In this document: positions 1-57,929 of the stretch, piece after piece
Layout: the number at the start of each line of letters is the position of its first letter
Position numbering within the stretch: position 1 is the first letter of the stretch
IMG/VR virus record: IMGVR_UViG_3300045988_084596
Span: 1-57,929 of that record
Direction: 5' to 3' (one strand)
Length of the DNA: 57,929 nucleotides
Source: a virus
Notes under the pieces: model-generated
The model's database searches: none
Told to the model about the DNA's origin: nothing
What the model saw: the letters and a program-made list of their open reading frames with translations, nothing else
Translations under genes and position numbers: made by a program

Positions 1-23
1 TAGCTACATGATAAGGAGAAAGT

Positions 24-1241
24 ATGTCTGAAATAAATCAAGATACTACTTTCGAGCGTTTTTGTAGTTTTGACACTATGTATGATGCGTCTTATAAGGT
101 ATGCCGAAACGTTCGATGGAAAGATAGTACAATTAATTTTGAAGAGAATAGGATAGAAACAATTTTAAAAACAGAAGCTGATCTGCGAGCGTGTGAATAC
201 GAATAGCTTGTGTTTAGTTGTTTTTCGATAATCGAACGAGGCAAACCAAGAGATATAAGAGCGTGTCATATCAACGACAGACTGGTACAAAATGCGTTAT
301 GTGAACAAGTTTTATTACCAGAATTAACTCCTAGATTTATCTACGATAATTGTGCTACTTTAAGAGGAAAAGGAATAGACTTTGCTTTAAAAAGAGTAAA
401 GAAACATCTTCAACAAGCTCATAGAGAATATGGATTAGGAAAAGATTTTTATGGGTTAAGAATTGATATTCAAAAATATTTTGATTCTATTGACCATAAA
501 TCTTTAAAGAAAGCGGCTAAACGTTTGATAAAAGATAAAAGAATTTATCAACTATGCTGTTATTTAATAGATACATTTTCTTTTAAGCTAACAAAAGATT
601 CCTCTCCCATACCAGGAAAAGATTATTATATTAGTAAACGGCACAAATACACGAGAATTAGTACCACTAATTTTAAGCCTGGCCGCAAATACTATGAATA
701 TGATAATAAAAGTCTTGGATTAGGAAGTCAAACATCACAATTATTCGCATTGCTAGCATTGAACGAAATTGACCACTTCATCAAAGAAGAGTTACATATT
801 AAGTATTATGGTCGTTATATGGATGATTTATATTTATTCCACAATGACAGTCAATACTTAGCCGAATGTGAAAAGAGAATAGAAGTTCGCTTAAATAAAC
901 AAGGATTAAAGATGAATAAGAAAAAGACTACTATTACTAGAATCTCTCCTATTCACGCGGACGGCAAACGTCACGCTCCATTAAAATACTTAAAGTGGAA
1001 CTTTTATCTCACAGACACTAATCATATAATACAAATTCCTTTTAAAAAGAAAGTGGCTCATTAGCGCAGAAAGTTGAAGAAAATGCAAGCGCTATGGCTA
1101 GAGGGTAAAATTTCAACAGATGAAATTTAGAAATCCTATCAAGGTTGGAGGGCACATATTTCTAAAGGAACTTGTTTTTATATAATTCAAGATATGGACA
1201 ATTATTTTCGTTCATTATTTAAAGGAGTTGAAATAAAGTAA
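24..1241 (+). CDS. DGR-type reverse transcriptase (diversity-generating retroelement RT), translated through 3 in-frame TAG codons (204-206, 1062-1064, 1128-1130)
   Basis: RBS AAGGAGAAAGT before ATG at 24. Motifs ERGKPRDIRACHINDRLVQNAL (RT motif 1), QKYFDSIDH (motif 2), LGLGSQTSQLFALLALNEIDHF (SQ instead of SP, DGR hallmark), GRYMDDLYLF (YxDD active site), C-terminal thumb SYQGWRAHISKG. The ORF track splits it into 24-206 plus 210-1064, but both are in frame 0, as is the extension to the TAA at 1239-1241. Confidence 0.8.
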
Positions 1242-1903
1242 TGTATATTCTATTAAATAGAGAGAATGTAGTAGTTGATATTCTTTCAGAAGCACGTTAC
1301 ATTAAACTGCAATCCTCAAATGGTATTGTCGTTGCCTGCGAGGAAGAAGAGGGAACTGGGGTTATCGGCTCAAATGGAGATACACATTATACTCTAATTA
1401 AAGCCGATGTATTAAATCAATCTAATGCTGTAAAAGTATTAGAGATAGAAACAATTCCATCAGATGTTACTCCTAATTATTCAATATATAATCAAGAAGA
1501 TGGAACATTCACTTCTGATTTAGATTAGGCAAAGTATGACAAACAAGAGGAAAACAAGAAACTATTCGCAGAGTATCTTGCTACCCACCCACTAACTTGG
1601 GTTGATGGAAAAGAATATGGAATTACGTAGGAGGACCAGTCTGAGATTAGCTTAAATCTCAATCAATATCAAGTCGCTCTCGCGGCCGAAGTAGAAAATC
1701 CTACGCTTGAGTGGCACGCTCGACACGAAGAATGTGTGCCATGGAGTTTAGAGCAATTATCCGCTCTAAGTTTAGCTATTTTAAATGCGGTATATCCCAA
1801 ATATCATTTAATGCAAGAATATAAAACTTAGATATTCGAAGCTGATTCAATAGATAAATTAAAAGCTATTGAATTAAACTATGAAGATACCGACAGTGAG
1901 TAA
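1241..1903 (+). CDS. hypothetical acidic protein (~220 aa) with 3 in-frame TAG codons
   Basis: ATG overlaps the RT stop (TAATG). Frame stays open through TAG codons to the TAA at 1901-1903. No motif recognised. Confidence 0.45.
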
Positions 1904-2338
1904 AAATATAATTCTATTTGCAGTTGGAGGAACTCTATATTACGGTATAGAGTTCCTCTATAAAACTTTTATCAGCTTTGGAACTTGTCATTGGTCTATG
2001 TTCTTATTGGGCGGCTTATGCTTTTTATTAATAGGACTAATGAATGAGAACGTTCTTTGGGAAGAATCTATTCTTACTCAAGGAGTAAAAGGCTCTTTAA
2101 TCATAACTGCTTTAGAATTAATCTTTGGTCTAGTATTAAATGTAAAACTAGGCTTAGGTATTTGGGATTATTCTCATGTTCCATTGAATTTTATGGGGTA
2201 GATTTGTTTACCATTCTCTATCGCCTGGTTCTTTTTAAGCCTTTTGGCAATAGTATTAGACGACTGCCTAAGATGGAAATGGTTTGGAGAAGAAAAACCG
2301 CATTATCATTTATATAGTAAACCTCCTTGCGAGAAATA
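1881..2338 (+). CDS. small multi-pass membrane protein (~152 aa), one in-frame TAG at 2199
   Basis: Hydrophobic segments FAVGGTLYYGIEFLY, MFLLGGLCFLLIGL, LIITALELIFGLVL, CLPFSIAWFFLSLLAIVL. Ends at TAA 2336-2338, immediately before a bidirectional terminator. Confidence 0.45.
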
Positions 2339-2390
2339 AAAAAAAATGGGGAGAACCTTGAAATTAAGGTTCTCCCCATTTTTTTTATTT
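2336..2390. terminator. bidirectional rho-independent terminator between convergent transcription units
   Basis: A8 tract, hairpin ATGGGGAGAACC/GGTTCTCCCCAT (2346-2379), then a T8 tract. Confidence 0.7.
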
Positions 2391-3167
2391 TACATCAATG
2401 ATAATAATAGCAATATCATTTGTTGGTTTTTCTTTTGTATAAAAGGTAATTCCAACCCCAACTGATGCATCAGCGTGATCAATTTTACTATACTCTTCAA
2501 GATTAGAAGTATAACTAATAATAGGTGGCACATTACCTGCTTTTCCGCAAGTTAAAGAAGTATTGGAATAAGTATATGTATACATATCTTCATTTAATAC
2601 CCAACCTGATGCAGAAAGAGTTGCTGGATAAGCTGCCGTAGTACTTCCACTAATCTAGTTATCTGTTTCCAATTTGCTATACACATCTAAATTAGTTCTC
2701 GCCCCTGCTGCATTAATTGCCCCGGTTCCACCAACTGAAATTGGAAGCGTTCCAAATTGCGGAGCGCCAGCTGTAGCGGCAAATAAAGCGCCAGTTCCTT
2801 GCAATCCTGTTACACCATTCTCGCTATTTCCGATAACAATCTAACCAGCCGCAATTTCAACCATCTTTACCGCATTAGTTCCATTACCAATTAATAAAGC
2901 ATTTACAGTTAGACTATTATGTCCAGTTCCGCCCTGAGCTACAGTGGCAGTCATATTTTTAAGAAAAATATCATCAATATCAATCTCAGTAATATCATTC
3001 TTTAGAACTTGAGCAGCATAGGCATTTACCTGCAAACGCCCACCTTCTTCATTACTAATATCAATAAAGAGATTTCCTTTATCTTCTGTGAAATAAGCGT
3101 ATCCTTCATGAAGAGGTACACTATTCAAATTATCTTCTGGTCCTCGAAAAATCTTAAATAAAGCCAT
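2385..3167 (-). CDS. tail fibre protein (260 aa), one TAG
   Basis: RBS AAAGGAGGGCC before ATG at 3167. N-terminus MALFKIFRGPEDNLNSVPLHEGYAYFTEDKGNLFID matches the conserved N-terminal motif of Gram-positive phage tail fibres and HylP-like proteins. Last gene of the late operon; TAA stop at 2385-2387. Confidence 0.6.
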
Positions 3168-3200
3168 TTTAGGCCCTCCTTTATACTCTCTAAATATAAA

Positions 3201-5132
3201 TTAAGGTATTAAATCACTAAAACTTCCCCAAGATAACAACTCTTCTATCTATTCGGCAGAATATGTCTATCTATCTTTATTTGTAATAGCTCCACCGATT
3301 AAAGTGTTGATATAATGAACGCTATAAGTTTTATTTGTTACCTCTCCGCCATCTTCATTATTATAATCATTATCAATAAGGTTAGCAATACCTCCGGTTA
3401 GTTGAACTCTTCCCCATACTCCATCGGCTGCTTTATAATACCAATAAGAAGTTTCCTAATTAGTCTCATATTCAACCCAAGTAATAGAGAAAATATCCTC
3501 TGCGCTGATTTCTCCATCGTAATTTTCTTCGATGTAATTTACGCCATTCTATAAAGAATCCTTAATTGTTTCAGTTTCGTTAATAGTGTAACTTTTAACT
3601 ATTTTAAGAGCTTCTCCAACAGGACCTTTTAAGTTTCCTTTATTCTTAACCCATGTTCCATTAGAGCTTAATGAATAAATATCTCCTGTATCAGTATTTA
3701 AATACAAATCTCCTGTTTTAGCTCCATCAACAGTAACATTTAAAGATGTATCAGAAACAGCTAATCCAGCAAATAATTTAGATCCTCTTGGAATCTAGAA
3801 ATCAAGATTTACTGTATCAGAAGAAATAATCTTACTAGAGACAGATCCCTCTTCATCAATTCCTATAAAATCAAAAGAAACTCCGTATTTAACCGCGGAT
3901 GGCAGCCCAAAGATAAGTTTCCAAGCGGTTTCTTCCGTATTAGTAAATTCTCTTACTACAGTAGGTGCAGTTGGTTCATACTCGCTACCACCATTTGTAT
4001 AAGGATCTAATTTTGTTACTTCTATTTCAGGTAATGGAGACTAAATACAAGCAACATATTGGAAAGTGCAAGTTGTACCCGACTTCTTTGTTACCTTGTA
4101 AATAAAACCGGTCGGTGCATTAATATAATAATCACCAATATTATAATCTGCAAAAGCTTCATTCGTTTCTTCATAAGTCCCAGCAGTTCTTTCCCCTAAT
4201 AGTTCACCATAATAAAACTTAATAGATTCTGGTAAACTAAATTTTAATACCGGAGAATTAATATTAGTATTATCTATCTAAACTGATGGGTTTTCCTCTG
4301 GACCTACAATAATAGTCTCTGGATTTCCCATTACCTAGCTTTGAGGTAAAAAGAAATTAATAACTGGCTTATTTATATCATCAAAATTTATCTCAAAATA
4401 TGGTGTTTCATTAGAATCAAGAACTGTTGTAGTTCCTTCCTATAATGATTGAGATACAGGTAATTGGAATTTAATTGCCGGTCTATTTATAGAATAAGAA
4501 CCAGACGTTTCTAAGGATACTGTAGGTTCCTCTCCAACATTTAATAATTCAACTAGCGCCGTTTCAATAACTTGTGATTGTGGCAAAGATAATTTTAAAC
4601 TTGGATTATTTATATCTGTTGTATCTAATTTCACACTAGGATTTTTATTGCAATCTAGAACGGTTGTTTCACCTAATTGAATATTTTGACTCTAAGGTAA
4701 CTAAAAAGTTAGCCACAATCTATCTAAATCTGTATTATCCCAAACTACATTTGGATCTTTATCGGCATCAAGAACTTCTGTATCATGTAGGCTAATTCTT
4801 GGTGTATTTCCTGTCATGGAAGCCTGCATCTCATAGCTTAGGCCGCCCGCAGACCCACTTCCATCTTTATCATTAAAAACTTTTTTCCAAAGGGTAGAGT
4901 TATAACTTTTACCATAATTCTATAAATCTTCATTCTTATAAATATCATAATTTGCATCACTTGGCAAACCATACGATACAATAACGAAATCTCCAGGGAA
5001 AATAGAAGATGTCCAACCCTTTGTTAAATCTCTATCCATCTAATATTTACTAGTAAAGATTTGCTTAATTTCAAAATCTATACCTTTAGGTCCTCCATAG
5101 AAACTCTCCATAGTTTGACACCTCCTTATACA
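3201..5132 (-). CDS. large tail fibre / receptor-binding candidate (~643 aa) with repeated L-P-Q/E-S-Q modules, many TAG codons
   Basis: Frame is continuous with ORF 4440-4634 and ends at TAA 3201-3203. Internal repeats KLSLPQSQVIE, KFQLPVSQSLQ, NFFLPQSQVMG, KFSLPESIKF. In-frame ATG at 5132 overlaps the upstream gene's stop. The strong RBS-ATG at 5110 is in another frame and closes after 27 codons. Confidence 0.5.
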
Positions 5133-5706
5133 TAAATAAAGTCAATAATGACATTATATAAATCCTAATAATTTTCTGGAGCATCAACATTATCAGGATT
5201 TGGTAGTACATAAATGCCATTTACCCCCTGATTATATAAGCTTAATGCTGTCTAATAAGCCTCTATATAAGCAGTCTGAATATTATTATATGCGTCCCAA
5301 TAAGCCTTATACCCTTCTGGATCGGTATCTTGATCTGGCATATCTGGATTTTCTTTATAAAATCTCTCCAAATCTTCACTCCTTTTTTTATCTGCGGCTT
5401 GCATTCCCGCAGTTCCTTGTTCAATAGCCTACTGAGATGCTTCTTCGTCTTTTTCATACTTTCTAGGTCTAATAAAATACATATTAGTAATAGCTATGTC
5501 ATCATCTAGTTCATATATTCCAGTTCTACCAACCATAATAGTTTTTGATTCATTCATAACTATCTTGGTCCCAGCAGGAGCCTATACTCCAACTTTATTA
5601 AATTGAGAGGCCCCCACTTGGACAACAATATCACTGAATATATTCTACCCACTAGAAACATAACTACCACTGTTGTTATCTATTACATTATAATATATTT
5701 GACCAA
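5125..5706 (-). CDS. tail-associated protein (~190 aa); start uncertain (see findings)
   Basis: Open frame ending at TAA 5125-5127 and containing TAG codons. The best RBS-ATG (5716) is in the -1 nt frame and stops after 9 codons. A TTG at 5706 is in the body frame. Confidence 0.35.
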
Positions 5707-5732
5707 CAGTTGGCATTATCTCCTACTCCTCC

Positions 5733-7616
5733 TTATACTCTTGTTAATACTTCCGTGGCTGTAATACTCATAGTTCCATTATATGAAAGAGGTAAAGTGA
5801 ATTGAGTTATCTAATAATTTCCACTAAGTCCACTGTCTTTATCTTCAACATAAAGAATATTATTTGGTTCCATATAATATTTTGGTAAACAAGTAATGGA
5901 TATAGTTGTATTATAATTTAAATTCTAATACAACATTTCTCTAATTTTATCAAAACAACTCGCATTTGTGGAGCTTATTGAAAATAAATTATAATACTCA
6001 GAAGTAAGAACAAAAAATCTCTAACCAATTCCTCTATATTCTGCTATCAAATCCTGGTCTAATCCTTCAATAAATATAATATCAGGAGCTTCTATATTAT
6101 ATACGGAAGTTATATCAGAACTATTAATTACTTTAGTCCTTCTACCTATCTCATTTATTGAATATTTTCCAATTTCTGAACCGGTATCTATAAAATCTAG
6201 CCAATAGTTTAAATTTCCTGGATTATTAAATACATCTGGATTCCAATGATTATATTCATCCCATTTCTCATTTAGTGGATTATATAAATTGCGCCATTCG
6301 GCGATTAATTCAGAGTCATAGTAATTATCATATACACTATTTGTTACTTGTGCGTTTAATGCTCTACGATATAATTCCTCTCTCCACTCATCGCACGGAG
6401 ATCCAACTAATTCTACTTCATATCCTGATATTGAATAATCAGAAGATATATTATTAAAATCATATCTTATAATTAATCCCGTCTCTTTATCACTCACAGC
6501 CCACATATAATATCCTGCTAAGTCAATTATTGGTTTGGTATCAATAGCAAGATGATACCTAATATCAACTTCTATTCCAGATGTAGTGGTTCTCTTTCCC
6601 CAAACATAAAAATCATTTTTTATATTATCAAACTTTGGACTGCGGGTTATGGCTGTAGTAGTATCAAGATCGGTTAAAGAGTATAAAAACTTAGCATTAT
6701 TATAGCTCTTTACATAATTTTCTGGAGATAACTCTGTTAAAGGACTTCCAGTATTAAGATAATTCTTTATCTCCTAAAAGATAAAGCGACCATCTATATC
6801 ATAAAAATACTCAAAATTTCCAAGAACTTCAACTATTTTATCTAATAGAGTAGTTACAGTATCTTCAGCATCTAAAATTAATTCTCCCGGATAAGTAAAT
6901 TCAGTTTCTCTATATCCAGCATCCTATCCATAACTTACCATATGAGGAAAATCAGCGCTTGGAGAAAAGTCCATACTTTCATAATTATTGCTAAAATATA
7001 TGGGTTTATCTCCTATATATTTAACTAACATCTTACAAGTTTCTTCTATGTCAGTAATAATAATATTTGTTATAGCTTCTCCGCCCCAATGGTTGACTGC
7101 TTCATATATAATTTGAAAGATAGTTGGATATACAATTTCTATATCTCCATCTTTTTTCTATATATAACTTTCATGAAAGGTTATAGAGCCTGGAAACGTC
7201 CCTCCTGCGGTTCCATCAAGTAAACACATTTTATCTTTTCCACTTATAGAGATTGTCCATCCAGAAGTGGATCTTGCTACCGATGCGTTAGATAAAACAA
7301 ATAATCCACAAGGAAACCAAATTATGTCACCATAATTTGCATAAGATTTTAAGGGATTATTATATCCAACAAAAACTTTAACTTTCTTGTTTATTGAAAT
7401 CTCATTATCTATATTTTCAATATCGCTATTATTCTCATTAGCCAACATAGTTAGGTTAATTGTTCTACGAACAGAGGACGATCCATTAACACTTAAACTA
7501 CCAGCAGTTATGTTACCCTATATTTCTCTAATAGGTTTTTCATCAAAAGAAAGTAAAATAATTTTTGCGTAATGAGTTTTAATATTTAATTTATCAAGAG
7601 CTATAAGGAAATCCAT
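5733..7616 (-). CDS. tail/baseplate structural protein (627 aa), several TAG codons
   Basis: ATG at 7616. Frame matches ORFs 7158-7448 and 6021-6506; TAA at 5733-5735. N-terminus MDFLIALDKLNIKTHYAKIILLSFDEKPIREIQGNITAGSLSVNGSSSVRRTINLTML resembles the N-terminal region of siphophage distal-tail/Tal-type proteins. Confidence 0.5.
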
Positions 7617-7629
7617 ATCATTTAAATAA

Positions 7630-10419
7630 TCAAACATAATACTATTCCACCTTCATGCGCATTTGATTTGTTAAACATTTATAATTTATTACACAAAACT
7701 AAGCACTTTCTAAAGCTATATATTTAACCATATTATCTAATGGATTAAGAGTATACCTTCCAGTTGAGCCAATCTTTATAATAGACGGATCACTTCCATC
7801 TGGACTAGAACTAATTAAAAGGGTAGTTCCTTCATCTGCCTCAATGTCAAGTAAAACAATATCACTAAAAGTATAATAAATCTCGCCATCTGTCAACTAT
7901 CCATCATCATTTAATTCAAAATGAGTATTGTATATAAGCTCAACTTGTTTCTATGTCTCTTCTTTTATTATCTCGTAAATATTAATGGTTTTATATAGAT
8001 TAAAGGTTGTATTATCAACAATAGTATCTCCCTATTTATCCTTGACTAAAAACTTTTCCATATTTGGTGGAACATTACTAAATATACGATAAGTTTCACT
8101 GTTTCTATAATCGTAATTATAGAATTTTAAAACTCCATCTGTACCAGTAAAAATTCCAGAAATCTATCCCCAAATGCGAGAAGCATCAATAGCAGAAACG
8201 ACTCCAACAGAAACGTCCTCAACCTAATTCAACTAGCAAACATAATTTACAATAATAGGAACGCTAGATGCGGACAAAGATAAAGAATTTACATTTTCAT
8301 TTAAATGATAAACTCTATTTGGAGCAACTAAAATTCTTGAACCATTAACATTAATTTCGATAGTCGCGGATTCAGGGCCATCAAGAGCGAGAATCAAATC
8401 TTTACATTCCTAAATCTGTCTATCATATTCAGAAGTATCCTCGTCATCTCCCGCGGCTTCAGATTTAAGAGCTTCTAATTCTAGTAATCGTGCAGTCAAA
8501 TCTATTTTTGGATATTGCTCAATCTAAATATCTGTAACTTGAATTAAATTAAGTTTATATCCTCCGCCTATACTAACTTCTTCCTGCTCTCTTATCTTTG
8601 CATATAAATCTATATTTCTGCCATAAATTCCACTTAACTATCCGAAAGAATTTATTCTATCTTCGCTAGCCAAACTTTCAAATTTACCAATATTTATTAT
8701 ATTAACTTCATTTAAATTTTCTATGGTATTCTCTAAAACTTCATACGCAGTAGCAGAAAAAGAGTAAATCATGCGGCCGACCGTATTATTCGGAGTCAAA
8801 GATACATTCAGCAAGCCTATAATTATATTTCCTTCGGTAGAAGATTTAAAGAGCTTATAATTAAAATCATTTAAAAATTCTTCTACTTTTTCTCTAAATA
8901 TTCTTTCAATAAAAATATTATCATTTGTTAAACTAGTTGAGATAGATAATTTATTTTCATCTGTAGAAACTTCAGAATAAGTTTCCTACTTCTCTTGACA
9001 TTTTCCTCTGGTTACATTGTTTTTAATAAATTTGTCTTTGGGAATTACTAATTCATTATTGTAATAAAGTCCATCATCTTTTAAAGAGAAAAATGTCTAA
9101 TCTTCATCCATCTAAAAACTTATTAATCCAGAAATTGGAAACTCTGCATAATAAGCCTTACCATTCTAAACCAAATGAGGATATTTACTTCCTAAGGTAT
9201 CTTGTTTACTTCTTAAAGTAGTATGTTTAAAGCTGGATAATGTCTAATTAAGAGATAACTTTAACTATATATTATCCCTATAAATATAGCTATATTGGAA
9301 ATCAACACTTCTACCTTGGTTACTTGTATCATATACCTAAGAAGTCCGCAACCCTGCTGAATTTTCCTATTGTATGGCATATTTATATCTTATACCACTT
9401 TCAATAGCAAAATCAACATGAATAACTGAATCATTTAATACTTGATTAGAAAATTTAAGATATTTTAAATCTTCCCATATCTAATAATTACTTTTTTCAG
9501 AACTTCTTGTTATTACATAACTACCACTAAGTCCATTTTTAGCGGTACAAAATATTTTTATACAACCATTTTCTCGACAATATACATCATTATCTTCAAC
9601 TCTAATAGATACTCCCTCTAAATCTCCCAAATAGGTCCTATTAACTGAAAAATTATAAGGTTCTGATTCTCCTTCATATTCATTGATAGTAATAATAGAG
9701 TAGACTACTGTATAGCTTTTATTATTAGTTAATACGGTTTTAAATCTATAAGTATCGGTATTATTAATAGAACCATTGTGCTATAACCATCCAGATGTTT
9801 CAAGTAAATAATTAGGATCTTTAGAGGCTCCTTCATACAAATCAAATTTATATCTATCTAATAATTCATTACTAGCAGAGCTAATATTAAAGCTTCCTAT
9901 AAATAAAGGAGTAAGAGTTGCCTCTATTCTTTCAGTAGATATAACATCTTCTCGTTTAGCTTCATCGTTTTCTATTTTAATAATTGGTGTATCTATAGCC
10001 TTAATTATCATTACTGTAGACCATTCAGAAAAGGCTCCCGCATCTATCTGCTATTGTTTCCAAGTGGCAAATTCTGATAACGAAGTATACATTGGATTTA
10101 TACCAAAACGCATTTGTACTTTGTATAAATAGCCTGGCTGCCAAGATTCAGCTAATTCGCTTCTATTAATTGATACAAAATATTGATTTCCTAAAGACCC
10201 TATCGCAGAAGGAGCTTTATAAATAGTTCCATCTGGATATTGGTCTGTATTTACAATACTTTTATTATTAGACTAACGAACTAACCGCACTTGTACATGA
10301 CCTATGTCACTAAAAGACGTAATTGACTATAGCGTAAAATTTATCTGATATACGTTCACGCTAGAAAGAAATGCTGGCTATGTACTCTACAAAGTAGGCG
10401 GATAAATACTAATTGGCAC
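7630..10419 (-). CDS. large tail protein (929 aa), many TAG codons
   Basis: GTG at 10419 after AAGGAGG. Frame agrees with ORFs 9781-10011 and 7699-7896; first non-TAG stop is the TGA at 7630-7632. Confidence 0.45.
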
Positions 10420-10504
10420 AATTAACGCCTCCTTTTTCTCATCTAAAATATTTAAAAAATCTTATATTTTTTATAAATATAATTGGCCAAGAGGCTGACG
10501 AGTT

Positions 10505-10876
10505 TTACTCCTCGTCAGCCTCCACCATAAAATATAGAGTATTCATAACTTTTAAAGGAATATCATACCCCTATAAAATATCAATAGAAAAAGTCGCTAA
10601 TGGAACGCTAGTATTAACCGCCAATAAAGCATTTAATTCTTGATTAGCCGCTTCCCTTTTCTCCTCTGAAATCTAATAGGTTATATCATCAACTTTTTCT
10701 CCATATCTTTCAATAATCTTTTTTCGTTCGTTATAAATATCCTCAGCAATAGGAGAAAGAATTTTAAAATTTCTTATTACTGCATATGATACACTCGCGG
10801 GAAGAAGTGAGCAATCTTGTATTGTAGAATTTAAATTCTCAACTGCTTCCAAAATATCCTTGTTTAACATTTTCAT
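10505..10876 (-). CDS. hypothetical protein (123 aa), possible fibre assembly factor, 2 TAG codons
   Basis: RBS GAAAAAGGAGTC before ATG at 10876. TAA at 10505-10507 lies inside hairpin GAGGCTGACGAG/CTCGTCAGCCTC. Confidence 0.4.
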
Positions 10877-10896
10877 AATTAAGACTCCTTTTTCTC

Positions 10897-11637
10897 TTAT
10901 GGTGAAACCGCATCTGCTAAAGCTTCAAATAAAGCTGCACTAATCAAAGTTTTATCTGCGGTAACTCTTGAAGTCCCGCAAGCAGATGCCATAGAATTAT
11001 AAACACTCGCAGTTATCCAATCACCACGAGAAACTTTTAAATTATTGTATGAAGAATACTGATTTGACTAGTTTCTCCAACTTTTATATTTGCCAACCTA
11101 GTCGGCTAACTAATTCCATTTGCTGGCTGTAGCATAATCTGCTATATAATCTCCAGGACTGCACCCAAAAGAAAAGCTAGTTGGTTGTGTATATACAGTT
11201 ACACTATCAGATGCAGATCCTAAACTAACTGTTGTCCTAGACGTAGTTGGCCCAGTAGTTGTTGTTACATCTTCATAGATTGGATTTCCATTTTCATCTT
11301 TTCCTACTTCTTCTCTATGAGTAGACCATCGAGTTACAGTGGTGGTTTTCGTACATCTAGCACTTAATGTGCCTCTAACTGTGTTTGCCCTTCCCGCGGT
11401 TAAACCAGTAAAATTATGAGTTGGTTCTTTTGAACTAGAGCTGCCTCCATCGCTAAAGCTCCAACTCCATACTGTATTGCTATAAGAAATAGTAGTTCTA
11501 GAACCGTTTTTACTATCTCCCGTAGTAGTCGTTCCAGAATCACTTGGATATACCCATCCTACCGCAGTACAACTTATTGAAGCATATCTCTATCCAACAC
11601 TAGAGTAAGAAGGAGAATGTAAAGTTACAGAACCCAT
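10897..11637 (-). CDS. tail protein (246 aa), Ser/Thr-rich with Ig/FN3-like character
   Basis: RBS GGAG 14 nt after the upstream stop; ATG at 11637; TAA at 10897-10899. Several in-frame TAG codons. Confidence 0.4.
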
Positions 11638-11651
11638 ATACTATCAACTCC

Positions 11652-14600
11652 TTACGCAAATTGGGCATAGATACCGTGCTAATTTTCTTTAGAAACATTT
11701 ACATTTAGACTTCCTCCAGTTATCCATATTCCGCCACCTTCTGTTCGTAGAGCTATGTTTCTAGAAGATTTTAAAATAATACTATGATCTCCTCGTTCAG
11801 TAAGAATACCAATATTCTCAGTAGGACCATAATCATCTTCTCCTTCAACATATCCTAAAGTTCCCAGCTTATTTCTCCAACGATTATCTAAAAATATATC
11901 TACTTGATTCGTCTAAACTAAACCATTATATAGTCTTGTGGCACCATTTTCCAATCCGCTTTCACTGATGATCCAGCCACCAATCTCACCATTATCACAA
12001 GTCAAAGTAGTTGCATTAATATCTCCGCTAATATCTACATTGTCTGATTCAAAATCATCACACACAATTCTACCATTTGAATATAGTGTAGTTCTTCCTC
12101 CAGAAATTCTATTTGAACTGATGATCCAGCCACCAATCTCACCATTATCTGCATAAATTGAACCATTAATCGTTGCATTTTTACACTACATTTCTCCAGA
12201 GCTAGTAACATAAAAGTAAGAAGATCCAGAGAAAACTGGTCTATCTGCCGTACTGCTAGAACTAGCTCCTGCCCAAAAACGATAAGTACCAGAGCTCGCT
12301 ATTCCAGTTCTATAATTATCACTAGTTAACTTATTAGAAGAAAGAATCCAACCTCCAATATTTCCCTATTTAGCAGTAATTAATCCGCCTTTAGAAACAG
12401 AAAATTTAGCACTTGATGCTGTAGCACTTCCTGCCCAAATAGCAAAATCATTATTATTAGTAGGAGTAGAAGTATTGGTTGGAGATTGGCTATTTAATTC
12501 AACTCTCGTTGAGCCAGAGCCGCTATATAGTCTATTGGTTTCAATAGTCCAACCATTAGATCCTGTTTTCGTTCCTCCAATTTTACCAGAAGAGGCGTAA
12601 ATAGTCCCTGAAACTTCTGCATTGGTTGCTTTTACAGTTCCATTATATTTTACTGTAAAAGCTCCTCCGCCAATCTTTATAGCTTCGGTAGATCCATCTG
12701 CTTTAAGATCAGCAAGAGTAATAGTCATTCCATTAGAGGCATCCCCGCCTTCTTCTGAAGAATTCCCTCCACCATAAATCTTCGCTGAAGTTCCATCAAT
12801 AATGATCTATCCTCCACCACTTTTAGCTCCAAAAAACGCTGTTCCATTTTCCATTAAACCAAAAGTATTAACTCCAGCTTTATAACCATATAAACCTATT
12901 TTATCTTGAACGCTATCTTTTCCCATAACTACACCAGTAAAACGATTAAAACTATCTTTCTCTCCTGCTCCAATCTATGGAGCTAAGATATACTAACCAT
13001 TTTCTTCATCAATTTGTAGCTATGTGCCATCCCATCCATTTATTAGCTCATTGCCATATGTATCAAGATATAAAATAACGGGATGGTAGATATATTTTCC
13101 TTCGTATTCACATTTTAATAAAGCAATACTATTATCTTCAAAAATAAAACTAGATGCAGGTTCAAGATAATAAAGATTATCTTTTTCTTCAACTGTTAAA
13201 ATTTCTTTTACAAGAGAAGAAATATTGCGACTATAATCCTAATTATTAACAATAAATTCAATGTTATTGCTATAAAAGGATGGATTAACACCAGACGCAG
13301 TATATTTAATATAAGAAGGAATAGAACTAATATCAATATTATTTAATTCATCATCACTAAAATTAACAGCAACATCAATAGGGTAATTACAGTAAATTTC
13401 ATAGGCTCTATTATTCTTATTGTCATTAATAGTTACCTAAACTTTTACATATCCGCCCGCGGGATTTGAGATCAACTATGTTGTACCACTTGCTATTTTG
13501 CGGTCATCATTTTCGCCTTCCCGCAATTCAATATTAACACCAGTCCATTTATAAGATAGGGTGTAATTACCATTATTATTGATTAATTCTCCATCTTTAT
13601 ATACATAGCATCTTATAGGTAATTCATTTACCCAAGATTCATCTCTATAAACTAATGGAGTTAATCCAGATAGTTTCAATCCAGTGTCAGGGTCAAATGG
13701 TCTAATAGCACTTACATACGTAGTACCGTTCGTACCCTAATCACCATCTTTTAAGAACAGAATTTCTTTTCGGAAAGAATATTCTTGCTCATCCATAGTA
13801 ATTATACGAACTAAGATAGTATTATTGTTAAAATTAACTTTATACTTCTACTTAATAGTATAATGTAAAATATTACTATTGTCAACCCAGAGGTTTTCAA
13901 TCATAGACTCGCTAGGATTATATCTTGAATTAGTAATATCTTTTCCATCTGGACCAATCCATTCTACTTTATAAGAAGTTCCTACACCATCTTTCCAAGT
14001 TAAAACAACTTGAAGAGTACGTTCTTTTTCAGCGTCTTCAATAGCTATATCTCCATTTGCATCATATCTGAATGTATCTTCTCCATTATAGGTGATTGTT
14101 ACATCTTCTTCAGAAGAGCTATTTGTGACAAGATGTTCTAATACAGAGATAATCTCGGTATGTTCTTTATTATAAACTCCACAAATAAAAGTGACAGAAG
14201 AGTACAATAACAAATTAGTAACTGTGATGGAATTTTGCTATAATCCAACTGCTGTATAGCTTCCATCTGGATAAAGCATATACCAATCTCCAATAAGAAC
14301 GGTGTTATCCGCATTGTTCTAAATTTGAATGATGATATCTTCTCCTACTGTTGTTTGTTTAAGCTAAAAATCATAGTTACTTGTTAAATTATATATCATT
14401 ACTTCCGCACTCAATGTTACGCTATCATTATATATAACCACTAATTTATACTACTTCTAATGTTTCACTTGCTCAGCCTTAAGTGTCATCGTATTGCTCT
14501 CGGACGCTGTGACGGGAGCCCATCCTACACCACCATTTTTATCGTAAGAATCGCTACCTAACAAAACACTTACATCTCGCTCAAACCACTTACATTTGCA

Positions 14601-15566
14601 AGTTTGTTCATCTATTATATTATCGCCCTAATAAATTAATCGACCAACTAAATCAAGAGAAGAGATCTCATTAGTAAATGAATTTCCTTGCGGGGTCGAA
14701 ATATCTAAATAATATAAATTATCTGTTAAATCTTTCTGTTCAACAAACTAAATCTCTATATCCTTTACAAAAATGTTAGGTACAGTTCTATTTTCTTTAT
14801 CTGTAACTACACCAGATTCCACATAACGATCATAGACAAAATTTTCTTCAAATAACTTAATCTATTTAAGTCCAGTTAAATAATTTTTTTGAGCCTTAAT
14901 AACCACAGATTGCGGGCTGTAGACCTAAAAGCGATAGGGGTCTCCATTAAAAGAACTTAAATCAAGCTTATAAGAAACTATATCTCCACTTTTTGTAAAG
15001 AACTATATATCTAAACCATAATTTCCTTTGGTGTGTTCACAATGGAAAGTGGTTAAGAAAGAGGCTTTTATTCTAATAAGCTCATTATTATTTGCATACT
15101 ATTGGAATAGTCCATGATATCCTTCTTCATTACCACTATAAATAATCTACTAACTTAAATCACTATCTGCTGGTGCGCCTGCTACGACGCCCCTTTCTGC
15201 ATCTTTGTCATAATCATACATTGTATCAAATGTTGGGCTTTTTTCTATTATTGAATTAGAAAGCGACAGCATCTCTCCATATGATAATGATTGTTCATTT
15301 GTCTTACAAACAATTCTTTTTCTTGCAGATAAATCATCCTGGGGAATAGTAACATATACAGTATCCCCTACTTTATACTGCTTTTTTACATCATCCGCAA
15401 AAGCAGAAACTATATTTCCAGAATATTTAACTTTATACTCTCCGCTATCAAGATTAACAATACTACTAATCTCTGCTGAAATAGTCTTATCATAAGTTAA
15501 TTTTGATAGTGCTTTATCAACTAGAATATCTATCGTCTAAAAGATAGATTCAGAAGCAGTATTCAT
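11652..15566 (-). CDS. very large tail protein (1304 aa): distal-tail-like N-terminal part fused to a fibre region with repeated G-x-I-G-G-W-I/T-I motifs
   Basis: RBS GAAAAAGGAGGATA before ATG at 15566. One frame carries ORFs 13848-14213, 13476-13679 and 12366-12728 and ends at TAA 11652-11654. My manual translation passes only TAG codons (about 50 of them). Repeats GNIGGWILSSNKL, NGEIGGWIISSNRIS, NGEIGGWIISESGL. Confidence 0.5.
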
Positions 15567-15617
15567 TATTTATCCTCCTTTTTCTCATAGGGATAATAGG
15601 GGAGGAAATCTCCCCTA

Positions 15618-18600
15618 TTATCCCTTTCTTCTATTTGCCCATTGAGTAGCATCATCAGCCAAACTACGAATAGCATCTTGAATTTCATCAGAAGATGTCG
15701 CATTTGGGAACTCAACTCGCTCAATATTTATATACGGTTCAACTGTGTTATCTGCTGGAGTAATCTAAGTATTAGATCCTAATCTTGATGCCATAAGATT
15801 AGAAATAGATAGTGCATTTCCATCAAGCGCTTTCTCTATAGAAGCTATAAAACTAGGTTCAAAAGCTCTTATAGCAGAAACCGCCGCGAGAATATTTTTC
15901 GTATCTTCTTGATTTAAAACTAACTCTTTTTCGTGCAAGAAAGCTAATTTAGCATTATCAAATTCTCCAGTATAACCTCCTGTATCAAATCCGCTTATTT
16001 GACTTTCTTTTAACCAGCCATATGCAGAATTATTAGACTATACATGAATCGGATATGGTCTGCCTTTAGCTATATTAGTTATTTTAACTTTCTTGCCGGG
16101 CCCACGTCTACCTGCTGGATCTGTGCCATAAGAATCATGATAATAAGTCCCACCAGTATAAATGACTTCGTCTCCTACTTCTGGGATTCCATTGCCACTT
16201 CCAGCTCCTCCACTGGAAGATCCGCTATTACTATTGCTAGAGTTATTATCAGAAGATTGATCTGAATTAGCGGGAGGTAAATCATCTTTATCTATTCCTC
16301 CAGCGCTTTCTATTGTATTTCCAGCTGCTCTAGCAGCCTCCTCAAGAGCCCTTATATATTCTCTAACTGATTCAGCCATGTCTAAATATTCTTGACTTAA
16401 ATCTTGAATAGTGCTTATCTATTCTAACATCTAAGTGACAGCTTTCGATCCTGCATCAGAACATAAATCAGTAGAAGTTGAAACATCGTCAATATAATCT
16501 TTTAAATCATCAAGGCTTGTTCCAGTCTAATCAGCCACTCCAGAGACAGTAGTTTGATAATCTTCCATTGCTTCACTTGCTTCGTCCATGGCTTTAGATA
16601 GAAAATCTTCAAAATTTCCAGCATTAGAAGTCATATTAGCAAGATCTTTTGCAAAAACATTATCAAATAAATCAATAAGTTTTGTATTACTTCCAACTAT
16701 ATCTTGAATCTATTCATTATCGGATAATAACAAATCAATAATACTAGAGCCAGAGTTAGCTATAATATCCTGAATTTCTTGACTTGTAATTCCAGTTAGA
16801 TCACTTACCTCATCTCCCGCAACAATAGCCATATCAATTAAGGCTTTATTACCGGCTTCGGTCATATCCTAAATAGCGATCTGTTTTTCGTTCTCTAGAT
16901 CCTTAACCTTCTGCGTATAATAAGAATAGATTTCTTGCGCGCGGGCAGATCTTTCCTCATCAGTCAAGGTCATATCAGAATAAATCTCTTTTATTTTATC
17001 CTGACATTCCTGCCAAGTAGAAATAATTTCTCCAGTAACATCTTCAACCTATTGTTTAGCTATATTATACCATTCATTCTCTGCATCAAGTAAATTCTAT
17101 TCCGCATCTGCTATCTAGCTCGCATCTGCGGTGTATTGATAATTCCAGTTACCTTGACTATCTCTTACTAATCTAAGCTGATTCTTTGCATTTTGAGCAT
17201 CTTCAAGAGCCATCTGGGCCTAAAGAACATTATACTTGGCTTCAAGAATTTCTAGATCATATTCAGATAGAGTATTATTCTCTCTACGAATGTCAATTTC
17301 TTCTTGTAACTATTTCAACTAATCTTTCATTTTAGAATTAGTGGCTTTATCAATATCCTATTGAAGTTTATTATACCAAGAAGATACTTCATATGCTTCA
17401 TTTACTTTATCTAAATATCTATCTTCTTGCTCAATGTAATGATCGAACTTGTCTTGTAGCAAATCTAAGCCAACTCCGCCAGAAACCGCCTATCCAAATT
17501 CATATACGGCTCTTTCAATAGCCTAAGTATACATTTCTTGTGCCGTTTCCATAGCGGCTTGCGCGGAACTTAACATCGCCTATTGAGCTTCATTATATTC
17601 TTCTAATAATGCATCTCGATTAGCTTTTAAACCATCATATGCTGGATCTGTTTCATCGCCATCTAATGCATCTAACGCACTCTAAGCTTCTAAAAGTTCC
17701 TATTTAATACCGTCATACCACTATTTATTTAACTGCGCATTTGCTATTTGAGCTTTCATTGTCTCTTCGCTTACTTTTTGGAGCTATTCAAATCCTTCTT
17801 CGGTTTTATATGTAACCCCCTAAAGTGTATACAATTCTTTTATAAGTCCAAGAATTGATTCATTATGATCAAGTTGATCAGTAAATTCAGCGAATCTTTC
17901 AGATGCAGCGTCTAATGCATCTGGCAACATTTCTTCAAGACCCTCTACCCAATCAAGTAGAACTTCTGCGGTAGAAATTATTTTACCCTATAAATCAGAT
18001 ATTTTACTTATAATTCCATCAATATTAGTCGCATCCGTTGCGTTAGCCAATTCTTCTTGATAACTTTTAAGCGTTTCTTCATAATCCTTGATTATTTTTA
18101 TATTTTCGTTCACACTATTTTCATCAATACGAGCGACTTCAATACCATGAGTTAATTCATCACCAAATGATTCTGCAATCTTTTTAGTTAATTCACGAAC
18201 AGCATCTTTAGCATCTTTTATTTCTATTACAACTTCAAGTTTATATTCAATCTAGCTCAATCTATTATCTGCAATATTTCTTTCTAACTCTTCCTATTCG
18301 TCCTTTACTTCTTGAATTTTGTCAAGAGTTTCTTCGTATTGGGCGAGAGCATCCTAACGAGCTTGGAATAATTCATCAGCAGCTTCCTTTTGTAACTGCC
18401 AACTATCATATTCTGCCTATCTAGCTTCCTATTCATCTTTGGTAAGATTACTGAAAGTAGCCAAGAAAGCATTATAATCTGCCAAGAAGTTGTTATTATA
18501 ATCATCTATTATAGATTGAAGAACAGCTTGATAACCTTCAATCTCCCCATTTTCATTAAAAGTAAGAGAATTACTAAACAATCCTTGAAGATCTGCCTAG

Positions 18601-21600
18601 TCTTTTTCAAGATAGGCTTCAGCTTCATTAAGTAGTTTGTTATAATTAGCTTGCTATTTCTCTAATTCTTGAAGTTCTCTCTAGTATGCTTGAAGTTTAT
18701 TAGCTCCATAAGCTCTATCTATATTATTTTCAATATCATCTAATAAATCGTTCTAATTCTCAATCTCACGAGTTATTTCATGGTATCTATCTTCAATATC
18801 CTTTAGAGTCTTTTCATCTTCTTCGTCATACTTAGTGCCTTCATTATCTCCGCCACTACCAGAATCATCTCTAATATTATCTGTCGCTATTCTATTTGGA
18901 TCTAGCGCCCCATTTGGATCAGAAGTAATTGGTTCTTGACCAAAATCAAAAATACCACCCTGGCCAAACCCAGTTTGAGTATTTTCTAGATAATTGCCGG
19001 CTTCTTTTAGTGCATTGGTAAAATTATCGACCGCTGTTCCGCCATGTCCAGTAATATTAAAACCTAATGAGGGAAGAGCAATACCAGATTTTCCTTCAGT
19101 TTCAAACCATTCTGCTAGATCAAATTTCCCTGGCTTAATATATGGCTAAAATTCTAAAGTATATTCAAAGTTATTAATAAGTTCTCCTAATGCTGATAAA
19201 ACTTGGCCAGCAGCCTAAGATACAGAATGAATGGTATTTCCACTTTCCGCCATAGTGGAATTAATAACAGCTCCAGCAATATTGGCATCAGTTGACATTG
19301 CCTACATTAAATCACTAGCACTAGTATTTAATCCATCTGCTAAAACTATACCCTAATCAAGAACTCCTTGTAAAATTCTCTTATAAGCCTCATTGTTTGT
19401 CTATTCCAGAGTTGTTAACTCTGCTCCCATAGAGGATACCATTTGCTAAAACTGAGCAGAAGTCGTATCAAAATTATTATCTACAGTAAAATCAATAGAA
19501 CCAAAATCATCTGCATAAGTTAATAAATAGTCATAGTTATCTACAAGCGTATTTACTAGCCCCATCATATTTTGAGCATCGCTTACTTGTTTTTCCCAAG
19601 TATTTAAATTAGTTATATCATCTATGGCTCTTTGATACTCTTCCGTAGATAATGTTGTTTGATCAACTCCTTCTTTTAATTCCCAGGTTCCGTCACTATT
19701 CTATCTAATATTTTTATTTAATTTAGACTAAGAAGTAATTAAAGCCTAAGTAGCTGCTATAGTTCCTTCATAGTAGTCATCCATATTAATAGAACCGGAT
19801 TTAAACTATTTATTTAAATCTATTAAACCATCCGCAATAGACCCAGTAGCTGCTACAAGTGTAGCTTCATATAAATCGGTTTCTTCAATATTATCATCTA
19901 TTTCTTCATTTAATCTATGAAAACCTGCATTAATTCCACTAATTCTTTCGTTGATAGTATTAAAATATTCAGCAGCACTTATAGTCCCATCCTGATATGC
20001 TTTAGCATTATCACTTAAGGCTTCAGTTCTCTCTTTAAATAATTCTATATCCTGCTCACTAGTAAAAGTATAATTATTTAATGCATCAGTTTCACTAGCT
20101 TTATTAACTAATGCATCCCACATGCTAATATAGTTCTAAAGATAATCTGTATTAACTCCATACTTCTCTTTTATTGACTCTATGGTAGCATCTAAAACTT
20201 GTTCTTCTTCTCTCTCAGAGTCTAATAAGGCTTGCAAAGATGAATTAGTAAGTTTATAAGCGTCTCCAACTTTTATAATATACTAGGCATAACTTTCATC
20301 CGCAGCTATTAACTCTTGAACTTGATCCATCGTTAAATAGCCTTCCTAATCTTTATAAGACTATAAAGCTGTTTCCAATGCCTCTTGGCGTTCATTTAAA
20401 GTATCTAAAAGTTCTTTTAATTCTTCTATACCATTAACTTTTACATTTATTTCATTAGCCTTATAATCATCTAAGAATGCCTATAATTCTTCTACCGTAT
20501 CAAAATTATCTATATTAACATCCATTAGGATTTCCCAATCCTCATTAGTTAAAGAATCAAAATCGAAGTCATTAAATTTATTTTCTACTTTTTCTTTAGT
20601 GTCATCCACTCTATTGTTGATAAAAGTTAAAAATTCATCAACGCTTATTCCAGCAAGCATTAATTCATTTTGAATAGACTAAGAAATTAAGCCTGCCGCA
20701 GCATCAATATCACTGTTAGATAATACAGAATATAATTGAGTAGAAGTCTATTTTATAACCTAATTATCTAACATAGGTTCTAAAATTGCTTGTTCATACT
20801 CGCCCTGACTACCATAAAGATTCTTTCTTATTTCAGCTAACTGCTCCTACATATTAGCTATTGTTGCAGAATCATATTCAATCGTTCCATCTACTATAGC
20901 CTAAATATAGGCAGCGTAATCGTCTTCTGCTTGCTAAATAGCTTCAGAATTTTCTGTAACCCACTGAGCGGTAATTTGCTTATTTTGCTCTAACCAGTCT
21001 TGATACTGGACTTCATAATCTCGATAAGCATCAGAAGTTTTATCTAATCCCTAAGTGATACTATTAAACCAAGTATCAGCATCTACATATTCATCTCTAT
21101 ATGTGTATTTATTCTAATCAAGGATTGCCTAGGCATTTGGATCATTTTCCAAATCCATACTCTACTCTAATTCTTTATACCAATCTTTATTACCATTATA
21201 TTCGTTCCAGCTTCTCCACTGCGTTAAATCTGGACCATTCGCCAAACTACCAGTAGATTTTTCATAATTTTCTTTAATGGTTTGTGCCTAAGCCTTTTGA
21301 GCTTCCTAAGCTAATTTTTCCTATAATTCAACCTATCTCTATAAAGAGGCTTCTGCCTACTCGAGTTTAGTTAATTCTTCCTATTCGACAACCGTAAGCG
21401 TATCTTGATTATTTAATTCTTCAATTCTGTCTTTAGTTGTCTATAATTCAGAATTTAAAGACTCTAAAGCAGATTTCTAATCTTCGTAAGCCTAAGTTAC
21501 ATCAGAAATTTTTTCTCTAGCTTCTTCTTCTGTTACAACAAAAGCAGAAACAATATTAACGAGAAGCGTAACTCCTAAAGTTATTAATCCAATAAGAGGT

Positions 21601-24323
21601 AATGCCGTTGAAATAGCTGCCCCCACTCCTGTAATACCTATAGCTGCGGTTTTAGCTGAAGCTCCAACCGTTAAATAAGATATTGCAGTTAAACTATTCT
21701 ATAAAGCGTTCTCCTTAAATAAAGTTGAAATAGCAGGCAGCAACATTCCTAAATTAGTAAGAATAATATTAAAATCCTCAAGAGTAAATTCTCCATCTTT
21801 AATGGAATCACTAAAAGTAGAAAATATAGAATTAATACTTGTTATTCCCATTGTAATCTAAGATAAAGAAGTACCAACTTTAACAAGAGTCTCTGCCCAA
21901 TCTAAAGAAGCATATCTATTATTTTTTAACCCTTGAGTTATCTAATCCATTTCCTACTTTAATCTAGCGAGACCCTGTTCAAATGCCTAGCTACTAATTT
22001 CATTATTTTTAAACGCAGCAACTAATCCACTCAGATCATTCTTAAATCTAATTGAACCGTCTCCTAACGATCCAATAATTCTGGTTAAAGCAGTTACATC
22101 CTAAGCGGCCGTTCTAGTATCTGCGCTAAACTATCCCTATATAGAAAGATATTCTATTATCTCTTGATTCGTTGCATCCTGAGCGCCTTCAAAAAGATTT
22201 AAATTTCTAACTAAATCAATGGTACTCTAAGATATTTGATCTGTCCCAGATCCAACTAATCTCTATACTTCCTAAAATTTAGATAAATTTATACTTGCAT
22301 CTTTTAATTTAGAAATTAAAGCCTATAAAGCATCCTAATTTGACTTTAGCTAATCATTATAAAGAATTCCTTCTTCTACGTCTCCATATAAAGAAAAATT
22401 TTTCTCATCCTCTTTAACTAAGCCTTCTAATAATTTATTTCTCCAATTACTATTAGGGCCTAAATGGTCAGATAGACTATTAGTATAAGAAGCAATTAAA
22501 CTATCAGATTCGGTGACCTACTATCCAATTAAATTTACCTAAGTCTATAAAGTTTTTACTCTATCCAAATCTTGCTACAGAAGCCCAGCCTGACGCTCTG
22601 ATAACTATGTAGCAGCTGCCGCTGACTCACCCTAAAGACGCACAATCTCCGCCTAAGTGCCAACCATCTTCCCCTATATAGTATCTTCAAGAGTAGATTT
22701 TGCAATTATATCTGCCATCGCCGCAGCCTAATTTCTTAAATCTTGCGCACGATCTTTTTCTCTTTTTCCAATAATTCCCAAGTTAGCAGCTATATCTCTC
22801 ATGCCCTAAGCTATTTTATCTCCAAAAGCTTTATTCATCAATAAAGCCGTAGTCACTAAAACACCTGACATTCCACCTAATCCATCTATAATATCAGCCG
22901 TTACAGTTAAAATAGGAGTAAGAATATTATCAACGGTAATATAAAAGTCCGAATTTATTAAACTATCATAAATATCTTCCGCGGAAGCTCTTACTCTATC
23001 TCTTGCAGCTTCCCAAGATTCAGCGTAAATATCCGCCTACTCCTAAAGAGATCCTTCTGCCCCATAAGCACTAGCTAAATTCTCCTAAAAGAAATCCCAA
23101 TTATCCATAAGAGCAATAAGACGAGTATACTAACGAGCTCCAGCTACGGTCTAAGCTAAAGCAATTTGCTAGTCATTAGATAAAGTCTCCCACTTTGTTC
23201 CTAATTCTTCAAGTAGAGTATCCATTTCTTTAATCTATCCATTAGTATCAAAAATATCAATACCCACTTTTTCAAGAGCTTTAGAATATTTATTTAATGT
23301 AGTACCATCATCAAGTGTTTCACCTAAATTTAAACCCTAAATACGGGCAAAGATAGTTCTAAAAGCTGTACCTACTGTATTAGCAGATTCACGAGTAGTT
23401 GCAGTAACAGTAGCAAGAGCAGATGCAGCATATTCATAACTCAATCCAACTGTATCTGCAACAGCGGCAAACTATTGAATACCCTCTGAGATTTCATCAG
23501 AGCTAGATGCTGTATCGGCACCTAAACGCACCATTACGTCAGCATAATATTCAAGACTCTTACTTCCATCATAGAAGTTATTCCAAACTGCGGTTAACTG
23601 ATCCGAAGCTGTCTATGCACTAACTCCCGCGGCATTAGCCATTTTAATAGTTGTTTCAGTTCTATCTAGAACTTCCTACTCAGTAAGACCTTGCTGATAA
23701 TAGATTAAAGCAGCATCAGTATAATCAACCGTAGTTGTACTTAACGCTTTAGCTGCCTCATTTGCCTATTTAGCAAACTTAGCCATATCTTCTGAGGAAT
23801 TTTCAGTAACTATACGAATATTTGTTAATGATTCATTTAAATCTTGTGCGTATCCATAGGCTGTTTCTAAAGAGCCAATAAATCCCTATAACGCACTCGC
23901 TGTGATCTACCATCGAACAGTATTCTTCATTGTAATCCATAAATCAGACATTAGCTTATTTGTTCTAATTAATGGAGTTTCCGCAGCCATAATAGATTGA
24001 GAAAGATTTAAAAATGTTTCCTATCCTTTAATACCTAACTTACTAAGCTAATTATAATAATCTGTTAAAGTTTTTCCACTCTTTGCCAAACTATCATTAA
24101 ACATTATAAGATCTAGTTTACCAGAAGAACTATTTGTAGCCATCTAAAGATTTCGTCCCAATTCAAGAGCTGCTAAAGAAGCCTCTCTTAATTCTTTGGA
24201 AATAGATGACTAACTACCTAGTTTCTATAAACTATTTATAATTTCATTAATAGAAACTTTTAATTGACTTGTATCTGCGTCAAAACCAACAGAATACTTT
24301 ATCCTTCTATTGTTACTGGCCAC
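15618..24323 (-). CDS. tape measure protein, ~2901 aa, extremely TAG-rich
   Basis: GTG at 24323 after AAAGGAGGAAAAGGAT. N-terminus VASNNRRIKYSVGFDADTSQLKVSINEII. The same frame contains ORF 19806-20123 and C-terminal ORF 16038-16379, which bears the conserved TMP C-terminal motif GGYTGEFDNAKLAFLHEKELVLNQEDTKNIL. TAA at 15618-15620. Across 8.7 kb only two segments of 60 or more codons are free of stops, so in-frame TAGs are dense. Lies between the chaperone gene and the tail tip genes. Confidence 0.6.
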
Positions 24324-24339
24324 AATCCTTTTCCTCCTT

Positions 24340-24395
24340 TATCACTATAAAAAAATAAGGCTCTTGAGAATTATATCTCAAGAGCCTTTTAATTC
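24340..24395 (-). terminator. intrinsic terminator-like hairpin between the chaperone gene and the tape measure start
   Basis: On the minus strand: GGCTCTTGAGA tataatt TCTCAAGAGCC followed by TTATTTTTTTAT, then the tape measure RBS. Confidence 0.5.
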
Positions 24396-24426
24396 TCTAT
24401 CTAATTTGTAAATTATATTAGATTTA

Positions 24427-24966
24427 TTAATCTTTTCCAACCACATCTTTAATTACCGATAAAGCCTCAAGATTCTCACCATTTTTAATTTTATTCAACA
24501 TATCGGTAATATATGTATCTAATCCAGAAGCATTTTTATTCATCATTTGGATAATGCCTGCGGCAGAGCTATTATATCTTGCTATATCGCTTAGAGTATC
24601 TTTAACTAAATCTTCAATAAAAGACAATTCATCTACTGGAATAGCACTTCTAACTGCATCAATAACACCATTAGTCTCTAGTGTATCGTAAGTTTTTGCA
24701 ATATTTTCATGCACATCTTCTTGCTCAAAAACGATTCCACCATACCACCTGCAAATAGCAATAGCAAAATAAGTTTCTACTCTCACCGGACTAAAACATC
24801 CAGTCATCTCATCTATCGCTAAATCTGCGACAAAAGTAATAAGATTTGTTTTATCTGTAATCGGGAGATAATTAACCACAGACAAAATCTTATCTTCTCC
24901 AATTTTTACTTCTGTATATTTAATTTTAGGCTCCAAACCCAAATCTTTAAAAGTAATTTCACTCAT
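24427..24966 (-). CDS. tail assembly chaperone (gpG-like position), 179 aa, TAG-free
   Basis: RBS AAAGGAG before ATG. Acidic protein immediately upstream of the tape measure gene and downstream of a consensus promoter. Confidence 0.5.
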   Translation of the reverse strand: MSEITFKDLGLEPKIKYTEVKIGEDKILSVVNYLPITDKTNLITFVADLAIDEMTGCFSPVRVETYFAIAICRWYGGIVFEQEDVHENIAKTYDTLETNGVIDAVRSAIPVDELSFIEDLVKDTLSDIARYNSSAAGIIQMMNKNASGLDTYITDMLNKIKNGENLEALSVIKDVVGKD

Positions 24967-24998
24967 TGTAAAAACTCCTTTATCTCATTTATATTTTT

Positions 24999-25027
24999 AT
25001 TATACTAGAAAAATTAACTATTGTCAA
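24999..25027 (-). promoter_or_regulatory. consensus sigma70-type promoter driving the chaperone and tape measure genes
   Basis: Minus strand TTGACA-atagttaatttttctag(17)-TATAAT. Confidence 0.55.
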
Positions 25028-25031
25028 GTTT

Positions 25032-26474
25032 TTAATATGCGTATTTAGACAATATATTATTGTTTAATGTAGCAGAAATTGTTAATTTACTTATGACTTC
25101 ATTAATTATATTACTACGAGTTAAAGCGTCTAATACATTTGGACCAGTATTTCCATACCACTTATTACCGGTAGAATTTTCTCCCCCAATAGAAACTATT
25201 TCATGACCGCTATTGCGAACTATATCATCACAAATATTATTTATAATACGCTAAATAGAAAAAACTTTACCATTAACAATAAGTAACTGACCAAGATGTC
25301 CTTTAGAAGAAGCTAGACCGCCAGAAGAAACCCATTCATTAAAAAATGAGGCGGCTACCGATGCACGAATATTATTAAAAGATTCTTCAAAATCTGATCC
25401 AGTGAACCTATGAGCAATCATATTATAAGCAAGATATTTTTCCGGCTAACCAGAAAAATAATCCCCTACATTCATATTTGAAAAAACCTAAATTCTATTT
25501 GCAGATTTCTTTTTATTCTACCACTTTGCATTAACATTAGCACTAATTTCTATATTAAATACTTGATTACCCTTAGTTACTGACAAATTAAAAACATCAT
25601 TATTAAAAACTTTAGCAGCACCTCTACTTCCATTGTCAGAAGTAGTATTCTATCCTCTATCAACCCACTTTAATTTCCCACCAGACTATTTAATAGCAGT
25701 ATCTAATATACTATCCGCAGTATTAATTCCAATAGATATACCTTCTGCGACTATAGCTTGACTAATCTAATTTCCAATAACTTTTCTAAAAATATATGAT
25801 ATTGTATTAGCAAAAGATCTAGAGCTTACACTTCCACCTTCATTTAATCTTGAAACCGCTCTACTCAACGAATCTATTACTTCTTTCGCTACATTGATAT
25901 CCCCATCTTCAATAGACATAACATAGTGCTGCTAAGAATTATCTATCTAAAAACTAGTACCAACTAGCGATCTTCCTATCTAGGTTAAAGCATCAAGAAC
26001 ACTGACATTTATCATATTGGCTTTCATAAGAGCCTATATCAATAATCTAAAAAAATCATTAACTCTTTTTATATCAGGTGTCCCATTAGCCAACAAATTA
26101 TTAAAATTGCCAGCCTATTGTAATATAATATTATAATTTTCAAAATTTACCTATCCACCGGCTAATTCAATTCCTTCATTGATACCTGCCGCGATCTAAT
26201 CAAGAGTAGAATCCAATAAAGTGCCAATCTATAAATCACTTAAAACTCTCAATCCACTCGCGGCAACCGGACCTTTAGATTGCATCTATTCTTGAATTGA
26301 TGCAATCTAAGTCTCAATTCCCGCAGTCTTCATTTTACTCATTGCCTCTTGATACTATCCACTAAAGAGAATATTTGCGGACTCTACATCTCCGTACTCT
26401 CTTAAATGACTGCTATGATAAACAATATAATTTAAAGACCAACGCTATACATAATCATAAATATTAACATCCAT
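25032..26474 (-). CDS. tail structural protein (~480 aa), many TAG codons
   Basis: RBS AAGGAGATATAGGAAT before ATG at 26474; in-frame TAA at 25032-25034. No ORF of 60 or more codons without TAG. Confidence 0.4.
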
Positions 26475-26533
26475 ATTCCTATATCTCCTTATAAAAAGAA
26501 AAAGGGAGGACTTTATTAAGTCCTCCCTTAAAA

Positions 26534-27925
26534 TTAAATGGTGTCATCGCTAACAGAGACTAACTTATTGCGCATTTTTGCGCCAGAATAAGTACTTGTG
26601 CTTTCTGCAAAACTGAGCTTGTTATTAATAGTATAACTCTTCTCAAAGTCTCCGTTAATCTTAGTAATCTTAGCTGTAATAGGAGTTGTATTACTCTCCT
26701 TAGTAAGAATTACTAATAGGCCATCTGCCAATTCTGCACCATCTACGGTTTGAGTCTTTGTATTGCCCTCAATACGGTCATCAGTAGAGAAGTATTTCTC
26801 ATATGCTGGGTTAGTTGTTACTACAGTATACTTGGTACTATCACTCTCTACTGGAATTTGGAGGCTAATTTGTGCGGCCTCTGGAATTGTATCTCCATAA
26901 GCCTCAGTGTCATAAGCCTTTCCTGTTACAGTACCAGTTACATCAAGCTCCGCCTCTGTGGCACTGTTAGAAACAAAATTTACAGTTACATCAGCAGCTT
27001 CACTCTCATAAGTACCAACATTCTCAGAGCATGGCTCACGAGAACCTTCGGTTTCCCCAGTTTCATCAGTAATTACCTGAATAGCGGCAAGAACTTTATG
27101 AGTTTGATCAAACTTAGTGTAGTCTGGGAAAGCGTCCATTGTGAATGTAAAGGTAGATGGATCACCGTTAGCAGCCATGCTAAATGTGAAGTTACTCTGA
27201 ACCTTGCAGTTAGGAATAATAAATTCAGCAGGCATATCTACGCCATCGCTCTCACGGCGGAATAGAGTAGAAGCTTCAAGATAATAGTTTCCGCCAAACT
27301 TATCAGCGGTAATCTCAATCATCTGGGCACCACCAGTACGCTTTACATAATAGTCAACTAAAACGATAGTACCAGATGGGAGCACTCCCGCATGAGAATA
27401 GCAAGTTAAAGTTGATTTTCCGTCCTCTGTATAAGAAACAGAAACAGGAATACATGGTTCAGCATTAACTTGACCATCATCTCCTAATACCATTACAAAA
27501 ATGTCAGCAGAACGATGATACATTTCATTTTCATGATCTGCAAATCCATTCCAGCAAGCTTTATCAGGAATCACGATAGTGTTAGCTGTTTCAACTTCTA
27601 CCTGAGAAGTTTGATGAACGTAAATTGGAGCTTCTTTTGTTGCATCAAGCAGACCTGCACCAGAAAGAATAGAGAAACTCTCTGGAGAAAGCAAAGCATC
27701 TTCCATTGTAAATGTTAGAGTACGCTCACCTTCCCAAGCAATCAATCTAGTATATCCACGTCCGCCCTGTGCGTATACAGTTGTTGCAGCACCTTCAAGA
27801 GTAGAGGTTCTTAAAGTGTCAAAGTACAAAACTGGTTCATTTTTATAGAACTTACGATTACCTAAAGTCTGATAGCTTTTGGCACGAAGTACTACATCGC
27901 AAATCTCACGAATACCAAAACGCAT
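26534..27925 (-). CDS. major tail (tube) protein with C-terminal Ig-like/Thr-rich region, 463 aa, TAG-free
   Basis: RBS GGAGGAATTAGCTC before ATG. Long uninterrupted ORF with a Thr/Ser-rich, Ig-like repetitive C-terminal half; position upstream of chaperone and tape measure. Confidence 0.5.
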   Translation of the reverse strand: MRFGIREICDVVLRAKSYQTLGNRKFYKNEPVLYFDTLRTSTLEGAATTVYAQGGRGYTRLIAWEGERTLTFTMEDALLSPESFSILSGAGLLDATKEAPIYVHQTSQVEVETANTIVIPDKACWNGFADHENEMYHRSADIFVMVLGDDGQVNAEPCIPVSVSYTEDGKSTLTCYSHAGVLPSGTIVLVDYYVKRTGGAQMIEITADKFGGNYYLEASTLFRRESDGVDMPAEFIIPNCKVQSNFTFSMAANGDPSTFTFTMDAFPDYTKFDQTHKVLAAIQVITDETGETEGSREPCSENVGTYESEAADVTVNFVSNSATEAELDVTGTVTGKAYDTEAYGDTIPEAAQISLQIPVESDSTKYTVVTTNPAYEKYFSTDDRIEGNTKTQTVDGAELADGLLVILTKESNTTPITAKITKINGDFEKSYTINNKLSFAESTSTYSGAKMRNKLVSVSDDTI

Positions 27926-27939
27926 GAGCTAATTCCTCC

Positions 27940-28665
27940 TTAATTTTTAGGATGTATATCTCGCATCCATGATTCAACTGGTTTATCTGGTTTGCCGCCC
28001 GCAAGACGAACCCGCAAGTCAACATCCCATTCAATAAACGCATTATATCTTTCCATCAAATCAAATATCTAAAACATATTTAGATTTAAGCAATCCTCTA
28101 AACTCATTGTATTAGATCCGATTGTCAAGATAGATATATAGCGTGTTAGAACACTCTCATTATTTCCTTTGCTTTTGATTTCTGCTACTTTTCGTCTACC
28201 GCGCATTAACTTTTCAGCAATTTCTTTAGCTCGGTCATTAGCTGGATTATAGATAACATTATTTCCCTAAAATAGACTGTTTACACACAAAATCTCTTTT
28301 AGTACGCTTTGAAAAATATCAAAGTTATTATCATCTATTAACAAAGGCTAATTTTCTCCTTGCTTAGTTAAAATTATTGAATTTCTAGTTATTACTGGTA
28401 TATAATCAGGAAATAATAATGTAAGTAGCATAATAACAGCATTTTTTTTATCTTTATCCTGTGACTATTCTAACACCTTCATCAATACTTGAAAATTAGT
28501 TAATGATGATAAAAGAGTTTCGTCCTATATTAATGATTCTTTATCTAAACATAAATATTGAACTGCCATAAAAAATTTTGTCTCTCCCATAAGAGCTATC
28601 TCTTTAATGACGGGAACGTGAATAGTAAGTTGTAATTCAGGAATGGGAATATCAATCCCGGCCAT
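27940..28665 (-). CDS. hypothetical tail-module protein (240 aa), several TAG codons
   Basis: ATG at 28665; TAA at 27940-27942, just before the major tail gene RBS. Confidence 0.35.
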
Positions 28666-28681
28666 TAAAGCTAGTCTATAA

Positions 28682-29218
28682 TCAAGCAAGCGGATTTACC
28701 TTATCTTCATTTCCGCGAATAGCAAGATATGTTAGAGACAAACCAGCAAATTCTTCATCATATATATATGGCGTAGCTGATACAAATTCTAGCTCTCCTA
28801 TACCCGTTAAATGAGTTCCATCAAGCATTGAATCTATCTCTCCCGCGATTCGATAAGGCCGTAAATCATAATCTCCCAAATCCCAATTATCATAATGACA
28901 AATAATATCAATACCAAATGTATTATCTCTATATTCAGGATTTGTAGAATTTCTAACCATAGTGCCATAGATCAATCTTAAATAAGATTTTTCTGGTCTA
29001 TCAACCTTTATCTTAGGAACAGCAGAAATCTACTTAGTATCAATCATTTCCTTTATCATATCTCCTGTAACGGTCGGTTTACTTTTCCAATCTCTAGTAT
29101 TATAAGTTAATAATTTCAAAACATTCTAATTAGAAAGTATTCTTTCCATAATCAGAGAAGCATCTTTCTACATACCTAACAAACTAGATTTAGGATACTC
29201 ATAAGTATTTTTTTTCAT
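28682..29218 (-). CDS. hypothetical head-tail joining module protein (178 aa), TAG codons, TGA stop
   Basis: RBS AAGGAGAGTGAATTGAA before ATG at 29218. Frame matches ORF 28682-28975, which ends on TGA. Confidence 0.4.
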
Positions 29219-29233
29219 TTCAATTCACTCTCC

Positions 29234-30208
29234 TTAAAATAAAGATTCTACTACAATAACTTTTTCCAGTACAGTATTATCCTTCTTCCATACTAGAGTG
29301 AATTGACCATGAGTAGTTTTATTCCACACCAACTAAACAGATTTATTTCCATTTGGACATAAAGTTACAGGAACATTCTTTTCCAATATTGACCAAGCTC
29401 CATTAGCTTCTTCTACAGAATAAGATTCTTCTATCATTGGTTTAATAAAAGTCTCTCCCATAATCCCGCTATTTGGAGTAGGATCTTCTGGTTCGAATAT
29501 TAAACCATCTTTCATACTATTTTCTATATCATCAGTATCTCTATTTATATAATCTTCTTCTGCACTCACTTCAATTACATTCTTCATACTTATATCATCT
29601 GGAGCCTAAACTTTCCAACATCTTCCAGCGAACAAAAATTCACTATATCTATCAAAAGCATGAATAGTTTTTTCATTTCTTGGCATAAGTATGTTTAAGC
29701 TAAGATTAGGTTTATCCAATCTTTCTTGATTCTTCTAAATAGACTCGATTTGGGTTTCAACTGGACCTCGAATCGCAGCCCAAGTCTAACACCAATTCCC
29801 TTCCTAATCTTTAAACTTAATTCTATATCTACAACGTCTTATTTCCCCTCTAAAATAAGCGTCCTCAGTTATTTCTTCAAGATAAATTATCCAATGAGTG
29901 CCAGTTTTTTTCCACTCAAAGACATCTCCAGGCGCATATTGATTAATATGATCTATGGAGATTATCTTATCATCATAGTCCTGTTTCACTTTATCTGGAT
30001 TAATAAGCGCACGACACATAGGATAAATATTCATATCTGGATCAACAGCATCTAACGTTGCATCTAAAACCTAGGTTGACTTCTAGACTAATTGAACAGT
30101 ACAGGCTTGATAAGAATATAATAATGCTTTCTAAAGAGTTCTCCATTTATCTTTGATCATTCTATCTTCCTAGTGAATACCACCCTACCATTCAAATCTT
30201 TTTCGCAT
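29234..30208 (-). CDS. hypothetical protein (324 aa), TAG codons
   Basis: ATG at 30208. Frame matches ORFs 29804-30034 and 29333-29587; TAA at 29234-29236. Confidence 0.4.
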
Positions 30209-30212
30209 TAAT

Positions 30213-30538
30213 TCAAGATTCGTCATCTCTAATCACCTACGCCAACAAATCAATACATCTAAAGACTGTTTTTCGATAAATCATAAAATCATTACAGACA
30301 TTTGAAGATAACCCTTCCAGTTTAGACAATAAAATAAGTCCCTCAACTCTATCTTTATATATTTTAACCAATCCACTAATTTCTTCTGTTATTACATTCA
30401 AATGATTTACCCAGTCTTCATTATTCTCTCTCATTGGAATTAACTTCCATAACTAATTAATCAATCTCTTTAAATCCTACTCTTTTGTTTCTAATGGGAA
30501 ATTAATATCATATTTATCCATCAAAAACACTCGTCTCT
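30213..30538 (-). CDS. hypothetical protein (108 aa), TAG codons
   Basis: ATG at 30538; reads through TAG at 30237-30239 to TGA at 30213-30215. Confidence 0.3.
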
Positions 30539-30711
30539 CTTAATGTTGACCAGTTTGATTTATAAGAGCCTTGATTATCAATTAGTTTTCTTCTTTTATA
30601 GAGACGCTGCATATGATGACTTTGACGTTCTGCTTCCTTTTTCAACTCTATTAATTTGGCTAAATGATTGGCCTAGGAAGTCATTTTAAAATCTGTTCCA
30701 GAATATTTCAT
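30524..30711 (-). CDS. small basic protein (62 aa)
   Basis: ATG at 30711; one TAG; TAA stop. Confidence 0.3.
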
Positions 30712-30717
30712 TCTCGT

Positions 30718-31072
30718 CTATTCTATTGAAGCCACCTGGCGTTGCAACCAAGTATTATACATTAGAATAGCAAGAATGTTTATTTCTTCTGTCGTTAAAT
30801 GTGCAGAAAAGGCTGGAATAATAGTTGCTATTCCAGTCTCTTCATCATTGTTTTCTATATTGGTAAAACTGTATAATGGAAAACGAGGGAATTCAAAACC
30901 AGGAAGAGCATCCATTAATATATTATATAAATCTTTTTCGGTATCTTCCTATGTCCATTCCATATACATATCATCAGTAATTTTACCAAAAAATCTATCA
31001 TAAATTTCTTCAAAGGGGGTCGGATCGCCCTAAATTGGATATTTTTTATTATCCATGGCTATAACCTCCCTT
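30718..31072 (-). CDS. head-tail connector-like small protein (118 aa), 2 TAG codons
   Basis: ATG at 31072, directly downstream of the 177-aa gene; position in a head-completion cluster. Confidence 0.35.
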
Positions 31073-31075
31073 ATA

Positions 31076-31609
31076 TCAATCAGAAATAGCTACTCTGCGT
31101 TTTGGAGCATCCTCACTTGTAGTTGACACTCTTCTTACAGGTTTCTCTTCCTTAGGATTCTTTTTATCATCTGCTGTTAATTCTAATGCTTTAGTAACAT
31201 TAAATCCTAATTGTTTTTCCAAAGCATCTCTTTTAGACATATCATTTAAGGGAAGAGAAATAGCATGGGATTTAATCAGATCTTTGGTGCCTTCTGGAGC
31301 AAAATCAAGAGCATCCTTAAATTCATCTAAAGAACACGTATTCATCCAAGAATCAATCTCTTCTTCTTTCATCCAATACTCTGGTTCAACCCTACCATTA
31401 ATAAGATATTTAACAATCTCTCTATCATCTACAAGCAAGTAATTATAAATTAATTTGCGGCCTCCAGGTGTTTGTACTAGCTTTTCTAGTTCAGATACTT
31501 CAAGTTCCTTGTGTTCTCCAGGGTAAAACATACGGCGCACGCCCAATTCAGGCAATCTATATACAACACGACCTGCGCTTTTATTATAAACAGTGCAACT
31601 ATTTTTCAT
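31076..31609 (-). CDS. hypothetical head-module protein (177 aa), TAG-free
   Basis: Complete ORF from the track, immediately downstream of the major capsid gene. Confidence 0.45.
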   Translation of the reverse strand: MKNSCTVYNKSAGRVVYRLPELGVRRMFYPGEHKELEVSELEKLVQTPGGRKLIYNYLLVDDREIVKYLINGRVEPEYWMKEEEIDSWMNTCSLDEFKDALDFAPEGTKDLIKSHAISLPLNDMSKRDALEKQLGFNVTKALELTADDKKNPKEEKPVRRVSTTSEDAPKRRVAISD

Positions 31610-31673
31610 AATTTTTATCTCCTTTTTCTCAATAAATAAAAGGGGATAGGGATATTTCCCTATCCCCTGTCAA

Positions 31674-32726
31674 TTAACCATTATTTGGATTTGGGTTAGT
31701 ATTATCAAGCTCGCCTTGAAGTTCAGTATCAACATAAGAGAAGATGTTATTCGCCATCATTACACCGACACCAACCTTACGGTAAACCTGAATATCACGA
31801 GACCAGTCGTCATTATCATCGCGTTCGCGCACGTGGGTAGTACCCTCAAAAGCAACTTTTACAGGACGGCTCTCAGCTCCGCCAGGAATAATCCAAGCAT
31901 AACCTGGATCGATCATCTTTTTGGAGTTAGTCTCATCCTCAAGAGTTTGAGGTAGAATTACCACTCTAGTTCCCTTGTAATTTGCAAGATAACCAGTTCC
32001 CCAATACTGATCTCTCATATTGTCAGAAATCCAAGCATCATTGTCTGGAATCATTTTTACTGCAAACTCACGAGTGCAATAAATAGTTGGCTGACCATAA
32101 GCAGTAGCAGTATTTACAAGATAATCCATAGTTGGTTCGTCAAAACCAGCAACAGCACAACGGTTTGCTGCGGGAAGCTGATTGATAGAACCCATAAGAG
32201 CTTGAGCAATCTCTCTATAAATAAGCTCTTGCATACCCTCTGTTACAATTTGAGTAAGTTCTGCAAAGTTTACTCTTCCGTCAAGGAACTCCTCAAATCC
32301 GATACGAGCAGCTCCACCAATGGCGCTTGTTCCAACTTCAAAGCTCTCAGAACCAAGCTTAAAGGTCTCATACACACCAGCAAGTCCCACACGAGTAATG
32401 AATTGCTTAGCGCGAGTAAGTCCAGTTCTACGAGTAAATACAGGCTTGTCGCCTTGTGCGAAAGTTCTAATCTCAGCAAAATTGCCATAAGAATTGAGTA
32501 AACGATTAGGAACAACTTCATCCATAGTCTGCTCAATTAAAGAGAATAGAGTATTTTTATTTTCTCTATAAAGTTCATCTGTGCCAACAAATTCATTTAG
32601 CTCATTACGCAAAGTGATATTTAAAGCGTCATAGCTAAAAGACTCTCCTTGATAGCTATAGGTACCAGAAGGATTTGCATTAGCGACAGTTTTCATTAAA
32701 CTAAGTAAATTAGCTTTATCTAACAT
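31674..32726 (-). CDS. major capsid protein (HK97-fold candidate), 350 aa, TAG-free
   Basis: Uninterrupted ORF downstream of scaffold and decoration-like genes. Size and composition are typical of HK97-like capsid proteins; followed by hairpin GGGGATAGGGA/TCCCTATCCCC. Confidence 0.65.
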   Translation of the reverse strand: MLDKANLLSLMKTVANANPSGTYSYQGESFSYDALNITLRNELNEFVGTDELYRENKNTLFSLIEQTMDEVVPNRLLNSYGNFAEIRTFAQGDKPVFTRRTGLTRAKQFITRVGLAGVYETFKLGSESFEVGTSAIGGAARIGFEEFLDGRVNFAELTQIVTEGMQELIYREIAQALMGSINQLPAANRCAVAGFDEPTMDYLVNTATAYGQPTIYCTREFAVKMIPDNDAWISDNMRDQYWGTGYLANYKGTRVVILPQTLEDETNSKKMIDPGYAWIIPGGAESRPVKVAFEGTTHVRERDDNDDWSRDIQVYRKVGVGVMMANNIFSYVDTELQGELDNTNPNPNNG

Positions 32727-32745
32727 TCTTCTTCACTCCTTCCAA

Positions 32746-33435
32746 TTAACCTACACGCTGTACTTTTACACCAGGTTGAAGATCTGGCATAGTATACACT
32801 TTTACTACTGCAAAGATAGGATCTAAATCTCCACCTTTAGCAGAAGTTTCAGTATCTTTAGTTAAATATCCATCAGTATCAATCTTTAGACGATCGCCTA
32901 CTGCAAGTTCTCCGGCATTAGCCTTAATGGTATTAGTAGTCCAAATATCACCAATGCTAATCTTAATTACGCGAGGTACCATTTTAGTTCCTTCTGGCAT
33001 CAATGCAGGATAAGTAAATGTCTCCATATTTTTCTTATATGCTACATCACTACCTTCGCGTACAGCTTCTCCGGTATAATCACTTATTGTAGCAAGTGTA
33101 GAAACTGTTTGTCCAATTGGACTATATACACGAGCATTATAATTATCCTTAATCATAGCAAAATCAGCGTCAGTTTCGCGATCTCTATAAATCTTTACTT
33201 CATTAAATACCATCATCCAAGCGCCAGAAGTAGCTTCCGTACTAAAATCGCATACGCCTTTTGCATAATCATACTTTACAAATTGACCGTTCTCAAGAAT
33301 CTCAATAGTGCTAGCTGCGGGAAGCTGAGCATATACTTGACCATTTCTTGGAGCGGAAAGATGGTTTGGCTCCACTTGACCATATCCATACTGGACAAAA
33401 GTGGCATTACCTAATCTTTTAGAACTCTTAGCCAT
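32746..33435 (-). CDS. capsid decoration or second capsid-associated protein (229 aa), TAG-free
   Basis: Sits between the scaffold and major capsid genes. Confidence 0.4.
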   Translation of the reverse strand: MAKSSKRLGNATFVQYGYGQVEPNHLSAPRNGQVYAQLPAASTIEILENGQFVKYDYAKGVCDFSTEATSGAWMMVFNEVKIYRDRETDADFAMIKDNYNARVYSPIGQTVSTLATISDYTGEAVREGSDVAYKKNMETFTYPALMPEGTKMVPRVIKISIGDIWTTNTIKANAGELAVGDRLKIDTDGYLTKDTETSAKGGDLDPIFAVVKVYTMPDLQPGVKVQRVG

Positions 33436-33448
33436 TCTTTAATCCTCC

Positions 33449-34066
33449 TTAAATACTGCTTTTAGCAGTTTCACGAATTGCTTTTACCCAATCAGGAACG
33501 TTGTCAGTTTCTGGATTATTTAAATTAAAAAGTCCCTTTGGGGTATTATCTTCTTCTTTATGCTTTTCTTCAAGATTGAAATTTACTTTATTTCTAACAC
33601 AAAGAATAGATAATTTAGCTTCAATATCATCTAAAGAATAAGTATCAATATGCTCAGCGACATCTTTCTTATCCTCATCACTTAACATATAGAAACTATC
33701 AATCATTTGTTGTTTACTTTGACGTTCAGCATTAAGTTTAAATTCTCTTAGTACTGTAACTTCATTATCTAGATTAGTTTTTTCTTGCTCAAGAGCAGAG
33801 TACTTAGTCTCTAGATCGGTAAACTTTGTAAGTAACTCTGTATATTCTGTTACTTCTTCAAGATTATACTTCTTATCTTGAGGAGCGTTCTTTTCCTTCT
33901 CTTTCTCGGAAGTTGGAGCAGGATTTTCAGAAGTCTTCTTATCCTCTTCAGGATTAGGAGTATTTTTCTCGAAATCGGTAGGTACTTTATTCTCTTTCTC
34001 CATAGGTTCTTGAGAGCCTCCTTTATTTAAAGTTTCTTTTAATTGATCCATCATAGAATACATCAT
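33449..34066 (-). CDS. scaffolding protein (205 aa), TAG-free
   Basis: Highly charged, Glu/Lys-rich with predicted coiled coil (TELLTKFTDLETKYSALEQEKTNLDNEVTVLREFKLNAERQ). Lies between the portal/protease and capsid genes. Confidence 0.6.
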   Translation of the reverse strand: MMYSMMDQLKETLNKGGSQEPMEKENKVPTDFEKNTPNPEEDKKTSENPAPTSEKEKEKNAPQDKKYNLEEVTEYTELLTKFTDLETKYSALEQEKTNLDNEVTVLREFKLNAERQSKQQMIDSFYMLSDEDKKDVAEHIDTYSLDDIEAKLSILCVRNKVNFNLEEKHKEEDNTPKGLFNLNNPETDNVPDWVKAIRETAKSSI

Positions 34067-34078
34067 AGTTTTAAGTTT

Positions 34079-34664
34079 CTAAAACTCTTGATTATTCTCT
34101 AAAGAAAATTGAGAACTAAATTGAGCTCCCTCGAAACAAGGCTCAACATTTTCTCCGAGAACACATAATTTCTCAATCAATGCCTCATTGTAGATAAAGA
34201 TTCTTTCATTTGTTTTATCATCTTTTGTCCAAAATCCTGATTGGTTTTCTTCATTCAATTCCATAGAATGGTTATTGCCATTCTCCAGGATTCTTTTAGA
34301 TTCTGGATAAACGCTAGTCCAAATGTATACATCTGTCACAAGATATTCTCTTTCTACGCCTTCATCATTGAACTTCTAAAACCATACATTTGCATTTGTA
34401 GGAACAAATCCATATGGTCTTGTAGTATCAACAATAGCAAACTTACCATCTCGAACAATAATTTCTCTGTTGTGGCCTTCAAAATCATTTATTTCATGAT
34501 TAAAATATCCAACAATAGGACTTCCTGGTAGTTTACGTCCCATTTCCGCGGCCACTTCTTTGGTAATTACAGTATGGTTGCGGTTAGGTTGCTACCCAAC
34601 GTAGCAAACTTTGCAGACACCTTTACTAACTAGAGGAGAAATCTAAGTGTTCTAAATATATTCC
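34079..34664 (-). CDS. possible prohead protease or other head maturation protein (~195 aa), 4 TAG codons
   Basis: RBS AAGGAGGGATTGAACTTGC, then ATG at 34664. The frame reads through TAGs into ORF 34079-34339. Assignment rests on its position between portal and scaffold only. Confidence 0.3.
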
Positions 34665-34710
34665 ATTGTATTTAAAATGGGAACACTAATATGCAAGTTC
34701 AATCCCTCCT

Positions 34711-36336
34711 TTATGACGAACTTTCTTGATTAGCTATTGTCTTATCTGACTTTTCGCCATCTTCTTTTTTGGGCCTGCCGGCTCCATTAGTATTAGTTGA
34801 ACTTGTCTACTTATTCTAAGAATTAGTTTTAGATAACTAATTATTATTACCCAAATCTTTTCCGCTTCTGGTATTAGAACTCATAGGTGGAATCATAATT
34901 TCTGCCAAATTCAATACTTCGTTCTCAAATGTTAATGTAGCTAATATACTCGATTGAGAGTGACCTAAAGCAATCTGTGGCAACATCTTAGAATAACCCA
35001 GTTGAGCGTGCTCTTTATATAATTTAGATAACTCTTTATAATTAAACTAGGTAGTTTCTAACATTTCCGCTCTAAACTCATAATGATTTTTGCGATTAAA
35101 TTTCTCTACTACTCGATTTAATAAATCTGTAAACATGAGAGGAATATCTCTTACGCTAGATTCATCTGTCAAAATAGAATTTGTAACTGCAATATTGCCA
35201 TCTGCATTAAACAAATTATGAGTTACACCTGAGTTATTATAAACTGTACGTTCAACTTTTTCCAAATCGTCTGTTGTTGTATTAGAATTATTATCTTTTG
35301 TATCAATTTTTTCAATATCTGCAAAAGTTGTTAATACATCTACACCAATAGCTCGTTTTAACATAGTTACAGCATTATTATGAATATCCCTTGCTTCATC
35401 AACATCAAAAATCAAATCTCCATTTTTATCAAGAGGCAACTTCTAAATAATAATTTTTAATAATTGTTGCATTGTCTTTTGACGATCTAATTCTTGCGCT
35501 TGATCCAAATCAATAATAGAAGGAATAACCCCAGCTAGAAAAGGAAATTCATTATCATTTAGACTAAACTTTACAGAAATACTAGGATCTAGTGGATACC
35601 ATACAGTAGTATCACCTGGATAATCCCCTTTTAATTTTCCCTGTTTATAAAGAATATATGCCTTTTGAATGTCCTGTGGAAAAATCTTTAATATCTAGAT
35701 TTTATACTGCGGATTGGCAAAATAAGTGTCAAAAAACTAAAGATTTAATTCTACTATTGGATTAGGGCCCTAGAAATATCTACTTCTGCAATATGAAGCT
35801 GGTAATTTCTAAATTGCAAATCTATCTCCAAAATCAACAATTACACCATAATAAGCTCCTTCTTTAATAATATCTAATGATATATTTCCAAGCATTCTCT
35901 TCACACTAGATTTATCAAGGTAAAGCAAGACCTTTGAAAAATCTTTCAATAGCTTATCTTTATCTTTCTACGCATCTACTGTGTATGGAGTAATATACCA
36001 ATCAAATCTATATAAGAAGGCTAAATATTTACATAATCTATAATAAATACCGCTACTTTCATAAAAGTAATTAGAAATCTCTCTTAAAGTCTTGTAATCA
36101 TGCTTATAAATAGCATTTAATACAAACTTTTTATCTCCATAATTTCTATTTATCTTTTTATATGTGCCTAGATTAATAAGCGCATCATCCACAGACCGTA
36201 ATCCAACTCGCATTTTTGCATAATCAACAGTATCATAGTTCAAAAAATCTTCTTCCTATTGATAACGAGTAATAATACCTCGATCTAGTAGATCAAAACC
36301 TTTAGCTCTTATTTCTTCCTATCGACGTTTTAACAA
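34711..36336 (-). CDS. portal protein (~541 aa), many TAG codons
   Basis: RBS GGAGGTGATAT then TTG at 36336. One frame contains ORFs 35968-36243 and 35047-35439 and ends at TAA 34711-34713. Position directly after terminase large subunit and the nuclease insert. Confidence 0.55.
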
Positions 36337-36354
36337 AATATCACCTCCAGGTGT

Positions 36355-36710
36355 TAATATCCAGCTTTACTCATTAAATAATCATAAGAGATGATATTTT
36401 CCTCCGTATAGGGAACTTCAATGAGGGTAATACCTTTTAATGCACAAAATCTACGCTTTTGATTATCATTATATTTCTATTGGTATAATCCTCTATTTCC
36501 ACCAAATTTACTAACAGCCTAATAATGCTATTTACCCTGATACTCAATTAAAAAATCAAGATTTCCATCATCATCAAAAACAGCAAAATCAAAACGAAGT
36601 GGCCTGCCACTTGGCGCTTTCAGCCCAGGAAACTCATACTCTTCTTTAAAGTTCATGCCATTTTGCTCTAATATCTCATGAATTTTAATTTCTCCACGAC
36701 TGGCCTTCAT
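36355..36710 (-). CDS. PD-(D/E)xK-type nuclease-like protein (118 aa), possible homing/selfish endonuclease
   Basis: Motif FDFAVFDDDGNLDFLIEYQGKQH (D...ExK core). ATG overlaps the terminase large subunit stop; two TAG codons; TAA at 36355-36357. Confidence 0.45.
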
Positions 36711-36713
36711 ATC

Positions 36714-38459
36714 TTACACCTCACTCATAAACATAAAATCTGAAAATCTTCTACTTTTACGCTTGCGTTTACTATCCTCTTCCTATTTAATATAATATAA
36801 TCCATATTCAAGCGCAGAGAATTTATCTTTGGGCACAGACTTATTTGCCTGTTTTAAAATAATATTTACACCCTCATTTTCTTCTCGCAAATTTAGCATT
36901 TCTTCTCTTAATATAGAAGTTAAAGTGAATGGTTTTAAATATTCTGCCCGCTCTTCTGGTTTCATGGCTTGACCTTTCTTGGTACCAAGTAATTTATTTC
37001 TAGCAACTTTTTCGTCGATTAAAAATCTTAACTTTCCAGCCCGCAACTATGTCTAAACATTGCTATGGGCTTCGGTATTAATTGGCGCATTTGCCTTAAT
37101 TTCATAAATAGCATCATATTCTGTATTATCTGTTCTAAACCGTTTATATTCTCCATCTTCGTCATTGGCTACACCAAAATCAGGAAAAACCTCGTTAGTA
37201 TCTGGTACTATTTGTGGTTTAACCATGTAATCCATCAATCCAGCACCAAGTCCATTACCGTCAATAACAATAATTTTAGCTTTATAATCATAATATAATC
37301 TTTTTAGCTTAATTGCCTAATCTTCAAAATGTTCATCATCCATAGTATATATATTAACAAGAGACTTAATCGCTGGTCCTTGAGACTGAGGGGTTACTTT
37401 AAATACACATACAACAGATTGACATTTCTTTCTTCCTACATCAACAGAAAGAACATAATATGCTTGAGCAGAAGAGCGTCCGGAAGATTCATATTCAGGC
37501 TAAAGCAATTTTCTACTTCTATCAAAAGCATCACCATTAAAGAAGGCATCTTCTACGGTGCCACTCCATTTAGATTCATACTCTCTATCAAATGATGCTT
37601 CATTAAATGTACCATCTTGTTTTAACTCCTATACAAAGTTGCGGGATTGCAATCCCACTAGCACAGGAATTCTCCATGTTCCGCCCATTACAATACTCTT
37701 TTCGGGTTCTAGTATCATGCGCACTAGCAAAGTAATCAACTTATTATATGGGAATGTGTTTTTCCACCCCGCAGTAGTAACATAAATCTAGGATTTATTG
37801 AGTGTTTCTTCTTCATGAACAGATCCATCTAAACATCTTCTATCAACGTTCATTAGAGGGATTAAAACTTCATTTAAAATATCCCCATCTACACCAACGC
37901 ACTCCTCAATTAATCCTCCATGTCTACGCTTACCACGAGAAGATTCTCTAGCAGCAACGTTGTCAAAATAAGATCCATTTTTGAAGATATACTTACAATA
38001 ATCTTTTCCTTCCTAAGTCTTACCTCTTCGCCAATCAATCTCTCTCTAAAGCGCGGGAATCGCATTACAAATTTCCTAGACTTTTTCTTTTGCTATACCT
38101 GCTGCCTGTTCTTTTCCACCAGAAGTAATGAATAGCTTACATCCAGGATATAATATACATCTACACATAAGCACCGTTACTGATAAGAATGACTTAGAAT
38201 AGGCACGAGGAAATACCATGTATACATACTTATATCTCATAGCCGCCCGCAAGAAAACTCTCTAATAAAAATAAAAATTAATTTCTTTTTTTCTTGTCTC
38301 GTCTCCGCCGGTCTACAAAAAGTCAATAAACATATCTGGATATTCTCTCCAAAAAGCTATATACTATCTTGCTGCTGGAATTATCGCACGAACTCTTTCT
38401 TCGGAAAGGCCAATTTTCTTATTATTATTTGAAAGGTTTAATAAATCTTTTAATGCCAT
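36714..38459 (-). CDS. terL: terminase large subunit (581 aa), about 12 TAG codons
   Basis: RBS AAAGGAGG 8 nt before ATG at 38459. The continuous frame was checked block by block through ORFs 37053-37238 and 36783-37046; TAA at 36714-36716. Carries an ATPase-like N-terminal half and an RNaseH-like nuclease half (IVIDGNGLGAGLMDY). Confidence 0.65.
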
Positions 38460-38462
38460 ATA

Positions 38463-39632
38463 TTAAACCTCCTTTAATATATTATTTAACATTTCCTCAT
38501 CTTTGTCTCTTTCCGACTCTTTCATATCTTCATACTCTTGATAATCTTCTTCTGTTAATTCTGGATGCTCGTAATTAAATAAATCTTCATCCTCATCGCT
38601 ATCTTCAACATCAATATTTGCCTCGCGTTCTCTGTCTTTAACTATTTCTCTTAACGAAGCTTCGATCATATTACCAAGATTCATTTCCTCTGTAACTAGA
38701 GTATGAGTATATTGCTGTAAATCCTAAAGAGTTCTATCTACTTTATCTTGGGGTCCTTCCGTATAATATCTAGGAATAAAACCCTCTCTTTCACAAAGGG
38801 CTACTAATTCACCTATTGAATCTACAAATTCACCGGATTCGCCTTTGTTCTAAGCAGCCGTAAATTTGCCGCTTTTCATTAAACTATCATAGGCTTTTTG
38901 CATCTTCTAAAAGCCATCAATATCTCCAGCATCAATTAACTAATTTGCTTTTAAACTAGCTTTACATACCATAATAAGAGTATCTTTATGACCCGCTCCT
39001 TGAATATCATAAGAACTCATCATATCATTGTAAAGCTGCTCCATTCTTACTCTTTCTTCCCAAGAATATCCGCGGCCCCATTTAAGACGTAATACTAATT
39101 TATCTTCTTCGGTTAGCTAATCACCAAAATCATCATCTTCCTCTGGATCTTCATATTCTGGAGTTCCTACAGGGGCCTAAACATCCTCTAATTCTTTTGG
39201 TTTTGGAGGAGTTCTATCAATAGACAACTGCTCTTGAATTTCATCTTCTGTAAATCCTTGAGCCTTCATATTAAGAACTTTTTTATCAATGGAATCTTTC
39301 TCTAGCGTTTCTGTATCTGCCCAAGTGTATTTATTCCATTGCTTTAATTTCATTTTAGATAAATAGCGTCCAATAATAGTTAATCCAGTAACTTTCTTTG
39401 GATCTTTTCCATATTTCTCCAATAAACCATTCCATTCTTCTTTAATATATGGAACGTCAATCTCCTATAAAATCCATTTATAAGTTTCTGGATCCCAGTT
39501 ATCTACATGCATAGTAAGACACTTTTTACAAATATCCATCTTTCCATCTGGAGGATACTTCTCTAAATTTTTTGACGTATAAAACTATTTATCATCCATA
39601 GTTTTACCACATTTTTTACAATAATGGCTCAT
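38463..39632 (-). CDS. packaging-associated protein with N-terminal zinc ribbon and acidic C-terminus (389 aa), possible terminase small subunit
   Basis: ATG at 39632. Frame includes ORFs 39177-39422 and 38463-38684. N-terminus CKKCGKTMDDKQFYTSKN...DICKKC; position immediately upstream of terminase large subunit. Confidence 0.35.
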
Positions 39633-39638
39633 TTATAA

Positions 39639-40709
39639 TCAACCTCTTTTCTTATTGCGACAGCGCTTACAAATACTATACAAATTATCCTTACTTGTCT
39701 TATTCTTTGAAAAGAATTGATTATGGGCTGGCTTTAATTGCCCACACTTAGAACATTTTTTCATTGGGTATCCTTTTTGTTTATACTACCAACGTAAAAA
39801 ATCTTCTAAAGCCTCTTCCGCAATGAGTTTAGGAATCTTATTTCTCCATAGGCTAGAAATATATTCAACACTATATGTTTTACCAAACTCATTTTTTAAT
39901 ATTTCCTATATTTCGTTATTCTACTTTTTATCAATTTTGAGTTCAACAATTCGTAAATAGATTGGAAAGTCTTTGAGAGCTTTATCACATATTTCTTCAA
40001 ATGATTGAATTAAATACCATGTATCTCCCTCAAACTAATCATAACTATCCTCTTTTAATTTTGAATAATTGCATAAAATAGCAGAAACAACATTGGCGTC
40101 CATTAGCGAAATACCCTTTACTACTACCTTCTGTCCATTAAGATAACTCTAATCATCAAGAGAAATATGAGTTCTTACGGATCTCGTTAATTTACATGGT
40201 ATAATAGGTTTCTAATATGCTTGCTTAATGATATACTAATCTTTTCGCATCTCTATTAATGCTTTTTTCATCATATATGCCTATTTTGTCCCAGCAGCGC
40301 GTTTTAAAGCACCCTCCCAGACATTAATGGTTTCTCTCAACTATTTTAAACATGGTATAGTATCTAAATCTTTCTGTGTAATAGAAATCTTTGGCTAAAA
40401 TATAACATTTTTATTTTCTGACATTAAACCATAAATGCCATCCTCGCCATTTTCCATCTATGACGCAAGCCCTTCGAAAGAACATTCTCTTTTATTAACA
40501 GTAGCCATTCTATTATCTGTTAATATATTCTTTTCTTTCTTATCTTGCTTTTCCATACATAGAACTAAATAATCTGCTAATATTTCTAAATAACTCGAAC
40601 TAAGGTTCGGATTTTCTGCGATTATTTTTTCGACAAGCGCCTTCCGTTCTTCTGGAGACTCAATAGTATAATCTAATTTTATCATACTGTCATCTCCTTT
40701 TATACTCAT
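39639..40709 (-). CDS. DNA-binding-like protein (356 aa) with C-terminal CxxCG...CKRC zinc ribbon, 10 or more TAG codons
   Basis: ATG at 40709 from the track; same frame through TAGs to TGA 39639-39641. C-terminus CSKCGQLKPAHNQFFSKNKTSKDNLYSICKRC. Confidence 0.35.
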
Positions 40710-40738
40710 ATAATAACAAAAAAAAACTAGATTGTCAA
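40710..40738 (-). promoter_or_regulatory. sigma70-type promoter for the late/packaging operon
   Basis: Minus strand TTGACA-atctagtttttttttgt(17)-TATTAT, about 10 nt upstream of RBS AAAGGAGATGACAGT. Confidence 0.45.
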
Positions 40739-40745
40739 ATCTTAT

Positions 40746-40774
40746 TTGATTAATTTATTTAAAAATGATATAAT
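40746..40774 (+). promoter_or_regulatory. divergent sigma70-type promoter for the FolD operon
   Basis: TTGATT-aatttatttaaaaatga(17)-TATAAT with an extended TG. Confidence 0.45.
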
Positions 40775-40811
40775 ATAATTATAAAAAATAAGATAGGAGA
40801 TTTGTTTGCCA

Positions 40812-41144
40812 ATGTTCTTTGACGAACCATATTTAGATTTACCGGAAAAAGCATAGTATTATTTTAATATCTTAATAATCAGTATTGCTATATCTCCATA
40901 GTATGCTTAGGAAATCTTCCAAAATAAAGCAATAAGTTTATGGGATATTTAGGGAGTTAATGATCCTAGACCTATTGCTATTCATATATATACTTCTTAC
41001 CATATTAATAAAGATTTTGATTATGAAGTATAGTGTATTCCTCACTAGGTATTAGAAGTTAATGAAAATGAAATATCTTTCTATGAAATGATTGATTACG
41101 ATACTAGTGATCCTTGGAGGCTTGATCCAGATGCAATAGATTAA
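40812..41144 (+). CDS. hypothetical protein (110 aa), 7 TAG codons
   Basis: RBS ATAGGAGA before ATG at 40812. Open to TAA 41142-41144 only if TAG is read. Confidence 0.3.
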
Positions 41145-41916
41145 TATAAAAGAATATTTTCAACAATAGGTAAACAAATTGCGGGAGATTAGTGGTAATG
41201 TTCCATCACTCATGATTATCGACGCAACAGCCTAGGATCCCGCAAATCAAATTTATATTCGTAATAAAATAAAAGACTTTAATGCTCTTGGTTGGGAAGC
41301 AGAAGTGTTTAGAGCGAATAGTTCAGTAGAGTTAAGATTACTCTTAGGCCATGCGAAAGACTGGGATGCGGTAATAGTTCAAATGCCAGTAGCAAATGGA
41401 ATTGATTTCAATTATAGTCAAATACCTATCTCTAAAGATGCGGATGGTTTAAATCCTATGAGCAATATTACTCCAGCAACAGTAAGAGGAATTATAGACT
41501 ATTTGGATGAATGTGGTTTTAACTACGAAGGTAAATCTGCTGTTGTTTTGGGAAGAAGCGACATTGTAGGAAAGCCAATGGCTAAAGCTCTACTAGATAG
41601 AAATATGACCGTATCAGTATGTCATAGCAAAACAGATATAAATACAAAACTCTATTTAACAAGGCAAGCAGATTTAATTGTCTCTGCGGTAGGAAAATTT
41701 AGCTTAACAAGAGAAGCCTGTCCTAACGCTATTGTTATAGATGTTGGTATTCGCAGAAATGAAGCAGGAATTACTCTTGGAGACTTTGTAGAAATTGATG
41801 AAATTGCAAAAAGAAATAATGTATGGTCAACTCCTGTCCCCGGAGGAGTAGGTCTATTAACAAGATTGGGGTTGATGAAAAATTGTTTATAGTTAGCGAA
41901 ACAGGCGCAAAGATAA
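41131..41916 (+). CDS. folD: bifunctional methylenetetrahydrofolate dehydrogenase/cyclohydrolase (FolD), 4 in-frame TAG codons
   Basis: Aligns residue by residue to E. coli and B. subtilis FolD. DPANQIYIRNKIK matches NPASQIYVASKRK, VIVQMPVANGIDF matches LVQLPLPAGID, SKDADGLNP matches DKDVDGFHP, GRSDIVGKPMA matches GASNIVGRPM, VIDVGINRNE matches VIDVGINRLE, TPVPGGVGLLT matches TPVPGGVGPMT. The homology continues across TAG codons at 41137, 41167, 41233 and 41890; true stop is TAA at 41914-41916. Confidence 0.75.
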
Positions 41917-42269
41917 TGAAATTTTCGGGAGATTTTGACAAATATGCTGAAGAAGTTCTTCATATTAACAATCCCTTTCGAAAATTTTATCATACACAAA
42001 GTTCTTCAGTATTTAAAACTAACACCGATGGTATCATAACAATAGATATGGAAGAATCTCGAAAAATATATGAAGAAACAAAAGTAAATAGAGAAGAATG
42101 GATTAAATTAAGAGATAGATATGTCGCAGAAAGAATACTGCGGGAACTTGGATATGAAGTTCTATTAACCTCGTCTTATTTTGAATACTATCCTGATGCT
42201 ATTCCTTGTGAAGGAGCGTCAGGGCAATGCACAATAGACTGTAGAATGAATGGGTGTAAATATGAGTAA
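41917..42269 (+). CDS. hypothetical protein (117 aa)
   Basis: ATG abuts the FolD stop; TAA stop. Confidence 0.4.
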
Positions 42270-42450
42270 AATGTGTCCTTGTATTGATTATTGTTATAAT
42301 AGATTCGGTCGGTAGTACACACCAGACTGCGACAATACTTGCGATTATGCAATTAAAGTTAAAGAAAATAAAATGCTTAAAGAATATTTAAAGAGATTAG
42401 CGGCGGAAACAAATAGTTTACACACTTTATTTGAAGATTGGGATAATTAA
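42262..42450 (+). CDS. small Cys-rich protein (62 aa), one TAG
   Basis: MSKMCPCIDYCYNRFGR(Q)YTPDCDNTCDY...; TAA stop. Confidence 0.25.
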
Positions 42451-42494
42451 ATTATCCACTTCTGCCCAACCGCACGGAAGAAAGGAAACTGCAA

Positions 42495-43262
42495 ATGAAA
42501 CGAGAAGAGCTCAAACAACACGCGCAATCGCATTACGCAGACATTAAAGTGAGACTCAAGGAAGATACAGATCGCGCAATTATAAACTCTGAAATTTTTG
42601 GCCCCAATCTTCCTTTTCCGCTAAAACCGCAAGAAACCTACCATAATACCTTTTATCTTAAAGACCAAGATAGCGTATCCTGTCTATTTGGTTTAACCGA
42701 TCGGAGCAAGACCGCAATCTTAAATTATGCAAGCTATAAACATCCAGGTGGTTACTTCCTTGGAGGCAGCTCTGCACAAGAAGAGGCATTGTGTCACGAA
42801 AGCAACCTTTATCCTATTCTTCTTGCTTTTGATGATACTTATTACGCATGGAATAGACAGAGACTAAATCGAGCCCTATATCTTGATAGAGCTATCTATA
42901 CTCCTGATGTAGTCTTTGAAAAAGACAATGGTAGAAAATTAGCTGATGTAATTACTTGTGCTTCTCCTAATTATAGAACAGCACATACTTATCAGCAAGT
43001 TCCTCTTTCTCTAAACAATAGGATAATGGAAGAGAGAATTAATTTTATGTATCGGATTGCCGAGGCTAAGGGAGTGGAAAATTTAATCGCGGGAGCCTGG
43101 GGCTGTGGTGTTTTTATGCAAGATCCATCAACGGTCGCCACCTTGCTCGTAAGCGCAGCCCGCAATTATAATATTCCAAATATTTATTTTGCAATTCCAG
43201 ACCGCAATTCCCGCAATTTTAGAATTTTCTTGGAGGTTTTGGAAAAATGTTCAAGCAATTAA
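42495..43262 (+). CDS. bacterial-type poly(ADP-ribose) glycohydrolase-like macrodomain protein (DUF2263/TIGR02452 family)
   Basis: RBS GGAAGAAAGGAAAC. Signature ILNYASYKHPGGYFLGGSSAQEEALCHESNLY matches the PARG catalytic GGG-X6-8-QEE motif (T. curvata PARG LNFASA..PGGGFL.G..AQEE.LCR.S.LY). TAG-free; TAA stop. Confidence 0.75.
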   Translation: MKREELKQHAQSHYADIKVRLKEDTDRAIINSEIFGPNLPFPLKPQETYHNTFYLKDQDSVSCLFGLTDRSKTAILNYASYKHPGGYFLGGSSAQEEALCHESNLYPILLAFDDTYYAWNRQRLNRALYLDRAIYTPDVVFEKDNGRKLADVITCASPNYRTAHTYQQVPLSLNNRIMEERINFMYRIAEAKGVENLIAGAWGCGVFMQDPSTVATLLVSAARNYNIPNIYFAIPDRNSRNFRIFLEVLEKCSSN

Positions 43263-43684
43263 TTATCGCAAGACGAGATTTAAATATGTCTCCAGGGAAA
43301 CTTGCCGCACAAGTTTCCCATGCTTCTATTGCTTTTCTTTTGGAAAAGTTATATTGGGGAAGTAAAGAAGTTGTTAAAGAAAGAGACGGTCTTATGTATC
43401 ATATAGGAATAAGCCTCGATAGAGACTTATTCCATAACTGGATAGCGGAAGCGGAGACCAAAGTAGTTTGTAGAGCGAAGAATAAGAATGATTTGCTAAA
43501 AGCTGTTGCAATGGCTAAAGAATTAGGATGGGAAGAGAATAAAGACTACTGGCTTATTTATGATGCTTGTAGGACGGAGTTAGAGCGTGAAGGCCCGGAA
43601 GGGACTTTGACGTGTATTGGATTTAGGCCAATGGAGGCGGAAGAAATTGATAAAATTGGGAAGAAGTATCAGCTTTATAATTAA
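43247..43684 (+). CDS. peptidyl-tRNA hydrolase, PTH2 family
   Basis: N-terminus MFKQLIIARRDLNMSPGKLAAQVSHASIAF matches the PTH2 signature (human PTRH2 [25 protein letters not shown]). Overlaps the PARG-like gene by 16 nt; TAG-free. Confidence 0.75.
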   Translation: MFKQLIIARRDLNMSPGKLAAQVSHASIAFLLEKLYWGSKEVVKERDGLMYHIGISLDRDLFHNWIAEAETKVVCRAKNKNDLLKAVAMAKELGWEENKDYWLIYDACRTELEREGPEGTLTCIGFRPMEAEEIDKIGKKYQLYN

Positions 43685-43889
43685 CATAATATTAATCGTA
43701 TTGTTGTTAACTGCTTGCGGAAAGGAGAACGATCGTTATCCAAGGCTAGAGTATATTCCTACAATGTGGAGATCTGATGCGACTAATATTAAACTAGAGG
43801 ATGGATATATCTTAAAAGGATATGAAATGATAGAAACTGAGGATGGATATAATTTGATTTTTAATTTTGAAGCAACCGACGATGGATAA
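43617..43889 (+). CDS. small lipoprotein (90 aa), candidate superinfection-exclusion-type protein
   Basis: Signal peptide RRKKLIKLGRSISFIINIILIVLLLTAC with lipobox LLTAC. Overlaps the Pth2 3' end in another frame, so the start is uncertain. Confidence 0.4.
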   Translation: MDLGQWRRKKLIKLGRSISFIINIILIVLLLTACGKENDRYPRLEYIPTMWRSDATNIKLEDGYILKGYEMIETEDGYNLIFNFEATDDG

Positions 43890-44310
43890 AGTATTAGTAT
43901 GGTTTGACGGTAAGCATTATTATAATATATGCGCAGTCTGTGGAGAATTATATCCAATTTACAAAGTAGAAGATCATATTATATATAATTTAAAGAAGAA
44001 GTGTAAATGCGGAGAGAAGAAGTGAGTTCTTCTCTCTTTTTCGTTATTGAGATTGAAAAGTTGATTTAGATTTTGAAATGGCGTGGCAGAACGATTTCAC
44101 CAAAAAATTTCCAGTTTTTCCCAAAATACACGCCCCTCTTTCACATGGTAAAGTATTGAAGTGTAGTTGGCCTCTTTCGCTCGCTAAAGTACGAAAGCAA
44201 GAAAGCACGCCCCTAAAGGAATACGCGCGCGTAAAGGGTTTGTGCAAACTGCACAACAAGATGTTATTTATTTTGTGCAAAAGAGAGAGAAAGAAATTTC
44301 AAAAAAACTA

Positions 44311-44339
44311 TTGACAAGTGAGCGTTTTGGTGGTAAACT
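44311..44339 (+). promoter_or_regulatory. sigma70-type promoter (first of two tandem)
   Basis: TTGACA-agtgagcgttttggtgg(17)-TAAACT with a preceding A-tract. Perfect inverted repeat ACTGGAC tt GTCCAGT sits at the expected +1. Confidence 0.45.
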
Positions 44340-44405
44340 GGACTTGTCCAGTAGGACAGAGACAAAAGCACGGCACTTTGAAAATTAAAAAATTTCAAAA
44401 AAGGT

Positions 44406-44434
44406 ATTGACAAACTGCTAAAGGTTTGATACAA
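44406..44434 (+). promoter_or_regulatory. sigma70-type promoter (second tandem)
   Basis: TTGACA-aactgctaaaggtttga(17)-TACAAT with extended TG; A-tract upstream. Confidence 0.5.
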
Positions 44435-44488
44435 TACAGACAGAACAAAAGAGAACCACACCACAAAAAGAAAGGGAGTCAAAAGAGT

Positions 44489-44863
44489 ATGAAAAAGATT
44501 GATTTTACCAATGAAGATCGAGCCATTATTATGGAGTATATGGCGGCTAAGATGGCTAAGTCTGCGGCGGAGGCGGCGGAGAAAGCAGCTAAGGCTAAGG
44601 CTAAAGAGCTATTCTCCAGATTAGGTAAGGCTTTTAAGGCTACGGACAAAACAAGTTATCTATATGGCACGGTACAAATGCAGGGTAAGGCGAAAGCGGT
44701 GGTATATAAAGAAACTACCGCAAAAGGAACGGTTGACTGGAAAGCCTATGCTATGGCATTAGGTGGAACGGAAGCCGAAGCAGAGCAATTCCGCAGACCT
44801 TCCGATATTCGTACCTCTTTTGATTGGGCGACAAAGACCCAAGAAGAAGAAATTAGAGGATAA
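44489..44863 (+). CDS. hypothetical Ala/Lys-rich protein (124 aa)
   Basis: RBS AAAGGGAGTCAAAAGAGT before ATG at 44489. The track ORF starts further upstream at 44426 in the same frame. Confidence 0.45.
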   Translation: MKKIDFTNEDRAIIMEYMAAKMAKSAAEAAEKAAKAKAKELFSRLGKAFKATDKTSYLYGTVQMQGKAKAVVYKETTAKGTVDWKAYAMALGGTEAEAEQFRRPSDIRTSFDWATKTQEEEIRG

Positions 44864-45130
44864 CAGTTTATAAACCCTGCCTTGCAAAACACAAGGCAAG
44901 GCAGGGTTATAATAATTAAAAGAAAGGGGCATACTATATGTATCAGTTACAAGTTTTAGCCAATGAGAAAATGCGCTATTATGAACCATCCACCCTTTCA
45001 ATGGCAAGATGGAAGGTCAGTCACGAGATAGTCAATCCTAATCATTGGATTGTGGATTTATCCAGTGGAGAAATCGTAGATTAAAAAGAAGCTGACCTAA
45101 CGGCTATACGGGGAGAAAGGATAAAAGACT

Positions 45131-45433
45131 ATGAACAATTATATTAAGTGGTTCGTTGGGCCTACTTTTAGAAAGCGTGAATTTATTAAACTTTTGCGGT
45201 ATAAGATGAATGTGCGTTCCGCAGAGGTAGAGGACGGCATCATCTTAGACCTGGATGCTTTTAATGCCATGCGAGTGGCCTATATGCCACACTGGGCTTA
45301 TATCAATAGAAAGTTTATCAATAGCAATCTGCATACCAGAATTGCAAGCGAAGACGAATATAAGGTTGCTATGATCGGAGATACAATCGGTACTGAATGG
45401 GTTAAAGAACAGGAGGCAAAGAAATGGAAATGA
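45131..45433 (+). CDS. hypothetical protein (100 aa)
   Basis: RBS GGGGAGAAAGG; TGA stop. Confidence 0.4.
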   Translation: MNNYIKWFVGPTFRKREFIKLLRYKMNVRSAEVEDGIILDLDAFNAMRVAYMPHWAYINRKFINSNLHTRIASEDEYKVAMIGDTIGTEWVKEQEAKKWK

Positions 45434-45592
45434 GAATTATTAAGCGGATAGGAGGCGGCATTTGTGCCGCTCTCCTACTCTGGACAGTTCTTAGTTGGGC
45501 TGATATAGTGGCGGATAACTGTGAGCCAAACCCACAGCACAGCGAATATAATATGTTCGTTCTCATGACTAAATAATAGGAGGAAAAAGAAA

Positions 45593-45826
45593 ATGTATAG
45601 AGGGACTTATATCGACGCCATGGGCCGCAAGCGCAGAGAGATGGGATATTTCAGTCTTAATAAGCCCACTCTGAATAAACTCCATATACCAGTAATTGTC
45701 CAAGCGAGAGATAAGACAAGTGCGGCGAATAAAATCAATAGGAAATATAAGTTGCGTATAAGTCCCAGTAATCTGCGGGAGGTGCCGATGGGCACAGGCT
45801 ATCTCATGGAAACCATGGAGCTGTAA
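45593..45826 (+). CDS. hypothetical basic protein (77 aa)
   Basis: RBS AGGAGGAAAAAGAAA before ATG; TAA stop followed by a double terminator. Confidence 0.4.
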   Translation: MYRGTYIDAMGRKRREMGYFSLNKPTLNKLHIPVIVQARDKTSAANKINRKYKLRISPSNLREVPMGTGYLMETMEL

Positions 45827-45840
45827 AGGAATAATACTTG

Positions 45841-45875
45841 ACTGGCAATCTACACAAAGATTGCCAGTCATTTTT
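45841..45875 (+). terminator. intrinsic terminator (first of a tandem pair)
   Basis: ACTGGCAATC tacacaaa GATTGCCAGT then CATTTTT. Confidence 0.55.
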
Positions 45876-45898
45876 ATGCACTTTTCCATATTGACTTT

Positions 45899-45937
45899 TC
45901 GCCGGGCCGCCAGCGTGCGCCGCGGCCCGAATTTTTA
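45899..45937 (+). terminator. conserved GC-rich hairpin terminator (family member 1 of 6)
   Basis: CGCCGGGCCGCcagcgtgcGCCGCGGCCCGAATTTTTAT. Confidence 0.55.
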
Positions 45938-46011
45938 TTTATTCGGCAATTTCAACAATTATATGACCGAAAGTCTGTGCAATTCGACGAAAGTTTTTCT
46001 CCCGAAATTAC

Positions 46012-46040
46012 TTGACATTCCTTTTGCCATGTGTTATTAT
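46012..46040 (+). promoter_or_regulatory. consensus sigma70-type promoter
   Basis: TTGACA-ttccttttgccatgtgt(17)-TATTAT, preceded by TCTCCCGAAA. Confidence 0.55.
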
Positions 46041-46092
46041 ATACTTGTCCAAAGGGACAGGCCACAAAAAGAATTTGAAAGGAAGTAAAAAA

Positions 46093-46332
46093 ATGACTTT
46101 AGATATGGTTGCTTGGTTACTTTCTCCGCTTGCAGAAGATACTATGTTCTTTGACGGGGAGGGATTCGAAATTATCAATAAGAATACCCAAGCTCATTAC
46201 CACGAATTACCTGATGGTAGAATAACTCTGGGAGGAGACGTAATCGAGGTATCTAAGGAATGGGTTCTGGGACTTCAGGTAACCGGCATTGAGGCAAGAG
46301 ATAACAATTTAATCATTTATGTAGATGGTTAA
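46093..46332 (+). CDS. hypothetical protein (79 aa)
   Basis: RBS GAAAGGAAGTAAAAAA before ATG at 46093. Confidence 0.4.
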   Translation: MTLDMVAWLLSPLAEDTMFFDGEGFEIINKNTQAHYHELPDGRITLGGDVIEVSKEWVLGLQVTGIEARDNNLIIYVDG

Positions 46333-46394
46333 GAAAACTTGCGGGAGTGGAGGCCATAAATCTCCACTCCCCATGATAAAAAGGAGGAATAAAT

Positions 46395-46610
46395 ATGATT
46401 GCTGTTATTAAATTTGAAAGTGTAGAAAAATCTGCGGAGTTTGGAGACACAATTTGTAATATGGCTGGTTGGTGTTTGAATCATCCTCTTAATTCCAATG
46501 TTACCGGCTGTGTTCGTACTCTTGATTTTAATACCGGCGACAAACAAGATAGAGCCTTATATAATTATCTGCTAAAAATTAGAGCTTTCGAGGAGGTGGA
46601 ACTAAAGTGA
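46395..46610 (+). CDS. hypothetical protein (71 aa)
   Basis: RBS AAAAGGAGGAATAAAT before ATG. Confidence 0.4.
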   Translation: MIAVIKFESVEKSAEFGDTICNMAGWCLNHPLNSNVTGCVRTLDFNTGDKQDRALYNYLLKIRAFEEVELK

Positions 46611-47016
46611 GTATTGAGCGTTTACCGCATACATATCCTATCGGTTCCACTGTTTGGACAAATAAGGGATATGGCACAGTTCTACTTCACATTGGTAAAT
46701 ACCATCTGGTTTGGTTACAGAGATTAGGGCTGGCGTAATGCCGGCCCTATTGATTTTTTCAAAAAAATATATTATAATAATTATAGAAAAATAAAGAAAG
46801 GAGTTTTTCTAATGACCTTAGAAGTGCTGAAAGCACTCGCGGTTATTTTGGAGTTCTGTTTGAACTAGGATTCTTGTAAAAATTGCCCTATGTCTCAGTT
46901 CTGCCAGAAAATGCCTTGCGAGCGGTAAATGTTCCTTCCGATTGTTCTAAATCGGCGATTCCCGTGATGGAGTCGTTTTTCGCACGAGCCTAGGTCACTA
47001 GAATTTATTTATCAAA

Positions 47017-47250
47017 ATGCAAGAAACTACTTTCTCTCGCAAATTAGATTCAAGTGGTAGAATTATGATTCCGATTCGCTTGCGTGAACAAATGGGACTT
47101 ACTTCCGGTTAGGAATACTATTTTACTACTATGGTAAAAGATGGTAGAAAATATATCTGTATTGACTGCGGATCGGTTGATTCCTCGCTTGAAGAAGCTA
47201 TGAAAATTATCCAAGCAAACGGATTAAAGATTGTTGAAAATGCCGATTGA
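47017..47250 (+). CDS. AbrB/SpoVT-like swapped-hairpin DNA-binding protein (77 aa) with one in-frame TAG at 47110
   Basis: KLDSSGRIMIPIRLREQMGLTSG(TAG)EYYFTTMVKDGRKYICI resembles the AbrB N-terminal domain (VDELGRVVIPIELRR.LGI...). TGA stop, then a double terminator. Confidence 0.55.
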
Positions 47251-47293
47251 CTTCTCAAAAGAAAGGGAGTTGTTGGTATGCAGAAATTAATGA

Positions 47294-47324
47294 CCTCCTG
47301 AAATTCAGGAGGTTCTTTTTTTAT
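47294..47324 (+). terminator. intrinsic terminator
   Basis: CCTCCTGAAATTCAGGAGG then TTCTTTTTTTAT. Confidence 0.6.
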
Positions 47325-47329
47325 TCGAT

Positions 47330-47368
47330 CGCCCGGCCGTGCACTATAGGCGCGGCCGGAATTTTTTA
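47330..47368 (+). terminator. conserved GC-rich hairpin terminator (family member 2)
   Basis: GCCCGGCCGtgcactataggCGCGGCCGGAATTTTTTAT. Confidence 0.55.
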
Positions 47369-47369
47369 T

Positions 47370-47423
47370 CAAGAGGCAATTTGCACAATTTTCCAGCCGA
47401 AATTTTGTGCAGTTTGCCTCTTG
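47370..47423 (+). promoter_or_regulatory. conserved dyad element (CAAGAGGCAA-TTGCACAATTTT...AATTTTGTGCA-TTGCCTCTTG)
   Basis: Near-perfect 22-bp inverted repeat around a 9-nt centre, located between the terminator pair and the promoter. Paralogous copies at 48263-48310, 49842-49919, 51636-51670 and 45946-45982. Confidence 0.5.
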
Positions 47424-47449
47424 TTTTCTATCCCGAAATCTGATATACT
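47421..47449 (+). promoter_or_regulatory. sigma70-type promoter
   Basis: TTGTTT-17-TATACT with extended TG, preceded by TATCCCGAAA. Confidence 0.45.
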
Positions 47450-47481
47450 TTAATCAACCTAAAGAAAGGAAGTAAATCAAA

Positions 47482-47946
47482 ATGAAAAAGATGCTCTGCT
47501 TTGATATGGATGGAACAATCGCTGACCTGTACGGCGTGGATGATTGGTTAAAAGATTTAATGAATGAAAATCCCTATCCATATACAGTCGCCAAACCTCT
47601 TTGCGATATAGAAGAATTGAATACCGTTCTTAATAAGCTCATTGAGCAGGGCTGGGAAATTCGGGTTATCAGTTGGCTTGCAAAAGACAGTTCTAACTCA
47701 TATAAAACTGCTGTTCGTGACGCAAAGCGCACTTGGCTTGCAAAATACAACTTCCCCGCACATAAAGTCCACCTTGTGGAATATGGCACAACAAAAGCAA
47801 ATTGTGTGCGGAAACACTTTGAGCCGGGAATTAGCAATTTCATTTTGATTGATGATAATAAAAGTGTGCGGGATGGCTGGCATTTAGGGGAAACAATCGA
47901 GCCACATGAAGATTTACCTACGGCCTTATGGCGACTGGTAGAGTAA
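47482..47946 (+). CDS. HAD-superfamily 5'(3')-deoxyribonucleotidase-like protein (154 aa)
   Basis: Motif I MLCFDMDGTIADLYG (DxDGT) is typical of NT5C-type dNMP nucleotidases. RBS GAAAGGAAGTAAATCAAA. Confidence 0.65.
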   Translation: MKKMLCFDMDGTIADLYGVDDWLKDLMNENPYPYTVAKPLCDIEELNTVLNKLIEQGWEIRVISWLAKDSSNSYKTAVRDAKRTWLAKYNFPAHKVHLVEYGTTKANCVRKHFEPGISNFILIDDNKSVRDGWHLGETIEPHEDLPTALWRLVE

Positions 47947-47986
47947 TCCACCAGTCAATCTTAAAATAAGAAAGGAAGTTTTGTAA

Positions 47987-48175
47987 ATGAAGATTAGAAA
48001 GGTTAATAGGCTTATCCTCAGCGAGGAAGAGCGACAAGTATTGAAAAATGCGTCCATTCTCATTGGTCAAATTGATCAGGTTATGGCCGACAATGAAATT
48101 GATGACGATATTTCGCTTGAAGATTTAAGCTATTGGCTTGACGAGATTATCAATAAAGAATATCTTGGATATTAA
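47987..48175 (+). CDS. hypothetical acidic protein (62 aa)
   Basis: RBS AAGAAAGGAAGTTTTGTAA before ATG. Confidence 0.4.
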   Translation: MKIRKVNRLILSEEERQVLKNASILIGQIDQVMADNEIDDDISLEDLSYWLDEIINKEYLGY

Positions 48176-48199
48176 GAGGGCTTCGGCCCTCTTATTTTT
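48175..48199 (+). terminator. intrinsic terminator (UUCG-type tetraloop hairpin)
   Basis: AGAGGGCTTCGGCCCTCT then TATTTTT. Confidence 0.55.
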
Positions 48200-48216
48200 A
48201 CTCTTTAATATCGTTT

Positions 48217-48262
48217 GGGCGGCTCGCTGGCGCACGCGGCGAGCCGAGTTTTTGTTTTTGTC
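48217..48262 (+). terminator. conserved GC-rich hairpin terminator (family member 3)
   Basis: GGGCGGCTCGCtggcgcacgcGGCGAGCCGAGTTTTTGTTTTTG. Confidence 0.55.
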
Positions 48263-48307
48263 GATGTTGCACAATTTTGGCTTGCAAATTTTGTGCAATT
48301 TGCCATC

Positions 48308-48336
48308 TTGTAATTATCCCGAAAGTATGGTATTAT
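48308..48336 (+). promoter_or_regulatory. sigma70-type promoter
   Basis: TTGTAA-17-TATTAT with extended TG, preceded by TATCCCGAAAG. Confidence 0.45.
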
Positions 48337-48501
48337 ATATTTGTCAAGAGGGGAAGGCCAAGAAATCAAGAGGTCGCGAACTCTTAGAAAGTAAAGGAAG
48401 TAAATTTATATTGTGTCGTAAGTCGAGTGAACGCCGTTAGAATAGGCCGTTCTAATGCCCAGTAGCTTGCAGTAAATCGCAATAAAAATTTCCTTTTCCT
48501 C

Positions 48502-48530
48502 TTGACATCAAGCATGATATGTGCTATAAT
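48502..48530 (+). promoter_or_regulatory. consensus sigma70-type promoter
   Basis: TTGACA-tcaagcatgatatgtgc(17)-TATAAT. Confidence 0.55.
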
Positions 48531-48562
48531 AAACTCAACAAGAGGAAAGGAAGTCAAAGATT

Positions 48563-49354
48563 ATGATTGATAAGCGTAGACACTATGTTTTGGTGGTTGA
48601 TACTGAAACTGCTAACACACTGACTGAAACTGACGAAAACGGCAAAGCCCGCATGGATATGAGTTGCGTTCTTGTCTATGATTGCGGATGGGCGGTAGTG
48701 GATACCAAGGGCAATATTTATGAAACTGCCAGTTTTGTAAATAGGGACATTTTCAACGATGAGCGGGATCTCATGCGGACTGCTTATTATAATTGGAAAA
48801 TTCCCCGCTATATTGAGGAACTGCGGGCCGGCACTCGTAAAATGGCTACCACTTATGAAATCCGCCAAGCTATGCTCAATACCATTGAGCGATACGGCAT
48901 TAAGGAAGTTGCGGCTTATAATGCCAGATTTGACGATAATGCCTTGAGAGTTACACAACGATGGGTCACTTGCTCCAAGTTCCGCTACTGGTTCCCGTTT
49001 GATAGTGTGGAAATCTGGGACATTATGAAGATGACACAGGATGTTATCTGCAATATGCCCACTTATAAGAAATTCTGTCAGGAAAACGGATATGTCCAGG
49101 CCAATGGCGTTCCTCGTAAGACTGCGGAAATCGTGTGGCGGTTTATTTCTGGCAATACCGATTTTGAAGAAAGTCATACGGGGCTTGAGGATGTTCTCAT
49201 TGAGGCGGAAATCATGTGGTATTGTATGCGTCAGCATAAGCCCATGAGAAAGGCCCTGTATGAGAATAAGAGAGAGTTTCCACCTATGACAGATTTTCAG
49301 CGTCAACTTTCCGCAAGTATGCGTTCAATTCCAACTATCCGGGTAGGGGCTTAA
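48563..49354 (+). CDS. DEDDh-family 3'-5' exonuclease (DnaQ-like), 263 aa
   Basis: Exo I motif VVDTETAN, Exo II motif AYNARFD, Exo III motif HTGLEDVLIEAE (H...D). RBS AGAGGAAAGGAAGTCAAAG. Confidence 0.6.
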   Translation: MIDKRRHYVLVVDTETANTLTETDENGKARMDMSCVLVYDCGWAVVDTKGNIYETASFVNRDIFNDERDLMRTAYYNWKIPRYIEELRAGTRKMATTYEIRQAMLNTIERYGIKEVAAYNARFDDNALRVTQRWVTCSKFRYWFPFDSVEIWDIMKMTQDVICNMPTYKKFCQENGYVQANGVPRKTAEIVWRFISGNTDFEESHTGLEDVLIEAEIMWYCMRQHKPMRKALYENKREFPPMTDFQRQLSASMRSIPTIRVGA

Positions 49355-49381
49355 AGCCCCGCCCGACAGAAAGGAAATAAT

Positions 49382-49573
49382 ATGTCTCAAGTTCATTGTA
49401 TGCGGTGGAGTTGCCCGCATTATGCCGAGGAAGGCATGGACCCAGAACAAATCTATGATACTATCTGCCCAGATTTTGACACGGAATCACTTTGTTGCTC
49501 TTTGGGTGAGCCATGGTTCGACTGTGACGAATATCAGAGACAATATGGAGTTGATGATTTCGAGGAGGAATAA
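49382..49573 (+). CDS. small acidic Cys-rich protein (63 aa)
   Basis: RBS AGAAAGGAAATAAT before ATG. Confidence 0.35.
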   Translation: MSQVHCMRWSCPHYAEEGMDPEQIYDTICPDFDTESLCCSLGEPWFDCDEYQRQYGVDDFEEE

Positions 49574-49574
49574 A

Positions 49575-49757
49575 ATGGTAACAAAAACTGTATATACCTC
49601 TTCTCTGTGCGCAGATGCCGTTTATATGGCAATTCAAATTATTGAGCGTATGGGATGGTGTCATGATGATATTGACGAAGATGGAAATATGCTGGTAAAT
49701 GTTCCCATTGAGGATGAACACCTGTTTGATTTTCTGGATAACTGTATTTTCTGTTAA
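49575..49757 (+). CDS. small hypothetical protein (60 aa)
   Basis: RBS GAGGAGGAATAAA before ATG at 49575. The track's longer 49422 ORF shares the 3' part. Confidence 0.3.
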   Translation: MVTKTVYTSSLCADAVYMAIQIIERMGWCHDDIDEDGNMLVNVPIEDEHLFDFLDNCIFC

Positions 49758-49786
49758 GAAGGGCTTCGGCCCTTCTTTTTTTATAC
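49758..49786 (+). terminator. intrinsic terminator (UUCG tetraloop hairpin)
   Basis: GAAGGGCTTCGGCCCTTC then TTTTTTTAT. Confidence 0.55.
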
Positions 49787-49792
49787 AAAATT

Positions 49793-49832
49793 TGAGCGGG
49801 TCGCGCAGGAACGGCGCGACCCGAGTTTTTCT
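49793..49832 (+). terminator. conserved GC-rich hairpin terminator (family member 4)
   Basis: GAGCGGGTCGCGCaggaacgGCGCGACCCGAGTTTTTC. Confidence 0.55.
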
Positions 49833-50027
49833 TTGTAAATGTTGCACAAAAATTTCAGCTCCGTTTTGTGTAAAATTCTGCACAAAAACTTTCTCCCAAA
49901 ATTCAGATTTTTTGTGCAATTTGACGCTTGCAATCTGCTTTTGCTTGTGGTAAAATACATTCAGAAAGTGAGAGAGACGAACGGCAGACAGCGACAGCGA
50001 ATTTCTCAAAAATCTTTCAAGAATCTC

Positions 50028-50056
50028 TTGACAAGCCTTTGAAGATGTGCTATAAT
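50028..50056 (+). promoter_or_regulatory. consensus sigma70-type promoter P1 of a triple tandem array
   Basis: TTGACA-agcctttgaagatgtgc(17)-TATAAT. Confidence 0.55.
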
Positions 50057-50105
50057 AAGTACAGAAAACAAGGCAAGGAACCTTGAAAAGTGAATAAAAA
50101 AGGGC

Positions 50106-50134
50106 TTGACAAACTCTCCAAAGTGTGTTACACT
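50106..50134 (+). promoter_or_regulatory. sigma70-type promoter P2
   Basis: TTGACA-aactctccaaagtgtgt(17)-TACACT. Confidence 0.45.
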
Positions 50135-50200
50135 ATAAGGGAGGTTGAGAGGGCAAACAAGTAAAGAGCAAAAGTTCTTGAAAAAAGTTTGAAAAACCTC

Positions 50201-50229
50201 TTGACAAACTCCCGATAGTGTGGTACAAT
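50201..50229 (+). promoter_or_regulatory. sigma70-type promoter P3
   Basis: TTGACA-aactcccgatagtgtgg(17)-TACAAT with extended TG. Confidence 0.5.
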
Positions 50230-50278
50230 ATAATCAAAGGACAAGGACAGTCCTAAAAACCAGAAAGGATGTATTACC

Positions 50279-50680
50279 ATGAGCGAGAAGAAAATCCGTA
50301 TCACTAAGGCCCAGCGTTTCGAGGACATTAAGGCCCTCTTGGCTGGTGATGAGGTGAAGCATGGCACAACCATGGAGATTGCCATGACCGTCATTGACCA
50401 TGAGCTGGAGCTGTTGCGGAAGAAGAATAGCTCCGGCGGTGACAAGAAGCTGACCTCGACCCAGCAGGAGAACGAAAACTTTAAGGAGCAGATTATGGAG
50501 TATCTGGCTGGTCTGGACGCCGATACCGATGGCGTGACCTGCACGGAAATTTTTAAGGCTATTCCTGATCTGACGGCCTATTCTAACCAGAAGGTCGCCG
50601 CTCTTGTGCGGCAGTTGAAACTCGATGGTCGAGTAGTCTGCACGGAGAAGAAGGGCAAGTCCCTCTTTAAGATGGCGTAA
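50279..50680 (+). CDS. hypothetical protein (133 aa), compositionally atypical (GC-rich codons), possible winged-helix C-terminus
   Basis: RBS AGAAAGGATGTATTACC. Codon usage (CTG, GAG, AAG, GCC) differs visibly from the rest of the window. Followed by hairpin GGGCGGGGtgaaaatCCCCGCCC. Confidence 0.45.
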   Translation: MSEKKIRITKAQRFEDIKALLAGDEVKHGTTMEIAMTVIDHELELLRKKNSSGGDKKLTSTQQENENFKEQIMEYLAGLDADTDGVTCTEIFKAIPDLTAYSNQKVAALVRQLKLDGRVVCTEKKGKSLFKMA

Positions 50681-50818
50681 CCCCGTATAGGGCGGGGTGA
50701 AAATCCCCGCCCTAACTTATAATATGGGGGTGATATTATATCCAGTCGCATTAGTGACGCTGAACGGATTGCAAGGTATAAAGCCCTGCAATTAACGCCG
50801 GAAGAGGAGGCAGATTTA

Positions 50819-51136
50819 TTGGCCTATGATAAGGCGGTAGAGGCTGATAAAAAGACTGAATACGATTTATCGCCAGAAAAGGCGAAAATCGCTCAAAAGT
50901 TTGCCCATGCTGGAACGCGCAAACAGCCAACCGCATATAAGTTCACTACACGGCAACGCAAGCCAAACGCCACGAAAGGCGGTATAATTGCGGAATTGGC
51001 AGAGTTTTTGGAAAAAAACAGTCAATTCTCTATCGCTGACTTGTCTATTACTAACAAGGAAAGACAGATTGCGTTTTCTATTGGTGGGGATAGTTTCGAG
51101 TTGACGCTTGTGCAAAAGCGTAAGCCGAAGAAATAA
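50819..51136 (+). CDS. hypothetical basic protein (about 105 aa); start uncertain
   Basis: TTG at 50819 from the track. The frame is open back to 50723 with no ATG. Followed by hairpin CGGGGTAGGgtcggCCTACCCCG. Confidence 0.3.
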   Translation: MAYDKAVEADKKTEYDLSPEKAKIAQKFAHAGTRKQPTAYKFTTRQRKPNATKGGIIAELAEFLEKNSQFSIADLSITNKERQIAFSIGGDSFELTLVQKRKPKK

Positions 51137-51192
51137 CGGGGTAGGGTCGGCCTACCCCGGCCCTACCAGAAAAGAGGCAAGTTATAGTTAGT

Positions 51193-51543
51193 TTGCAGAC
51201 AAGGGGAAAAGAGTTCCTATATGTCGGACATTATATCGACAAAAAGGGGCGCTATATTCTCAAGATTGGTACGACAAATGACCTTGAACGCAGAGCCGCA
51301 GAGCATACGAGAAATTATAAGCGGGCGCCAGATTACACCATGCCGGAAGATGGTTCCTTTATCTATGATTGGCATATCAAACTTTCCAAGTATAATACCC
51401 TACGATACGAGGATGTAAACCGGACTTTGTGGCAGAATATGGGAATTGGTCGTTTTATCAGAAATGACCGTTTCTTGTGCGACACTCCCCCGGCCATGGT
51501 TACGGTGGTTATTCGCAAGGCATATCCAATAATTCTCAACTAA
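51193..51543 (+). CDS. GIY-YIG-like nuclease domain protein (116 aa)
   Basis: FLYVGHYIDKKGRYILKIGTTNDLERRAAEHTRNY resembles the GIY...YIG...R...E catalytic core. Confidence 0.45.
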   Translation: MQTRGKEFLYVGHYIDKKGRYILKIGTTNDLERRAAEHTRNYKRAPDYTMPEDGSFIYDWHIKLSKYNTLRYEDVNRTLWQNMGIGRFIRNDRFLCDTPPAMVTVVIRKAYPIILN

Positions 51544-51548
51544 AGAAA

Positions 51549-51577
51549 AATCTCCCCTTATGGGGAGATTTTTTTTA
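51549..51577 (+). terminator. intrinsic terminator
   Basis: ATCTCCCCttatGGGGAGAT then TTTTTTTT. Confidence 0.6.
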
Positions 51578-51587
51578 CGCAAAATTT

Positions 51588-51628
51588 TGGGCGGACCGCT
51601 TGCGTGCGCCGCGGTCCGATTTTTTCTT
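51588..51628 (+). terminator. conserved GC-rich hairpin terminator (family member 5)
   Basis: GGGCGGACCGCttgcgtgcGCCGCGGTCCGATTTTTTC. Confidence 0.55.
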
Positions 51629-51679
51629 CTATTGTCATTTTCAACAATTTTGAATTGAAAATCTGTGCAACTTGACAGC

Positions 51680-51708
51680 TTGACTTTCTCCCAAAAATGT
51701 GGTATCAT
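51680..51708 (+). promoter_or_regulatory. sigma70-type promoter
   Basis: TTGACT-17-TATCAT with extended TG, preceded by TTTCTCCCAAAAA. Confidence 0.45.
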
Positions 51709-51734
51709 TTAACCATGGAAAGGAGATAAAAGAA

Positions 51735-52187
51735 ATGGAAAGTCTGAAACAATTTCGTGTTAATTTTCAAGTTACCTTTTGGTGTGAAGGTCGCAAGGGT
51801 ATTTTCTCTAAGAAGCCTTATAAATTTACGGTATCATTTTGTGATGATATTATACTTTCTACCTTTTTAATCAATGCTCGAACCGAAAAAGAAGCGGTTA
51901 AAACGGGGAAAAACTATGTTGAAAATATAGTTCAATGTTGGGTTGAACAGTCAGAAGAAAATCAAGCCACAGGCGAATATATGATTTTAACTGGAAATAT
52001 GGCTGATACAAAAAGATTTGAGTGGTCGCCTAAAATCTACGCCATTACCGGGTATGAAATTAAATTTATTTCTTGTGAAATGGTTTGCGACTGGGCAAAA
52101 GAAAGGGTCGAGAGAGCGGCAAGAGAACTGACTATGGAGCAATTTAAGCAAGTTTTTAGTGAAATTCCGGCTGAGATTTTTCATTAA
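51735..52187 (+). CDS. hypothetical protein (150 aa)
   Basis: RBS AAAGGAGATAAAAGAA before ATG at 51735. Confidence 0.4.
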   Translation: MESLKQFRVNFQVTFWCEGRKGIFSKKPYKFTVSFCDDIILSTFLINARTEKEAVKTGKNYVENIVQCWVEQSEENQATGEYMILTGNMADTKRFEWSPKIYAITGYEIKFISCEMVCDWAKERVERAARELTMEQFKQVFSEIPAEIFH

Positions 52188-52204
52188 AGAAAGGAGATTT
52201 TTAG

Positions 52205-52456
52205 ATGGTTGATATTGATTTCAACAAACTGAATGACGAGGAGTTGCAATGGTTGAGTGCTACAGCCTATAAAGAAGTGGCACTTAGAAAACAAAAAGCG
52301 CGAGAGAAAGATTGGAATAGTCTAATCGAAGAGATAGACGAGTATTGTAAAAAGTATGGAGAAATAACTATCGTTGAATATGGAGATAAATTTGTTCTTG
52401 AATTTCCGATACGGTGTAACTGTATAGGAGAAATCAATTTAGAAAACGAGGATTAA
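52205..52456 (+). CDS. hypothetical protein (83 aa)
   Basis: RBS AAAGGAGATTTTTAG before ATG. Confidence 0.4.
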   Translation: MVDIDFNKLNDEELQWLSATAYKEVALRKQKAREKDWNSLIEEIDEYCKKYGEITIVEYGDKFVLEFPIRCNCIGEINLENED

Positions 52457-52458
52457 GA

Positions 52459-52486
52459 AAAGAGAGGCTTCGGCCTCTCTTTTATT
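52459..52486 (+). terminator. intrinsic terminator (UUCG tetraloop hairpin)
   Basis: AAGAGAGGCTTCGGCCTCTCTT then TTATTT. Confidence 0.5.
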
Positions 52487-52502
52487 TCATATTTCCTAAA
52501 CT

Positions 52503-52541
52503 CGACGGGCCGATCGCGGGCGACTCGGCCCGAGTTTCCCC
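52503..52541 (+). repeat. GC-rich hairpin family member 6 (no T-run)
   Basis: CGACGGGCCGatcgcgggcgactCGGCCCGAG has the same architecture as the five terminator hairpins but ends in TTTCCCC. Confidence 0.4.
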
Positions 52542-53269
52542 GATCGGACCATAGCGCAAAATTTTCATAGCAACTTGGCCATAACGCAACTTCATAGCGA
52601 TTTTCCCAAAATTCATAACGCCCTCTTCCAAACACCGATCGGCCCTACTTTACTTCTTCCTTTATCTAGTTCCGATCGGTTCAGCAATATTGGCTCTCTC
52701 GTCCAATTTTTTATAATAAAAATCTTAAAATTGTCAAGTATTCACAGTACCAAAACTTTCTAAAATACAACTAGCAATAGCAAAGATATAGCTATGAAAA
52801 ACAAATACGACCAGAGATTTCTTTCGCGGAGCCGATCGGTTTAACACGATTTTATGATAAAAATAGCTTAAAAATAGAGATTTTAGCTAGATAAACCGAT
52901 CGGCCCGCAATCTTTTACCTTTTGTTATCGCAAAATATAACAAAAAACCTCTAAAATCTTGCAAAAATGCGCGTTTTTCTAACAAATTTACTTAAAAATA
53001 AGTAAAAAATGCCTCGTTTTTCTCAAAATTTCTTGATATTCACAGAATTAAAACCATTAAAGATACAGCAAACAATAGCAAAGATGTTGCTAACTATTTG
53101 AAAAGGAAAAATCTTTTCCGCGGGATTCCATTAAAGCGATCTTTTTATCTAGACCCGATCGGTTCGACAATATATAAAAAATATAATATAATATATACAT
53201 AAGATAAAGAAAAGGAGGATTTTAGTTTAAGAAGCATCATAACGCTTTTTCTAACTAAAAGAACTTATT

Positions 53270-53713
53270 ATGAATAGTTATGAGATTATGATTCGTGATG
53301 CAATGCAGAATGGTTCTACTCAGGAGGAGATTGCAAAGGCATTTACCGATGCTATGAATAGAATCTCCGAGGCTAACGCCGCAGACCGTGAACGCGATAT
53401 TCTTCTGGATGAGATTGAGTCTACTTTTTATGGCAATGTTGATGATTTGTCTCTCACTGAGGATGACGTTGGTCGTGTAGCTGCGCTGGTTTATAGCAAG
53501 AGCAATCCTAAGTGGACAGCAAATGATATTAAGCAGTTTATGCAGGCTATGACTGTAACTGCTAAGACTTCCGCTCGAGTAGTCAATGCAAAGAGTCTTG
53601 ATGAAGTAATTGACATTGCTGTTGACTCTATTTCTGATGCTCTCGCAGGTAGTATGAATAAGGCTAAGACTGATGAGGACAATATCATGGAGTTTTTGAG
53701 ACATTTGAAGTAA
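53270..53713 (+). CDS. hypothetical acidic protein (147 aa)
   Basis: Protein-like composition on the plus strand; the antisense ORF 53255-53722 is low-complexity. Weak RBS; followed by terminator GGAGAGAAGtattgtaGCTTCTCTCC plus a T-run. Confidence 0.4.
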   Translation: MNSYEIMIRDAMQNGSTQEEIAKAFTDAMNRISEANAADRERDILLDEIESTFYGNVDDLSLTEDDVGRVAALVYSKSNPKWTANDIKQFMQAMTVTAKTSARVVNAKSLDEVIDIAVDSISDALAGSMNKAKTDEDNIMEFLRHLK

Positions 53714-53899
53714 GATAAACAAGAGGAAAAAGATTAAAGGAGAGAAGTATTGTAGCTTCTCTCCTTTTTTATATATATTATAATCGCGGAAGGCTAGGTT
53801 TACGATCGTTGTGACGAGTGTTGTGATGGTTGTACCTAGACCCGATCGGCACCCAACTCCACCATTTTATAAACTCCTTTTAATTTCCTTTAATTTCTT

Positions 53900-54319
53900 T
53901 CAATCTTCATATAAAGATAATCTATATCTCTATCCAGTTCTATTTATCTCTCTTATCCTTCCAACCAAATCATATATCTCTCCATTTTTATCTCGATTTT
54001 TCAATTCGATTTCTCTAAAACCTTCTTCTAACTTTTCAATTCGTTTTTCTAAATCGGTTATAGAGTCCTCTAAATCTTGAGTAAAAACATCTATACTTAT
54101 CCTATTATGATATTTATCTACTATAACTCTACTTCTTCCTTCTACCTTTAAATTCTCTTCCATCCATTCTTCTAACTTATCATCAAATTTATTCTTTACA
54201 AAATATACCTTGCCTTCTTCTTCATCATCTTTAAAGTAAACTAATACTGGTTCATACTAATTTAATCCATTTTTCACGAATTGATAATTTTCTACCTTAA
54301 TTGGTTTAAATACTTCCAT
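53900..54319 (-). CDS. hypothetical protein (139 aa), 2 TAG codons
   Basis: RBS TAATGGAGGATAAAAAT before ATG at 54319. Frame includes ORF 53930-54163 and ends at TGA 53900-53902. Confidence 0.4.
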
Positions 54320-54450
54320 ATTTTTATCCTCCATTATAATTGCGGGCACATGGGACTTCGATATTCTGAGAGCGGAGCTCGAAGAAATATCGAAGTCCCT
54401 TAGATAAATTATTTAGTATATTATTTAGATATAATATGATTTTTTACCTC

Positions 54451-54496
54451 TCGTAAATAGATAAAATTACCCTTTCGTAGATAGATAAAATTACCC
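54451..54496. repeat. two 22-bp direct repeats (iteron-like)
   Basis: TCGTAAATAGATAAAATTACCC at 54451-54472 and TCGTAGATAGATAAAATTACCC at 54475-54496, overlapping the 3' end of the replication-organiser-like gene. Confidence 0.45.
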
Positions 54497-55129
54497 ATTC
54501 AGCTCAATAGTCAAATTAAACTAGATTAATCTCATACGAGGAACGGGTTTACCATTACTCTAATCATAATAATTTTCATACTCAATAAGACCAAGCTTTG
54601 ACAAACACAGTAGCGCATTTGTCACAATCTAAGAATTTCTTGAACTTCCTTCTGTTTTTAATCCTATATGTTCACCGATCTCCTTAAGAGTAAAACTATA
54701 TTTTTCATCCGTGCCTAAAGATTCTTTATATTTCCATCTTTGCCCTAAATATGTGTAAACCTTGATTACCTATTCCTTCAAAGTATCATTTATAAATCTC
54801 AAAGTCTACAATGGAATCATAAAAAAAATATCTTCTTTCATAGGAAGAATATACTACCTATTTTCTTCATCATCAATTATATAACCCTAAGCTATAAGAT
54901 AATCTCTGTGCGCTCGATAAGTCTTTGGAGTTTTTATACCAAGTTTCTCACATAGACTATTCTACGAAGGAACATCATCTTTTGAAACCACTGTCTATCC
55001 ATTTTTATCTACATACGATAATTCCTAAAATAACGCATATAATTCTCCATCAATCTTTTTGTCATTTAAAAAAGTCTAGGTATCAAGAGTTACATTAGCA
55101 GGAAATCTTTTTGATATATTTCCTTTCAT
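54490..55129 (-). CDS. phage replisome organiser / DnaD-like N-terminal domain protein (~200 aa), about 10 TAG codons, with a +1 frame discontinuity near 55019-55023
   Basis: RBS ATAAGGAGGTGATAGAAG before ATG at 55129. The body frame (ATG at 55065 to TAA at 54490-54492) encodes FFMIPLQTLRFINDTLKEQVIKVYTYLGQRWKYKESLGTDEKYSFTLKEIGEHIGLK, resembling the phage replication-organiser N-terminal domain. The two frames join seamlessly if one T of the run at 55019-55021 is skipped. Confidence 0.45.
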
Positions 55130-55430
55130 CTTCTATCACCTCCTTATATTATATAAAAAATAAAGGGTAAAAACAAATTAACTTTACCCAATAACTAAAT
55201 ATTTTCTCAAAATCATGATATACTTCCTCTACGTACATATGAAATTTTACCTCAATTTTTTACCTCTTTTGGATATTCCGATCGTTTTTAAAATGCGGGA
55301 TTGCCAATTTCTCTGCCTAAAAAATTCCCGCATCCGTGAGAAATTATGACGGTTCGTTATAATCCATAAGATTTACTTGCATATCTTAATAAAATACGGT
55401 AATATATTTATATAAATAAGAAAAGAGGTT

Positions 55431-55943
55431 TTGCTCATGCCATTAACTATTGGATTCTTTATATTACTCATGGTTACATCGCTTATAGTATTATATAAAG
55501 ACTGTGACTCTTTTGCAGAATATCTATTCTCTACAATTCTCGGAGTTGTACTTTCAGCATTTATCACTTTCTTATTTGCGATTATAATTTGTGGTATTGT
55601 TATTTTTGTTGAACCTGCAACCTATTCTGCGAAAACCACTCAAACATATTCTATTACTGCTTTGAGTGATAATTTTAGTTCTTACGTAGGCTGTTATTAT
55701 ACAGAAGATGGGCTCTATTACTCATTCCTGTATCAAACAGATAAAGGTATAACTGCTAAATCTATTGAAGCAAATTAGTCTTATATCAAGAACACAAATG
55801 ATGACCCATACATAGAAGAAAATAAAATCCGTTTCAAAAACCCAGTTTTAAATTTCTTACTTGGACCTCGGTCTGTTGAATACACCATCTATATTCCAGA
55901 AGATTCATTTATCCAAGAGAATTATGTAATCGACCTTGAGTAA
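55431..55943 (+). CDS. membrane protein (~170 aa), one TAG at 55776
   Basis: RBS AAGAGGTTTTGCTC before ATG. Two TM helices LTIGFFILLMVTSLIVL and LGVVLSAFITFLFAIIICGIVIFV; reads through TAG to TAA 55941-55943. Confidence 0.4.
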
Positions 55944-55980
55944 AATAAAGACGCTCTTAAAAGAGCGTCTTTATTTTTTT
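55944..55980 (+). terminator. intrinsic terminator
   Basis: AAAGACGCTCTTaaAAGAGCGTCTTT then ATTTTTTT. Confidence 0.6.
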
Positions 55981-56032
55981 ATAAAATTATTATATAATAT
56001 ATATAGAAAGTTAAGGAAAGGGAGTAAAAGTT

Positions 56033-56467
56033 ATGAAGATTAGTGAGCTGATTAAATCAGAAGGATACAAGAACTCCACTGTAAGAATCTGCGAGTTCCT
56101 CGGCTTTTCTGATACAGATCAACTCAAAAGAGCTAAATTCTTCGCTATTCAAGAAACTTATAGTCCTATTCCGGTTCTTGGGGTCAGCATTAATAATGGA
56201 GACCCAACTTGGCGGTTATGCGAAGTAGATAATAATGTAAGAGATCTCTATTCTGTTGATGAAGGATATAAAATTCGCCTTAAAATTTGCAACGAGTTCG
56301 GAGGTCGTACTTACTATCAAAGTGATTTTCTCTCCTTGCTAAAGAGTGGACACATTGTTTATTGTCCTAATGAAAATAAATATAAAATTAAACACATTGT
56401 TTGCGCAGAAAAAATCAGCGATGGAGCAATCTTAATTCATGAATTTGATTCTGTAGAGGAGGTATAA
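56033..56467 (+). CDS. hypothetical protein (144 aa)
   Basis: RBS AAGGAAAGGGAGTAAAAGTT before ATG. Confidence 0.4.
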   Translation: MKISELIKSEGYKNSTVRICEFLGFSDTDQLKRAKFFAIQETYSPIPVLGVSINNGDPTWRLCEVDNNVRDLYSVDEGYKIRLKICNEFGGRTYYQSDFLSLLKSGHIVYCPNENKYKIKHIVCAEKISDGAILIHEFDSVEEV

Positions 56468-56470
56468 AAT

Positions 56471-56662
56471 ATGGATATGTCATTTTTCGCATACACTGGC
56501 GCTTTTGAACTGGCTGCTCGAGAATTGGCTTCAAAGCCATGGACTATGAACGATCCATCTCAGCAAGCGCAAATCTGCGCAAAATACGGTATCTTTTTTG
56601 ATAACATAACAGATGATGAAATTGATATGCTTTCTCAAATGGTTGAAGAGTATTCTAATTAA
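56471..56662 (+). CDS. hypothetical acidic protein (63 aa)
   Basis: RBS GAGGAGGTATAAAAT before ATG. Confidence 0.35.
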   Translation: MDMSFFAYTGAFELAARELASKPWTMNDPSQQAQICAKYGIFFDNITDDEIDMLSQMVEEYSN

Positions 56663-56678
56663 AGAAAGGAAGAGAAAT

Positions 56679-57215
56679 ATGATTGGTGAGACTATTACTG
56701 TAAATGGAGTAAAGTGCCTTGTTCTTGACGAAATTGATGGTAACCCCTTCGTAATTGCACTTGAAGTAGGAATTGATTTTGTCTTTGGAAATTCTAATAA
56801 CTATAAAGAGAGTACATTGCGGAAGGGCGCTGAGGCTTGGCTTAAGAAAACTGGCATTAAGGCTATTCCGCGCGATGTCGACCTGACTGCAATGGATGGA
56901 TATAAAGGATATGGTTCACTAAATACCGCTGTTGCACCCCTTACCTTCGACGAATATCGCAAGTATAATCATATTCTAACTCCTCATATCAAGAATTGGT
57001 TCTGGCTTGTTACCCCTTGGGGATCTCCTGAGAAAGATAATTGGGCCTCGCTCTACGTTTGCGTTGTCCTCTACGATGGGTCTGCGACCTACAACTTCTA
57101 CTACACCGGCATCGGGCTCGCGCCGGCTTTCATTCTTGATAAAAATGAGAAGTCTCTTAGTGACTTTACTAATGAGGAGCTAATTGCTGAACTTAACAAG
57201 AGATTGAAGGTATAA
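56679..57215 (+). CDS. hypothetical protein (178 aa)
   Basis: RBS AAGAAAGGAAGAGAAAT before ATG at 56679. The track's 56613 start is in the same frame. Confidence 0.4.
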   Translation: MIGETITVNGVKCLVLDEIDGNPFVIALEVGIDFVFGNSNNYKESTLRKGAEAWLKKTGIKAIPRDVDLTAMDGYKGYGSLNTAVAPLTFDEYRKYNHILTPHIKNWFWLVTPWGSPEKDNWASLYVCVVLYDGSATYNFYYTGIGLAPAFILDKNEKSLSDFTNEELIAELNKRLKV

Positions 57216-57217
57216 TT

Positions 57218-57929
57218 ATGTATCGCCTTAGCTCTAAAGATATTGACCCAATTCTTGACAAATATACAGAAAAAGTTAATTCCAAAACAGGATATTATAA
57301 AATTCCGTATGATTCGTGGAGACTATTAAAGAAATTAGCTTCCTCAGAATTAACTTTTGAAGTTGAAACTAAAATTCGCTGTGGAGAAATTTTTCTACTC
57401 TTAAATAGTGGCTCTTTTCACTATGACATTCCCATCACTTACGGTTTTGTAAGTATTATGAAAGAAAGGTTGACAAAGGCAATGTATACTGATTCTAATT
57501 CTGCTACTACTAATTCTAAGCCCAATAAGCCCTCTTTTAATATGAATATTGATTTTGGCCCTTGCGGAGATGAGGTGGCCTTTTCTCCTTATGGCTTGGC
57601 TATTCGTAATTCTAAGGGTGAATATTTTACCTATAATCCTACCTCTAAACAGACCATTGATGTGACTGGTTTTACTTTCACCTTCCAGAATATGGTATAT
57701 CGTATGCCTGTCGCGGCTTCTGCTGTAAAGGAAGGCGACATGATTATTCATAAGCATCACCCCATGTTCGTTTCGTCAATTTCTGAAGGTAACATTGAAG
57801 TCATTGATATCCTTGAGTCTGAGGTTAAAACTGTAATTCCCACCTCTAATCCCTTTGGCTTTAACTTTATTACCAAGATTATGCCTATCGTAAACTTTGG
57901 TAATACTGCACCTTCTCCTGACCAGCCTT
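57218..57929 (+). CDS. hypothetical protein, 5' partial (at least 237 aa, runs off the window)
   Basis: ATG at 57218 after AAGGTATAATT; frame 2 has no stop to the end of the window. Confidence 0.4.
   Translation, partial: MYRLSSKDIDPILDKYTEKVNSKTGYYKIPYDSWRLLKKLASSELTFEVETKIRCGEIFLLLNSGSFHYDIPITYGFVSIMKERLTKAMYTDSNSATTNSKPNKPSFNMNIDFGPCGDEVAFSPYGLAIRNSKGEYFTYNPTSKQTIDVTGFTFTFQNMVYRMPVAASAVKEGDMIIHKHHPMFVSSISEGNIEVIDILESEVKTVIPTSNPFGFNFITKIMPIVNFGNTAPSPDQP

What the first reader, a model, noticed from the sequence alone, without database searches (positions are those of the whole stretch)
1..57929. Genome-wide reassignment of the TAG (amber) stop codon
Many proteins only make sense if TAG is translated.
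- FolD (41131-41916) aligns residue by residue with bacterial FolD across four in-frame TAGs.
- The tape measure protein (15618-24323) keeps one frame for 8.7 kb, linking a typical TMP N-terminus, an internal ORF, and the conserved GGYTGEF...LHEKELVLN C-terminal motif.
- Terminase large subunit, portal, the DGR reverse transcriptase, the 1304-aa tail protein and the replication-organiser-like gene all carry TAGs too.

Every confident gene end is TAA or TGA; I found no gene that must terminate on TAG.

No suppressor tRNA (anticodon CUA) and no release factor gene is recognisable in this window. They must lie elsewhere on the element or be supplied by the host.

The amino acid inserted is not determinable from these alignments. 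Gln is the common case in recoded phages.
Basis: partly seen in the sequence, partly recalled or inferred. Interest (0 to 1): 0.85.

Follow-up and report, generated by a model that had tools for sequence, protein, structure and literature searches.

The report
Gut phage reads TAG as glutamine
This is part of a large human-gut phage that translates the TAG stop codon as glutamine, mostly in its late virion genes. The trick is real but already well documented, including for this phage's own relatives.

Summary
With TAG as a stop, the 38-kb late operon (2385-40754, minus strand) is 35% coding and its longest ORF is 464 aa. With TAG as sense it is 96% coding, with a 2,900-codon tape measure gene holding 111 in-frame TAGs. 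Making TGA or TAA sense does not rescue it.

- **Amino acid:** at 162 TAG positions aligned to standard-code relatives, Gln is the commonest residue (23.5% against a 5.6% background) and the best fit by 30 log-likelihood units. In an 85%-identical relative, window TAGs are TAG (42), CAA/CAG (16) or other (5).
- **Distribution:** TAG supplies half of all Gln codons in late genes (2.3% of codons) but 0.18% in the early-like block. It is absent from the capsid, major tail and three other late genes.
- **Machinery:** the window has no tRNA. Contigs of the same species (95-99% identical) carry one tRNA(CUA) in a 30-tRNA array, 25 kb beyond the window's right end. Its acceptor stem matches the phage's tRNA-Gln(UUG). 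No release factor was found.

This is genetic code 15, described for gut phages since 2014 and for this clade (phAss-1 group) in 2023. It is a new member of a known kind.

The parts
2385..40754 (-). Late (virion and packaging) operon of 24 tightly packed genes. It holds 279 in-frame TAGs in 12,123 codons, equal to the CAA+CAG count of 278.
   Evidence: Coding density is 0.96 under code 15 and 0.35 under code 11.
15618..24323 (-). Tape measure protein, about 2,900 codons with 111 in-frame TAGs (108 counted from the first ATG at 24143).
   Evidence: It aligns to the tail proteins of Enterococcus phage H1 and Alicyclobacillus phage KKP_3916 across 19 and 32 TAGs.
36714..38459 (-). Terminase large subunit with 13 in-frame TAGs.
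   Evidence: It is 45-49% identical over 90% or more of its length to standard-code TerL proteins. Four of the 13 TAG positions are Gln in all three relatives.
34711..36213 (-). Portal protein with 10 TAGs (12 in the longer ORF that runs to 36366).
   Evidence: phrog_2739 portal, E = 6.4e-80, covering residues 34-499.
11652..15566 (-). 1304-aa tail protein with 27 TAGs.
   Evidence: It is homologous to a phAss-1 tail protein.
39639..40709 (-). First gene of the late operon, sigma-factor-like, with 11 TAGs.
   Evidence: phrog_5767 'sigma factor', E = 2.9e-37. No Pfam hit.
31674..32726 (-). Major capsid protein with no TAG among its 13 Gln-type codons.
   Evidence: phrog_4088. The phAss-1 homologue also has no TAG.
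26534..27925 (-). Probable major tail protein (PHROG 'virion structural protein'), with no TAG.
   Evidence: phrog_2729. The phAss-1 homologue also has no TAG.
32746..33435 (-). TAG-free late gene next to the capsid gene (decoration or scaffold-like). Genes 31076-31609 and 24427-24966 are also TAG-free.
   Evidence: Across the five genes there are 0 TAGs in 37 Gln-type codons, against 54% elsewhere in the operon (P = 4e-13).
24..1241 (+). DGR reverse transcriptase with 3 TAGs. Its TR, VR, Avd and target gene lie just left of the window.
   Evidence: RVT_1, E = 1.4e-16. In locus L011 the TR/VR pair is 103 nt and all 22 mismatches fall at TR adenines.
41131..41916 (+). FolD with 4 TAGs, the first gene of the plus-strand block.
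41823..57928 (+). Early-like block of about 23 genes, including PARG and PTH2. It holds 2 TAGs in about 3,090 codons.
47017..47250 (+). AbrB/MazE-like gene with one TAG inside the DNA-binding domain, an early-block gene that needs read-through.
   Evidence: The Pfam matches stop at the TAG. My own reading of the sequence is that the domain continues past it.
53900..55129 (-). Two minus-strand genes embedded in the early-like block, with 13 TAGs in 361 codons (TAG makes 13 of 16 Gln-type codons).

Best explanation
The window is about 58 kb of a large siphovirus from the human gut (contigs of 96-148 kb). It belongs to the Enterococcus-phage-EF1 / phAss-1 group and uses genetic code 15, in which TAG is decoded as glutamine and TAA and TGA remain stops.

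**Shown**
- TAG is in frame in nearly all late genes.
- TAG interchanges with CAA and CAG among relatives and aligns to Gln in standard-code homologs.
- Contigs of the same species encode one canonical 76-nt tRNA with anticodon CUA inside a 30-tRNA array. The array is co-oriented with the TAG-poor genes and the tRNA lies 25.4 kb beyond the window's right end.
- That tRNA shares acceptor-stem pairs 2-6:67-71, U72 and G73 with the phage's own tRNA-Gln(UUG).

**Inferred**
- Infection starts in a host that uses the standard code, so the TAG-poor early genes are translated at once.
- The suppressor tRNA is then made, charged with Gln by host enzymes, and lets the TAG-rich late genes be translated. 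These include a sigma-factor-like gene that heads the late operon.
- Recoding would thus gate the late programme, as in the Borges/Yutin model.
- The most abundant virion proteins stay TAG-free, presumably because read-through still competes with RF1.
- A tape measure gene with 111 TAGs needs about 98% read-through per codon to give 10% full-length product.
For: - ORF and density statistics.
- Homolog coverage across TAGs.
- Gln assignment: 38 of 162 aligned positions are Gln against a 5.6% background. The log-likelihood is best for Gln by 29.8 over Lys. The TAG-to-Gln match rate (0.235) is close to the Gln-to-Gln rate (0.208).
- Codon exchange with relative L012 (85% nucleotide identity): window TAGs align to TAG 42, CAA 8, CAG 8 and other 5. 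The relative's own TAGs align to window CAA 20 and CAG 8, out of 34.
- Standard-code clade members (MT836163 and IMG/VR contig 145614) carry CAA or CAG where the window has TAG.
- TAG plus CAR brings late-gene Gln content to 4.6%, against 2.3% without TAG.
- The suppressor tRNA is found by ARAGORN and scores 59.8 bits on the Rfam tRNA model. It sits in contigs 95.7-99.3% identical to the window and in two metagenome contigs.
- The published relative phAss-1 is filed under 'Caudoviricetes code 15 clade' and has tRNA-Sup-CTA genes.
Against: - The suppressor tRNA is seen in conspecific contigs, not in the window's own molecule.
- Its overall sequence is no closer to tRNA-Gln (0.68) than to tRNA-Trp (0.71) or tRNA-Lys (0.70). 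Its anticodon arm looks Trp-like, so its charging identity is inferred.
- No RF2, RF1 antagonist or aminoacyl-tRNA synthetase turned up in the sequence examined (the window plus about 66 kb of conspecific flanking sequence). How RF1 is outcompeted is unexplained.
- FolD and two minus-strand genes in the 'early' half contain TAGs, so the early/late split is not clean.
- The timing of expression is not tested at all.
Confidence: 0.88

Rival explanations
1. TAG is translated as an amino acid other than Gln, such as Lys, pyrrolysine, Glu or Trp. ARAGORN labels the CUA tRNA 'Pyl', and its anticodon arm resembles tRNA-Trp.
For: Lys and Glu are the next commonest residues at aligned TAG positions. 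The anticodon stem-loop is similar to that of tRNA-Trp(CCA). Relatives at 68% identity carry a different, 91-nt CUA tRNA with an extra arm.
Against: Log-likelihood falls by 29.8 for Lys, 38 for Glu and 129 for Trp relative to Gln. Close relatives exchange TAG almost only with CAA and CAG. The tRNA is a canonical cloverleaf, not the Pyl type, by my reading of its sequence. The 'Pyl' label follows from the anticodon alone.
Confidence: 0.05
2. The TAGs are true stops. The genes would then be pseudogenes, or the pattern would be a sequencing or assembly artefact of a decaying element.
For: Code-11 gene calls fragment the region, and public records of relatives are annotated that way.
Against: There are 279 in-frame TAGs in the 24 late genes and, by their construction as ORFs, no in-frame TAA or TGA. 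The 2,907-codon TMP frame alone has ln P of -137 or lower by chance. Homologs align straight through the TAGs. The same TAG positions are kept in independent assemblies from other samples.
Confidence: 0.01
3. Suppression is supplied by the host (a host suppressor tRNA or a host with altered termination), and the phage tRNA(CUA) is dispensable.
For: Some recoded relatives lack a detectable suppressor tRNA (PMC7886860). Nothing in the window itself supplies decoding.
Against: All five same-species contigs that reach that region have the CUA tRNA, and so do three more distant relatives. TAG avoidance in the early genes argues that the cell is not permissive for TAG at the start of infection.
Confidence: 0.04
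4. TAG use mainly tunes protein dosage through leaky read-through rather than acting as a timing switch. TAG density would set the yield of each late protein.
For: High-copy virion proteins have no TAG, while low-copy ones such as the TMP (3.8% of codons) have many. The pattern repeats in phAss-1.
Against: With 111 TAGs, any appreciable leakiness would abolish the TMP. TAG-free genes also have higher GC (38% against 33%), so ordinary codon optimisation of highly expressed genes may explain the pattern. This reading is compatible with the main explanation rather than exclusive of it.
Confidence: 0.15

Closest known systems
phAss-1 and the proposed Phassvirus / EF1-like monophyletic group (Babkin et al. 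2023, PMC10607447; GenBank OQ749652, NCBI 'Caudoviricetes code 15 clade')
   Same: A human-gut siphovirus of well over 100 kb with a TMP of about 3,000 aa. TAG occurs in TerL, portal, TMP and tail genes. There is a large tRNA array with tRNA-Sup(CUA), NAD-salvage genes lie next to the array, and no dedicated synthetase is present. The capsid and major tail genes are TAG-free in both.
   Different: TerL identity is only 43.6% and there is no nucleotide-level match to any record in the phage collection. One suppressor tRNA was found here against three in phAss-1, and it is only 67% identical to the phAss-1 copy I compared. A DGR cassette is present here; I did not check phAss-1 for one.
Stop-codon-recoded gut phage clades of Borges et al. 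[quoted passage not shown]
   Same: TAG is recoded to Gln and concentrated in structural genes. The phage encodes the suppressor tRNA. Standard-code and recoded members mix within one clade. The likely host belongs to Firmicutes and uses the standard code.
   Different: Membership of any named clade was not tested. No RF2 or 'code-change module' of tRNA, synthetase and release factor was found.
Code-15 crAss-like phages (Yutin et al. 2021, PMC7886860; proteomic validation by Peters et al. 2022, PMC9523058)
   Same: The same reassignment with the same bias toward late genes. [quoted passage not shown]
   Different: A different phage lineage: TerL here groups with Enterococcus, Geobacillus and SPbeta-like siphoviruses of Firmicutes. 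In crAss-like phages, stop codons inside the capsid gene were among the criteria for calling recoding. Here the capsid gene has none.
Enterococcus phages H1, EF1 and VRE9, and Geobacillus virus E3 (standard-code relatives)
   Same: Homologous TerL (45-49% identity), portal, capsid, tail and sigma-like genes in the same order. The Enterococcus phages also carry PTH2.
   Different: They have no in-frame TAG. They carry Gln, Lys or Glu where this phage has TAG.

Membership tests
Genetic code 15 phage (TAG to Gln) | In-frame TAG in conserved essential genes whose standard-code homologs are uninterrupted | tested here: met
   TerL, portal, TMP and FolD align through 13, 10, up to 32 and 3 TAGs respectively.
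Genetic code 15 phage (TAG to Gln) | TAG positions correspond to Gln in homologs | tested here: met
   Gln is the best-fitting residue by 29.8 log-likelihood units. TAG exchanges with CAA and CAG in close relatives.
Genetic code 15 phage (TAG to Gln) | TAA and TGA remain stops, and no other reassignment explains the ORFs | tested here: met
   TGA-sense and TAA-sense translations give no long ORFs. Of 53 complete genes, 44 end on TAA and 9 on TGA.
Genetic code 15 phage (TAG to Gln) | Suppressor tRNA with anticodon CUA encoded by the phage | tested here: met
   None lies in the window. One is present in contigs 95.7-99.3% identical to the window, 25.4 kb beyond its right end. That the window's own genome carries it is an inference.
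Genetic code 15 phage (TAG to Gln) | Gln detected at TAG-encoded positions in the proteins | not testable with these tools
   This needs proteomics, as in PMC9523058.
Recoding as a late-gene gate (Borges/Yutin model) | Recoded codon enriched in structural and lysis genes and depleted in early genes | tested here: met
   TAG makes up 2.30% of late codons against 0.18% in the early-like block. The exceptions are FolD and genes 53900-55129.
Recoding as a late-gene gate (Borges/Yutin model) | Code-change genes themselves readable in the standard code and expressed before the late genes | tested here: inconclusive
   The tRNA array sits among mostly TAG-free genes and is co-oriented with them. A few TAG-bearing fibre-like genes lie inside the array. 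Timing of expression is untested.
Recoding as a late-gene gate (Borges/Yutin model) | Release-factor change (RF2 gain or RF1 inhibition) | tested here: not met
   No GGQ-type release-factor motif occurs in any conspecific flanking locus scanned; the window itself was not motif-scanned, though its main ORFs gave no release-factor hit. About 18 kb of IMG/VR contig 080502 was not seen. This feature is optional in published clades.
phAss-1 / EF1-like phage group | Homologous TerL, portal, capsid and tail module in the same order, in a genome well over 100 kb with a giant TMP and a tRNA array | tested here: met
   No phylogeny was built, so placement inside the group is not resolved.
Pyrrolysine system (TAG to Pyl) | A tRNA-Pyl of atypical shape together with pylS/pylBCD genes | tested here: not met
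   The tRNA is a canonical cloverleaf. No pyl-like gene appeared among the ORFs searched. The alignments disfavour Lys-like residues.

The most novel reading that the evidence does not exclude
Decoding in this lineage is graded and needs help that has not yet been recognised. TAG supplies 54% of Gln codons in low-copy late proteins but is excluded from the high-copy virion proteins, both here and in phAss-1. A tape measure gene with 111 TAGs demands about 98% read-through per codon.

No release factor or synthetase is encoded in the sequence examined (the window plus about 66 kb of conspecific flanks). The phage may therefore carry a new kind of accessory that neutralises RF1 or boosts Gln charging of the CUA tRNA. 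Candidates seen near the tRNA array are a free-standing YqeY (GatB-tail-like) protein, a Thg1-like enzyme, and the PTH2 gene in the window.
Probability: 0.1. Interest if true: 0.6.

Novelty: new member of a known kind. Interest (0 to 1): 0.25.

Why it matters
**Practical value.** This genome and its IMG/VR and metagenome relatives are mis-annotated under code 11. Even two PHROG families correspond to halves of its TerL. They should be re-called with table 15.

**Biological value.** It adds a well-resolved case to a Firmicutes-phage clade in which standard-code and recoded members sit side by side, which suits the study of how recoding arises.
- There is a single suppressor tRNA with a Gln-like acceptor stem.
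- Abundant virion proteins avoid TAG completely.
- An extreme 111-TAG gene sets a lower bound on read-through efficiency.

None of this changes what is known about the phenomenon.

Tried and rejected
- **Megablast of window 30-45 kb against the phage collection** gave no match, so no near-identical published genome is available.
- **Walking the contig with the DNA search** wasted one scan. A pattern at a locus end returned the same stored chunk. Protein anchors with 10-kb flanks worked instead.
- **Anchor gene L007:11245-11769** is absent from the longer contigs because the early region is mosaic, and that contig ended 1.2 kb further on.
- **PTH2 as a recoding-specific factor** is rejected. 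Standard-code Enterococcus and C. difficile phages, and jumbo phages of other hosts, have it too.
- **YqeY-like protein as a recoding marker** is not supported. It is rare in phages, absent from phAss-1 by tblastn, and present in Brevibacillus phage Sundance, which I assume uses the standard code.
- **Release-factor search** by the GGQ motif over six-frame translations of the fetched conspecific loci, plus Pfam on the larger ORFs, found nothing.
- **ARAGORN's 'tRNA-Pyl' label** is set aside as based on the anticodon alone.
- **The label 'replication-organiser-like'** for 54491-55129 could not be confirmed.
- **Overall sequence identity of the suppressor tRNA** does not reveal its parent. Identity to the Gln, Trp, Lys and Leu tRNAs is 0.68-0.71 in every case.

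Full report
**What is in the window**

The window is 57,929 bases at 34.6% GC. It contains no tRNA gene and no Rfam family match.

Read with the bacterial code, it has no ORF longer than 464 aa, and ORFs of 100 aa or more cover about half of it. With TAG as sense, a 2,906-codon ORF appears. A tightly packed series of 24 genes then fills the minus strand from 2385 to 40754.

A greedy non-overlapping ORF tiling gives these coding densities:

| Translation | Whole window | Late region (2385-40754) |
|---|---|---|
| Code 11 | 0.45 | 0.35 |
| TAG sense (code 15) | 0.90 | 0.96 |
| TGA sense | 0.49 | 0.39 |
| TAA sense | 0.72 | 0.68 |

The TGA-sense and TAA-sense translations produce no long ORFs.

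The tape measure frame (15618-24338) holds 111 TAGs and no TAA or TGA. Those two codons occur at 4.6% and 12.5% in its other two frames, so ln P of this by chance is -137 or lower.

**The genes are real and run through the TAGs**

Profile searches identify most of the main genes:
- a portal protein (phrog_2739, E = 6.4e-80, residues 34-499);
- a capsid protein (phrog_4088);
- a virion structural, probably major tail, protein (phrog_2729);
- a sigma-factor-like protein (phrog_5767);
- an RVT_1 reverse transcriptase;
- both FolD domains.

TerL matches two different 'half' PHROG families. This suggests that recoded relatives were already in that database as fragments.

FolD aligns with solved FolD structures over residues 4-258, spanning three of its four TAGs.

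TerL is 45-49% identical over 90% or more of its length to TerL of Enterococcus phages H1 and VRE9_4, Geobacillus virus E3 and Alicyclobacillus phage KKP_3916. It is 43.6% identical to that of phAss-1.

**Which amino acid**

I aligned the window's proteins, with X at each TAG, against three standard-code relatives by tblastn.
- 162 TAG positions aligned to a residue. Gln was the commonest at 38 (23.5%), against a 5.6% background. Lys, Glu and Asn followed.
- Using substitution frequencies taken from the same alignments, Gln is the best assignment by 29.8 log-likelihood units over Lys and by 129 over Trp. The TAG-to-Gln match rate (0.235) is close to the Gln-to-Gln rate (0.208).
- Four of the 13 TerL TAG positions are Gln in all three relatives.

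A second line comes from closer relatives. In an IMG/VR contig with 85% nucleotide identity (L012):

| Comparison | TAG | CAA | CAG | Other |
|---|---|---|---|---|
| The window's 63 TAG codons align to | 42 | 8 | 8 | 5 |
| That contig's own 34 TAGs align to window | n/a | 20 | 8 | 6 |

Two clade members (MT836163 and IMG/VR contig 145614) have no in-frame TAG at all. They mostly carry CAA where the window has TAG.

In late genes TAG (279) equals CAA+CAG (278). Gln content is a normal 4.6% only if TAG is counted.

**Where TAG is used**

| Gene set | Codons | TAGs | TAG share |
|---|---|---|---|
| Late genes | 12,123 | 279 | 2.30% |
| Plus-strand block right of 41 kb | 3,348 | 6 (4 in FolD) | 0.18% |
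| Two minus-strand genes, 53900-55129 | 361 | 13 | 3.60% |

Five late genes have no TAG: the capsid gene, the major tail gene, 32746-33435, 31076-31609 and 24427-24966. Together they hold 0 TAGs in 37 Gln-type codons, against 54% in the other late genes (P = 4e-13).

Their phAss-1 homologues of the capsid and major tail genes are also TAG-free. These genes have higher GC (38% against 33%), so ordinary optimisation of highly expressed genes is a sufficient explanation.

**Gene ends**

Of the 53 complete genes called, 44 end on TAA and 9 on TGA. A gene that truly ended on TAG would show up as a TAG followed by a short random extension. Only four genes have a TAG within 15 codons of their end.
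- For FolD, the homolog alignment continues past the TAG.
- For 5126-5743, a standard-code relative has AAG at that position and the same conserved tail.
- The other two are undecided.

**The decoding machinery**

The window has none of it.

Exact-pattern and protein-anchored searches of IMG/VR found contigs of the same species. They are 98.9-99.3% identical over the left 11 kb and about 95.7% over the right end.

Walking rightward, an array of 30 tRNA genes begins 6.4 kb beyond the window's right end. It includes one 76-nt tRNA with anticodon CUA, 25.4 kb beyond that end, together with tRNA-Gln(UUG) and tRNA-Gln(CUG).

The Rfam tRNA model scores the CUA tRNA at 59.8 bits. The same tRNA occurs in metagenome contigs of 143 and 148 kb.

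Its features are as follows:
- It is a canonical cloverleaf with an encoded CCA end.
- Acceptor pairs 2-6:67-71, U72 and G73 are identical to the phage's tRNA-Gln(UUG).
- Position 1:72 is a U-U mismatch.
- Its anticodon arm resembles tRNA-Trp(CCA).
- Overall identity to the other tRNAs compared (0.54-0.71) does not single out a parent.

No release-factor (GGQ) motif and no synthetase were found in the conspecific flanking sequence scanned, about 66 kb beyond the window. The window's own main ORFs gave no such hit in the profile searches either.

**Mechanism**

- **Shown:** TAG is a Gln codon here, and a cognate tRNA is encoded by the species.
- **Inferred:** the phage enters a cell that uses the standard code and translates its TAG-poor genes first. 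It then expresses the tRNA array and can translate its late genes. The first of these is a sigma-factor-like gene with 11 TAGs.

This is the model proposed by Yutin et al. (PMC7886860) and Borges et al. (bioRxiv 2021.08.26.457843).

A 111-TAG gene needs about 98% read-through per codon for 10% full-length product. This is arithmetic, not a measurement. How RF1 is kept out is an open question here, as it is in the literature.

**Comparison with what is known**

TAG-to-Gln recoding in gut phages is established and has been validated by proteomics (PMC9523058).

For this particular clade, Babkin et al. 2023 (PMC10607447) described phAss-1. It has a 135,976-bp genome, a 3,149-aa TMP, 36 tRNAs and three tRNA-Sup-CTA genes, and they assigned TAG to Gln. 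They noted that several divergent members of the same monophyletic group are recoded while Enterococcus phage EF1 is not. NCBI lists phAss-1 under 'Caudoviricetes code 15 clade'.

The present phage is a distinct, more EF1-like member. Its best TerL hit is 60% identical, to an unannotated fragment, and it has no nucleotide match in the phage collection.

**Verdict**

The observation and the interpretation are both correct. The amino acid and the tRNA can now be named. The phenomenon is known, so the finding is a new member of a known kind and of modest interest.

Noticed in passing
window 24427-24966, 26534-27925, 31076-31609, 31674-32726, 32746-33435: Five late genes, including the capsid and major tail genes, contain no TAG although the neighbouring late genes use TAG for 54% of their Gln codons (P = 4e-13). 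The capsid and major tail homologues in phAss-1 are TAG-free too. These genes also have higher GC.
   Followed up: partly
window 39639-40709 (-): The first gene of the late operon is annotated by PHROG as a sigma factor and carries 11 TAGs. If it drives late transcription, that programme would itself depend on TAG read-through. There is no Pfam support.
   Followed up: no
window 24-1241 (+); L011 7006-9511: A complete DGR. The RT is in the window. The Avd gene, a 103-nt TR and the matching VR at the 3' end of a 598-aa target gene lie just to the left. All 22 TR/VR differences fall at TR adenines. The target gene and the RT both contain TAGs.
   Followed up: yes
window 42495-43262 and 43247-43684 (+): A microbial-type PARG (poly-ADP-ribose glycohydrolase) and a PTH2 peptidyl-tRNA hydrolase sit among the TAG-free genes. 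PTH2 also occurs in standard-code relatives, so it is not tied to recoding.
   Followed up: yes
L110 13194-13676, 17229-18095 and 12418-16436 (about 35-40 kb right of the window, by my estimate): Just past the tRNA array lie a free-standing YqeY-like (GatB-tail-like) protein (PF09424, E = 7.4e-9), a Thg1-like tRNA-His guanylyltransferase (E = 3.3e-29), a nucleotidyltransferase with a weak match to an RNA-repair family, and genes that look like an NAD-salvage set (named from their sequences only). All are TAG-free. YqeY is rare in phages: only 5 records matched.
   Followed up: partly
L097 19124-19214; L098 19064-19154: Relatives whose anchor protein is 68% identical carry a 91-nt CUA tRNA. It has the same general layout as the 76-nt one plus a 19-nt extra arm or insertion after the anticodon stem. 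The suppressor tRNA therefore varies within the clade.
   Followed up: no
L104 7487-7802: A related contig (IMG/VR 075249, 85% nucleotide identity) encodes a tmRNA with tag peptide DNDYFENYLAA inside its tRNA array. The closest relatives have a GIY-YIG endonuclease gene at that spot instead.
   Followed up: no
L107 2064-2180: A 117-nt tRNA-like gene scores 49.8 bits on the Rfam model. ARAGORN calls it only when introns are allowed, as tRNA-Lys(CUU) with a 42-nt intron.
   Followed up: partly
L107 11283-15656: Two TAG-free genes lie beyond the tRNA array. One is a 506-aa protein with DUF2828 and DUF7788 domains. The other is an 813-aa protein with major-vault-protein repeat and shoulder domains.
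   Followed up: no
window 36714-38459 (TerL): TerL matches two separate PHROG families of about 240 positions each (15503 at the N-terminal half, 24618 at the C-terminal half). These are probably built from code-11 fragments of recoded phages and labelled 'unknown function'.
   Followed up: no

What the first reader, a model, noticed from the sequence alone, without database searches (positions are those of the whole stretch)
24..1241. DGR-type reverse transcriptase at the window edge, itself amber-recoded; template and variable repeats not visible
The RT has the DGR hallmarks: FDSIDH, GSQTSQLF (SQ rather than SP), YMDD, and the ALLALNEID segment. It needs read-through of three TAGs, so the diversity-generating system would only be made once the recoded code is active.

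The template repeat normally lies within a few hundred bp of the RT, most often upstream. Upstream is outside this window, since the RT starts at base 24.

I could not find a TR/VR pair by eye in 1065-2400 or at the 3' ends of the tail fibre genes (2385-3167, 3201-5132, 10897-11637). The hypervariable target, possibly a C-type-lectin-fold tail fibre, therefore remains to be located.
Basis: partly seen in the sequence, partly recalled or inferred. Interest (0 to 1): 0.8.

Follow-up and report, generated by a model that had tools for sequence, protein, structure and literature searches.

The report
Active phage hypermutation system, amber-recoded
The gene at the window's left edge is a genuine diversity-generating-retroelement reverse transcriptase of a gut phage that reads TAG as glutamine; its template lies just off the window, but one of its two hypervariable target genes sits inside the window 56 kb away, and the system as a whole is an ordinary, well-known kind.

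Summary
Window 24-1241 (+) is a 405-codon reverse transcriptase (RT) gene with the quoted motifs and three in-frame TAGs (codons 61, 347, 369). Relatives have Gln or TAG at those sites.

The diversity-generating retroelement (DGR) interpretation is supported. Public contigs 98.8-99.5% identical to the window continue leftwards with this order: target gene with variable repeat VR1, an Avd-like gene, a 103-nt template repeat (TR), a ~309-nt structured spacer, then the RT. All 15-24 TR/VR1 mismatches sit at TR adenines.

New result: the window does hold a variable repeat. VR2 (57047-57126) lies in a 178-aa gene (56679-57215). It matches the TR at 52 of 52 non-adenine positions and differs at 17 of 28 adenines. 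In 110 public variants of this protein all VR peptides differ, and variation is confined to adenine-containing TR codons.

TAG-to-Gln recoding is solid: coding coverage is 32% under the standard code and 90.5% with TAG as sense, and relatives carry a tRNA(CUA).

DGRs are very common in gut phages, amber-interrupted DGR RT genes are already published, and two-target cassettes with DUF6273 targets are known. Verdict: new member of a known kind, modest interest.

The parts
1..23 (+). Last 23 nt of the DGR non-coding spacer between TR and RT. It holds the 3' arm (CTACA, nt 4-8) of the terminal conserved helix and the RT ribosome-binding site (AAGGAG, nt 13-18).
   Evidence: Identical to the 23 nt before the RT start in all 12 contigs that carry the window's exact RT fragments. 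The helix is supported by compensatory changes in the alignment of 11 relatives.
24..1241 (+). DGR reverse transcriptase gene: 405 codons, TAG = Gln at codons 61, 347 and 369, stop TAA. It has the GxxxSQ motif (GSQTSQ) and the catalytic YMDD.
   Evidence: Relatives have Gln or TAG at the three TAG sites, plus Met in 2 at residue 369. A TR lies about 309 nt upstream in near-identical contigs.
56679..57215 (+). Second DGR target gene: 178 aa, a stand-alone DUF6273-like variable protein with no Gln codon of any kind. The ATG at 56679 follows AAAGGAAG. The longer ORF from 56613 overlaps the preceding gene.
   Evidence: Public gene calls are 178 aa. Some variants carry a precomputed PF19789 (DUF6273) hit.
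57047..57126 (+). Variable repeat VR2, 80 nt, homologous to the 3' 80 nt of the off-window TR.
   Evidence: 52/52 non-adenine TR positions match. There are 17 mismatches, all at the 28 TR adenines. The background for a random window position is 15.8 +/- 3.6 of 74. Relatives differ only at adenine sites, and TR polymorphisms are mirrored. Protein entropy is confined to adenine-containing codons.
57127..57143 (+). Flank 3' of VR2 (CTTTCATTCTTGATAAA). It begins with the same CTTTC as the VR1 flank (CTTTCGTCATTGGATAA), whereas the TR continues ATTAGATGGAGC. This is a candidate homing-initiation (IMH-type) element, together with the GC-rich GGGCTCGCGCCGG.
   Evidence: Sequence comparison. Function is inferred from the Bordetella phage BPP-1 paradigm and was not tested.

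Best explanation
Window 24-1241 encodes the reverse transcriptase of a complete, recently active diversity-generating retroelement (DGR). The host element is a ~115-150 kb tailed phage, probably infecting Clostridia, that reads TAG as glutamine.

Shown:
- In near-identical genomes the cassette order is: target 1 (585 aa, Ig-like Big_3 domains plus a C-terminal DUF6273 domain ending in VR1), an Avd-like 164-aa four-helix protein, a 103-nt TR, a ~309-nt spacer with conserved secondary structure, then the RT.
- A second target, VR2, lies in the window about 56 kb downstream.

Inferred from the established DGR mechanism:
- The TR-spacer RNA is copied by RT/Avd into cDNA, with misincorporation opposite adenines.
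- The cDNA replaces VR1 and VR2, guided by the shared GC-rich 3' end and flank.
- This randomises 12-15 AAC/AAT codons in a ligand-binding surface.

RT, Avd and target 1 contain in-frame TAGs. Their synthesis therefore needs amber suppression, most likely by the tRNA(CUA) that the relatives encode.
For: RT identity:
- Pfam, PHROG and PDB matches.
- Nearest phage homologues are RTs of phages with annotated or published DGRs: nd12, Roseburia phage Shimadzu, and (DGR status from my own knowledge) Faecalibacterium phages and Vibrio VP585.

Cassette:
- 27 of 33 related IMG/VR loci have a ~103-bp TR/VR pair with 15-24 mismatches, all or nearly all at TR adenines. The loci without a detected pair are mostly those whose contig ends at VR1.

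Activity:
- Three contigs 98.8-99.3% identical to the window carry near-identical TRs (they differ at one non-adenine base, which is mirrored in the VRs) but have different VR1s.
- In 16 loci of the 77% clade there are 4 TRs and 16 VRs. Diversity is 0.565 at adenine sites against 0.006 at other sites.
- TR point differences (GGA; G/C in GGGCTSGCG) are copied into VR1 and VR2 of the same contig.
- The TR allele predicted from the window's VR2 exists in contigs carrying the window's exact RT fragments.

VR2 in the window:
- 52/52 non-adenine matches and 17 adenine-only mismatches.
- 110 of 110 public variants have distinct VR peptides. Entropy is 2.6-3.4 bits at AAC/AAT codons, at most 0.07 at codons without adenine, and 0.075 on average elsewhere.

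Avd-like protein:
- Right position and size.
- AF2 model with pLDDT 88.5 is a four-helix bundle. Top Foldseek hits are 2rld chains, deposited as 'S23 ribosomal protein family'; I believe (from memory) this is the Pfam family that holds Avd.

Spacer RNA:
- 27 of 55 predicted pairs show compensatory changes, against 8.2 +/- 1.9 in shuffles and 4-7 in slid controls.

Recoding:
- ORF coverage is 32% (code 11) against 90.5% (TAG as sense).
- TAG aligns with Gln.
- A tRNA(CUA) similar to the phAss-1 suppressor is present in relatives.
Against: - The window's own TR, Avd and VR1 were not seen. They are inferred from contigs 98.8-99.5% identical, none 100% identical.
- No read-level data were available, so diversification within one population was not observed directly.
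- Avd and C-type-lectin assignments are weak at the sequence level: no Pfam hit for Avd, Foldseek E 0.12, DUF6273 E 0.16 for target 2. The AF2 model of target 2 failed (pLDDT 37).
- Some near-identical contigs carry a disrupted RT: TGA at codon 55, or a +1 frameshift in an A-run. Individual lineages may therefore be inactive, or these are assembly errors.
- Timing of amber suppression is unknown.
Confidence: 0.93

Rival explanations
1. The DGR is a recent relic in the window's own strain. The RT gene looks intact, but the system no longer mobilises cDNA. The VR diversity seen among strains would then be inherited from earlier activity.
For: Two kinds of RT-disrupting changes occur in contigs about 99% identical to the window. 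No within-sample variation could be examined.
Against: - The window RT has all catalytic motifs and no non-TAG stop.
- VR2 shows 0 of 52 non-adenine mismatches to the TR, so no decay is visible.
- TR polymorphisms are mirrored in both VRs, even in the contig with the TGA.
- Every one of 110 public variants has a different VR peptide.
- At least 8 independent assemblies break at VR1.
Confidence: 0.05
2. The RT belongs to another class of prokaryotic retroelement: a group II intron maturase, a retron, or a defence-associated DRT/UG/Abi RT. It would only happen to lie near repeats.
For: - The best NCBIfam hit is group_II_RT_mat, at 73.9 bits.
- PADLOC DRT/UG models give E 1e-10 to 1e-17.
This is as expected for any RT domain.
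Against: - All those hits are far below the curated cut-offs: 73.9 against 300, Drt3a 50.6 against 200, retron 32 against 235.
- The motif is GxxxSQ, not SP.
- The best PDB hit is the chain I take to be the Bordetella phage DGR RT, at 58.8 bits, against 34 for a group II RT.
- No Rfam family, including group II intron RNA, matches in the region upstream of the RT in L004 (nt 8700-10200).
- The adenine-specific TR/VR system is adjacent.
Confidence: 0.01
3. The three TAGs are real stops, so the RT is a split or dead gene in a standard-code genome.
For: Standard-code gene callers split it into 60-aa and 284-aa products in public assemblies.
Against: - Reading TAG as sense raises ORF coverage from 32% to 90.5%. 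One structural gene has 111 in-frame TAGs.
- TAG columns are Gln in relatives, including the catalytic-region GSQTSQ glutamines.
- The same frame is conserved across 65-99% identical RTs with 0-8 TAGs at varying Gln positions.
- A tRNA(CUA) is encoded by relatives.
Confidence: 0.01

Closest known systems
DGR cassettes of gut phages nd12 / nd4 (Tentaclin paper, PMC10743442) and Roseburia phage Shimadzu (LR596903)
   Same: - Nearest RTs in the annotated phage collection, 33-35% identity over 96-98% of the length.
- Shimadzu shares the order: target, Avd, TR, RT.
- One TR serves two target genes.
- One target is a small protein made only of DUF6273, which that paper models as a C-type-lectin fold.
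- VR lies at or near the 3' end, and AAC-rich TR codons are used.
   Different: - The genome here is TAG-recoded and about 3-4 times larger (about 115-150 kb against 33-46 kb).
- The second target is about 56 kb from the RT, not inside the cassette.
- Target 1 has Ig-like domains N-terminal and the lectin-type domain C-terminal, the reverse of tentaclins.
- The RT carries a ~40-aa clade-specific insertion before the GSQTSQ motif.
- The Avd-like protein has a 13-aa insertion and no Pfam hit.
Bordetella phage BPP-1 DGR (mtd-avd-TR-brt)
   Same: - Same gene order.
- Adenine-specific mutagenesis signature.
- GC-rich 3' end of VR/TR followed by diverging flanks (IMH/IMH* logic).
- A structured spacer RNA between TR and RT.
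- Best solved-structure match of the RT is 8ub7, which I identify from memory as the BPP-1 RT.
   Different: - The RT is 405 aa against 328 aa, with low sequence identity.
- The spacer is ~309 nt (against ~140 nt in BPP-1, from memory) and matches no Rfam family.
- There are two targets.
- The target scaffold is DUF6273 rather than Mtd.
- No clear hairpin was found downstream of VR2.
- The genetic code is recoded.
DGRs of Zeta (and Epsilon) crAss-like phages with amber-suppressed RT genes (PMC12386605, PMC11054128)
   Same: - DGR RT genes are interrupted by in-frame TAG in phages that carry suppressor tRNAs.
- The GxxxSQ motif is present.
- Targets are proteins with a C-type-lectin domain.
- Some genomes have several TR-VR pairs.
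   Different: - The phage lineage is different. TerL is nearest to Enterococcus H1/EF1, Geobacillus E3 and phAss-1, not Crassvirales.
- The likely hosts are Clostridia rather than Bacteroidota.
- An Avd-like gene is present here, whereas most Zeta cassettes lack one.
phAss-1 / 'Caudoviricetes code 15 clade' phages (PMC10607447)
   Same: - TAG-to-Gln recoding concentrated in virion genes.
- Genome size around 136 kb with a large tRNA set.
- A homologous tRNA-Sup(CTA).
- TerL 44% identical.
- Predicted Clostridia hosts.
   Different: - That paper reports no reverse transcriptase or DGR (0 occurrences of the terms).
- I did not test the phAss-1 genome itself for one.

Membership tests
Diversity-generating retroelement (DGR) | Reverse transcriptase of the DGR clade (GxxxSQ in motif 4, YxDD catalytic motif) | tested here: met
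   GSQTSQ and YMDD are present. The best PDB match is 8ub7, which I take to be the Bordetella phage DGR RT. The best phage matches include RTs of annotated or published DGR cassettes.
Diversity-generating retroelement (DGR) | Template repeat / variable repeat pair whose mismatches fall at adenines of the TR | tested here: met
   Window VR2 (57047-57126) against the TR of contigs carrying the window's exact RT fragment: 17 mismatches, all at adenines, and 52/52 other positions identical. For TR/VR1, 27 of 33 related loci show a pair with 15-24 mismatches, all or nearly all at adenines. The TR itself is off-window.
Diversity-generating retroelement (DGR) | Non-coding TR next to the RT gene | tested here: met
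   The TR ends about 309 nt upstream of the RT start in all close relatives. Window bases 1-23 are identical to the end of that spacer. This was not directly observable for the window's own molecule.
Diversity-generating retroelement (DGR) | Accessory variability determinant (Avd): a small basic four-helix-bundle protein | tested here: inconclusive
   A conserved 152-164-aa gene lies between VR1 and TR. The AF2 model (pLDDT 88.5) shows four long helices. The top three Foldseek PDB hits are 2rld chains ('S23 ribosomal protein family'), with probability 1.0 but E 0.12. There is no Pfam or PDB sequence hit. hhalign to Shimadzu Avd gives E 0.0036.
Diversity-generating retroelement (DGR) | Target protein displays the VR on a C-type-lectin-fold (or Ig-fold) ligand-binding domain | tested here: inconclusive
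   Target 1 C-terminus matches Pfam DUF6273 at E 1.3e-10. Target 2 is weak (E 0.16), though some variants have precomputed PF19789 hits. DUF6273-only DGR targets were modelled as C-type lectin in PMC10743442. My AF2 model of target 2 failed (pLDDT 37). There is no PDB sequence hit.
Diversity-generating retroelement (DGR) | Directional TR-to-VR transfer with a homing-initiation element at the 3' end of the VR | tested here: met
   TR-specific base differences at non-adenine sites reappear in VR1 and VR2 of the same contig. The GC-rich GGGCTSGCGCCGG is shared by TR and both VRs. Both VRs then continue CTTTC, whereas the TR continues ATTAG. The biochemical role was not tested.
Diversity-generating retroelement (DGR) | Population-level hypervariability restricted to the VR | tested here: met
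   110/110 distinct VR2 peptides, with entropy confined to adenine-containing codons. In 16 loci there are 16 VR1s but 4 TRs. Assemblies repeatedly break at VR1. Within-sample read data were not available.
Stop-codon-recoded phage (genetic code 15, TAG = Gln) | In-frame TAGs in conserved genes at positions that are Gln in homologues, with a much higher coding density when TAG is sense | tested here: met
   Coverage is 32% against 90.5%. RT TAG sites are Gln or TAG in relatives, plus Met in 2 at residue 369. The same holds in the Avd-like gene.
Stop-codon-recoded phage (genetic code 15, TAG = Gln) | Phage-encoded suppressor tRNA with anticodon CUA | tested here: met
   None is in the window. 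It is present in relatives about 99% identical, roughly 33 kb beyond the window's right end (L058 17418-17493, L061 17434-17509), and in more distant clades. It is similar to the phAss-1 tRNA-Sup-CTA. Charging with Gln is inferred.
Group II intron reverse transcriptase/maturase | Full-length match to the maturase family and an intron RNA around the ORF | tested here: not met
   TIGR04416 scores 73.9 bits against a cut-off of 300. No Rfam family matches in the region upstream of the RT in L004 (nt 8700-10200).
Retron / defence-associated RTs (DRT, UG/Abi) | Family-level match above the curated threshold, and the associated msr/msd RNA or effector domains | tested here: not met
   Retron St85 scores 32 against 235, Drt3a 50.6 against 200, Drt2 42.7 against 390. 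The PADLOC hits are generic RT-domain matches.

The most novel reading that the evidence does not exclude
The DGR is split across the phage's two translational regimes.

- RT (3 TAG), Avd (1 TAG) and target 1 (8 TAG) can only be made when the phage tRNA(CUA) is active. Mutagenic homing would then be confined to the late phase, just before packaging.
- The remote second target is a Gln-free 178-aa protein with no anchoring domain, in a block of TAG-free genes. It is readable under either code.

Target 2 could therefore be a diversified non-virion binder, for example one directed at a variable host factor, rather than a receptor-binding tail protein.
Probability: 0.1. Interest if true: 0.6.

Novelty: new member of a known kind. 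Interest (0 to 1): 0.33.

Why it matters
It shows that standard-code annotation hides complete DGRs in recoded phages. Here the RT is split into 60-aa and 284-aa calls and the Avd-like gene is truncated at 112 aa. It also shows that remote variable repeats can only be found once the template is known.

It adds a DGR to the phAss-like group of large, tRNA-rich, code-15 phages of probable Clostridia hosts, where none had been described.

It supplies a clean natural data set: hundreds of VR2 variants and a spacer RNA with covariation. This could be used to study DGR target recognition and DGR RNA structure.

None of this changes the current understanding of DGRs or of recoding.

Tried and rejected
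- Self-comparison of the window (repeat finder and a word-7 blastn with mismatch spectra) found no adenine-biased pair. This is correct, because the TR is off-window.
- The window ends do not overlap, so the missing cassette is not at the right end.
- Megablast of the first 6 kb against GenBank phages gave no match.
- Rfam on the cassette region gave no family.
- Sequence and profile searches of the PDB with the Avd-like family and with the target-1 C-terminal domain gave nothing.
- AF2 on target 2 with a shallow alignment (89-95% identical sequences) failed, with pLDDT 37, so the fold was not tested.
The TR scan gave a single hit in the window, with the next best at background level.
- The suppressor tRNA was first sought in the window, in the +/-10 kb loci and in the first part of the tRNA cluster, without success. 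It was found only after walking further.
- A relaxed ARAGORN run produced many false positives, including a 'tRNA(cta)' call inside the spacer. I discount it.
One chunk-boundary hop was unproductive.
- I tried to recover the window's own upstream DNA through exact-protein look-ups. This returned only strains 99.2-99.5% identical and short contigs. The 94.5-kb ENA contig with the window's exact VR2 protein could be read only around that gene.
- A crAss-like affiliation was considered because of the literature hit. It was rejected on TerL, portal and capsid matches.
Full report
**1. What is in the sequence**

Window 24-1241 (+) is one reading frame of 405 codons ending in TAA. It is interrupted only by TAG, at codons 61, 347 and 369 (nt 204-206, 1062-1064, 1128-1130).

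With TAG read as Gln, the protein matches:
- Pfam RVT_1, E 1.3e-16.
- PHROG 1423 'reverse transcriptase', E 3.5e-84, over residues 7-399.
- Among solved structures, best of all chain 8ub7_A (328 aa, E 5e-15), which I identify from memory as the reverse transcriptase (RT) of the Bordetella phage BPP-1 diversity-generating retroelement (DGR). Group II intron RTs score lower, at 1.6e-07.

NCBIfam hits to group II maturase, DRT and retron models are all far below their curated cut-offs. A tblastn search against 50,697 GenBank phages gives 90 records. The best are phage nd12, Roseburia phage Shimadzu, Faecalibacterium phages, Vibrio VP585 and Bordetella phages. For nd12/nd4 and Shimadzu the DGR is documented here; for the others I rely on my own knowledge.

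**2. The genome is recoded**

- ORFs of at least 100 aa cover 32% of the window under the standard code. They cover 90.5% if TAG is sense. TGA-sense or TAA-sense readings do not help.
- The minus-strand virion block (2.4-40.7 kb) is dense with in-frame TAG. One 2901-aa gene has 111.
- About half or more of the Gln codons in most virion-block genes are TAG.
- In an alignment of 29 distinct RTs of this family, the window's three TAG sites are occupied by TAG or Gln (15/14 and 24/5), and at residue 369 by TAG, Gln or Met (5/22/2).
- In a few relatives, even the two glutamines of the GSQTSQ motif are TAG.
- The number of TAGs in the RT ranges from 0 to 8 among relatives. They look like ordinary Gln-codon drift under code 15 rather than a device specific to this gene.

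No tRNA lies in the window. Walking along contigs about 99% identical showed a cluster of more than 40 tRNAs, starting about 7 kb beyond the window's right end. It includes a tRNA with anticodon CUA (L058 17418-17493, L061 17434-17509). The same tRNA is present in more distant clades. It is clearly homologous to the tRNA-Sup-CTA of phage phAss-1, which its authors assign to Gln (PMC10607447).

**3. Extending leftwards**

A 35-mer from the RT start, and then the RT protein, retrieved 33 IMG/VR loci with RTs 65-99% identical, on contigs up to 148 kb. Four of them are 98.8-99.3% identical to the window over 8.7-11.2 kb.

Read upstream of the RT, they show the following:
- The 3' end of a 585-aa gene.
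- A 164-aa gene.
- A non-coding repeat.
- About 309 nt of spacer.

Per-locus self-comparison found a ~103-bp repeat pair in 27 of 33 loci. The pairs have 15-24 mismatches, all or nearly all at adenines of the RT-proximal copy. The loci without a detected pair are mostly those whose contig stops about 1.0-1.2 kb upstream of the RT, that is, inside the variable repeat.

Contigs that carry the window's exact 60-aa or 284-aa RT fragments were obtained by exact look-up and are 99.2-99.5% identical to the window. All have the window's bases 1-23 immediately before the RT start, and the TR 309 nt upstream.

The cassette is therefore: target 1 (VR1), Avd-like gene, TR, spacer, RT. This is the layout annotated in Roseburia phage Shimadzu and, from my own knowledge, in BPP-1.

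**4. A variable repeat inside the window**

I scanned the window on both strands with the relatives' TR, scoring only non-adenine positions. This gave one outlier: 55 of 74 at 57027 (+), against 15.8 +/- 3.6 for the background.

Refined, window 57047-57126 matches the 3' 80 nt of the TR as follows:
- 51 of 52 non-adenine positions with one TR allele.
- 52 of 52 with the allele GGGCTCGCGCCGG.
- 17 mismatches, all at the 28 adenines.

That allele was predicted from VR2 before it was found in the contigs sharing the window's exact RT fragments.

VR2 lies in a 178-aa gene (56679-57215). Its ATG is preceded by AAAGGAAG, and public gene calls are also 178 aa. The gene sits in a tightly packed plus-strand operon.

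After the shared GC-rich end, both VRs continue with CTTTC, whereas the TR continues with ATTAG. This is the arrangement expected of a homing-initiation element. No other TR-like site exists in the window or in the flanks examined.

**5. Evidence that the element works**

- Three contigs about 99% identical to the window carry near-identical TRs (they differ at one non-adenine base) but have different VR1s. Thirty of 36 TR adenines vary. The only non-adenine difference is that TR polymorphism, mirrored in VR1.
- The same contig-specific TR base (GGA) is also mirrored in VR2 of that contig.
- In 16 loci of the 77% clade there are 4 TRs and 16 VR1s. Pairwise diversity is 0.565 at adenine sites and 0.006 at other sites. 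One non-adenine TR mutation is copied into its VR.
- A search with the window's target-2 protein found 357 clusters, nearly all 178 aa and 89-95% identical.
- In 110 of them every VR peptide is different. Entropy is 2.6-3.4 bits at the 12 positions templated by AAC/AAT, and 0.6-1.0 at GAT, TAC and AGC. It is at most 0.07 at codons without adenine, and 0.075 on average outside the VR.
- At least eight independent assemblies terminate inside VR1.

This is the classical DGR signature. It also shows TR-to-VR directionality.

By my own calculation, the TR allows about 1e16 peptides for VR2 and about 1e20 for VR1. As in other DGRs, the AAC design cannot create stop codons in either code.

**6. Accessory parts**

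Avd-like gene:
- It is conserved across the family. Its TAG positions alternate with Gln among clades.
- It has no Pfam, PHROG or PDB sequence match.
- It aligns end to end with the annotated Avd of phage Shimadzu at 21% identity (hhalign E 0.0036).
- An AF2 model from 28 homologues (pLDDT 88.5) shows four long helices.
- Its best Foldseek matches are chains of 2rld, deposited as 'S23 ribosomal protein family'. I believe from memory that this is the Pfam family containing Avd. Probability is 1.0 but E is only 0.12.
- I call it Avd-like, with moderate confidence.

Targets:
- Target 1 has Big_3 Ig-like domains and a C-terminal DUF6273 domain (E 1.3e-10).
- Target 2 is a stand-alone domain with only a weak DUF6273 match. 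Its AF2 model failed.
- The tentaclin paper reports that DUF6273-only DGR targets of phages nd4 and nd12 model as C-type-lectin folds (PMC10743442). I did not reproduce this.

Spacer between TR and RT:
- It has no Rfam match.
- It folds into a conserved structure. Of 55 predicted pairs, 27 show compensatory changes, against 8.2 +/- 1.9 in shuffles and 4-7 when partners are slid.
- Window bases 1-23 contain the 3' arm of its last helix and the RT ribosome-binding site.

**7. Which phage**

Portal, capsid-like and terminase genes are present. TerL is closest to the following:
- An unannotated human faecal phage (61%).
- Enterococcus phages H1 and EF1 and Geobacillus E3 (about 50%).
- phAss-1 (44%).

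It is not close to Crassvirales. Relatives sit on ~148-kb contigs binned with Oscillospiraceae, Eubacterium and Clostridia MAGs. That is weak evidence for host.

**8. Mechanism**

Shown:
- RT identity.
- Cassette anatomy in near-identical genomes.
- VR2 in the window.
- Adenine-restricted hypervariation and TR-to-VR copying.
- TAG = Gln, and a tRNA(CUA) in relatives.
- A conserved spacer structure.

Inferred from established DGR biology:
- The TR-spacer transcript is reverse-transcribed by RT with the Avd-like protein, with random incorporation opposite adenine.
- The cDNA replaces VR1 and VR2, using the GC-rich end and flank.

Inferred from the recoding literature (PMC10607447, PMC12386605):
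- RT, Avd and target 1 can be completed only when amber suppression is available, probably late in infection.
- Timing was not tested. Target 2, which has no Gln codon at all, does not depend on it.

**9. Comparison with what is known, and novelty**

- DGRs are found in most RT-bearing high-quality gut phage genomes: 85.7% of 25,620 (PMC8241571).
- Amber suppression inside DGR RT genes has been reported for seven Zeta crAss-like phages (PMC12386605).
- Two-target phage DGRs with a DUF6273-only target are described (PMC10743442).

What is particular here:
- The lineage: large, tRNA-rich, code-15 phages near phAss-1. The description of that group mentions no RT or DGR.
- The ~56-kb separation of the second target.
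- A clade-specific ~40-aa insertion in the RT.
- The divergent Avd-like protein.

This is a new member of a known kind. I put it at about 0.33, not 0.8.

**10. Caveats**

- No contig 100% identical to the window was recovered upstream of base 1.
- There were no read-level data.
- The Avd and lectin-fold assignments are not firmly tested.
- Some near-identical contigs carry a TGA at RT codon 55, or a +1 frameshift in an A-run at codon 161. These may be real inactivations or assembly errors.

Noticed in passing
window 56679-57215: The second DGR target has no glutamine codon of any kind (0 TAG, 0 CAA, 0 CAG). It is the only ORF of at least 140 aa in the window like this. It therefore reads identically in the standard and recoded codes. 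This could be chance or selection.
   Followed up: partly
L058 17418-17493; L061 17434-17509; L060 17435-17509 (relatives, about 33 kb beyond the window's right end): An amber-suppressor tRNA (anticodon CUA) sits at the far end of a cluster of more than 40 tRNAs. It is homologous to phAss-1 tRNA-Sup-CTA. The phage also encodes ordinary tRNA-Gln(UUG) and tRNA-Gln(CUG).
   Followed up: yes
L060 6063-6378; L066 6260-6604; L071 5975-6319: Some relatives carry a tmRNA gene inside the tRNA cluster, with tag peptides DNDYFENYLAA and DNNYFDSHMAA. A tmRNA in a stop-codon-recoded phage is curious.
   Followed up: no
window RT residues ~187-227 (nt ~582-704): There is a clade-specific insertion of about 40 aa between RT motif 3 and the GSQTSQ motif. 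It is absent from the Shimadzu and nd12 RTs and from the 8ub7 chain. There is also a smaller insertion after residue ~309.
   Followed up: partly
L005 (contig 3300045988_080502), RT codon 55; L031/L032, RT codon 161: Contigs about 99% identical to the window have a CGA-to-TGA change, or a +1 A in an A-run, in the RT. These are either lineage-specific inactivation or assembly error. Their VRs still mirror their TRs.
   Followed up: partly
L007, L008, L019, L022, L027, L032, L049, L055, L109-L118: Many independent assemblies end 1.0-1.3 kb upstream of the RT, inside or at VR1. Many carriers of target 2 sit on contigs of about 7.99 kb. This is consistent with assembly breakage at hypervariable repeats.
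   Followed up: partly
window 45896-51711 (also 44383-44439, 50082-50233): There are repeated units of a GC-rich hairpin followed by a T-run and a promoter-like TTGACA...TACAAT element, four or more copies, in an otherwise AT-rich region of small, mostly TAG-free ORFs. These are probably reiterated terminator/promoter modules of an early region.
   Followed up: no
window 2334-2391: A 58-nt near-perfect palindrome (86% identity) lies between the convergent plus-strand block (RT, 1241-1903, 1881-2339) and the minus-strand tail genes. It is probably a bidirectional terminator.
   Followed up: no
window 1241-1903 and 1881-2339: Two TAG-containing genes lie downstream of the RT. One has a weak DUF4376 match (E 2e-4). 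The other is a membrane protein matching ABC_trans_CmpB / PHROG 20274. Their role is unknown, and they are conserved next to the RT in relatives.
   Followed up: partly
L017 9843-9923 and equivalents (spacer of the 77% clade): At a relaxed threshold ARAGORN calls a 'tRNA(cta)'-like cloverleaf inside the DGR spacer. It is not called at the default threshold or in the window's clade, so it is most likely a false positive.
   Followed up: no
L110 (ENA ERZ28756360 contig_1993): The window's exact 284-aa RT fragment is joined directly to a 716-aa bacterial Fer4/Pyr_redox_2 oxidoreductase gene, without the RT N-terminus. This is probably a chimeric assembly.
   Followed up: no
L108 (ENA ERZ27250587 k119_144312, 94,543 bp): This contig carries the window's exact VR2 protein. 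Given the hypervariability, that is a strain fingerprint. By coordinates it should extend about 27 kb to the left of window base 1. I could not read that part.
   Followed up: partly

Follow-up and report, generated by a model that had tools for sequence, protein, structure and literature searches.

A set of late genes free of the reassigned TAG codon in a glutamine-recoded siphophage

Late-gene reassignment of the stop codon TAG to glutamine (Gln; code 15) has been described in gut phages (Ivanova 2014; Yutin 2021; Borges 2021/2022; Peters 2022). The closest relative of the phage considered here is phAss-1, for which the genus Phassvirus was proposed (Babkin 2023). The code-15 papers cover the contrast between early and late genes or the enrichment of recoded stops in lysis genes; a TAG-free subset within the late cluster is undescribed there, and the Borges preprint never mentions the capsid. 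In the phAss-1 table of Babkin et al., ORFs 23–26, which comprise the capsid gene together with the two preceding genes and the following one, are marked as free of suppressor TAG, without comment. Passing remarks in Yutin 2021 and in a preprint (bioRxiv 10.64898/2026.08.21.746148) state that the capsid gene of a recoded crAss-like phage lacks recoded stops, which the latter credits to pressure for efficient translation, and in the capsid-detection statistics for code-15 genomes, translation table 11 recovered the capsid protein from 407 genomes and table 15 from 475 (Cook 2024). These remarks concern a single gene and come without statistics. The effect reported here, in contrast, extends over several genes and is measured relative to the usage of Gln codons.

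We analysed a stretch of 57,929 nt (the window; IMG/VR record IMGVR_UViG_3300045988_084596) from a gut siphophage of the phAss-1/SPbeta-like group. As in code-15 gut phages, in-frame TAG is concentrated in structural and other late genes, early genes remain compatible with the standard code, TAG aligns with Gln, and a tRNA(CTA) lies in a large tRNA array. The window shares its gene order with phAss-1, but its lineage has a higher AT content and a far greater TAG load (TAG share 0.56, as compared to 0.17 in phAss-1).

TAG counts in the late cluster

The window was read with TAG as a sense codon (readthrough), both for gene calls in the late cluster and for the counts of TAG, CAA and CAG. The minus-strand cluster (2385–40709) comprises 26 genes with 12,343 codons in total, of which 285 are in-frame TAGs. 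No TAG at all occurs in five of these genes, namely the 229-aa gene, the 350-aa capsid gene, the 177-aa gene, the 463-aa tail tube gene and the 179-aa gene (Table 1). All five had been listed as clean ORFs in the earlier note, and the counts bear this out, although the last lies outside the interval 26534–34066 to which that note assigned the pattern. Together they hold 37 CAA/CAG codons, as compared to 245 CAA/CAG and 285 TAG (a TAG share of 0.54) in the remaining 21 late genes. At that share, the probability of observing 0/37 is ~4e-13, and a Fisher test on the near-identical locus L002 returned p = 2e-12 for the TAG-free set versus the other late genes. The TAG-free subset inside the late cluster is thus a real observation, with the corrections to its first description given below.

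Table 1 Features of the late cluster and their positions in the window.
Feature	Position	Strand	Remarks
Major capsid protein gene, 350 aa	31674..32726	-	0 TAG, 8 CAA, 5 CAG; with the tube gene the most codon-optimised
Tail tube protein gene, 463 aa, C-terminal Ig-like domains	26534..27925	-	0 TAG, 6 CAA, 6 CAG
229-aa gene directly upstream of capsid gene	32746..33435	-	0 TAG, 5 CAA, 3 CAG; strongly codon-optimised
177-aa gene downstream of capsid gene	31076..31609	-	TAG-free in window, 2 Gln codons
179-aa gene upstream of tape measure gene	24427..24966	-	TAG-free, 2 Gln codons
Perfect sigma-70 consensus promoter-like site upstream of 179-aa gene	24999..25027	-	TTGACA, 17-nt spacer, TATAAT; consensus match only
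Bidirectional terminator-like hairpin after 179-aa gene	24357..24388	.	Hairpin search
405-aa ORF, scaffold candidate	33449..34666	-	5 TAGs, all inside the first 196 codons
Intrinsic-terminator-like hairpin, 12-bp stem then T run	31641..31668	-	6 nt past capsid gene stop codon
Intrinsic-terminator-like hairpin	26502..26529	-	5 nt past tube gene stop codon
241-aa gene directly upstream of tube gene	27940..28665	-	5/11 TAG; ordinary user in window
480-aa gene directly downstream of tube gene	25032..26474	-	19 TAG, 1 per 25 codons; highest density in window
Tape measure protein gene, 2841 aa from first ATG	15618..24143	-	108 in-frame TAGs; low-copy comparison gene
Portal protein gene	34711..36213	-	10 TAGs; phrog_2739 match, E = 4e-81
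Probable terminase large subunit gene	36714..38459	-	13 TAGs; weak PHROG matches; phAss-1 orthologue annotated TerL

Taken gene by gene, the case is strong for the capsid (13 Gln codons), tube (12) and 229-aa (8) genes, with a chance probability of the TAG-free state below 1e-4 for capsid and tube each. The absence of TAG from the 177-aa and 179-aa genes would arise by chance with a probability of ~0.2 each and is not significant in the window alone; with two Gln codons per gene, the case for these two therefore rests on relatives. As an account of the whole set, chance combined with low glutamine content has next to no probability: it is ruled out for the capsid, tube and 229-aa genes, and the pattern recurs in other lineages as well as in a crAss-like phage (see below).

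The earlier note put the TAG frequency of neighbouring late genes, portal, terminase and tape measure included, at one every 20–30 codons. This figure applies to the tape measure and 480-aa genes only (1 per 25–26 codons); the terminase and portal genes carry 1 per 45–50, and the mean over the TAG-bearing late genes is 1 per 38. The tape measure frame is also open for ~55 codons upstream of its first ATG, with three further TAGs. Placing TAG-free and TAG-bearing genes in the same operons proved too strong, as each of the capsid, tube and 179-aa genes ends in front of a strong terminator hairpin. The strongest hairpins stand directly 3′ of capsid and tube. A strong hairpin (-20 to -25 kcal/mol) follows the capsid orthologue in 7/10 lineages, including the standard-code Enterococcus phage EF1, and the one after the tube orthologue is kept in 6/8. 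All five TAG-free genes are preceded by strong, AGGAGG-type ribosome-binding sites.

Among the TAG-free genes, identities are supported for capsid and tube only. The capsid protein is 52% identical to the phAss-1 orthologue annotated as major capsid protein by Babkin et al., and more distant matches carry capsid annotations in the Bacillus phages Thrax1 and Kirov; its AlphaFold model is poor (pLDDT 48) and leaves the fold unconfirmed. For the tube protein (matching phrog_2729, virion structural protein), the best 16 Foldseek matches are all tail tube proteins of siphophages (best E = 2e-6, probability 0.96–1.0), with low TM-scores and a model pLDDT of 65. None of the searches supports the functions first given to the other three, that is, 'decoration-like' for the 229-aa protein, for which family and annotated-homologue searches gave no match, 'head protein' for the 177-aa protein, and 'chaperone' for the 179-aa protein, a label derived from gene position only. 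A search for a G/GT-type frameshift partner of the 179-aa gene found none.

A further correction concerns the supposed 205-aa scaffold gene (33449–34066), which does not stand as a gene of its own but forms the TAG-free C-terminal half (7 CAA, 0 TAG) of the 405-aa ORF, whose TAGs occupy codons 5, 8, 25, 97 and 196. The internal ATG was rejected as a start, as it lacks a Shine-Dalgarno sequence and a phrog_3313 match (residues 5–268) runs across the junction. The 405-aa product, globular in its N-terminal half and acidic and coiled-coil in the C-terminal one, may be a scaffold; the start codon of this ORF is uncertain.

TAG as a glutamine codon and its mutational expectation

TAG encodes Gln in this phage, as judged from codon alignment and tRNA content. 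Aligned with the close relative L005, 90% of the TAGs in the window face TAG, CAA or CAG, the residue at the others being mostly E, S, K or N, and Gln is retained at TAG positions at about the same rate as at ordinary Gln codons. A contig 94–100% identical to the window across the genes compared (IMGVR_UViG_3300045988_080502) carries tRNA(CTA), tRNA-Gln(CTG) and tRNA-Gln(TTG) in its tRNA array, and this tRNA(CTA) is homologous to the phAss-1 suppressor tRNA (84% identity). TAG would accordingly be read as Gln via a phage-encoded tRNA with a CTA anticodon.

As a mutation-only expectation for TAG:CAG, we used the leucine TTR:CTR ratios, their synonymous first-position T:C analogue. TAG-bearing genes show a TAG:CAG ratio of 5.1:1, close to TTA:CTA (5.4:1) and TTG:CTG (7.4:1), and their TAG share is homogeneous (chi2 = 21.1, df = 20, p = 0.39). 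TAG usage in these late genes thus fits about the level expected from AT mutation pressure alone, and selection favouring TAG need not be invoked. For the majority of late genes, TAG would be a nearly neutral synonymous Gln codon that AT-biased mutation drove to about half of the Gln positions. Mutational equilibrium is not reached in every lineage: in four with a low TAG share (L008, L012, L025 and phAss-1), TAG:CAG in ordinary genes falls 3–7 times below the leucine analogue.

These figures bear on the second proposal of the earlier note, that TAG throttles translation of low-copy proteins. Each TAG would then lose a fraction of the ribosomes, so that tape measure, portal and connector proteins would be made in far lower yield than the TAG-free bulk proteins of the same transcripts, and TAG would be positively selected in the former. 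Consistent with this, TAG is enriched in the two genes flanking the tube gene in some relatives, namely the 241-aa gene of L025 (11 TAG in 15 Gln-type codons versus a background of 0.12, p = 5e-8), whose phAss-1 orthologue is annotated 'tail-to-head joining protein', and the 480-aa gene of L006 (15/24 versus 0.25, p = 1e-4). One alignment column of the 241-aa gene is TAG in 6/6 lineages, TAG share falls with codon optimisation even within the TAG-bearing genes (see below), and lysis genes are, according to Borges et al., enriched in recoded stops in a gene-specific manner. However, the conserved column (P = 5e-4) is borderline after correction for the 76 columns tested, TAG positions otherwise turn over fast and are mostly not conserved, and in the window a throttle is unneeded given the homogeneous share and its match to the leucine prediction. 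Moreover, with 108 TAGs any appreciable loss per codon would nearly abolish the tape measure protein. We hence consider a throttle unlikely.

Conservation of the TAG-free state across lineages

Comparison with related recoded phages, which the earlier note had proposed, showed the TAG-free state of the capsid and tube orthologues to hold across lineages. Observed and expected TAG counts were compared per orthologue in nine related lineages with 52–100% capsid-protein identity. The capsid gene showed 0 TAG versus 38.1 expected (9 lineages), the tube gene 0 versus 24.4 (8 lineages), the 229-aa gene 1 versus 26.4 (9 lineages) and the 179-aa gene 0 versus 7.1 (6 lineages). For the 177-aa gene (4 versus 13.8, ratio 0.29, 9 lineages; TAG present in L011 and L022), this is depletion rather than exclusion, and the 405-aa gene is intermediate (16 versus 39.5, ratio 0.40, 9 lineages). 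In every other late gene, the ratio of observed to expected TAG lies between 0.72 and 1.63.

TAG and CAA/CAG interchange freely in the neighbouring genes across lineages. From the window to L005, 22/94 TAGs of TAG-bearing genes became CAA/CAG and 23/84 CAA/CAG became TAG, as opposed to 0/37 Gln codons changed to TAG in the TAG-free set, in which all 13 conserved-Gln columns are CAA or CAG in every lineage. The capsid gene has a natural variant in L003 and L004, in which the conserved Gln313 is encoded by TAG in place of CAG; this position can thus accommodate TAG, in line with weak, codon-bias-like selection. Within Gln codons, the TAG-free set prefers CAG in relatives (3 CAA:39 CAG versus 84:31 in the other genes of L025; 2:25 versus 61:57 in phAss-1), and a phage tRNA-Gln(CTG) is present in both of these CAG-preferring lineages.

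Such conservation leaves little room for a mosaic origin, in which a standard-code phage would have been the recent source of the TAG-free genes, TAG having yet to accumulate in them. Their G+C content is indeed higher than that of the other late genes (0.38–0.40 versus 0.29–0.35) and they depart from neighbouring genes in codon usage, yet GC3 hardly differs, the codon differences are of the optimal-codon type and common to a standard-code relative, divergence of the TAG-free genes tracks that of neighbouring genes, and these orthologues lack TAG in nine lineages, with capsid-protein identity as low as 52%. Recent acquisition is thus very improbable.

Codon optimisation and probable selection against TAG

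We performed a principal component analysis of synonymous codon usage in the 26 late genes, leaving out Gln codons. The first axis (PC1, 27% of variance) runs from a CGT/CTT/ATT/GCT/ACT/GGT end to an AGA/TTA/ATA/TCA/GCG end, and its one extreme is formed by the tube (4.07), capsid (3.90) and 229-aa (3.27) genes. The 177-aa gene scores 1.23 and the 405-aa ORF 1.07 (TAG share 0.29), and the 179-aa gene (0.02) is not codon-optimised. The earlier note had suggested a full TAG count against expected abundance: on recount, capsid and tube remain TAG-free, and TAG share correlates negatively with PC1 (Spearman rho -0.85 over 26 genes; -0.74 over the 21 TAG-bearing genes only). TAG-free genes favour CGT, GGT and ATT and avoid AGA, ATA and TTA; besides Gln, 12 further amino acids differ between the TAG-free and TAG-bearing sets at p < 0.05 (13/18 in all). 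The same orthologues carry the same bias in every lineage, including EF1 (TAG-free-set orthologues versus others: ATA 0.02 versus 0.14, AGA 0.09 versus 0.44, CGT 0.68 versus 0.37). As the bias is present in a standard-code phage, this presumed high-expression class is independent of recoding.

The pattern also has an independent, unrelated replicate. The capsid gene of the recoded crAss-like phage cr7_1 has CAG as its sole Gln-type codon (16 CAG, 0 CAA, 0 TAG) where the background TAG share is 0.42, and it marks the extreme of the same codon axis. Unlike the capsid remarks made elsewhere, the pattern in the window is thus tied to a codon-bias axis, conserved among lineages, set against a mutational expectation and replicated in a second phage.

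The TAG-free late genes might instead stay compatible with the standard code, as early genes do, so as to be translatable before the suppressor tRNA accumulates or when it fails (e.g., through tRNA-cutting host nucleases). The early plus-strand genes (41.8–57.9 kb) hold 0 TAG in 53 Gln codons, in keeping with the Borges model, and the 179-aa gene appears, from its sequence, to have its own promoter and terminator, the promoter-like site being the sole 12/12 sigma-70 consensus match in 18 kb. Independence from the suppressor does not, however, explain the codon optimisation of the same genes in a standard-code relative. The capsid, tube and 229-aa genes also avoid GCC/GCG, CTG/CTC, CGG and GGG, which early genes use freely, and capsid and tube without the TAG-rich portal, connector and tape measure proteins would yield no virions. 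This makes it an improbable explanation for the set, about on a par with the throttle. The 179-aa gene, TAG-free in 6/6 lineages examined, not codon-optimised and provided with a putative host-type consensus promoter of its own, may owe its state to a cause other than that acting on the capsid and tube genes.

Genes expressed at the highest levels are depleted of poor codons. A ciliate that has reassigned UAA and UAG uses these codons less often in the 10% of its genes with the highest expression, for which the authors suggest translational inefficiency (McGowan 2023). Two features set the phage apart: depletion is near all-or-none as opposed to the mild shift in the ciliate, and a tRNA encoded by the virus reads the reassigned codon, in a host whose own code is, judging from relatives, the standard one. 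Competition with a release factor is therefore probably part of the cost of TAG.

Translational selection against a poorly decoded TAG in the most heavily translated genes is the probable explanation. It was the first proposal of the earlier note and fits every test run (conservation, codon-usage analysis, standard-code relative and crAss-like replicate), with protein abundances and copy numbers that we infer from homology, codon bias and terminators. TAG would be a poor codon owing to its dependence on one phage tRNA species and to competition with release factor 1, each occurrence carrying a small risk of slow decoding or premature termination. Since the tape measure gene tolerates 108 TAGs, decoding must be very efficient and the cost per codon small, which requires selection to act on very small differences. 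This cost would matter only when multiplied by hundreds of copies per virion.

Depletion of poor codons in highly translated genes is a known principle, noted in passing for capsid genes elsewhere. In this phage, the translational selection that purges ATA, AGA, TTA and GGG would also have cleared TAG from the capsid, tube and 229-aa genes, and the 405-aa scaffold-like and 177-aa genes would be subject to it with weaker effect.

Recoding of the late genes and the suppressor tRNA

Once TAG is read through, ORFs of at least 100 codons add up to 71.5 kb instead of 30.8 kb, and the portal, terminase and tape measure ORFs become full-length only under this readthrough. With TAG read through, 26 contiguous minus-strand genes form a late cluster of 12,343 codons with 285 in-frame TAGs, in which PHROG searches matched a portal, a terminase (weakly), virion structural proteins, a homing endonuclease of the HNH type and, as the first gene, a sigma-factor-like one. 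The plus-strand region at 41.8–57.9 kb is nearly all TAG-free: across the 14 plus-strand genes examined as early genes (41.8–57.2 kb), we counted no TAG against 53 Gln codons, and none of them terminates in TAG. Exceptions with TAGs outside the late cluster are a FolD homologue, a 110-aa ORF and a 212-aa helix-turn-helix (HTH) gene amid the TAG-free early region. On all four counts considered, the phage is of the code-15 type (TAG to Gln), with recoding mainly in the late genes. The HNH gene, located between the terminase and portal genes, itself carries in-frame TAGs.

Most genes from the phrog_3314 gene through the tail tube gene have orthologues, in the same order and at 22–59% identity, in phAss-1 and Enterococcus phage EF1, and this gene content and order place the window in the phAss-1 / SPbeta-like large siphophage group. 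Its closest described relative is phAss-1 (OQ749652), whose capsid protein is 52% identical to that of the window; EF1 and the SPbeta-like phages, which use the standard code, are more distant. Babkin et al. showed Gln decoding of TAG in phAss-1, which encodes three Sup-CTA tRNAs. Clostridia have been proposed as phAss-1 hosts.

Alignment to a close relative (L005) placed 90% of the window TAGs opposite TAG, CAA or CAG. At 60–75% identity, about 50% did so, with ordinary Gln codons remaining Gln in 50–60% of cases; non-Gln residues opposite window TAGs in the relative were mostly E, S, K or N. In standard-code EF1, Gln was the commonest residue at these positions (22 of 137). The window harbors no tRNA genes. 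Its right end continues into contig IMGVR_UViG_3300045988_080502 (94–100% identity in the genes compared), which encodes an array of more than 30 tRNAs, including tRNA-Gln(CTG), tRNA-Gln(TTG) and a tRNA(CTA) that is 84% identical to one phAss-1 Sup-CTA tRNA. A suppressor-tRNA sequence search for further code-15 phages matched only phAss-1 and unrelated tRNAs.

The tRNA array of the near-identical relative showed three oddities: a tRNA-like gene with a ~42-nt insertion, read by the ARAGORN intron mode, doubtfully, as Lys(ctt); a class-II tRNA-Tyr(GTA)-like sequence missed by ARAGORN; and a predicted ‘tRNA-Ala’ interrupted by a 468-nt intron. Within the tRNA array of the relative, a GIY-YIG-like homing-endonuclease ORF likewise has in-frame TAGs. 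Among the phAss-1 Sup-CTA tRNAs, three in all, one is 88–91 nt long and combines a long variable arm with a Gln-like D-loop, which makes it hard to tell which amino acid it carries. Of two TAG-free early genes of the window, one codes for a PTH2-type peptidyl-tRNA hydrolase (E = 1e-22) and the other for a microbial-type poly(ADP-ribose) glycohydrolase (E = 7e-26); the hydrolase could play a part in peptidyl-tRNA drop-off at TAG codons.

At the left end, a gene with in-frame TAGs next to the tail-fibre genes encodes a reverse transcriptase (Pfam RVT_1, E = 1e-16) and probably belongs to a diversity-generating retroelement. A template/variable repeat pair was sought in positions 1–12000 without success, so the template may lie past the left end.

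Features of the window and of related loci, with TAG and Gln (CAA/CAG) codon counts and, for late genes, observed versus expected TAGs across nine non-redundant recoded lineages (ratio in brackets)
Feature	Location	Strand	Codons	TAG observed vs expected
Late cluster, 26 genes	2385-40709	-
229-aa gene	32746-33435	-	0 TAG, 8 Gln	1 vs 26.4 (0.04)
Capsid gene, 350 aa	31674-32726	-	0 TAG, 13 Gln	0 vs 38.1 (0.00)
Capsid Gln313 codon	~31788-31790
177-aa gene	31076-31609	-	0 TAG, 2 Gln	4 vs 13.8 (0.29)
Tube gene, 463 aa	26534-27925	-	0 TAG, 12 Gln	0 vs 24.4 (0.00)
179-aa gene	24427-24966	-	0 TAG, 2 Gln	0 vs 7.1 (0.00)
405-aa ORF	33449-34666			16 vs 39.5 (0.40)
All other genes				(0.72-1.63)
241-aa gene	27940-28665	-
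Sigma-70 consensus match upstream of 179-aa gene	24999-25027	-
Bidirectional hairpin	24357-24388
Open frame upstream of tape measure ATG	24143-24310	-	3 TAG
HNH gene	36354-36710	-	3 TAG
phrog_3314 gene	38463-39632
Sigma-factor-like first late gene	39639-40709	-	11 TAG
Promoter-like site	40710-40738	-
Reverse transcriptase gene	24-1241	+	3 TAG
110-aa ORF	40812-41144	+	6 TAG
FolD homologue	41131-41916	+	4 TAG
Poly(ADP-ribose) glycohydrolase gene	42495-43262	+	TAG-free
PTH2-type hydrolase gene	43247-43684	+	TAG-free
212-aa HTH gene	54491-55129	-	11 TAG
tRNA(CTA), contig near-identical to window	L043 3726-3801
phAss-1 Sup-CTA tRNA	L032 3443-3533
tRNA-like gene with insertion	L040 1416-1534	-
tRNA-Tyr(GTA)-like sequence	L040 about 1150-1235	-
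‘tRNA-Ala’ with 468-nt intron	L039 2690-3234
GIY-YIG-like ORF in tRNA array	L033 ~20160 onward
cr7_1 major head protein gene	L048 9613-11154		0 TAG, 0 CAA, 16 CAG
cr7_1 383-aa gene	L048 14225-15376		1 TAG, 0 CAA, 12 CAG

TAG-free late genes in the window and its relatives

Five late genes—those for the capsid and tail tube proteins and for proteins of 229, 177 and 179 aa—together contain 37 CAA/CAG codons and no TAG. In the remaining 21 late genes, we counted 285 TAG, 189 CAA and 56 CAG, a TAG share (TAG relative to the sum of TAG, CAA and CAG) of 0.54. At this share, 0 of 37 has a probability of ~4e-13, and for the near-identical locus L002 a Fisher test returned 2e-12. TAG absence holds convincingly gene by gene for the capsid, tube and 229-aa genes; the 177-aa and 179-aa genes have so few Gln codons that the window alone proves nothing for them.

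The full count over the 26 late genes thus upheld the absence of TAG that the earlier note had described for the capsid and tube genes, and the other three ORFs proved TAG-free as well. A ‘205-aa scaffold’, listed there as a sixth clean gene, did not survive as a gene of its own: it is part of a 405-aa ORF with TAGs at codons 5, 8, 25, 97 and 196. An internal start for a separate scaffold was rejected, as the ATG lacks a ribosome-binding site and the PHROG match spans the junction; the C-terminal half of the 405-aa ORF has seven CAA and no TAG. The spacing of one TAG per 20–30 codons ascribed to neighboring genes was likewise too dense, the mean elsewhere being 1 per 38, with 1 per 25 reached by the tape measure and 480-aa genes alone. 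The tape measure frame stays open for ~55 codons upstream of its first ATG, and its true start may be a non-ATG codon farther upstream.

The 350-aa protein is the orthologue of annotated major capsid proteins in phAss-1 and several Bacillus phages, its structure prediction from a 29-sequence alignment (pLDDT 48) being too poor to confirm the fold. For the 463-aa model (pLDDT 65), the 16 best Foldseek matches were all siphophage tail tube proteins, with E-values down to 2e-6 and low TM-scores. Sequence and profile searches of the PDB with the capsid and tube proteins gave no match, nor did Pfam and NCBIfam searches for any TAG-free protein; the precomputed families PF27364 and PF27173 lie outside the Pfam set searched. 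The previous labels of the 229-, 177- and 179-aa products as decoration-like protein, head protein and chaperone turned out to be positional guesses: we matched them to no recognisable family or annotated homologue, tblastn with the 229- and 177-aa proteins returned only unannotated homologues, and no G/GT-type frameshift partner was found for the 179-aa ‘chaperone’. The 179-aa gene is not codon-optimised. Just upstream of it sits a perfect sigma-70 consensus match, unique within 18 kb, and a bidirectional hairpin follows downstream; the gene therefore looks like a self-contained, standard-code-compatible unit within the tail module.

For conservation, orthologues of genes within 10–20 kb of the capsid gene were drawn from 29 IMG/VR loci, phAss-1 and EF1, and expected TAG counts were derived from the nine recoded lineages, whose ordinary late-gene TAG share ranges from 0.15 to 0.57. 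This comparison with related recoded phages, which the earlier note had proposed, left TAG absence in the capsid and tube genes standing. Between the window and a ~95%-identical relative, about one in four Gln positions of the TAG-bearing genes had swapped between TAG and CAA/CAG, as opposed to 0 of 37 swapped to TAG in the TAG-free set; the conserved-Gln columns of this set were CAA or CAG in every lineage (13 of 13). In the table of Babkin et al., phAss-1 ORFs 23–26—the capsid gene, the two preceding genes and the one following—are marked as lacking suppressor TAG, without comment. Two 99%-identical contigs (L003 and L004) carry a CAG-to-TAG change at the nearly invariant capsid Gln313, and TAG is therefore tolerated at this position. 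Orthologues of the 241-aa gene, which lies upstream of the tube gene, were compared in L025, L011, L008 and L001; in L025, 11 of its 15 Gln-type codons are TAG, against a background share of 0.12. The pattern is real, highly significant and conserved.

Codon bias, mutation pressure and the level of TAG

For 13 of 18 amino acids, codon use in the TAG-free genes differed from that in the remaining late genes (p < 0.05). In the TAG-free set, ATA made up 4% of Ile codons (32% elsewhere in the late genes), TTA 27% of Leu codons (52%) and GGG 1% of Gly codons (8%), while among Arg codons AGA accounted for 35% (63%) and CGT for 43% (14%). An unsupervised principal component analysis of relative synonymous codon usage, with Gln codons left out, gave the extreme PC1 scores to the genes for the tube (4.07), capsid (3.90) and 229-aa (3.27) proteins, with the 405-aa, 177-aa and 260-aa genes next. 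PC1 correlated negatively with TAG share, both over all genes (rho = -0.85) and over TAG-bearing genes only (rho = -0.74). The same orthologues show this bias in all ten lineages; as these include standard-code EF1, the codon-optimised gene class is conserved independently of recoding. In the relatives, TAG-free genes strongly favor CAG over CAA, and a phage tRNA-Gln(CTG) is present alongside this preference; the phage tRNA array as a whole covers preferred and avoided codons alike. Of the terminator-like hairpins in 18 kb, the three strongest stand immediately 3' of the capsid, tube and 179-aa genes; the capsid and tube ones are kept across the family.

Chance was considered as the source of the pattern and rejected, as was horizontal transfer as the origin of the TAG-free genes. 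The earlier note had weighed selection against an inefficiently decoded codon in high-copy proteins against a use of TAG as a translational throttle on low-copy proteins. We favor the former, given that the TAG-free genes are biased at many amino acids and across lineages, and regard translational selection as the best explanation with reasonable, if incomplete, confidence. TAG would then be one non-optimal codon purged from the most heavily translated genes, a level of translation that we infer from the capsid and tube identities, strong ribosome-binding sites and the conserved hairpins after both genes.

A throttle or gate would enrich TAG above neutral expectation in the regulated genes. 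Instead, TAG share was homogeneous across the window's 21 TAG-bearing genes (chi2 = 21.1, df = 20, p = 0.39) and sat at the level expected from mutation. The only other synonymous first-position T/C pairs are those of Leu, and the TAG:CAG ratio in TAG-bearing genes (5.1:1) matches TTA:CTA (5.4:1) and TTG:CTG (7.4:1); the apparent TAG ‘saturation’ therefore fits AT mutation pressure on a neutral Gln codon. In four low-TAG-share lineages, TAG lay 3–7 times below the Leu-pair expectation. What speaks for a throttle comes from relatives, in some of which the 241-aa gene (p = 5e-8) and the 480-aa gene, downstream of the tube gene (p = 1e-4), are TAG-enriched. In addition, all six lineages share TAG at one column of the 241-aa gene, a borderline signal (P = 5e-4, or ~0.04 corrected for 76 conserved-Gln columns). 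As mutation pressure accounts for the TAG level in the window, there is no call for a throttle there.

An extended version, in which TAG serves as a graded dial—excluded from bulk proteins, drifting in most late genes, and actively enriched or fixed where strong damping or gating is required—strikes us as improbable. Candidates for its third setting are the tail-terminator-like 241-aa gene, the 480-aa gene, the TAG shared by six lineages and the first late gene. The last is sigma-factor-like (phrog_5767, E = 9e-38), and its product ends in a C-terminal zinc-finger/HNH-like tail. Directly upstream lies a promoter-like site (TTGACA, 17-nt spacer, TG, TATTAT), the second-best sigma-70-type match of the region. 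Its 11 TAGs behind a near-consensus host promoter would make late transcription depend on the suppressor tRNA. Apart from the dial reading, this arrangement means that late transcription may be gated by suppressor-dependent translation of the sigma-like factor.

An independent crAss-like case and significance for recoded phages

In the crAss-like phage cr7_1 (NC_055895), which is unrelated to the window phage and also recodes TAG, the background TAG share is 0.42. The gene annotated as encoding its major head protein is TAG-free, and a 383-aa gene five genes downstream of the capsid gene has a single TAG, both using CAG almost throughout; in neighboring genes, up to 12 of 14 Gln-type codons are TAG. 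Both are outliers on a like codon axis, CGT/GGT/ATT versus AGA/GGA/ATA/TTA. Since BLASTP revealed no similarity of the 383-aa protein to crAss001 gp29 or gp31–gp36, an auxiliary capsid identity is only a positional guess. Two further crAss-like phages, cr118_1 and cr50_1, were set aside as replicates because both use the standard code. Avoidance of TAG in such genes is probably general among recoded phages.

The selection principle is not new, and earlier authors have commented on the capsid case. Yutin 2021 noted one crAss-like capsid gene without in-frame stops, and a 2026 preprint (bioRxiv 10.64898/2026.08.21.746148) described it as “surprising” that one crAss-like phage has a capsid gene free of TAG, suggesting translational efficiency as the reason. 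With the standard table, Cook 2024 still recovered the capsid protein from 407 of 715 code-15 genomes. The Borges preprint treats recoding of structural and lysis genes en bloc and never mentions the capsid. The present analysis extends the observation to several genes, backs it with statistics and a mutational baseline, and replicates it in another phage family.

These results add a caveat to the current model of late genes as uniformly recoded: a reassigned stop codon would act like an ordinary poor codon, drifting to saturation at low expression and purged at the highest. In practice, standard-code gene callers can recover the capsid and tube genes of code-15 phages but miss those for portal, terminase and tail proteins. 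The pattern also offers a natural gauge of the cost of suppressor decoding, and a point of comparison for engineered amber suppression and recoded hosts. In uncultured recoded phages, per-gene TAG share could indicate relative expression from sequence alone.

Follow-up and report, generated by a model that had tools for sequence, protein, structure and literature searches.

An overlapping pair of genes for a bacterial-type PARG-like macrodomain and a PTH2-family protein in a TAG-recoded gut phage

The locus and its surroundings

The locus comprises two overlapping genes on the + strand, one encoding a bacterial-type PARG-like macrodomain protein and the other a member of the PTH2 family of peptidyl-tRNA hydrolases (Pth2), both situated in the window, that is, the whole stretch of 57,929 nucleotides that was analysed (Table 1). 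The two open reading frames and the overlap claimed for them by the initial annotation are present, as are the peptides that it had quoted, namely HPGGYFLGGSSAQEE, inside LNYASYKHPGG...QEEALCHESNLY, and RRDLNMSPGKLAAQVSHAS. The same 16-nt overlap recurs in two relatives, L001 and L008, L011 and L177 have a shorter one, and the overlap with its internal Shine-Dalgarno is kept over PARG identities ranging from 96% to 65%. Given this internal Shine-Dalgarno and the overlap, PARG and Pth2 are probably translationally coupled.

Table 1. Features of the PARG-Pth2 locus, with positions counted in the window
Feature	Position	Strand	Remarks
FolD-like gene, conserved left flank of variable slot	41131..41916	+	PF02882 E 4.9e-38, PF00763 E 3.7e-09
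Small Cys-rich gene directly 5' of PARG	42250..42450	+	1 in-frame TAG
Bacterial-type PARG-like macrodomain gene	42495..43262	+	255 aa, ATG start, without in-frame TAG
PARG catalytic signature Q95-E96-E97	42777..42785	+	from alignment
Macrodomain diphosphate-binding loop G200-A-W-G-C-G-V-F207	43092..43115	+	from alignment
GGAGG Shine-Dalgarno of Pth2	43232..43236	+	10 nt 5' of the Pth2 ATG, within the PARG coding region
Overlap of PARG 3' end and Pth2 start	43247..43262	+	16 nt, from sequence
PTH2-family peptidyl-tRNA hydrolase gene (Pth2)	43247..43684	+	145 aa, ATG start, without in-frame TAG
Lipoprotein-like small gene, lipobox LLTAC	43617..43889	+	accompanies Pth2 in either gene order
First terminator-like hairpin 3' of the pair	44011..44037	+	11-bp stem, then T run
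Two repeated sigma-70-like early promoter copies, 3' of the pair	44291..44435	+	sequence repeats

The window belongs to a TAG-to-Gln recoded gut phage: when TAG is read as a sense codon, open reading frames of 100 aa or longer cover 94% of the window instead of 42%, and TAG, which stands for Gln, accounts for 54% of the Gln codons of the late genes. The host is probably an Oscillospiraceae-type Firmicutes, and the genome measures roughly 145 kb, of which the window shows 58 kb, an estimate made because relatives sit on contigs of 139-149 kb. A tRNA scan of the window returned none, and the suppressor tRNA should therefore lie elsewhere; an Rfam scan of the window gave nothing at gathering score, and DNA similarity searches with the 41-46 kb region found no match among GenBank phages.

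In this setting, the absence of TAG from the pair, which had been pointed out beforehand, is borne out by the count: none of the 400 codons is TAG, with a probability of ~1e-4 because the pair has 12 Gln codons and the share of TAG among late-gene Gln codons is so high. Orthologs of PARG and Pth2 in the TAG-recoded family contain no internal TAG or TGA, which lends no support to the idea that shortened database homologs reflect in-frame TAG in relatives, and among all loci a single TAG is found only in two Pth2 copies of another lineage (L165, L166). These observations fit an expression of the pair that is independent of suppression. Lack of TAG is no proof of early expression, because five late structural genes are TAG-free as well. 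The proposed drive of the pair by the early promoter set found no support in the sequence, since the repeated promoters lie downstream, the nearby upstream genes bear TAG and no terminator-like site was found between the pair and these upstream TAG-containing + strand genes. The downstream promoters read TTGACA-17-TACAAT (11/12) and TTGACA-17-TAAACT and follow the repeated pattern TTGACAAACT...TG.TACAAT with an A-rich tract upstream, and further copies of their repeat families D3 and D7 occur at 50082-50233; upstream of the pair, only weaker matches are seen (40746-40774, 41965-41993 and 42419-42447).

Among the flanking genes, the FolD-like gene contains four in-frame TAG codons and is syntenic in all members of the phage family, the gene at 40812-41144 (+) contains six, and the Cys-rich gene is conserved across the position of its TAG in L005 and L007 (50% identity, E 1.6e-12). 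On the other side, homologs of the lipoprotein-like gene, which is without a Pfam match, come after Pth2 in L013 and L093, and the hairpin behind it is, from its sequence, the probable end of the pair's transcription unit. Pfam searches with ten neighbouring + strand proteins recognised FolD alone. A HAD-like protein at 47482-47946 was considered as an RNA repair enzyme of the HAD_SAK_2 type and rejected, as it has no Pfam match and does not resemble the L151 protein (E 0.9).

The PARG and Pth2 proteins

Profile searches support the placement of the first protein in the PARG family, with PF10021 matched at E 6.7e-26 (91.9 bits against a cut-off of 23.5) and TIGR02452 at E 4.1e-51 (174.1 bits against a cut-off of 50, spanning residues 17-245). 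With phmmer, it finds the PARGs of D. radiodurans (5zd*, E 1e-24) and T. curvata (3sig, E 1e-21); a PHROGs search yielded no family. The catalytic signature GGG-X6-8-QEE is present as P84-G85-G86-Y-FLGGSSA-Q95-E96-E97, so that the signature itself was correctly noted, whereas the accompanying NFAS and GGG are NYAS and PGGY in the sequence. The third Gly of the motif is thus replaced by Tyr, at a position that varies in the phage clade, while P84, G85, G86, G91, Q95, E96 and E97 are invariant across 17 PARG homologs of 36-71% identity (alignment A1), the last three being matched to the AQEE of D. radiodurans PARG; PDB 3sij is the E115A mutant of the T. curvata enzyme. In the diphosphate-binding loop, G200, A201, G203, C204, G205, V206 and F207 are invariant in the same alignment, and residues 200-207 read GAWGCGVF, just as in D. 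radiodurans PARG. The AF2 model (pLDDT 89.8, with low confidence just at residues 203-206) has the macrodomain fold with the N-terminal helical extension specific to PARG, and Foldseek matches it to 3sig/3sih/3sij at E 3e-17 and TM 0.82-0.84, as against only ~0.45-0.55 for other macrodomains. Both the catalytic residues and the predicted structure thereby agree with the assignment, and the window PARG is apparently catalytically competent, hydrolysis of ribose-ribose-linked ADP-ribose being its predicted activity. When compared with bacterial-type PARGs (DUF2263/TIGR02452), such as T. curvata 3SIG, D. radiodurans DRB0099 (5ZDA-G) and S. coelicolor SCO0909, it is alike in size (~250 aa) and shares their profile, QEE signature, GAWGCGVF loop and predicted fold. 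It differs in being merely 25-30% identical to them, phage-encoded and overlapped by a Pth2 gene, and in that its substrate is here a predicted one. Like DRB0099, some of its homologs adjoin RNA ligase/kinase genes.

The second protein was likewise placed in the right family, PF01981 being matched over its full length (1-115/115) at E 1.2e-22 (80.8 bits against a cut-off of 23) and phrog_1866 at E 2.9e-21. The level of the archaeal Pth2 equivalog is not reached (NCBIfam NF003314, 82.2 vs 126 bits; TIGR00283, 66.2 vs 82 bits), and judged by its sequence the protein is a divergent member of the PTH2 family and not an archaeal equivalog. Its residues K18, D106 and T110 align with K18, D86 and T90 of S. 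solfataricus Pth2 (1XTY), of which K18 and D86 are said to have been described as the catalytic Lys and Asp by Fromant et al. in 2005; in alignment A2, D106 and T110 show no variation and K18 hardly any. The AF2 model (pLDDT 88.2) shows an extra hairpin at residues 39-53 and resembles human Bit1 and the Pth2 of archaea, Foldseek matching it to 1rlk, 3erj, 1wn2, 1q7s and 1xty with TMt 0.79-0.84 (E 3e-9 to 1e-7). Conserved catalytic residues and modelled fold both suggest that the window Pth2, too, is apparently catalytically competent, with peptidyl- or N-acyl-aminoacyl-tRNA as its predicted substrate. It has PF01981, the aligned catalytic Lys, Asp and Thr and a similar alpha/beta fold (TMt ~0.8) in common with archaeal and eukaryotic Pth2 (1XTY, P. 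horikoshii 1WN2, T. acidophilum 1RLK and human PTRH2/Bit1 1Q7S), from which it is set apart by two insertions, a beta-hairpin of 22 residues behind helix 1, which reaches up to ~75 residues in relatives, and one of 4 residues ahead of the GT motif; in contrast to archaeal Pth2, its clade consists of phages and Clostridia.

PTH2 proteins of jumbo phages have been grouped with factors of RNA repair and ribosome rescue (PMC7824862; Iyer, Anantharaman, Krishnan, Burroughs, Aravind 2021) and are proposed to rescue ribosomes/tRNA amid RNA repair. The window Pth2 shares with them a phage origin and the match to phrog_1866; however, it comes from a non-jumbo (~145 kb), TAG-recoded phage and is coupled to a PARG gene, and that work mentions PARG 0 times.

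Distribution and genomic neighbourhoods

Literature searches found no described phage PARG-Pth2 module, in keeping with what had been stated initially, and nothing on Pth2 in recoded phages; each of the two families is already known in phages. The view of the pair as a dedicated two-gene module has to be given up, as some sibling phages have just one of the two genes and others have them in reversed order. Across this phage family, the slot that follows FolD may hold PARG-Pth2, Pth2...PARG, Pth2 alone (L094, L095, L175) or PARG alone (L171/L172, with no Pth2 at this locus); in L007 both genes have decayed, and the slot also houses unrelated genes (AAA_28, DUF5662). A partner lies within 6 kb at 7/80 PARG-seeded and 6/80 Pth2-seeded viral loci, all of one phage family, and of the 26 genome-contig loci that contain a relative of Pth2, most of them from bacterial genomes and MAGs, the phage-like contig L177 alone has the pair. 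Clustering of the neighbours (205 clusters from 224 proteins) revealed no conserved partner of PARG or Pth2. Between sub-lineages PARG is 41-45% identical where terminase is ~86%, which suggests separate acquisition of PARG or fast turnover. PARG and Pth2 are separable accessory enzymes and not an obligate module, and their overlapping arrangement is one brought together in this phage lineage.

The neighbours of PARG and of Pth2 vary greatly between lineages; in other phages and in bacteria, some of them belong to RNA repair or to ADP-ribose removal. For instance, in L169 the gene for a 722-aa fusion of AAA_33 kinase, Metallophos and RNA_lig_T4_1 is followed after 61 nt by a PARG homolog (44% identity), and in L065 and L069 PARG is found near Metallophos, YqeY and an RNA-ligase-like gene. 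The phage locus L151 has the order ARH hydrolase, HAD_SAK_2 (RNA-repair HAD), Pth2, YAcAr and kinase-phosphatase-RNA ligase fusion, protein P0086 is a YAcAr-PARG fusion, and in Faecalibacterium chromosomes Pth2 lies ~1.5 kb from Macro and ADP_ribosyl_GH (ARH) genes. Pth2 is seen close to ADP-ribose hydrolases of three different folds, in settings independent of one another, a recurrence that may be due to chance. Among the scanned proteins of the 58-kb window, no RNA ligase, polynucleotide kinase or ADP-ribosyltransferase was recognised, and for this reason the RNA-repair context is borrowed from other phages. When set against heal-and-seal RNA repair (T4 Pnkp and Rnl1; kinase-phosphatase-ligase fusions), PARG and Pth2 share the theme of restoring damaged translation RNAs and have homologs adjoining such fusions (L169, L151); however, no ligase or kinase was found in the window, the rest of the genome lying outside it, and PARG and Pth2 would strip blocking groups (ADP-ribose, peptidyl) and neither heal nor seal breaks.

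Adjacency may also be devoid of functional meaning, with two unrelated host-derived genes having entered the same insertion hot spot to fulfil independent, possibly metabolic, roles. The independent presence or absence and the swapped order inside one phage family agree with this, and so do the divergence of PARG relative to terminase, the unrelated genes housed in the slot and the metabolic nature of the neighbouring FolD. Such a view is nevertheless at odds with an overlap and internal Shine-Dalgarno that persist over the whole range of PARG identity given above, with the hydrolase folds repeatedly met near Pth2 and with the joint loss of both genes in L007, and we regard it as unlikely.

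Another proposal takes up an idea of the initial annotation and ties Pth2 to the phage's own code: it would recycle the peptidyl-tRNA that drops off at TAG, where suppressor tRNA is opposed to host release factor 1, and PARG would be unrelated. The family is indeed heavily TAG-recoded, adjacent PARG/Pth2 pairs were found only there, and PARG homologs also occur in Prevotella Lak phages, which we take to be TAG-recoded. The tie did not withstand comparison, however, as Faecalibacterium chromosomes and phage loci of apparently standard code (L151, L110) have close Pth2 homologs, and jumbo phages of Xanthomonas and Stenotrophomonas as well as Enterococcus phages, presumably all of standard code, have more distant ones, whereas the TAG-recoded sibling L171/L172 has PARG and lacks Pth2 at this locus and L007 has lost both genes. 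Peptidyl-tRNA drop-off should moreover already be handled by host Pth1, and we consider this explanation very unlikely.

Possible roles of the pair

T4 encodes the ADP-ribosyltransferases Alt, ModA and ModB, and PARG could be an antidote or off-switch for a phage ADP-ribosyltransferase (ART) encoded elsewhere, limiting or timing the phage's own ADP-ribosylation of host targets. Large phages with ARTs and with "toggle" pairs of ADP-ribose-making and ADP-ribose-degrading domains have been described (PMC7824862), and only 58 kb of the present genome are in view; on the other hand, no ART-like protein was recognised among the scanned window proteins, none was seen in the ~10 kb around the pair in relatives, and across 27 dereplicated phage lineages PARG adjoins none. 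We give this possibility very little credence.

From a biochemical point of view, bacterial-type PARGs are the sole hydrolase class found to reverse RhsP2-type 2'-OH ADP-ribosylation of RNA, cleaving the C1''-2'OH ribose-ribose bond, and they also clear ADP-ribosylated 5'-phosphate ends and shield cells from the toxin; the D. radiodurans PARG is part of a ligase plus kinase/phosphatase repair operon (PMC11833690). As to the counter-defence role initially envisaged, the products of DarT and ParT are not among the published substrates of this class, those shown being the two just named. Similarly, the clearing of TacT-type tRNA acetylation products by Pth is documented for bacterial Pth1 and not for Pth2 (PMC9241777), and PMC3488237 treats Pth1 only. 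In concept, the window PARG would resemble the NADAR-type anti-DarTG1 orphan hydrolases (PMC11825919) and the DarG macrodomain, as a phage enzyme undoing the work of a host ADP-ribosyltransferase. It differs from them in fold, having a PARG-type macrodomain instead of a NADAR or TARG1-like one, and in the expected linkage, to ribose 2'-OH or phosphate ends and not to thymine/guanine bases in DNA.

We tentatively prefer, with somewhat less than even confidence, the reading in which a catalytically competent PARG and Pth2, as separable accessory genes after FolD, would keep the RNAs of host translation in working order while infection proceeds. If a host ADP-ribosyltransferase attacks, or RNA is damaged in an NAD-dependent way, ADP-ribose would be left on RNA 2'-hydroxyls or 5'-phosphate ends, from which PARG would remove it, the C1''-2'OH linkage being as in poly-ADP-ribose; peptidyl- or N-blocked aminoacyl-tRNA, whether still on stalled ribosomes or off them, would be the substrate of Pth2, whose action would return tRNA to the pool. 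On the best reading, the pair fits a phage theme of RNA repair, ADP-ribose removal and tRNA recycling; the substrates, the expression timing and the counter-defence role of PARG and Pth2 are what we infer. To our knowledge, no RNA-ADP-ribosylating host defence has been described in Oscillospiraceae.

PARG might instead be aimed at ADP-ribose-derived immune signals of the Thoeris type (1''-2' or 1''-3' gcADPR) and not at RNA, with Pth2 an unrelated neighbour; cleavage of a ribose-ribose O-glycosidic bond would then block signal-dependent abortive infection. The bond cleaved by PARG (PMC11833690) is of the same type as in 1''-2' gcADPR, a molecule named in PMC10680739. In P0086 a YAcAr (SLOG) domain forms a fusion with a PARG homolog and in L151 one is encoded beside Pth2, SLOG domains are linked to ADP-ribose-derived signalling, and phage Macro/NADAR domains are predicted to degrade such signals (PMC7824862); genes free of TAG would also suit an action before, or independently of, suppression. 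Nonetheless, a literature search for a PARG-type enzyme cleaving gcADPR found no report, the anti-Thoeris proteins named in the abstracts found (Tad1, Tad2 and Acb2) are sponges, and the repeated RNA ligase/kinase context of PARG is left unexplained. PADLOC gave no Thoeris-related match, with neither PARG nor Pth2 matching its models at E <= 0.01, and we hold an action on immune signals to be distinctly improbable.

Returning to translation RNAs as the target, it is conceivable, if doubtful, that Pth2 and ADP-ribose hydrolases are functionally linked, a PARG, ARH or Macro enzyme stripping ADP-ribose and Pth2 stripping the peptidyl or acyl group from blocked tRNA. Gut Firmicutes or their mobile elements would ADP-ribosylate tRNA at its acceptor end, or else different RNAs of the translation apparatus, and phages and some bacteria would reply with a hydrolase and Pth2, often together with a kinase-phosphatase-ligase enzyme; in a more radical version, the Pth2 clade would hydrolyse an ADP-ribose-linked ester and not peptidyl-tRNA. 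A direct test of the preferred reading is feasible, because the pair is small, easily expressed and intact in its catalytic residues.

Even if the adjacency proved meaningless, there would be value for annotation in a variable accessory slot by FolD in widespread ~145-kb TAG-recoded gut phages. If the preferred reading is true, it would offer an initial clue to what the phage Pth2 clade phrog_1866, whose annotation is "unknown function", does. Reversible ADP-ribosylation of translation RNAs would, if true, be a battleground between gut Firmicutes and large recoded phages, and the RhsP2/PARG biochemistry of 2025 would extend from interbacterial toxins to phage-host conflict.

Two overlapping reading frames and their protein families

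Both open reading frames were found exactly where the initial annotation had placed them. A GGAGG motif inside the PARG gene, 10 nt 5' of the Pth2 ATG, makes translational coupling from PARG to Pth2 plausible. In profile searches, the PARG protein clears the cut-offs of both PF10021, the catalytic domain of microbial-type PARGs (91.9 bits against 23.5), and TIGR02452 (174 bits against 50), while sequence searches match it to PARGs of known structure from Deinococcus radiodurans (E 1e-24) and Thermomonospora curvata (E 1e-21). With 80.8 bits, the Pth2 protein passes the PF01981 (PTH2) cut-off of 23, and it also hits phrog_1866, a family of phage proteins labelled "unknown function"; since it stays under the cut-offs of two NCBIfam archaeal Pth2 equivalogs, it is a divergent member of the PTH2 family.

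None of the expected catalytic residues is missing from either protein. Across an alignment of 17 PARG homologs (36-71% identity), P84, G85, G86, G91, Q95, E96 and E97 are invariant, as are G200, A201, G203, C204, G205, V206 and F207, leaving the third glycine of GGG as the one variable position of that motif. The peptides quoted in the initial annotation are present, but not in its exact wording, the protein showing NYAS and PGGY where the annotation gave NFAS and GGG. In Pth2, K18, D106 and T110 are invariant or nearly so among homologs and align to K18, D86 and T90 of Sulfolobus solfataricus Pth2, which we take to be catalytic. The two outcomes that the initial annotation named as refuting it, failed profile placement and catalytic residues missing from the alignment, were thus both checked for, and neither occurred. 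T. curvata PARG fits the AlphaFold2 model of PARG (pLDDT 89.8, pTM 0.89) at a TM of 0.82-0.84, far better than other macrodomains do, and archaeal Pth2 and human Bit1 fit the Pth2 model (pLDDT 88.2) at a TMt of 0.79-0.84. The latter model carries an extra beta-hairpin at residues 39-53, at a position where relatives have inserts of up to ~75 residues.

Coordinates of the gene pair and of surrounding features in the window
Feature	Position	Strand	Remarks
PARG ORF	42495..43262	+	255 aa
Pth2 ORF	43247..43684	+	145 aa
PARG/Pth2 overlap	43247-43262	+	16 nt
GGAGG motif	43232-43236	+	within PARG gene
TAG-using genes upstream of pair	40812-41144; 41131-41916 (FolD); 42250-42450	+	6, 4 and 1 TAG
Weaker promoter matches ahead of pair	40746-40774; 41965-41993; 42419-42447		nothing stronger there
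First terminator-like hairpin 3' of pair	44011-44037
Repeated sigma-70-like promoters, A-rich upstream tract	44291-44339, 44387-44435 (within 44291-44435); 50082-50233		all downstream of pair
Terminator-like cassettes (GC-rich hairpin, T-run)	45896-45960; 47326-47390; 48213-48277; 49791-49834; 51585-51649		repeated
TAG-free block	41916-53713	+	0 TAG in 50 Gln codons
TAG-rich late side	2385-40754	-
2841-aa gene	15618-24143		108 TAG
TAG-free late structural genes (n=5)	24427-24966; 26534-27925; 31076-31609; 31674-32726; 32746-33435
Reverse transcriptase	24-1241	+	phrog_1423, E 3.5e-84; 3 in-frame TAG
Small protein	47017-47250	+	N-terminus SGRIMIPIRLREQMGL

TAG recoding, promoters and timing

The window belongs to a phage, as recognised from its portal, terminase-like and virion proteins, a sigma factor and a retroelement-type reverse transcriptase, the last of which probably belongs to a diversity-generating retroelement. 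With TAG read as sense, ORFs of at least 100 aa cover 94% of the window instead of 42%; the residue found most often opposite TAG in orthologs is Gln (111 cases; the runner-up has 29), and late genes use TAG for 54% of their Gln codons. A Firmicutes host is suggested by strong Shine-Dalgarno sites together with TTGACA/TATAAT promoters. A 148,971-bp contig that was binned with an Oscillospiraceae MAG carries a near-identical PARG-Pth2 pair, and the closest cellular Pth2 homologs (50% identity) come from cultured Faecalibacterium genomes.

The pair is indeed TAG-free, with 0 TAG in its 12 Gln codons (P ~1e-4 under late-gene or upstream-gene usage), and internal TAG is likewise absent from the orthologs in the recoded family. 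This absence does not by itself mean early expression, since five late structural genes are also TAG-free. That the early promoter set drives the pair, as the initial annotation had it, finds no support in the layout: the repeated promoters all lie downstream, TAG-using genes precede the pair on the same strand and no terminator was found between these and the pair. The terminator-like cassettes punctuate the TAG-free block, and a conserved 'CAATTT..CAACAATT' stretch comes after each of them; the sigma-70-like promoters make up a second repeat family. The small protein within this block resembles at its N-terminus the SpoVT/AbrB (MazE-type) DNA-binding fold, and a PF04014 MazE_antitoxin gene occurs farther along the same + strand gene row in two related loci (L001, L168).

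The initial annotation also offered Pth2 as a rescue factor for peptidyl-tRNA drop-off at recoded TAG codons. All family members are TAG-recoded in late genes, including one without Pth2 at the corresponding position, and Pth2 homologs occur in standard-code-looking phage loci (L151, L110), in deposited Enterococcus, Xanthomonas, Stenotrophomonas and Pseudomonas phages, and in Faecalibacterium chromosomes. This occurrence outside recoded phages weakens the idea, which we regard as improbable.

A variable slot in one phage family

Scanning viral contigs with an alignment of each family gave 174 PARG and 106 Pth2 relatives. Among the best 80 loci retained for each, a partner gene lies within 6 kb in 7 PARG and 6 Pth2 loci, and the loci with both genes all come from one syntenic phage family, whose hallmark is a terminase, a YonG_N protein and a sigma-like protein encoded on the strand opposite FolD. 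FolD, a methylene-tetrahydrofolate dehydrogenase/cyclohydrolase, is kept throughout this family as the left flank of a variable accessory-gene slot. The slot may hold overlapping PARG-Pth2 (the window, L001-L006, L177), Pth2 followed by one or two small genes and PARG (L013, L093, L168, L176, L027), Pth2 alone (L094, L095, L175) or PARG without Pth2, next to an AAA_28 protein and DUF5662 (L171/L172). On the 147-kb contig of L171 (4483-6195), PARG overlaps the upstream AAA_28 P-loop protein by 4 nt and DUF5662 follows; no Pth2 was found near this PARG, the same slot having an alternative partner set.

Between sub-lineages, PARG identity is 41-45%, as against ~86% for the terminase. Moreover, L007 shares blocks at least 95% identical with L005, broken by a 207-nt deletion, in which PARG loses its QEE region, and by over ten smaller ones (9-138 nt) spread through Pth2 (L007 5001-5713 versus L005 5001-6330), which reflects either joint pseudogenisation or a mixed-population assembly artefact. 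Both genes are thus accessory; they can be lost and can occur one without the other. Their overlap is a trait derived within a single lineage, where it is kept down to 65% PARG identity, and the pairing is lineage-specific, not obligate. That the adjacency is a meaningless accident of a hot spot is unlikely in our estimate.

Neighbourhoods elsewhere and the possible role of the pair

Immediate neighbours of either gene are mostly lineage-unique, yet both families occur near heal-and-seal RNA repair enzymes. For instance, in L169 (ena:ERZ16268257 scaffold_126, 2772-5777) a PARG homolog (44% identity) begins 61 nt 3' of a 722-aa fusion of AAA_33 kinase, metallophosphatase and T4 Rnl1-type RNA ligase (RNA_lig_T4_1, E 1.3e-48), a layout mirroring the ligase-PARG-kinase operon of D. 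radiodurans, whose PARG sits between ligase and kinase/phosphatase (PMC11833690). In L065 and L069, PARG stands amid a metallophosphatase, a YqeY protein and an RNA-ligase-like protein. Locus L151 (IMGVR_UViG_3300029305_005080, 2149-9531) carries on one strand, in this order, an ADP-ribosylglycohydrolase (ARH, E 9e-38), a HAD_SAK_2 protein (E 6e-22; this HAD is the one found in "Swiss Army Knife" RNA repair proteins), Pth2, a YAcAr/SLOG protein and a 739-aa kinase, metallophosphatase and Rnl1-type RNA ligase fusion, and resembles an extended cassette of RNA-repair and ADP-ribose genes. One homolog, P0086 (389 aa, 19 member sequences), fuses YAcAr (SLOG) to a microbial-type PARG domain.

In Faecalibacterium prausnitzii UT1 (NZ_CP170812, 5998-9829), Pth2 is encoded on the chromosome (50% identity with the phage protein), and a Macro domain protein (E 4e-33) and an ARH (E 3e-39) lie ~1.5 kb away, an arrangement retained in several Faecalibacterium species and eroded in others. 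As a bacterium, F. prausnitzii should already possess Pth1. A DUF5131 gene lies on the other strand between Pth2 and the Macro and ARH genes. Pth2 is thereby found near three different ADP-ribose hydrolase folds; taken without a null model, all these proximities are suggestive only.

Bacterial-type PARGs are the sole hydrolases reversing RhsP2-type RNA 2'-hydroxyl ADP-ribosylation, whose C1''-2'OH linkage is that of poly-ADP-ribose, and they also clear ADP-ribosylated 5'-phosphate ends and shield cells against the toxin (Lu et al. 2025, PMC11833690). That PARG instead destroys ADPr-derived immune signals seems quite unlikely, and no description of PARG cleaving Thoeris signals was found in the literature; slighter still is the chance that it is an antidote to a phage-encoded ADP-ribosyltransferase lying outside the window. 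TacT-type acetylation of aminoacyl-tRNA is reversed by bacterial Pth1 (PMC9241777), and PTH2, noted in jumbo phages, was proposed to release peptidyl-tRNA from ribosomes jammed by cleaved tRNA in a survey which covers phage Macro, NADAR and YAcAr domains and leaves PARG unmentioned (Iyer et al. 2021, PMC7824862).

Neither family is new to phages. PARG homologs occur in Lak megaphages, in Bacillus phage G and in several huge phages. No description of the PARG-Pth2 pair, or of Pth2 in recoded phages, was found in the literature; what is new is the overlapping pair itself and the broader connection of Pth2 with ADP-ribose hydrolase and RNA repair genes. Families, residues, folds, TAG statistics and gene distributions come straight from the data, whereas the substrates, the timing and any counter-defence role are inferred. 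Our tentative preference, held at a little under even confidence, is for two separable accessory enzymes with one theme, in which PARG would strip ADP-ribose off RNA and Pth2 would recycle blocked tRNA, possibly in the counter-defence role which the initial annotation had proposed, so that the RNAs of translation may be kept usable.
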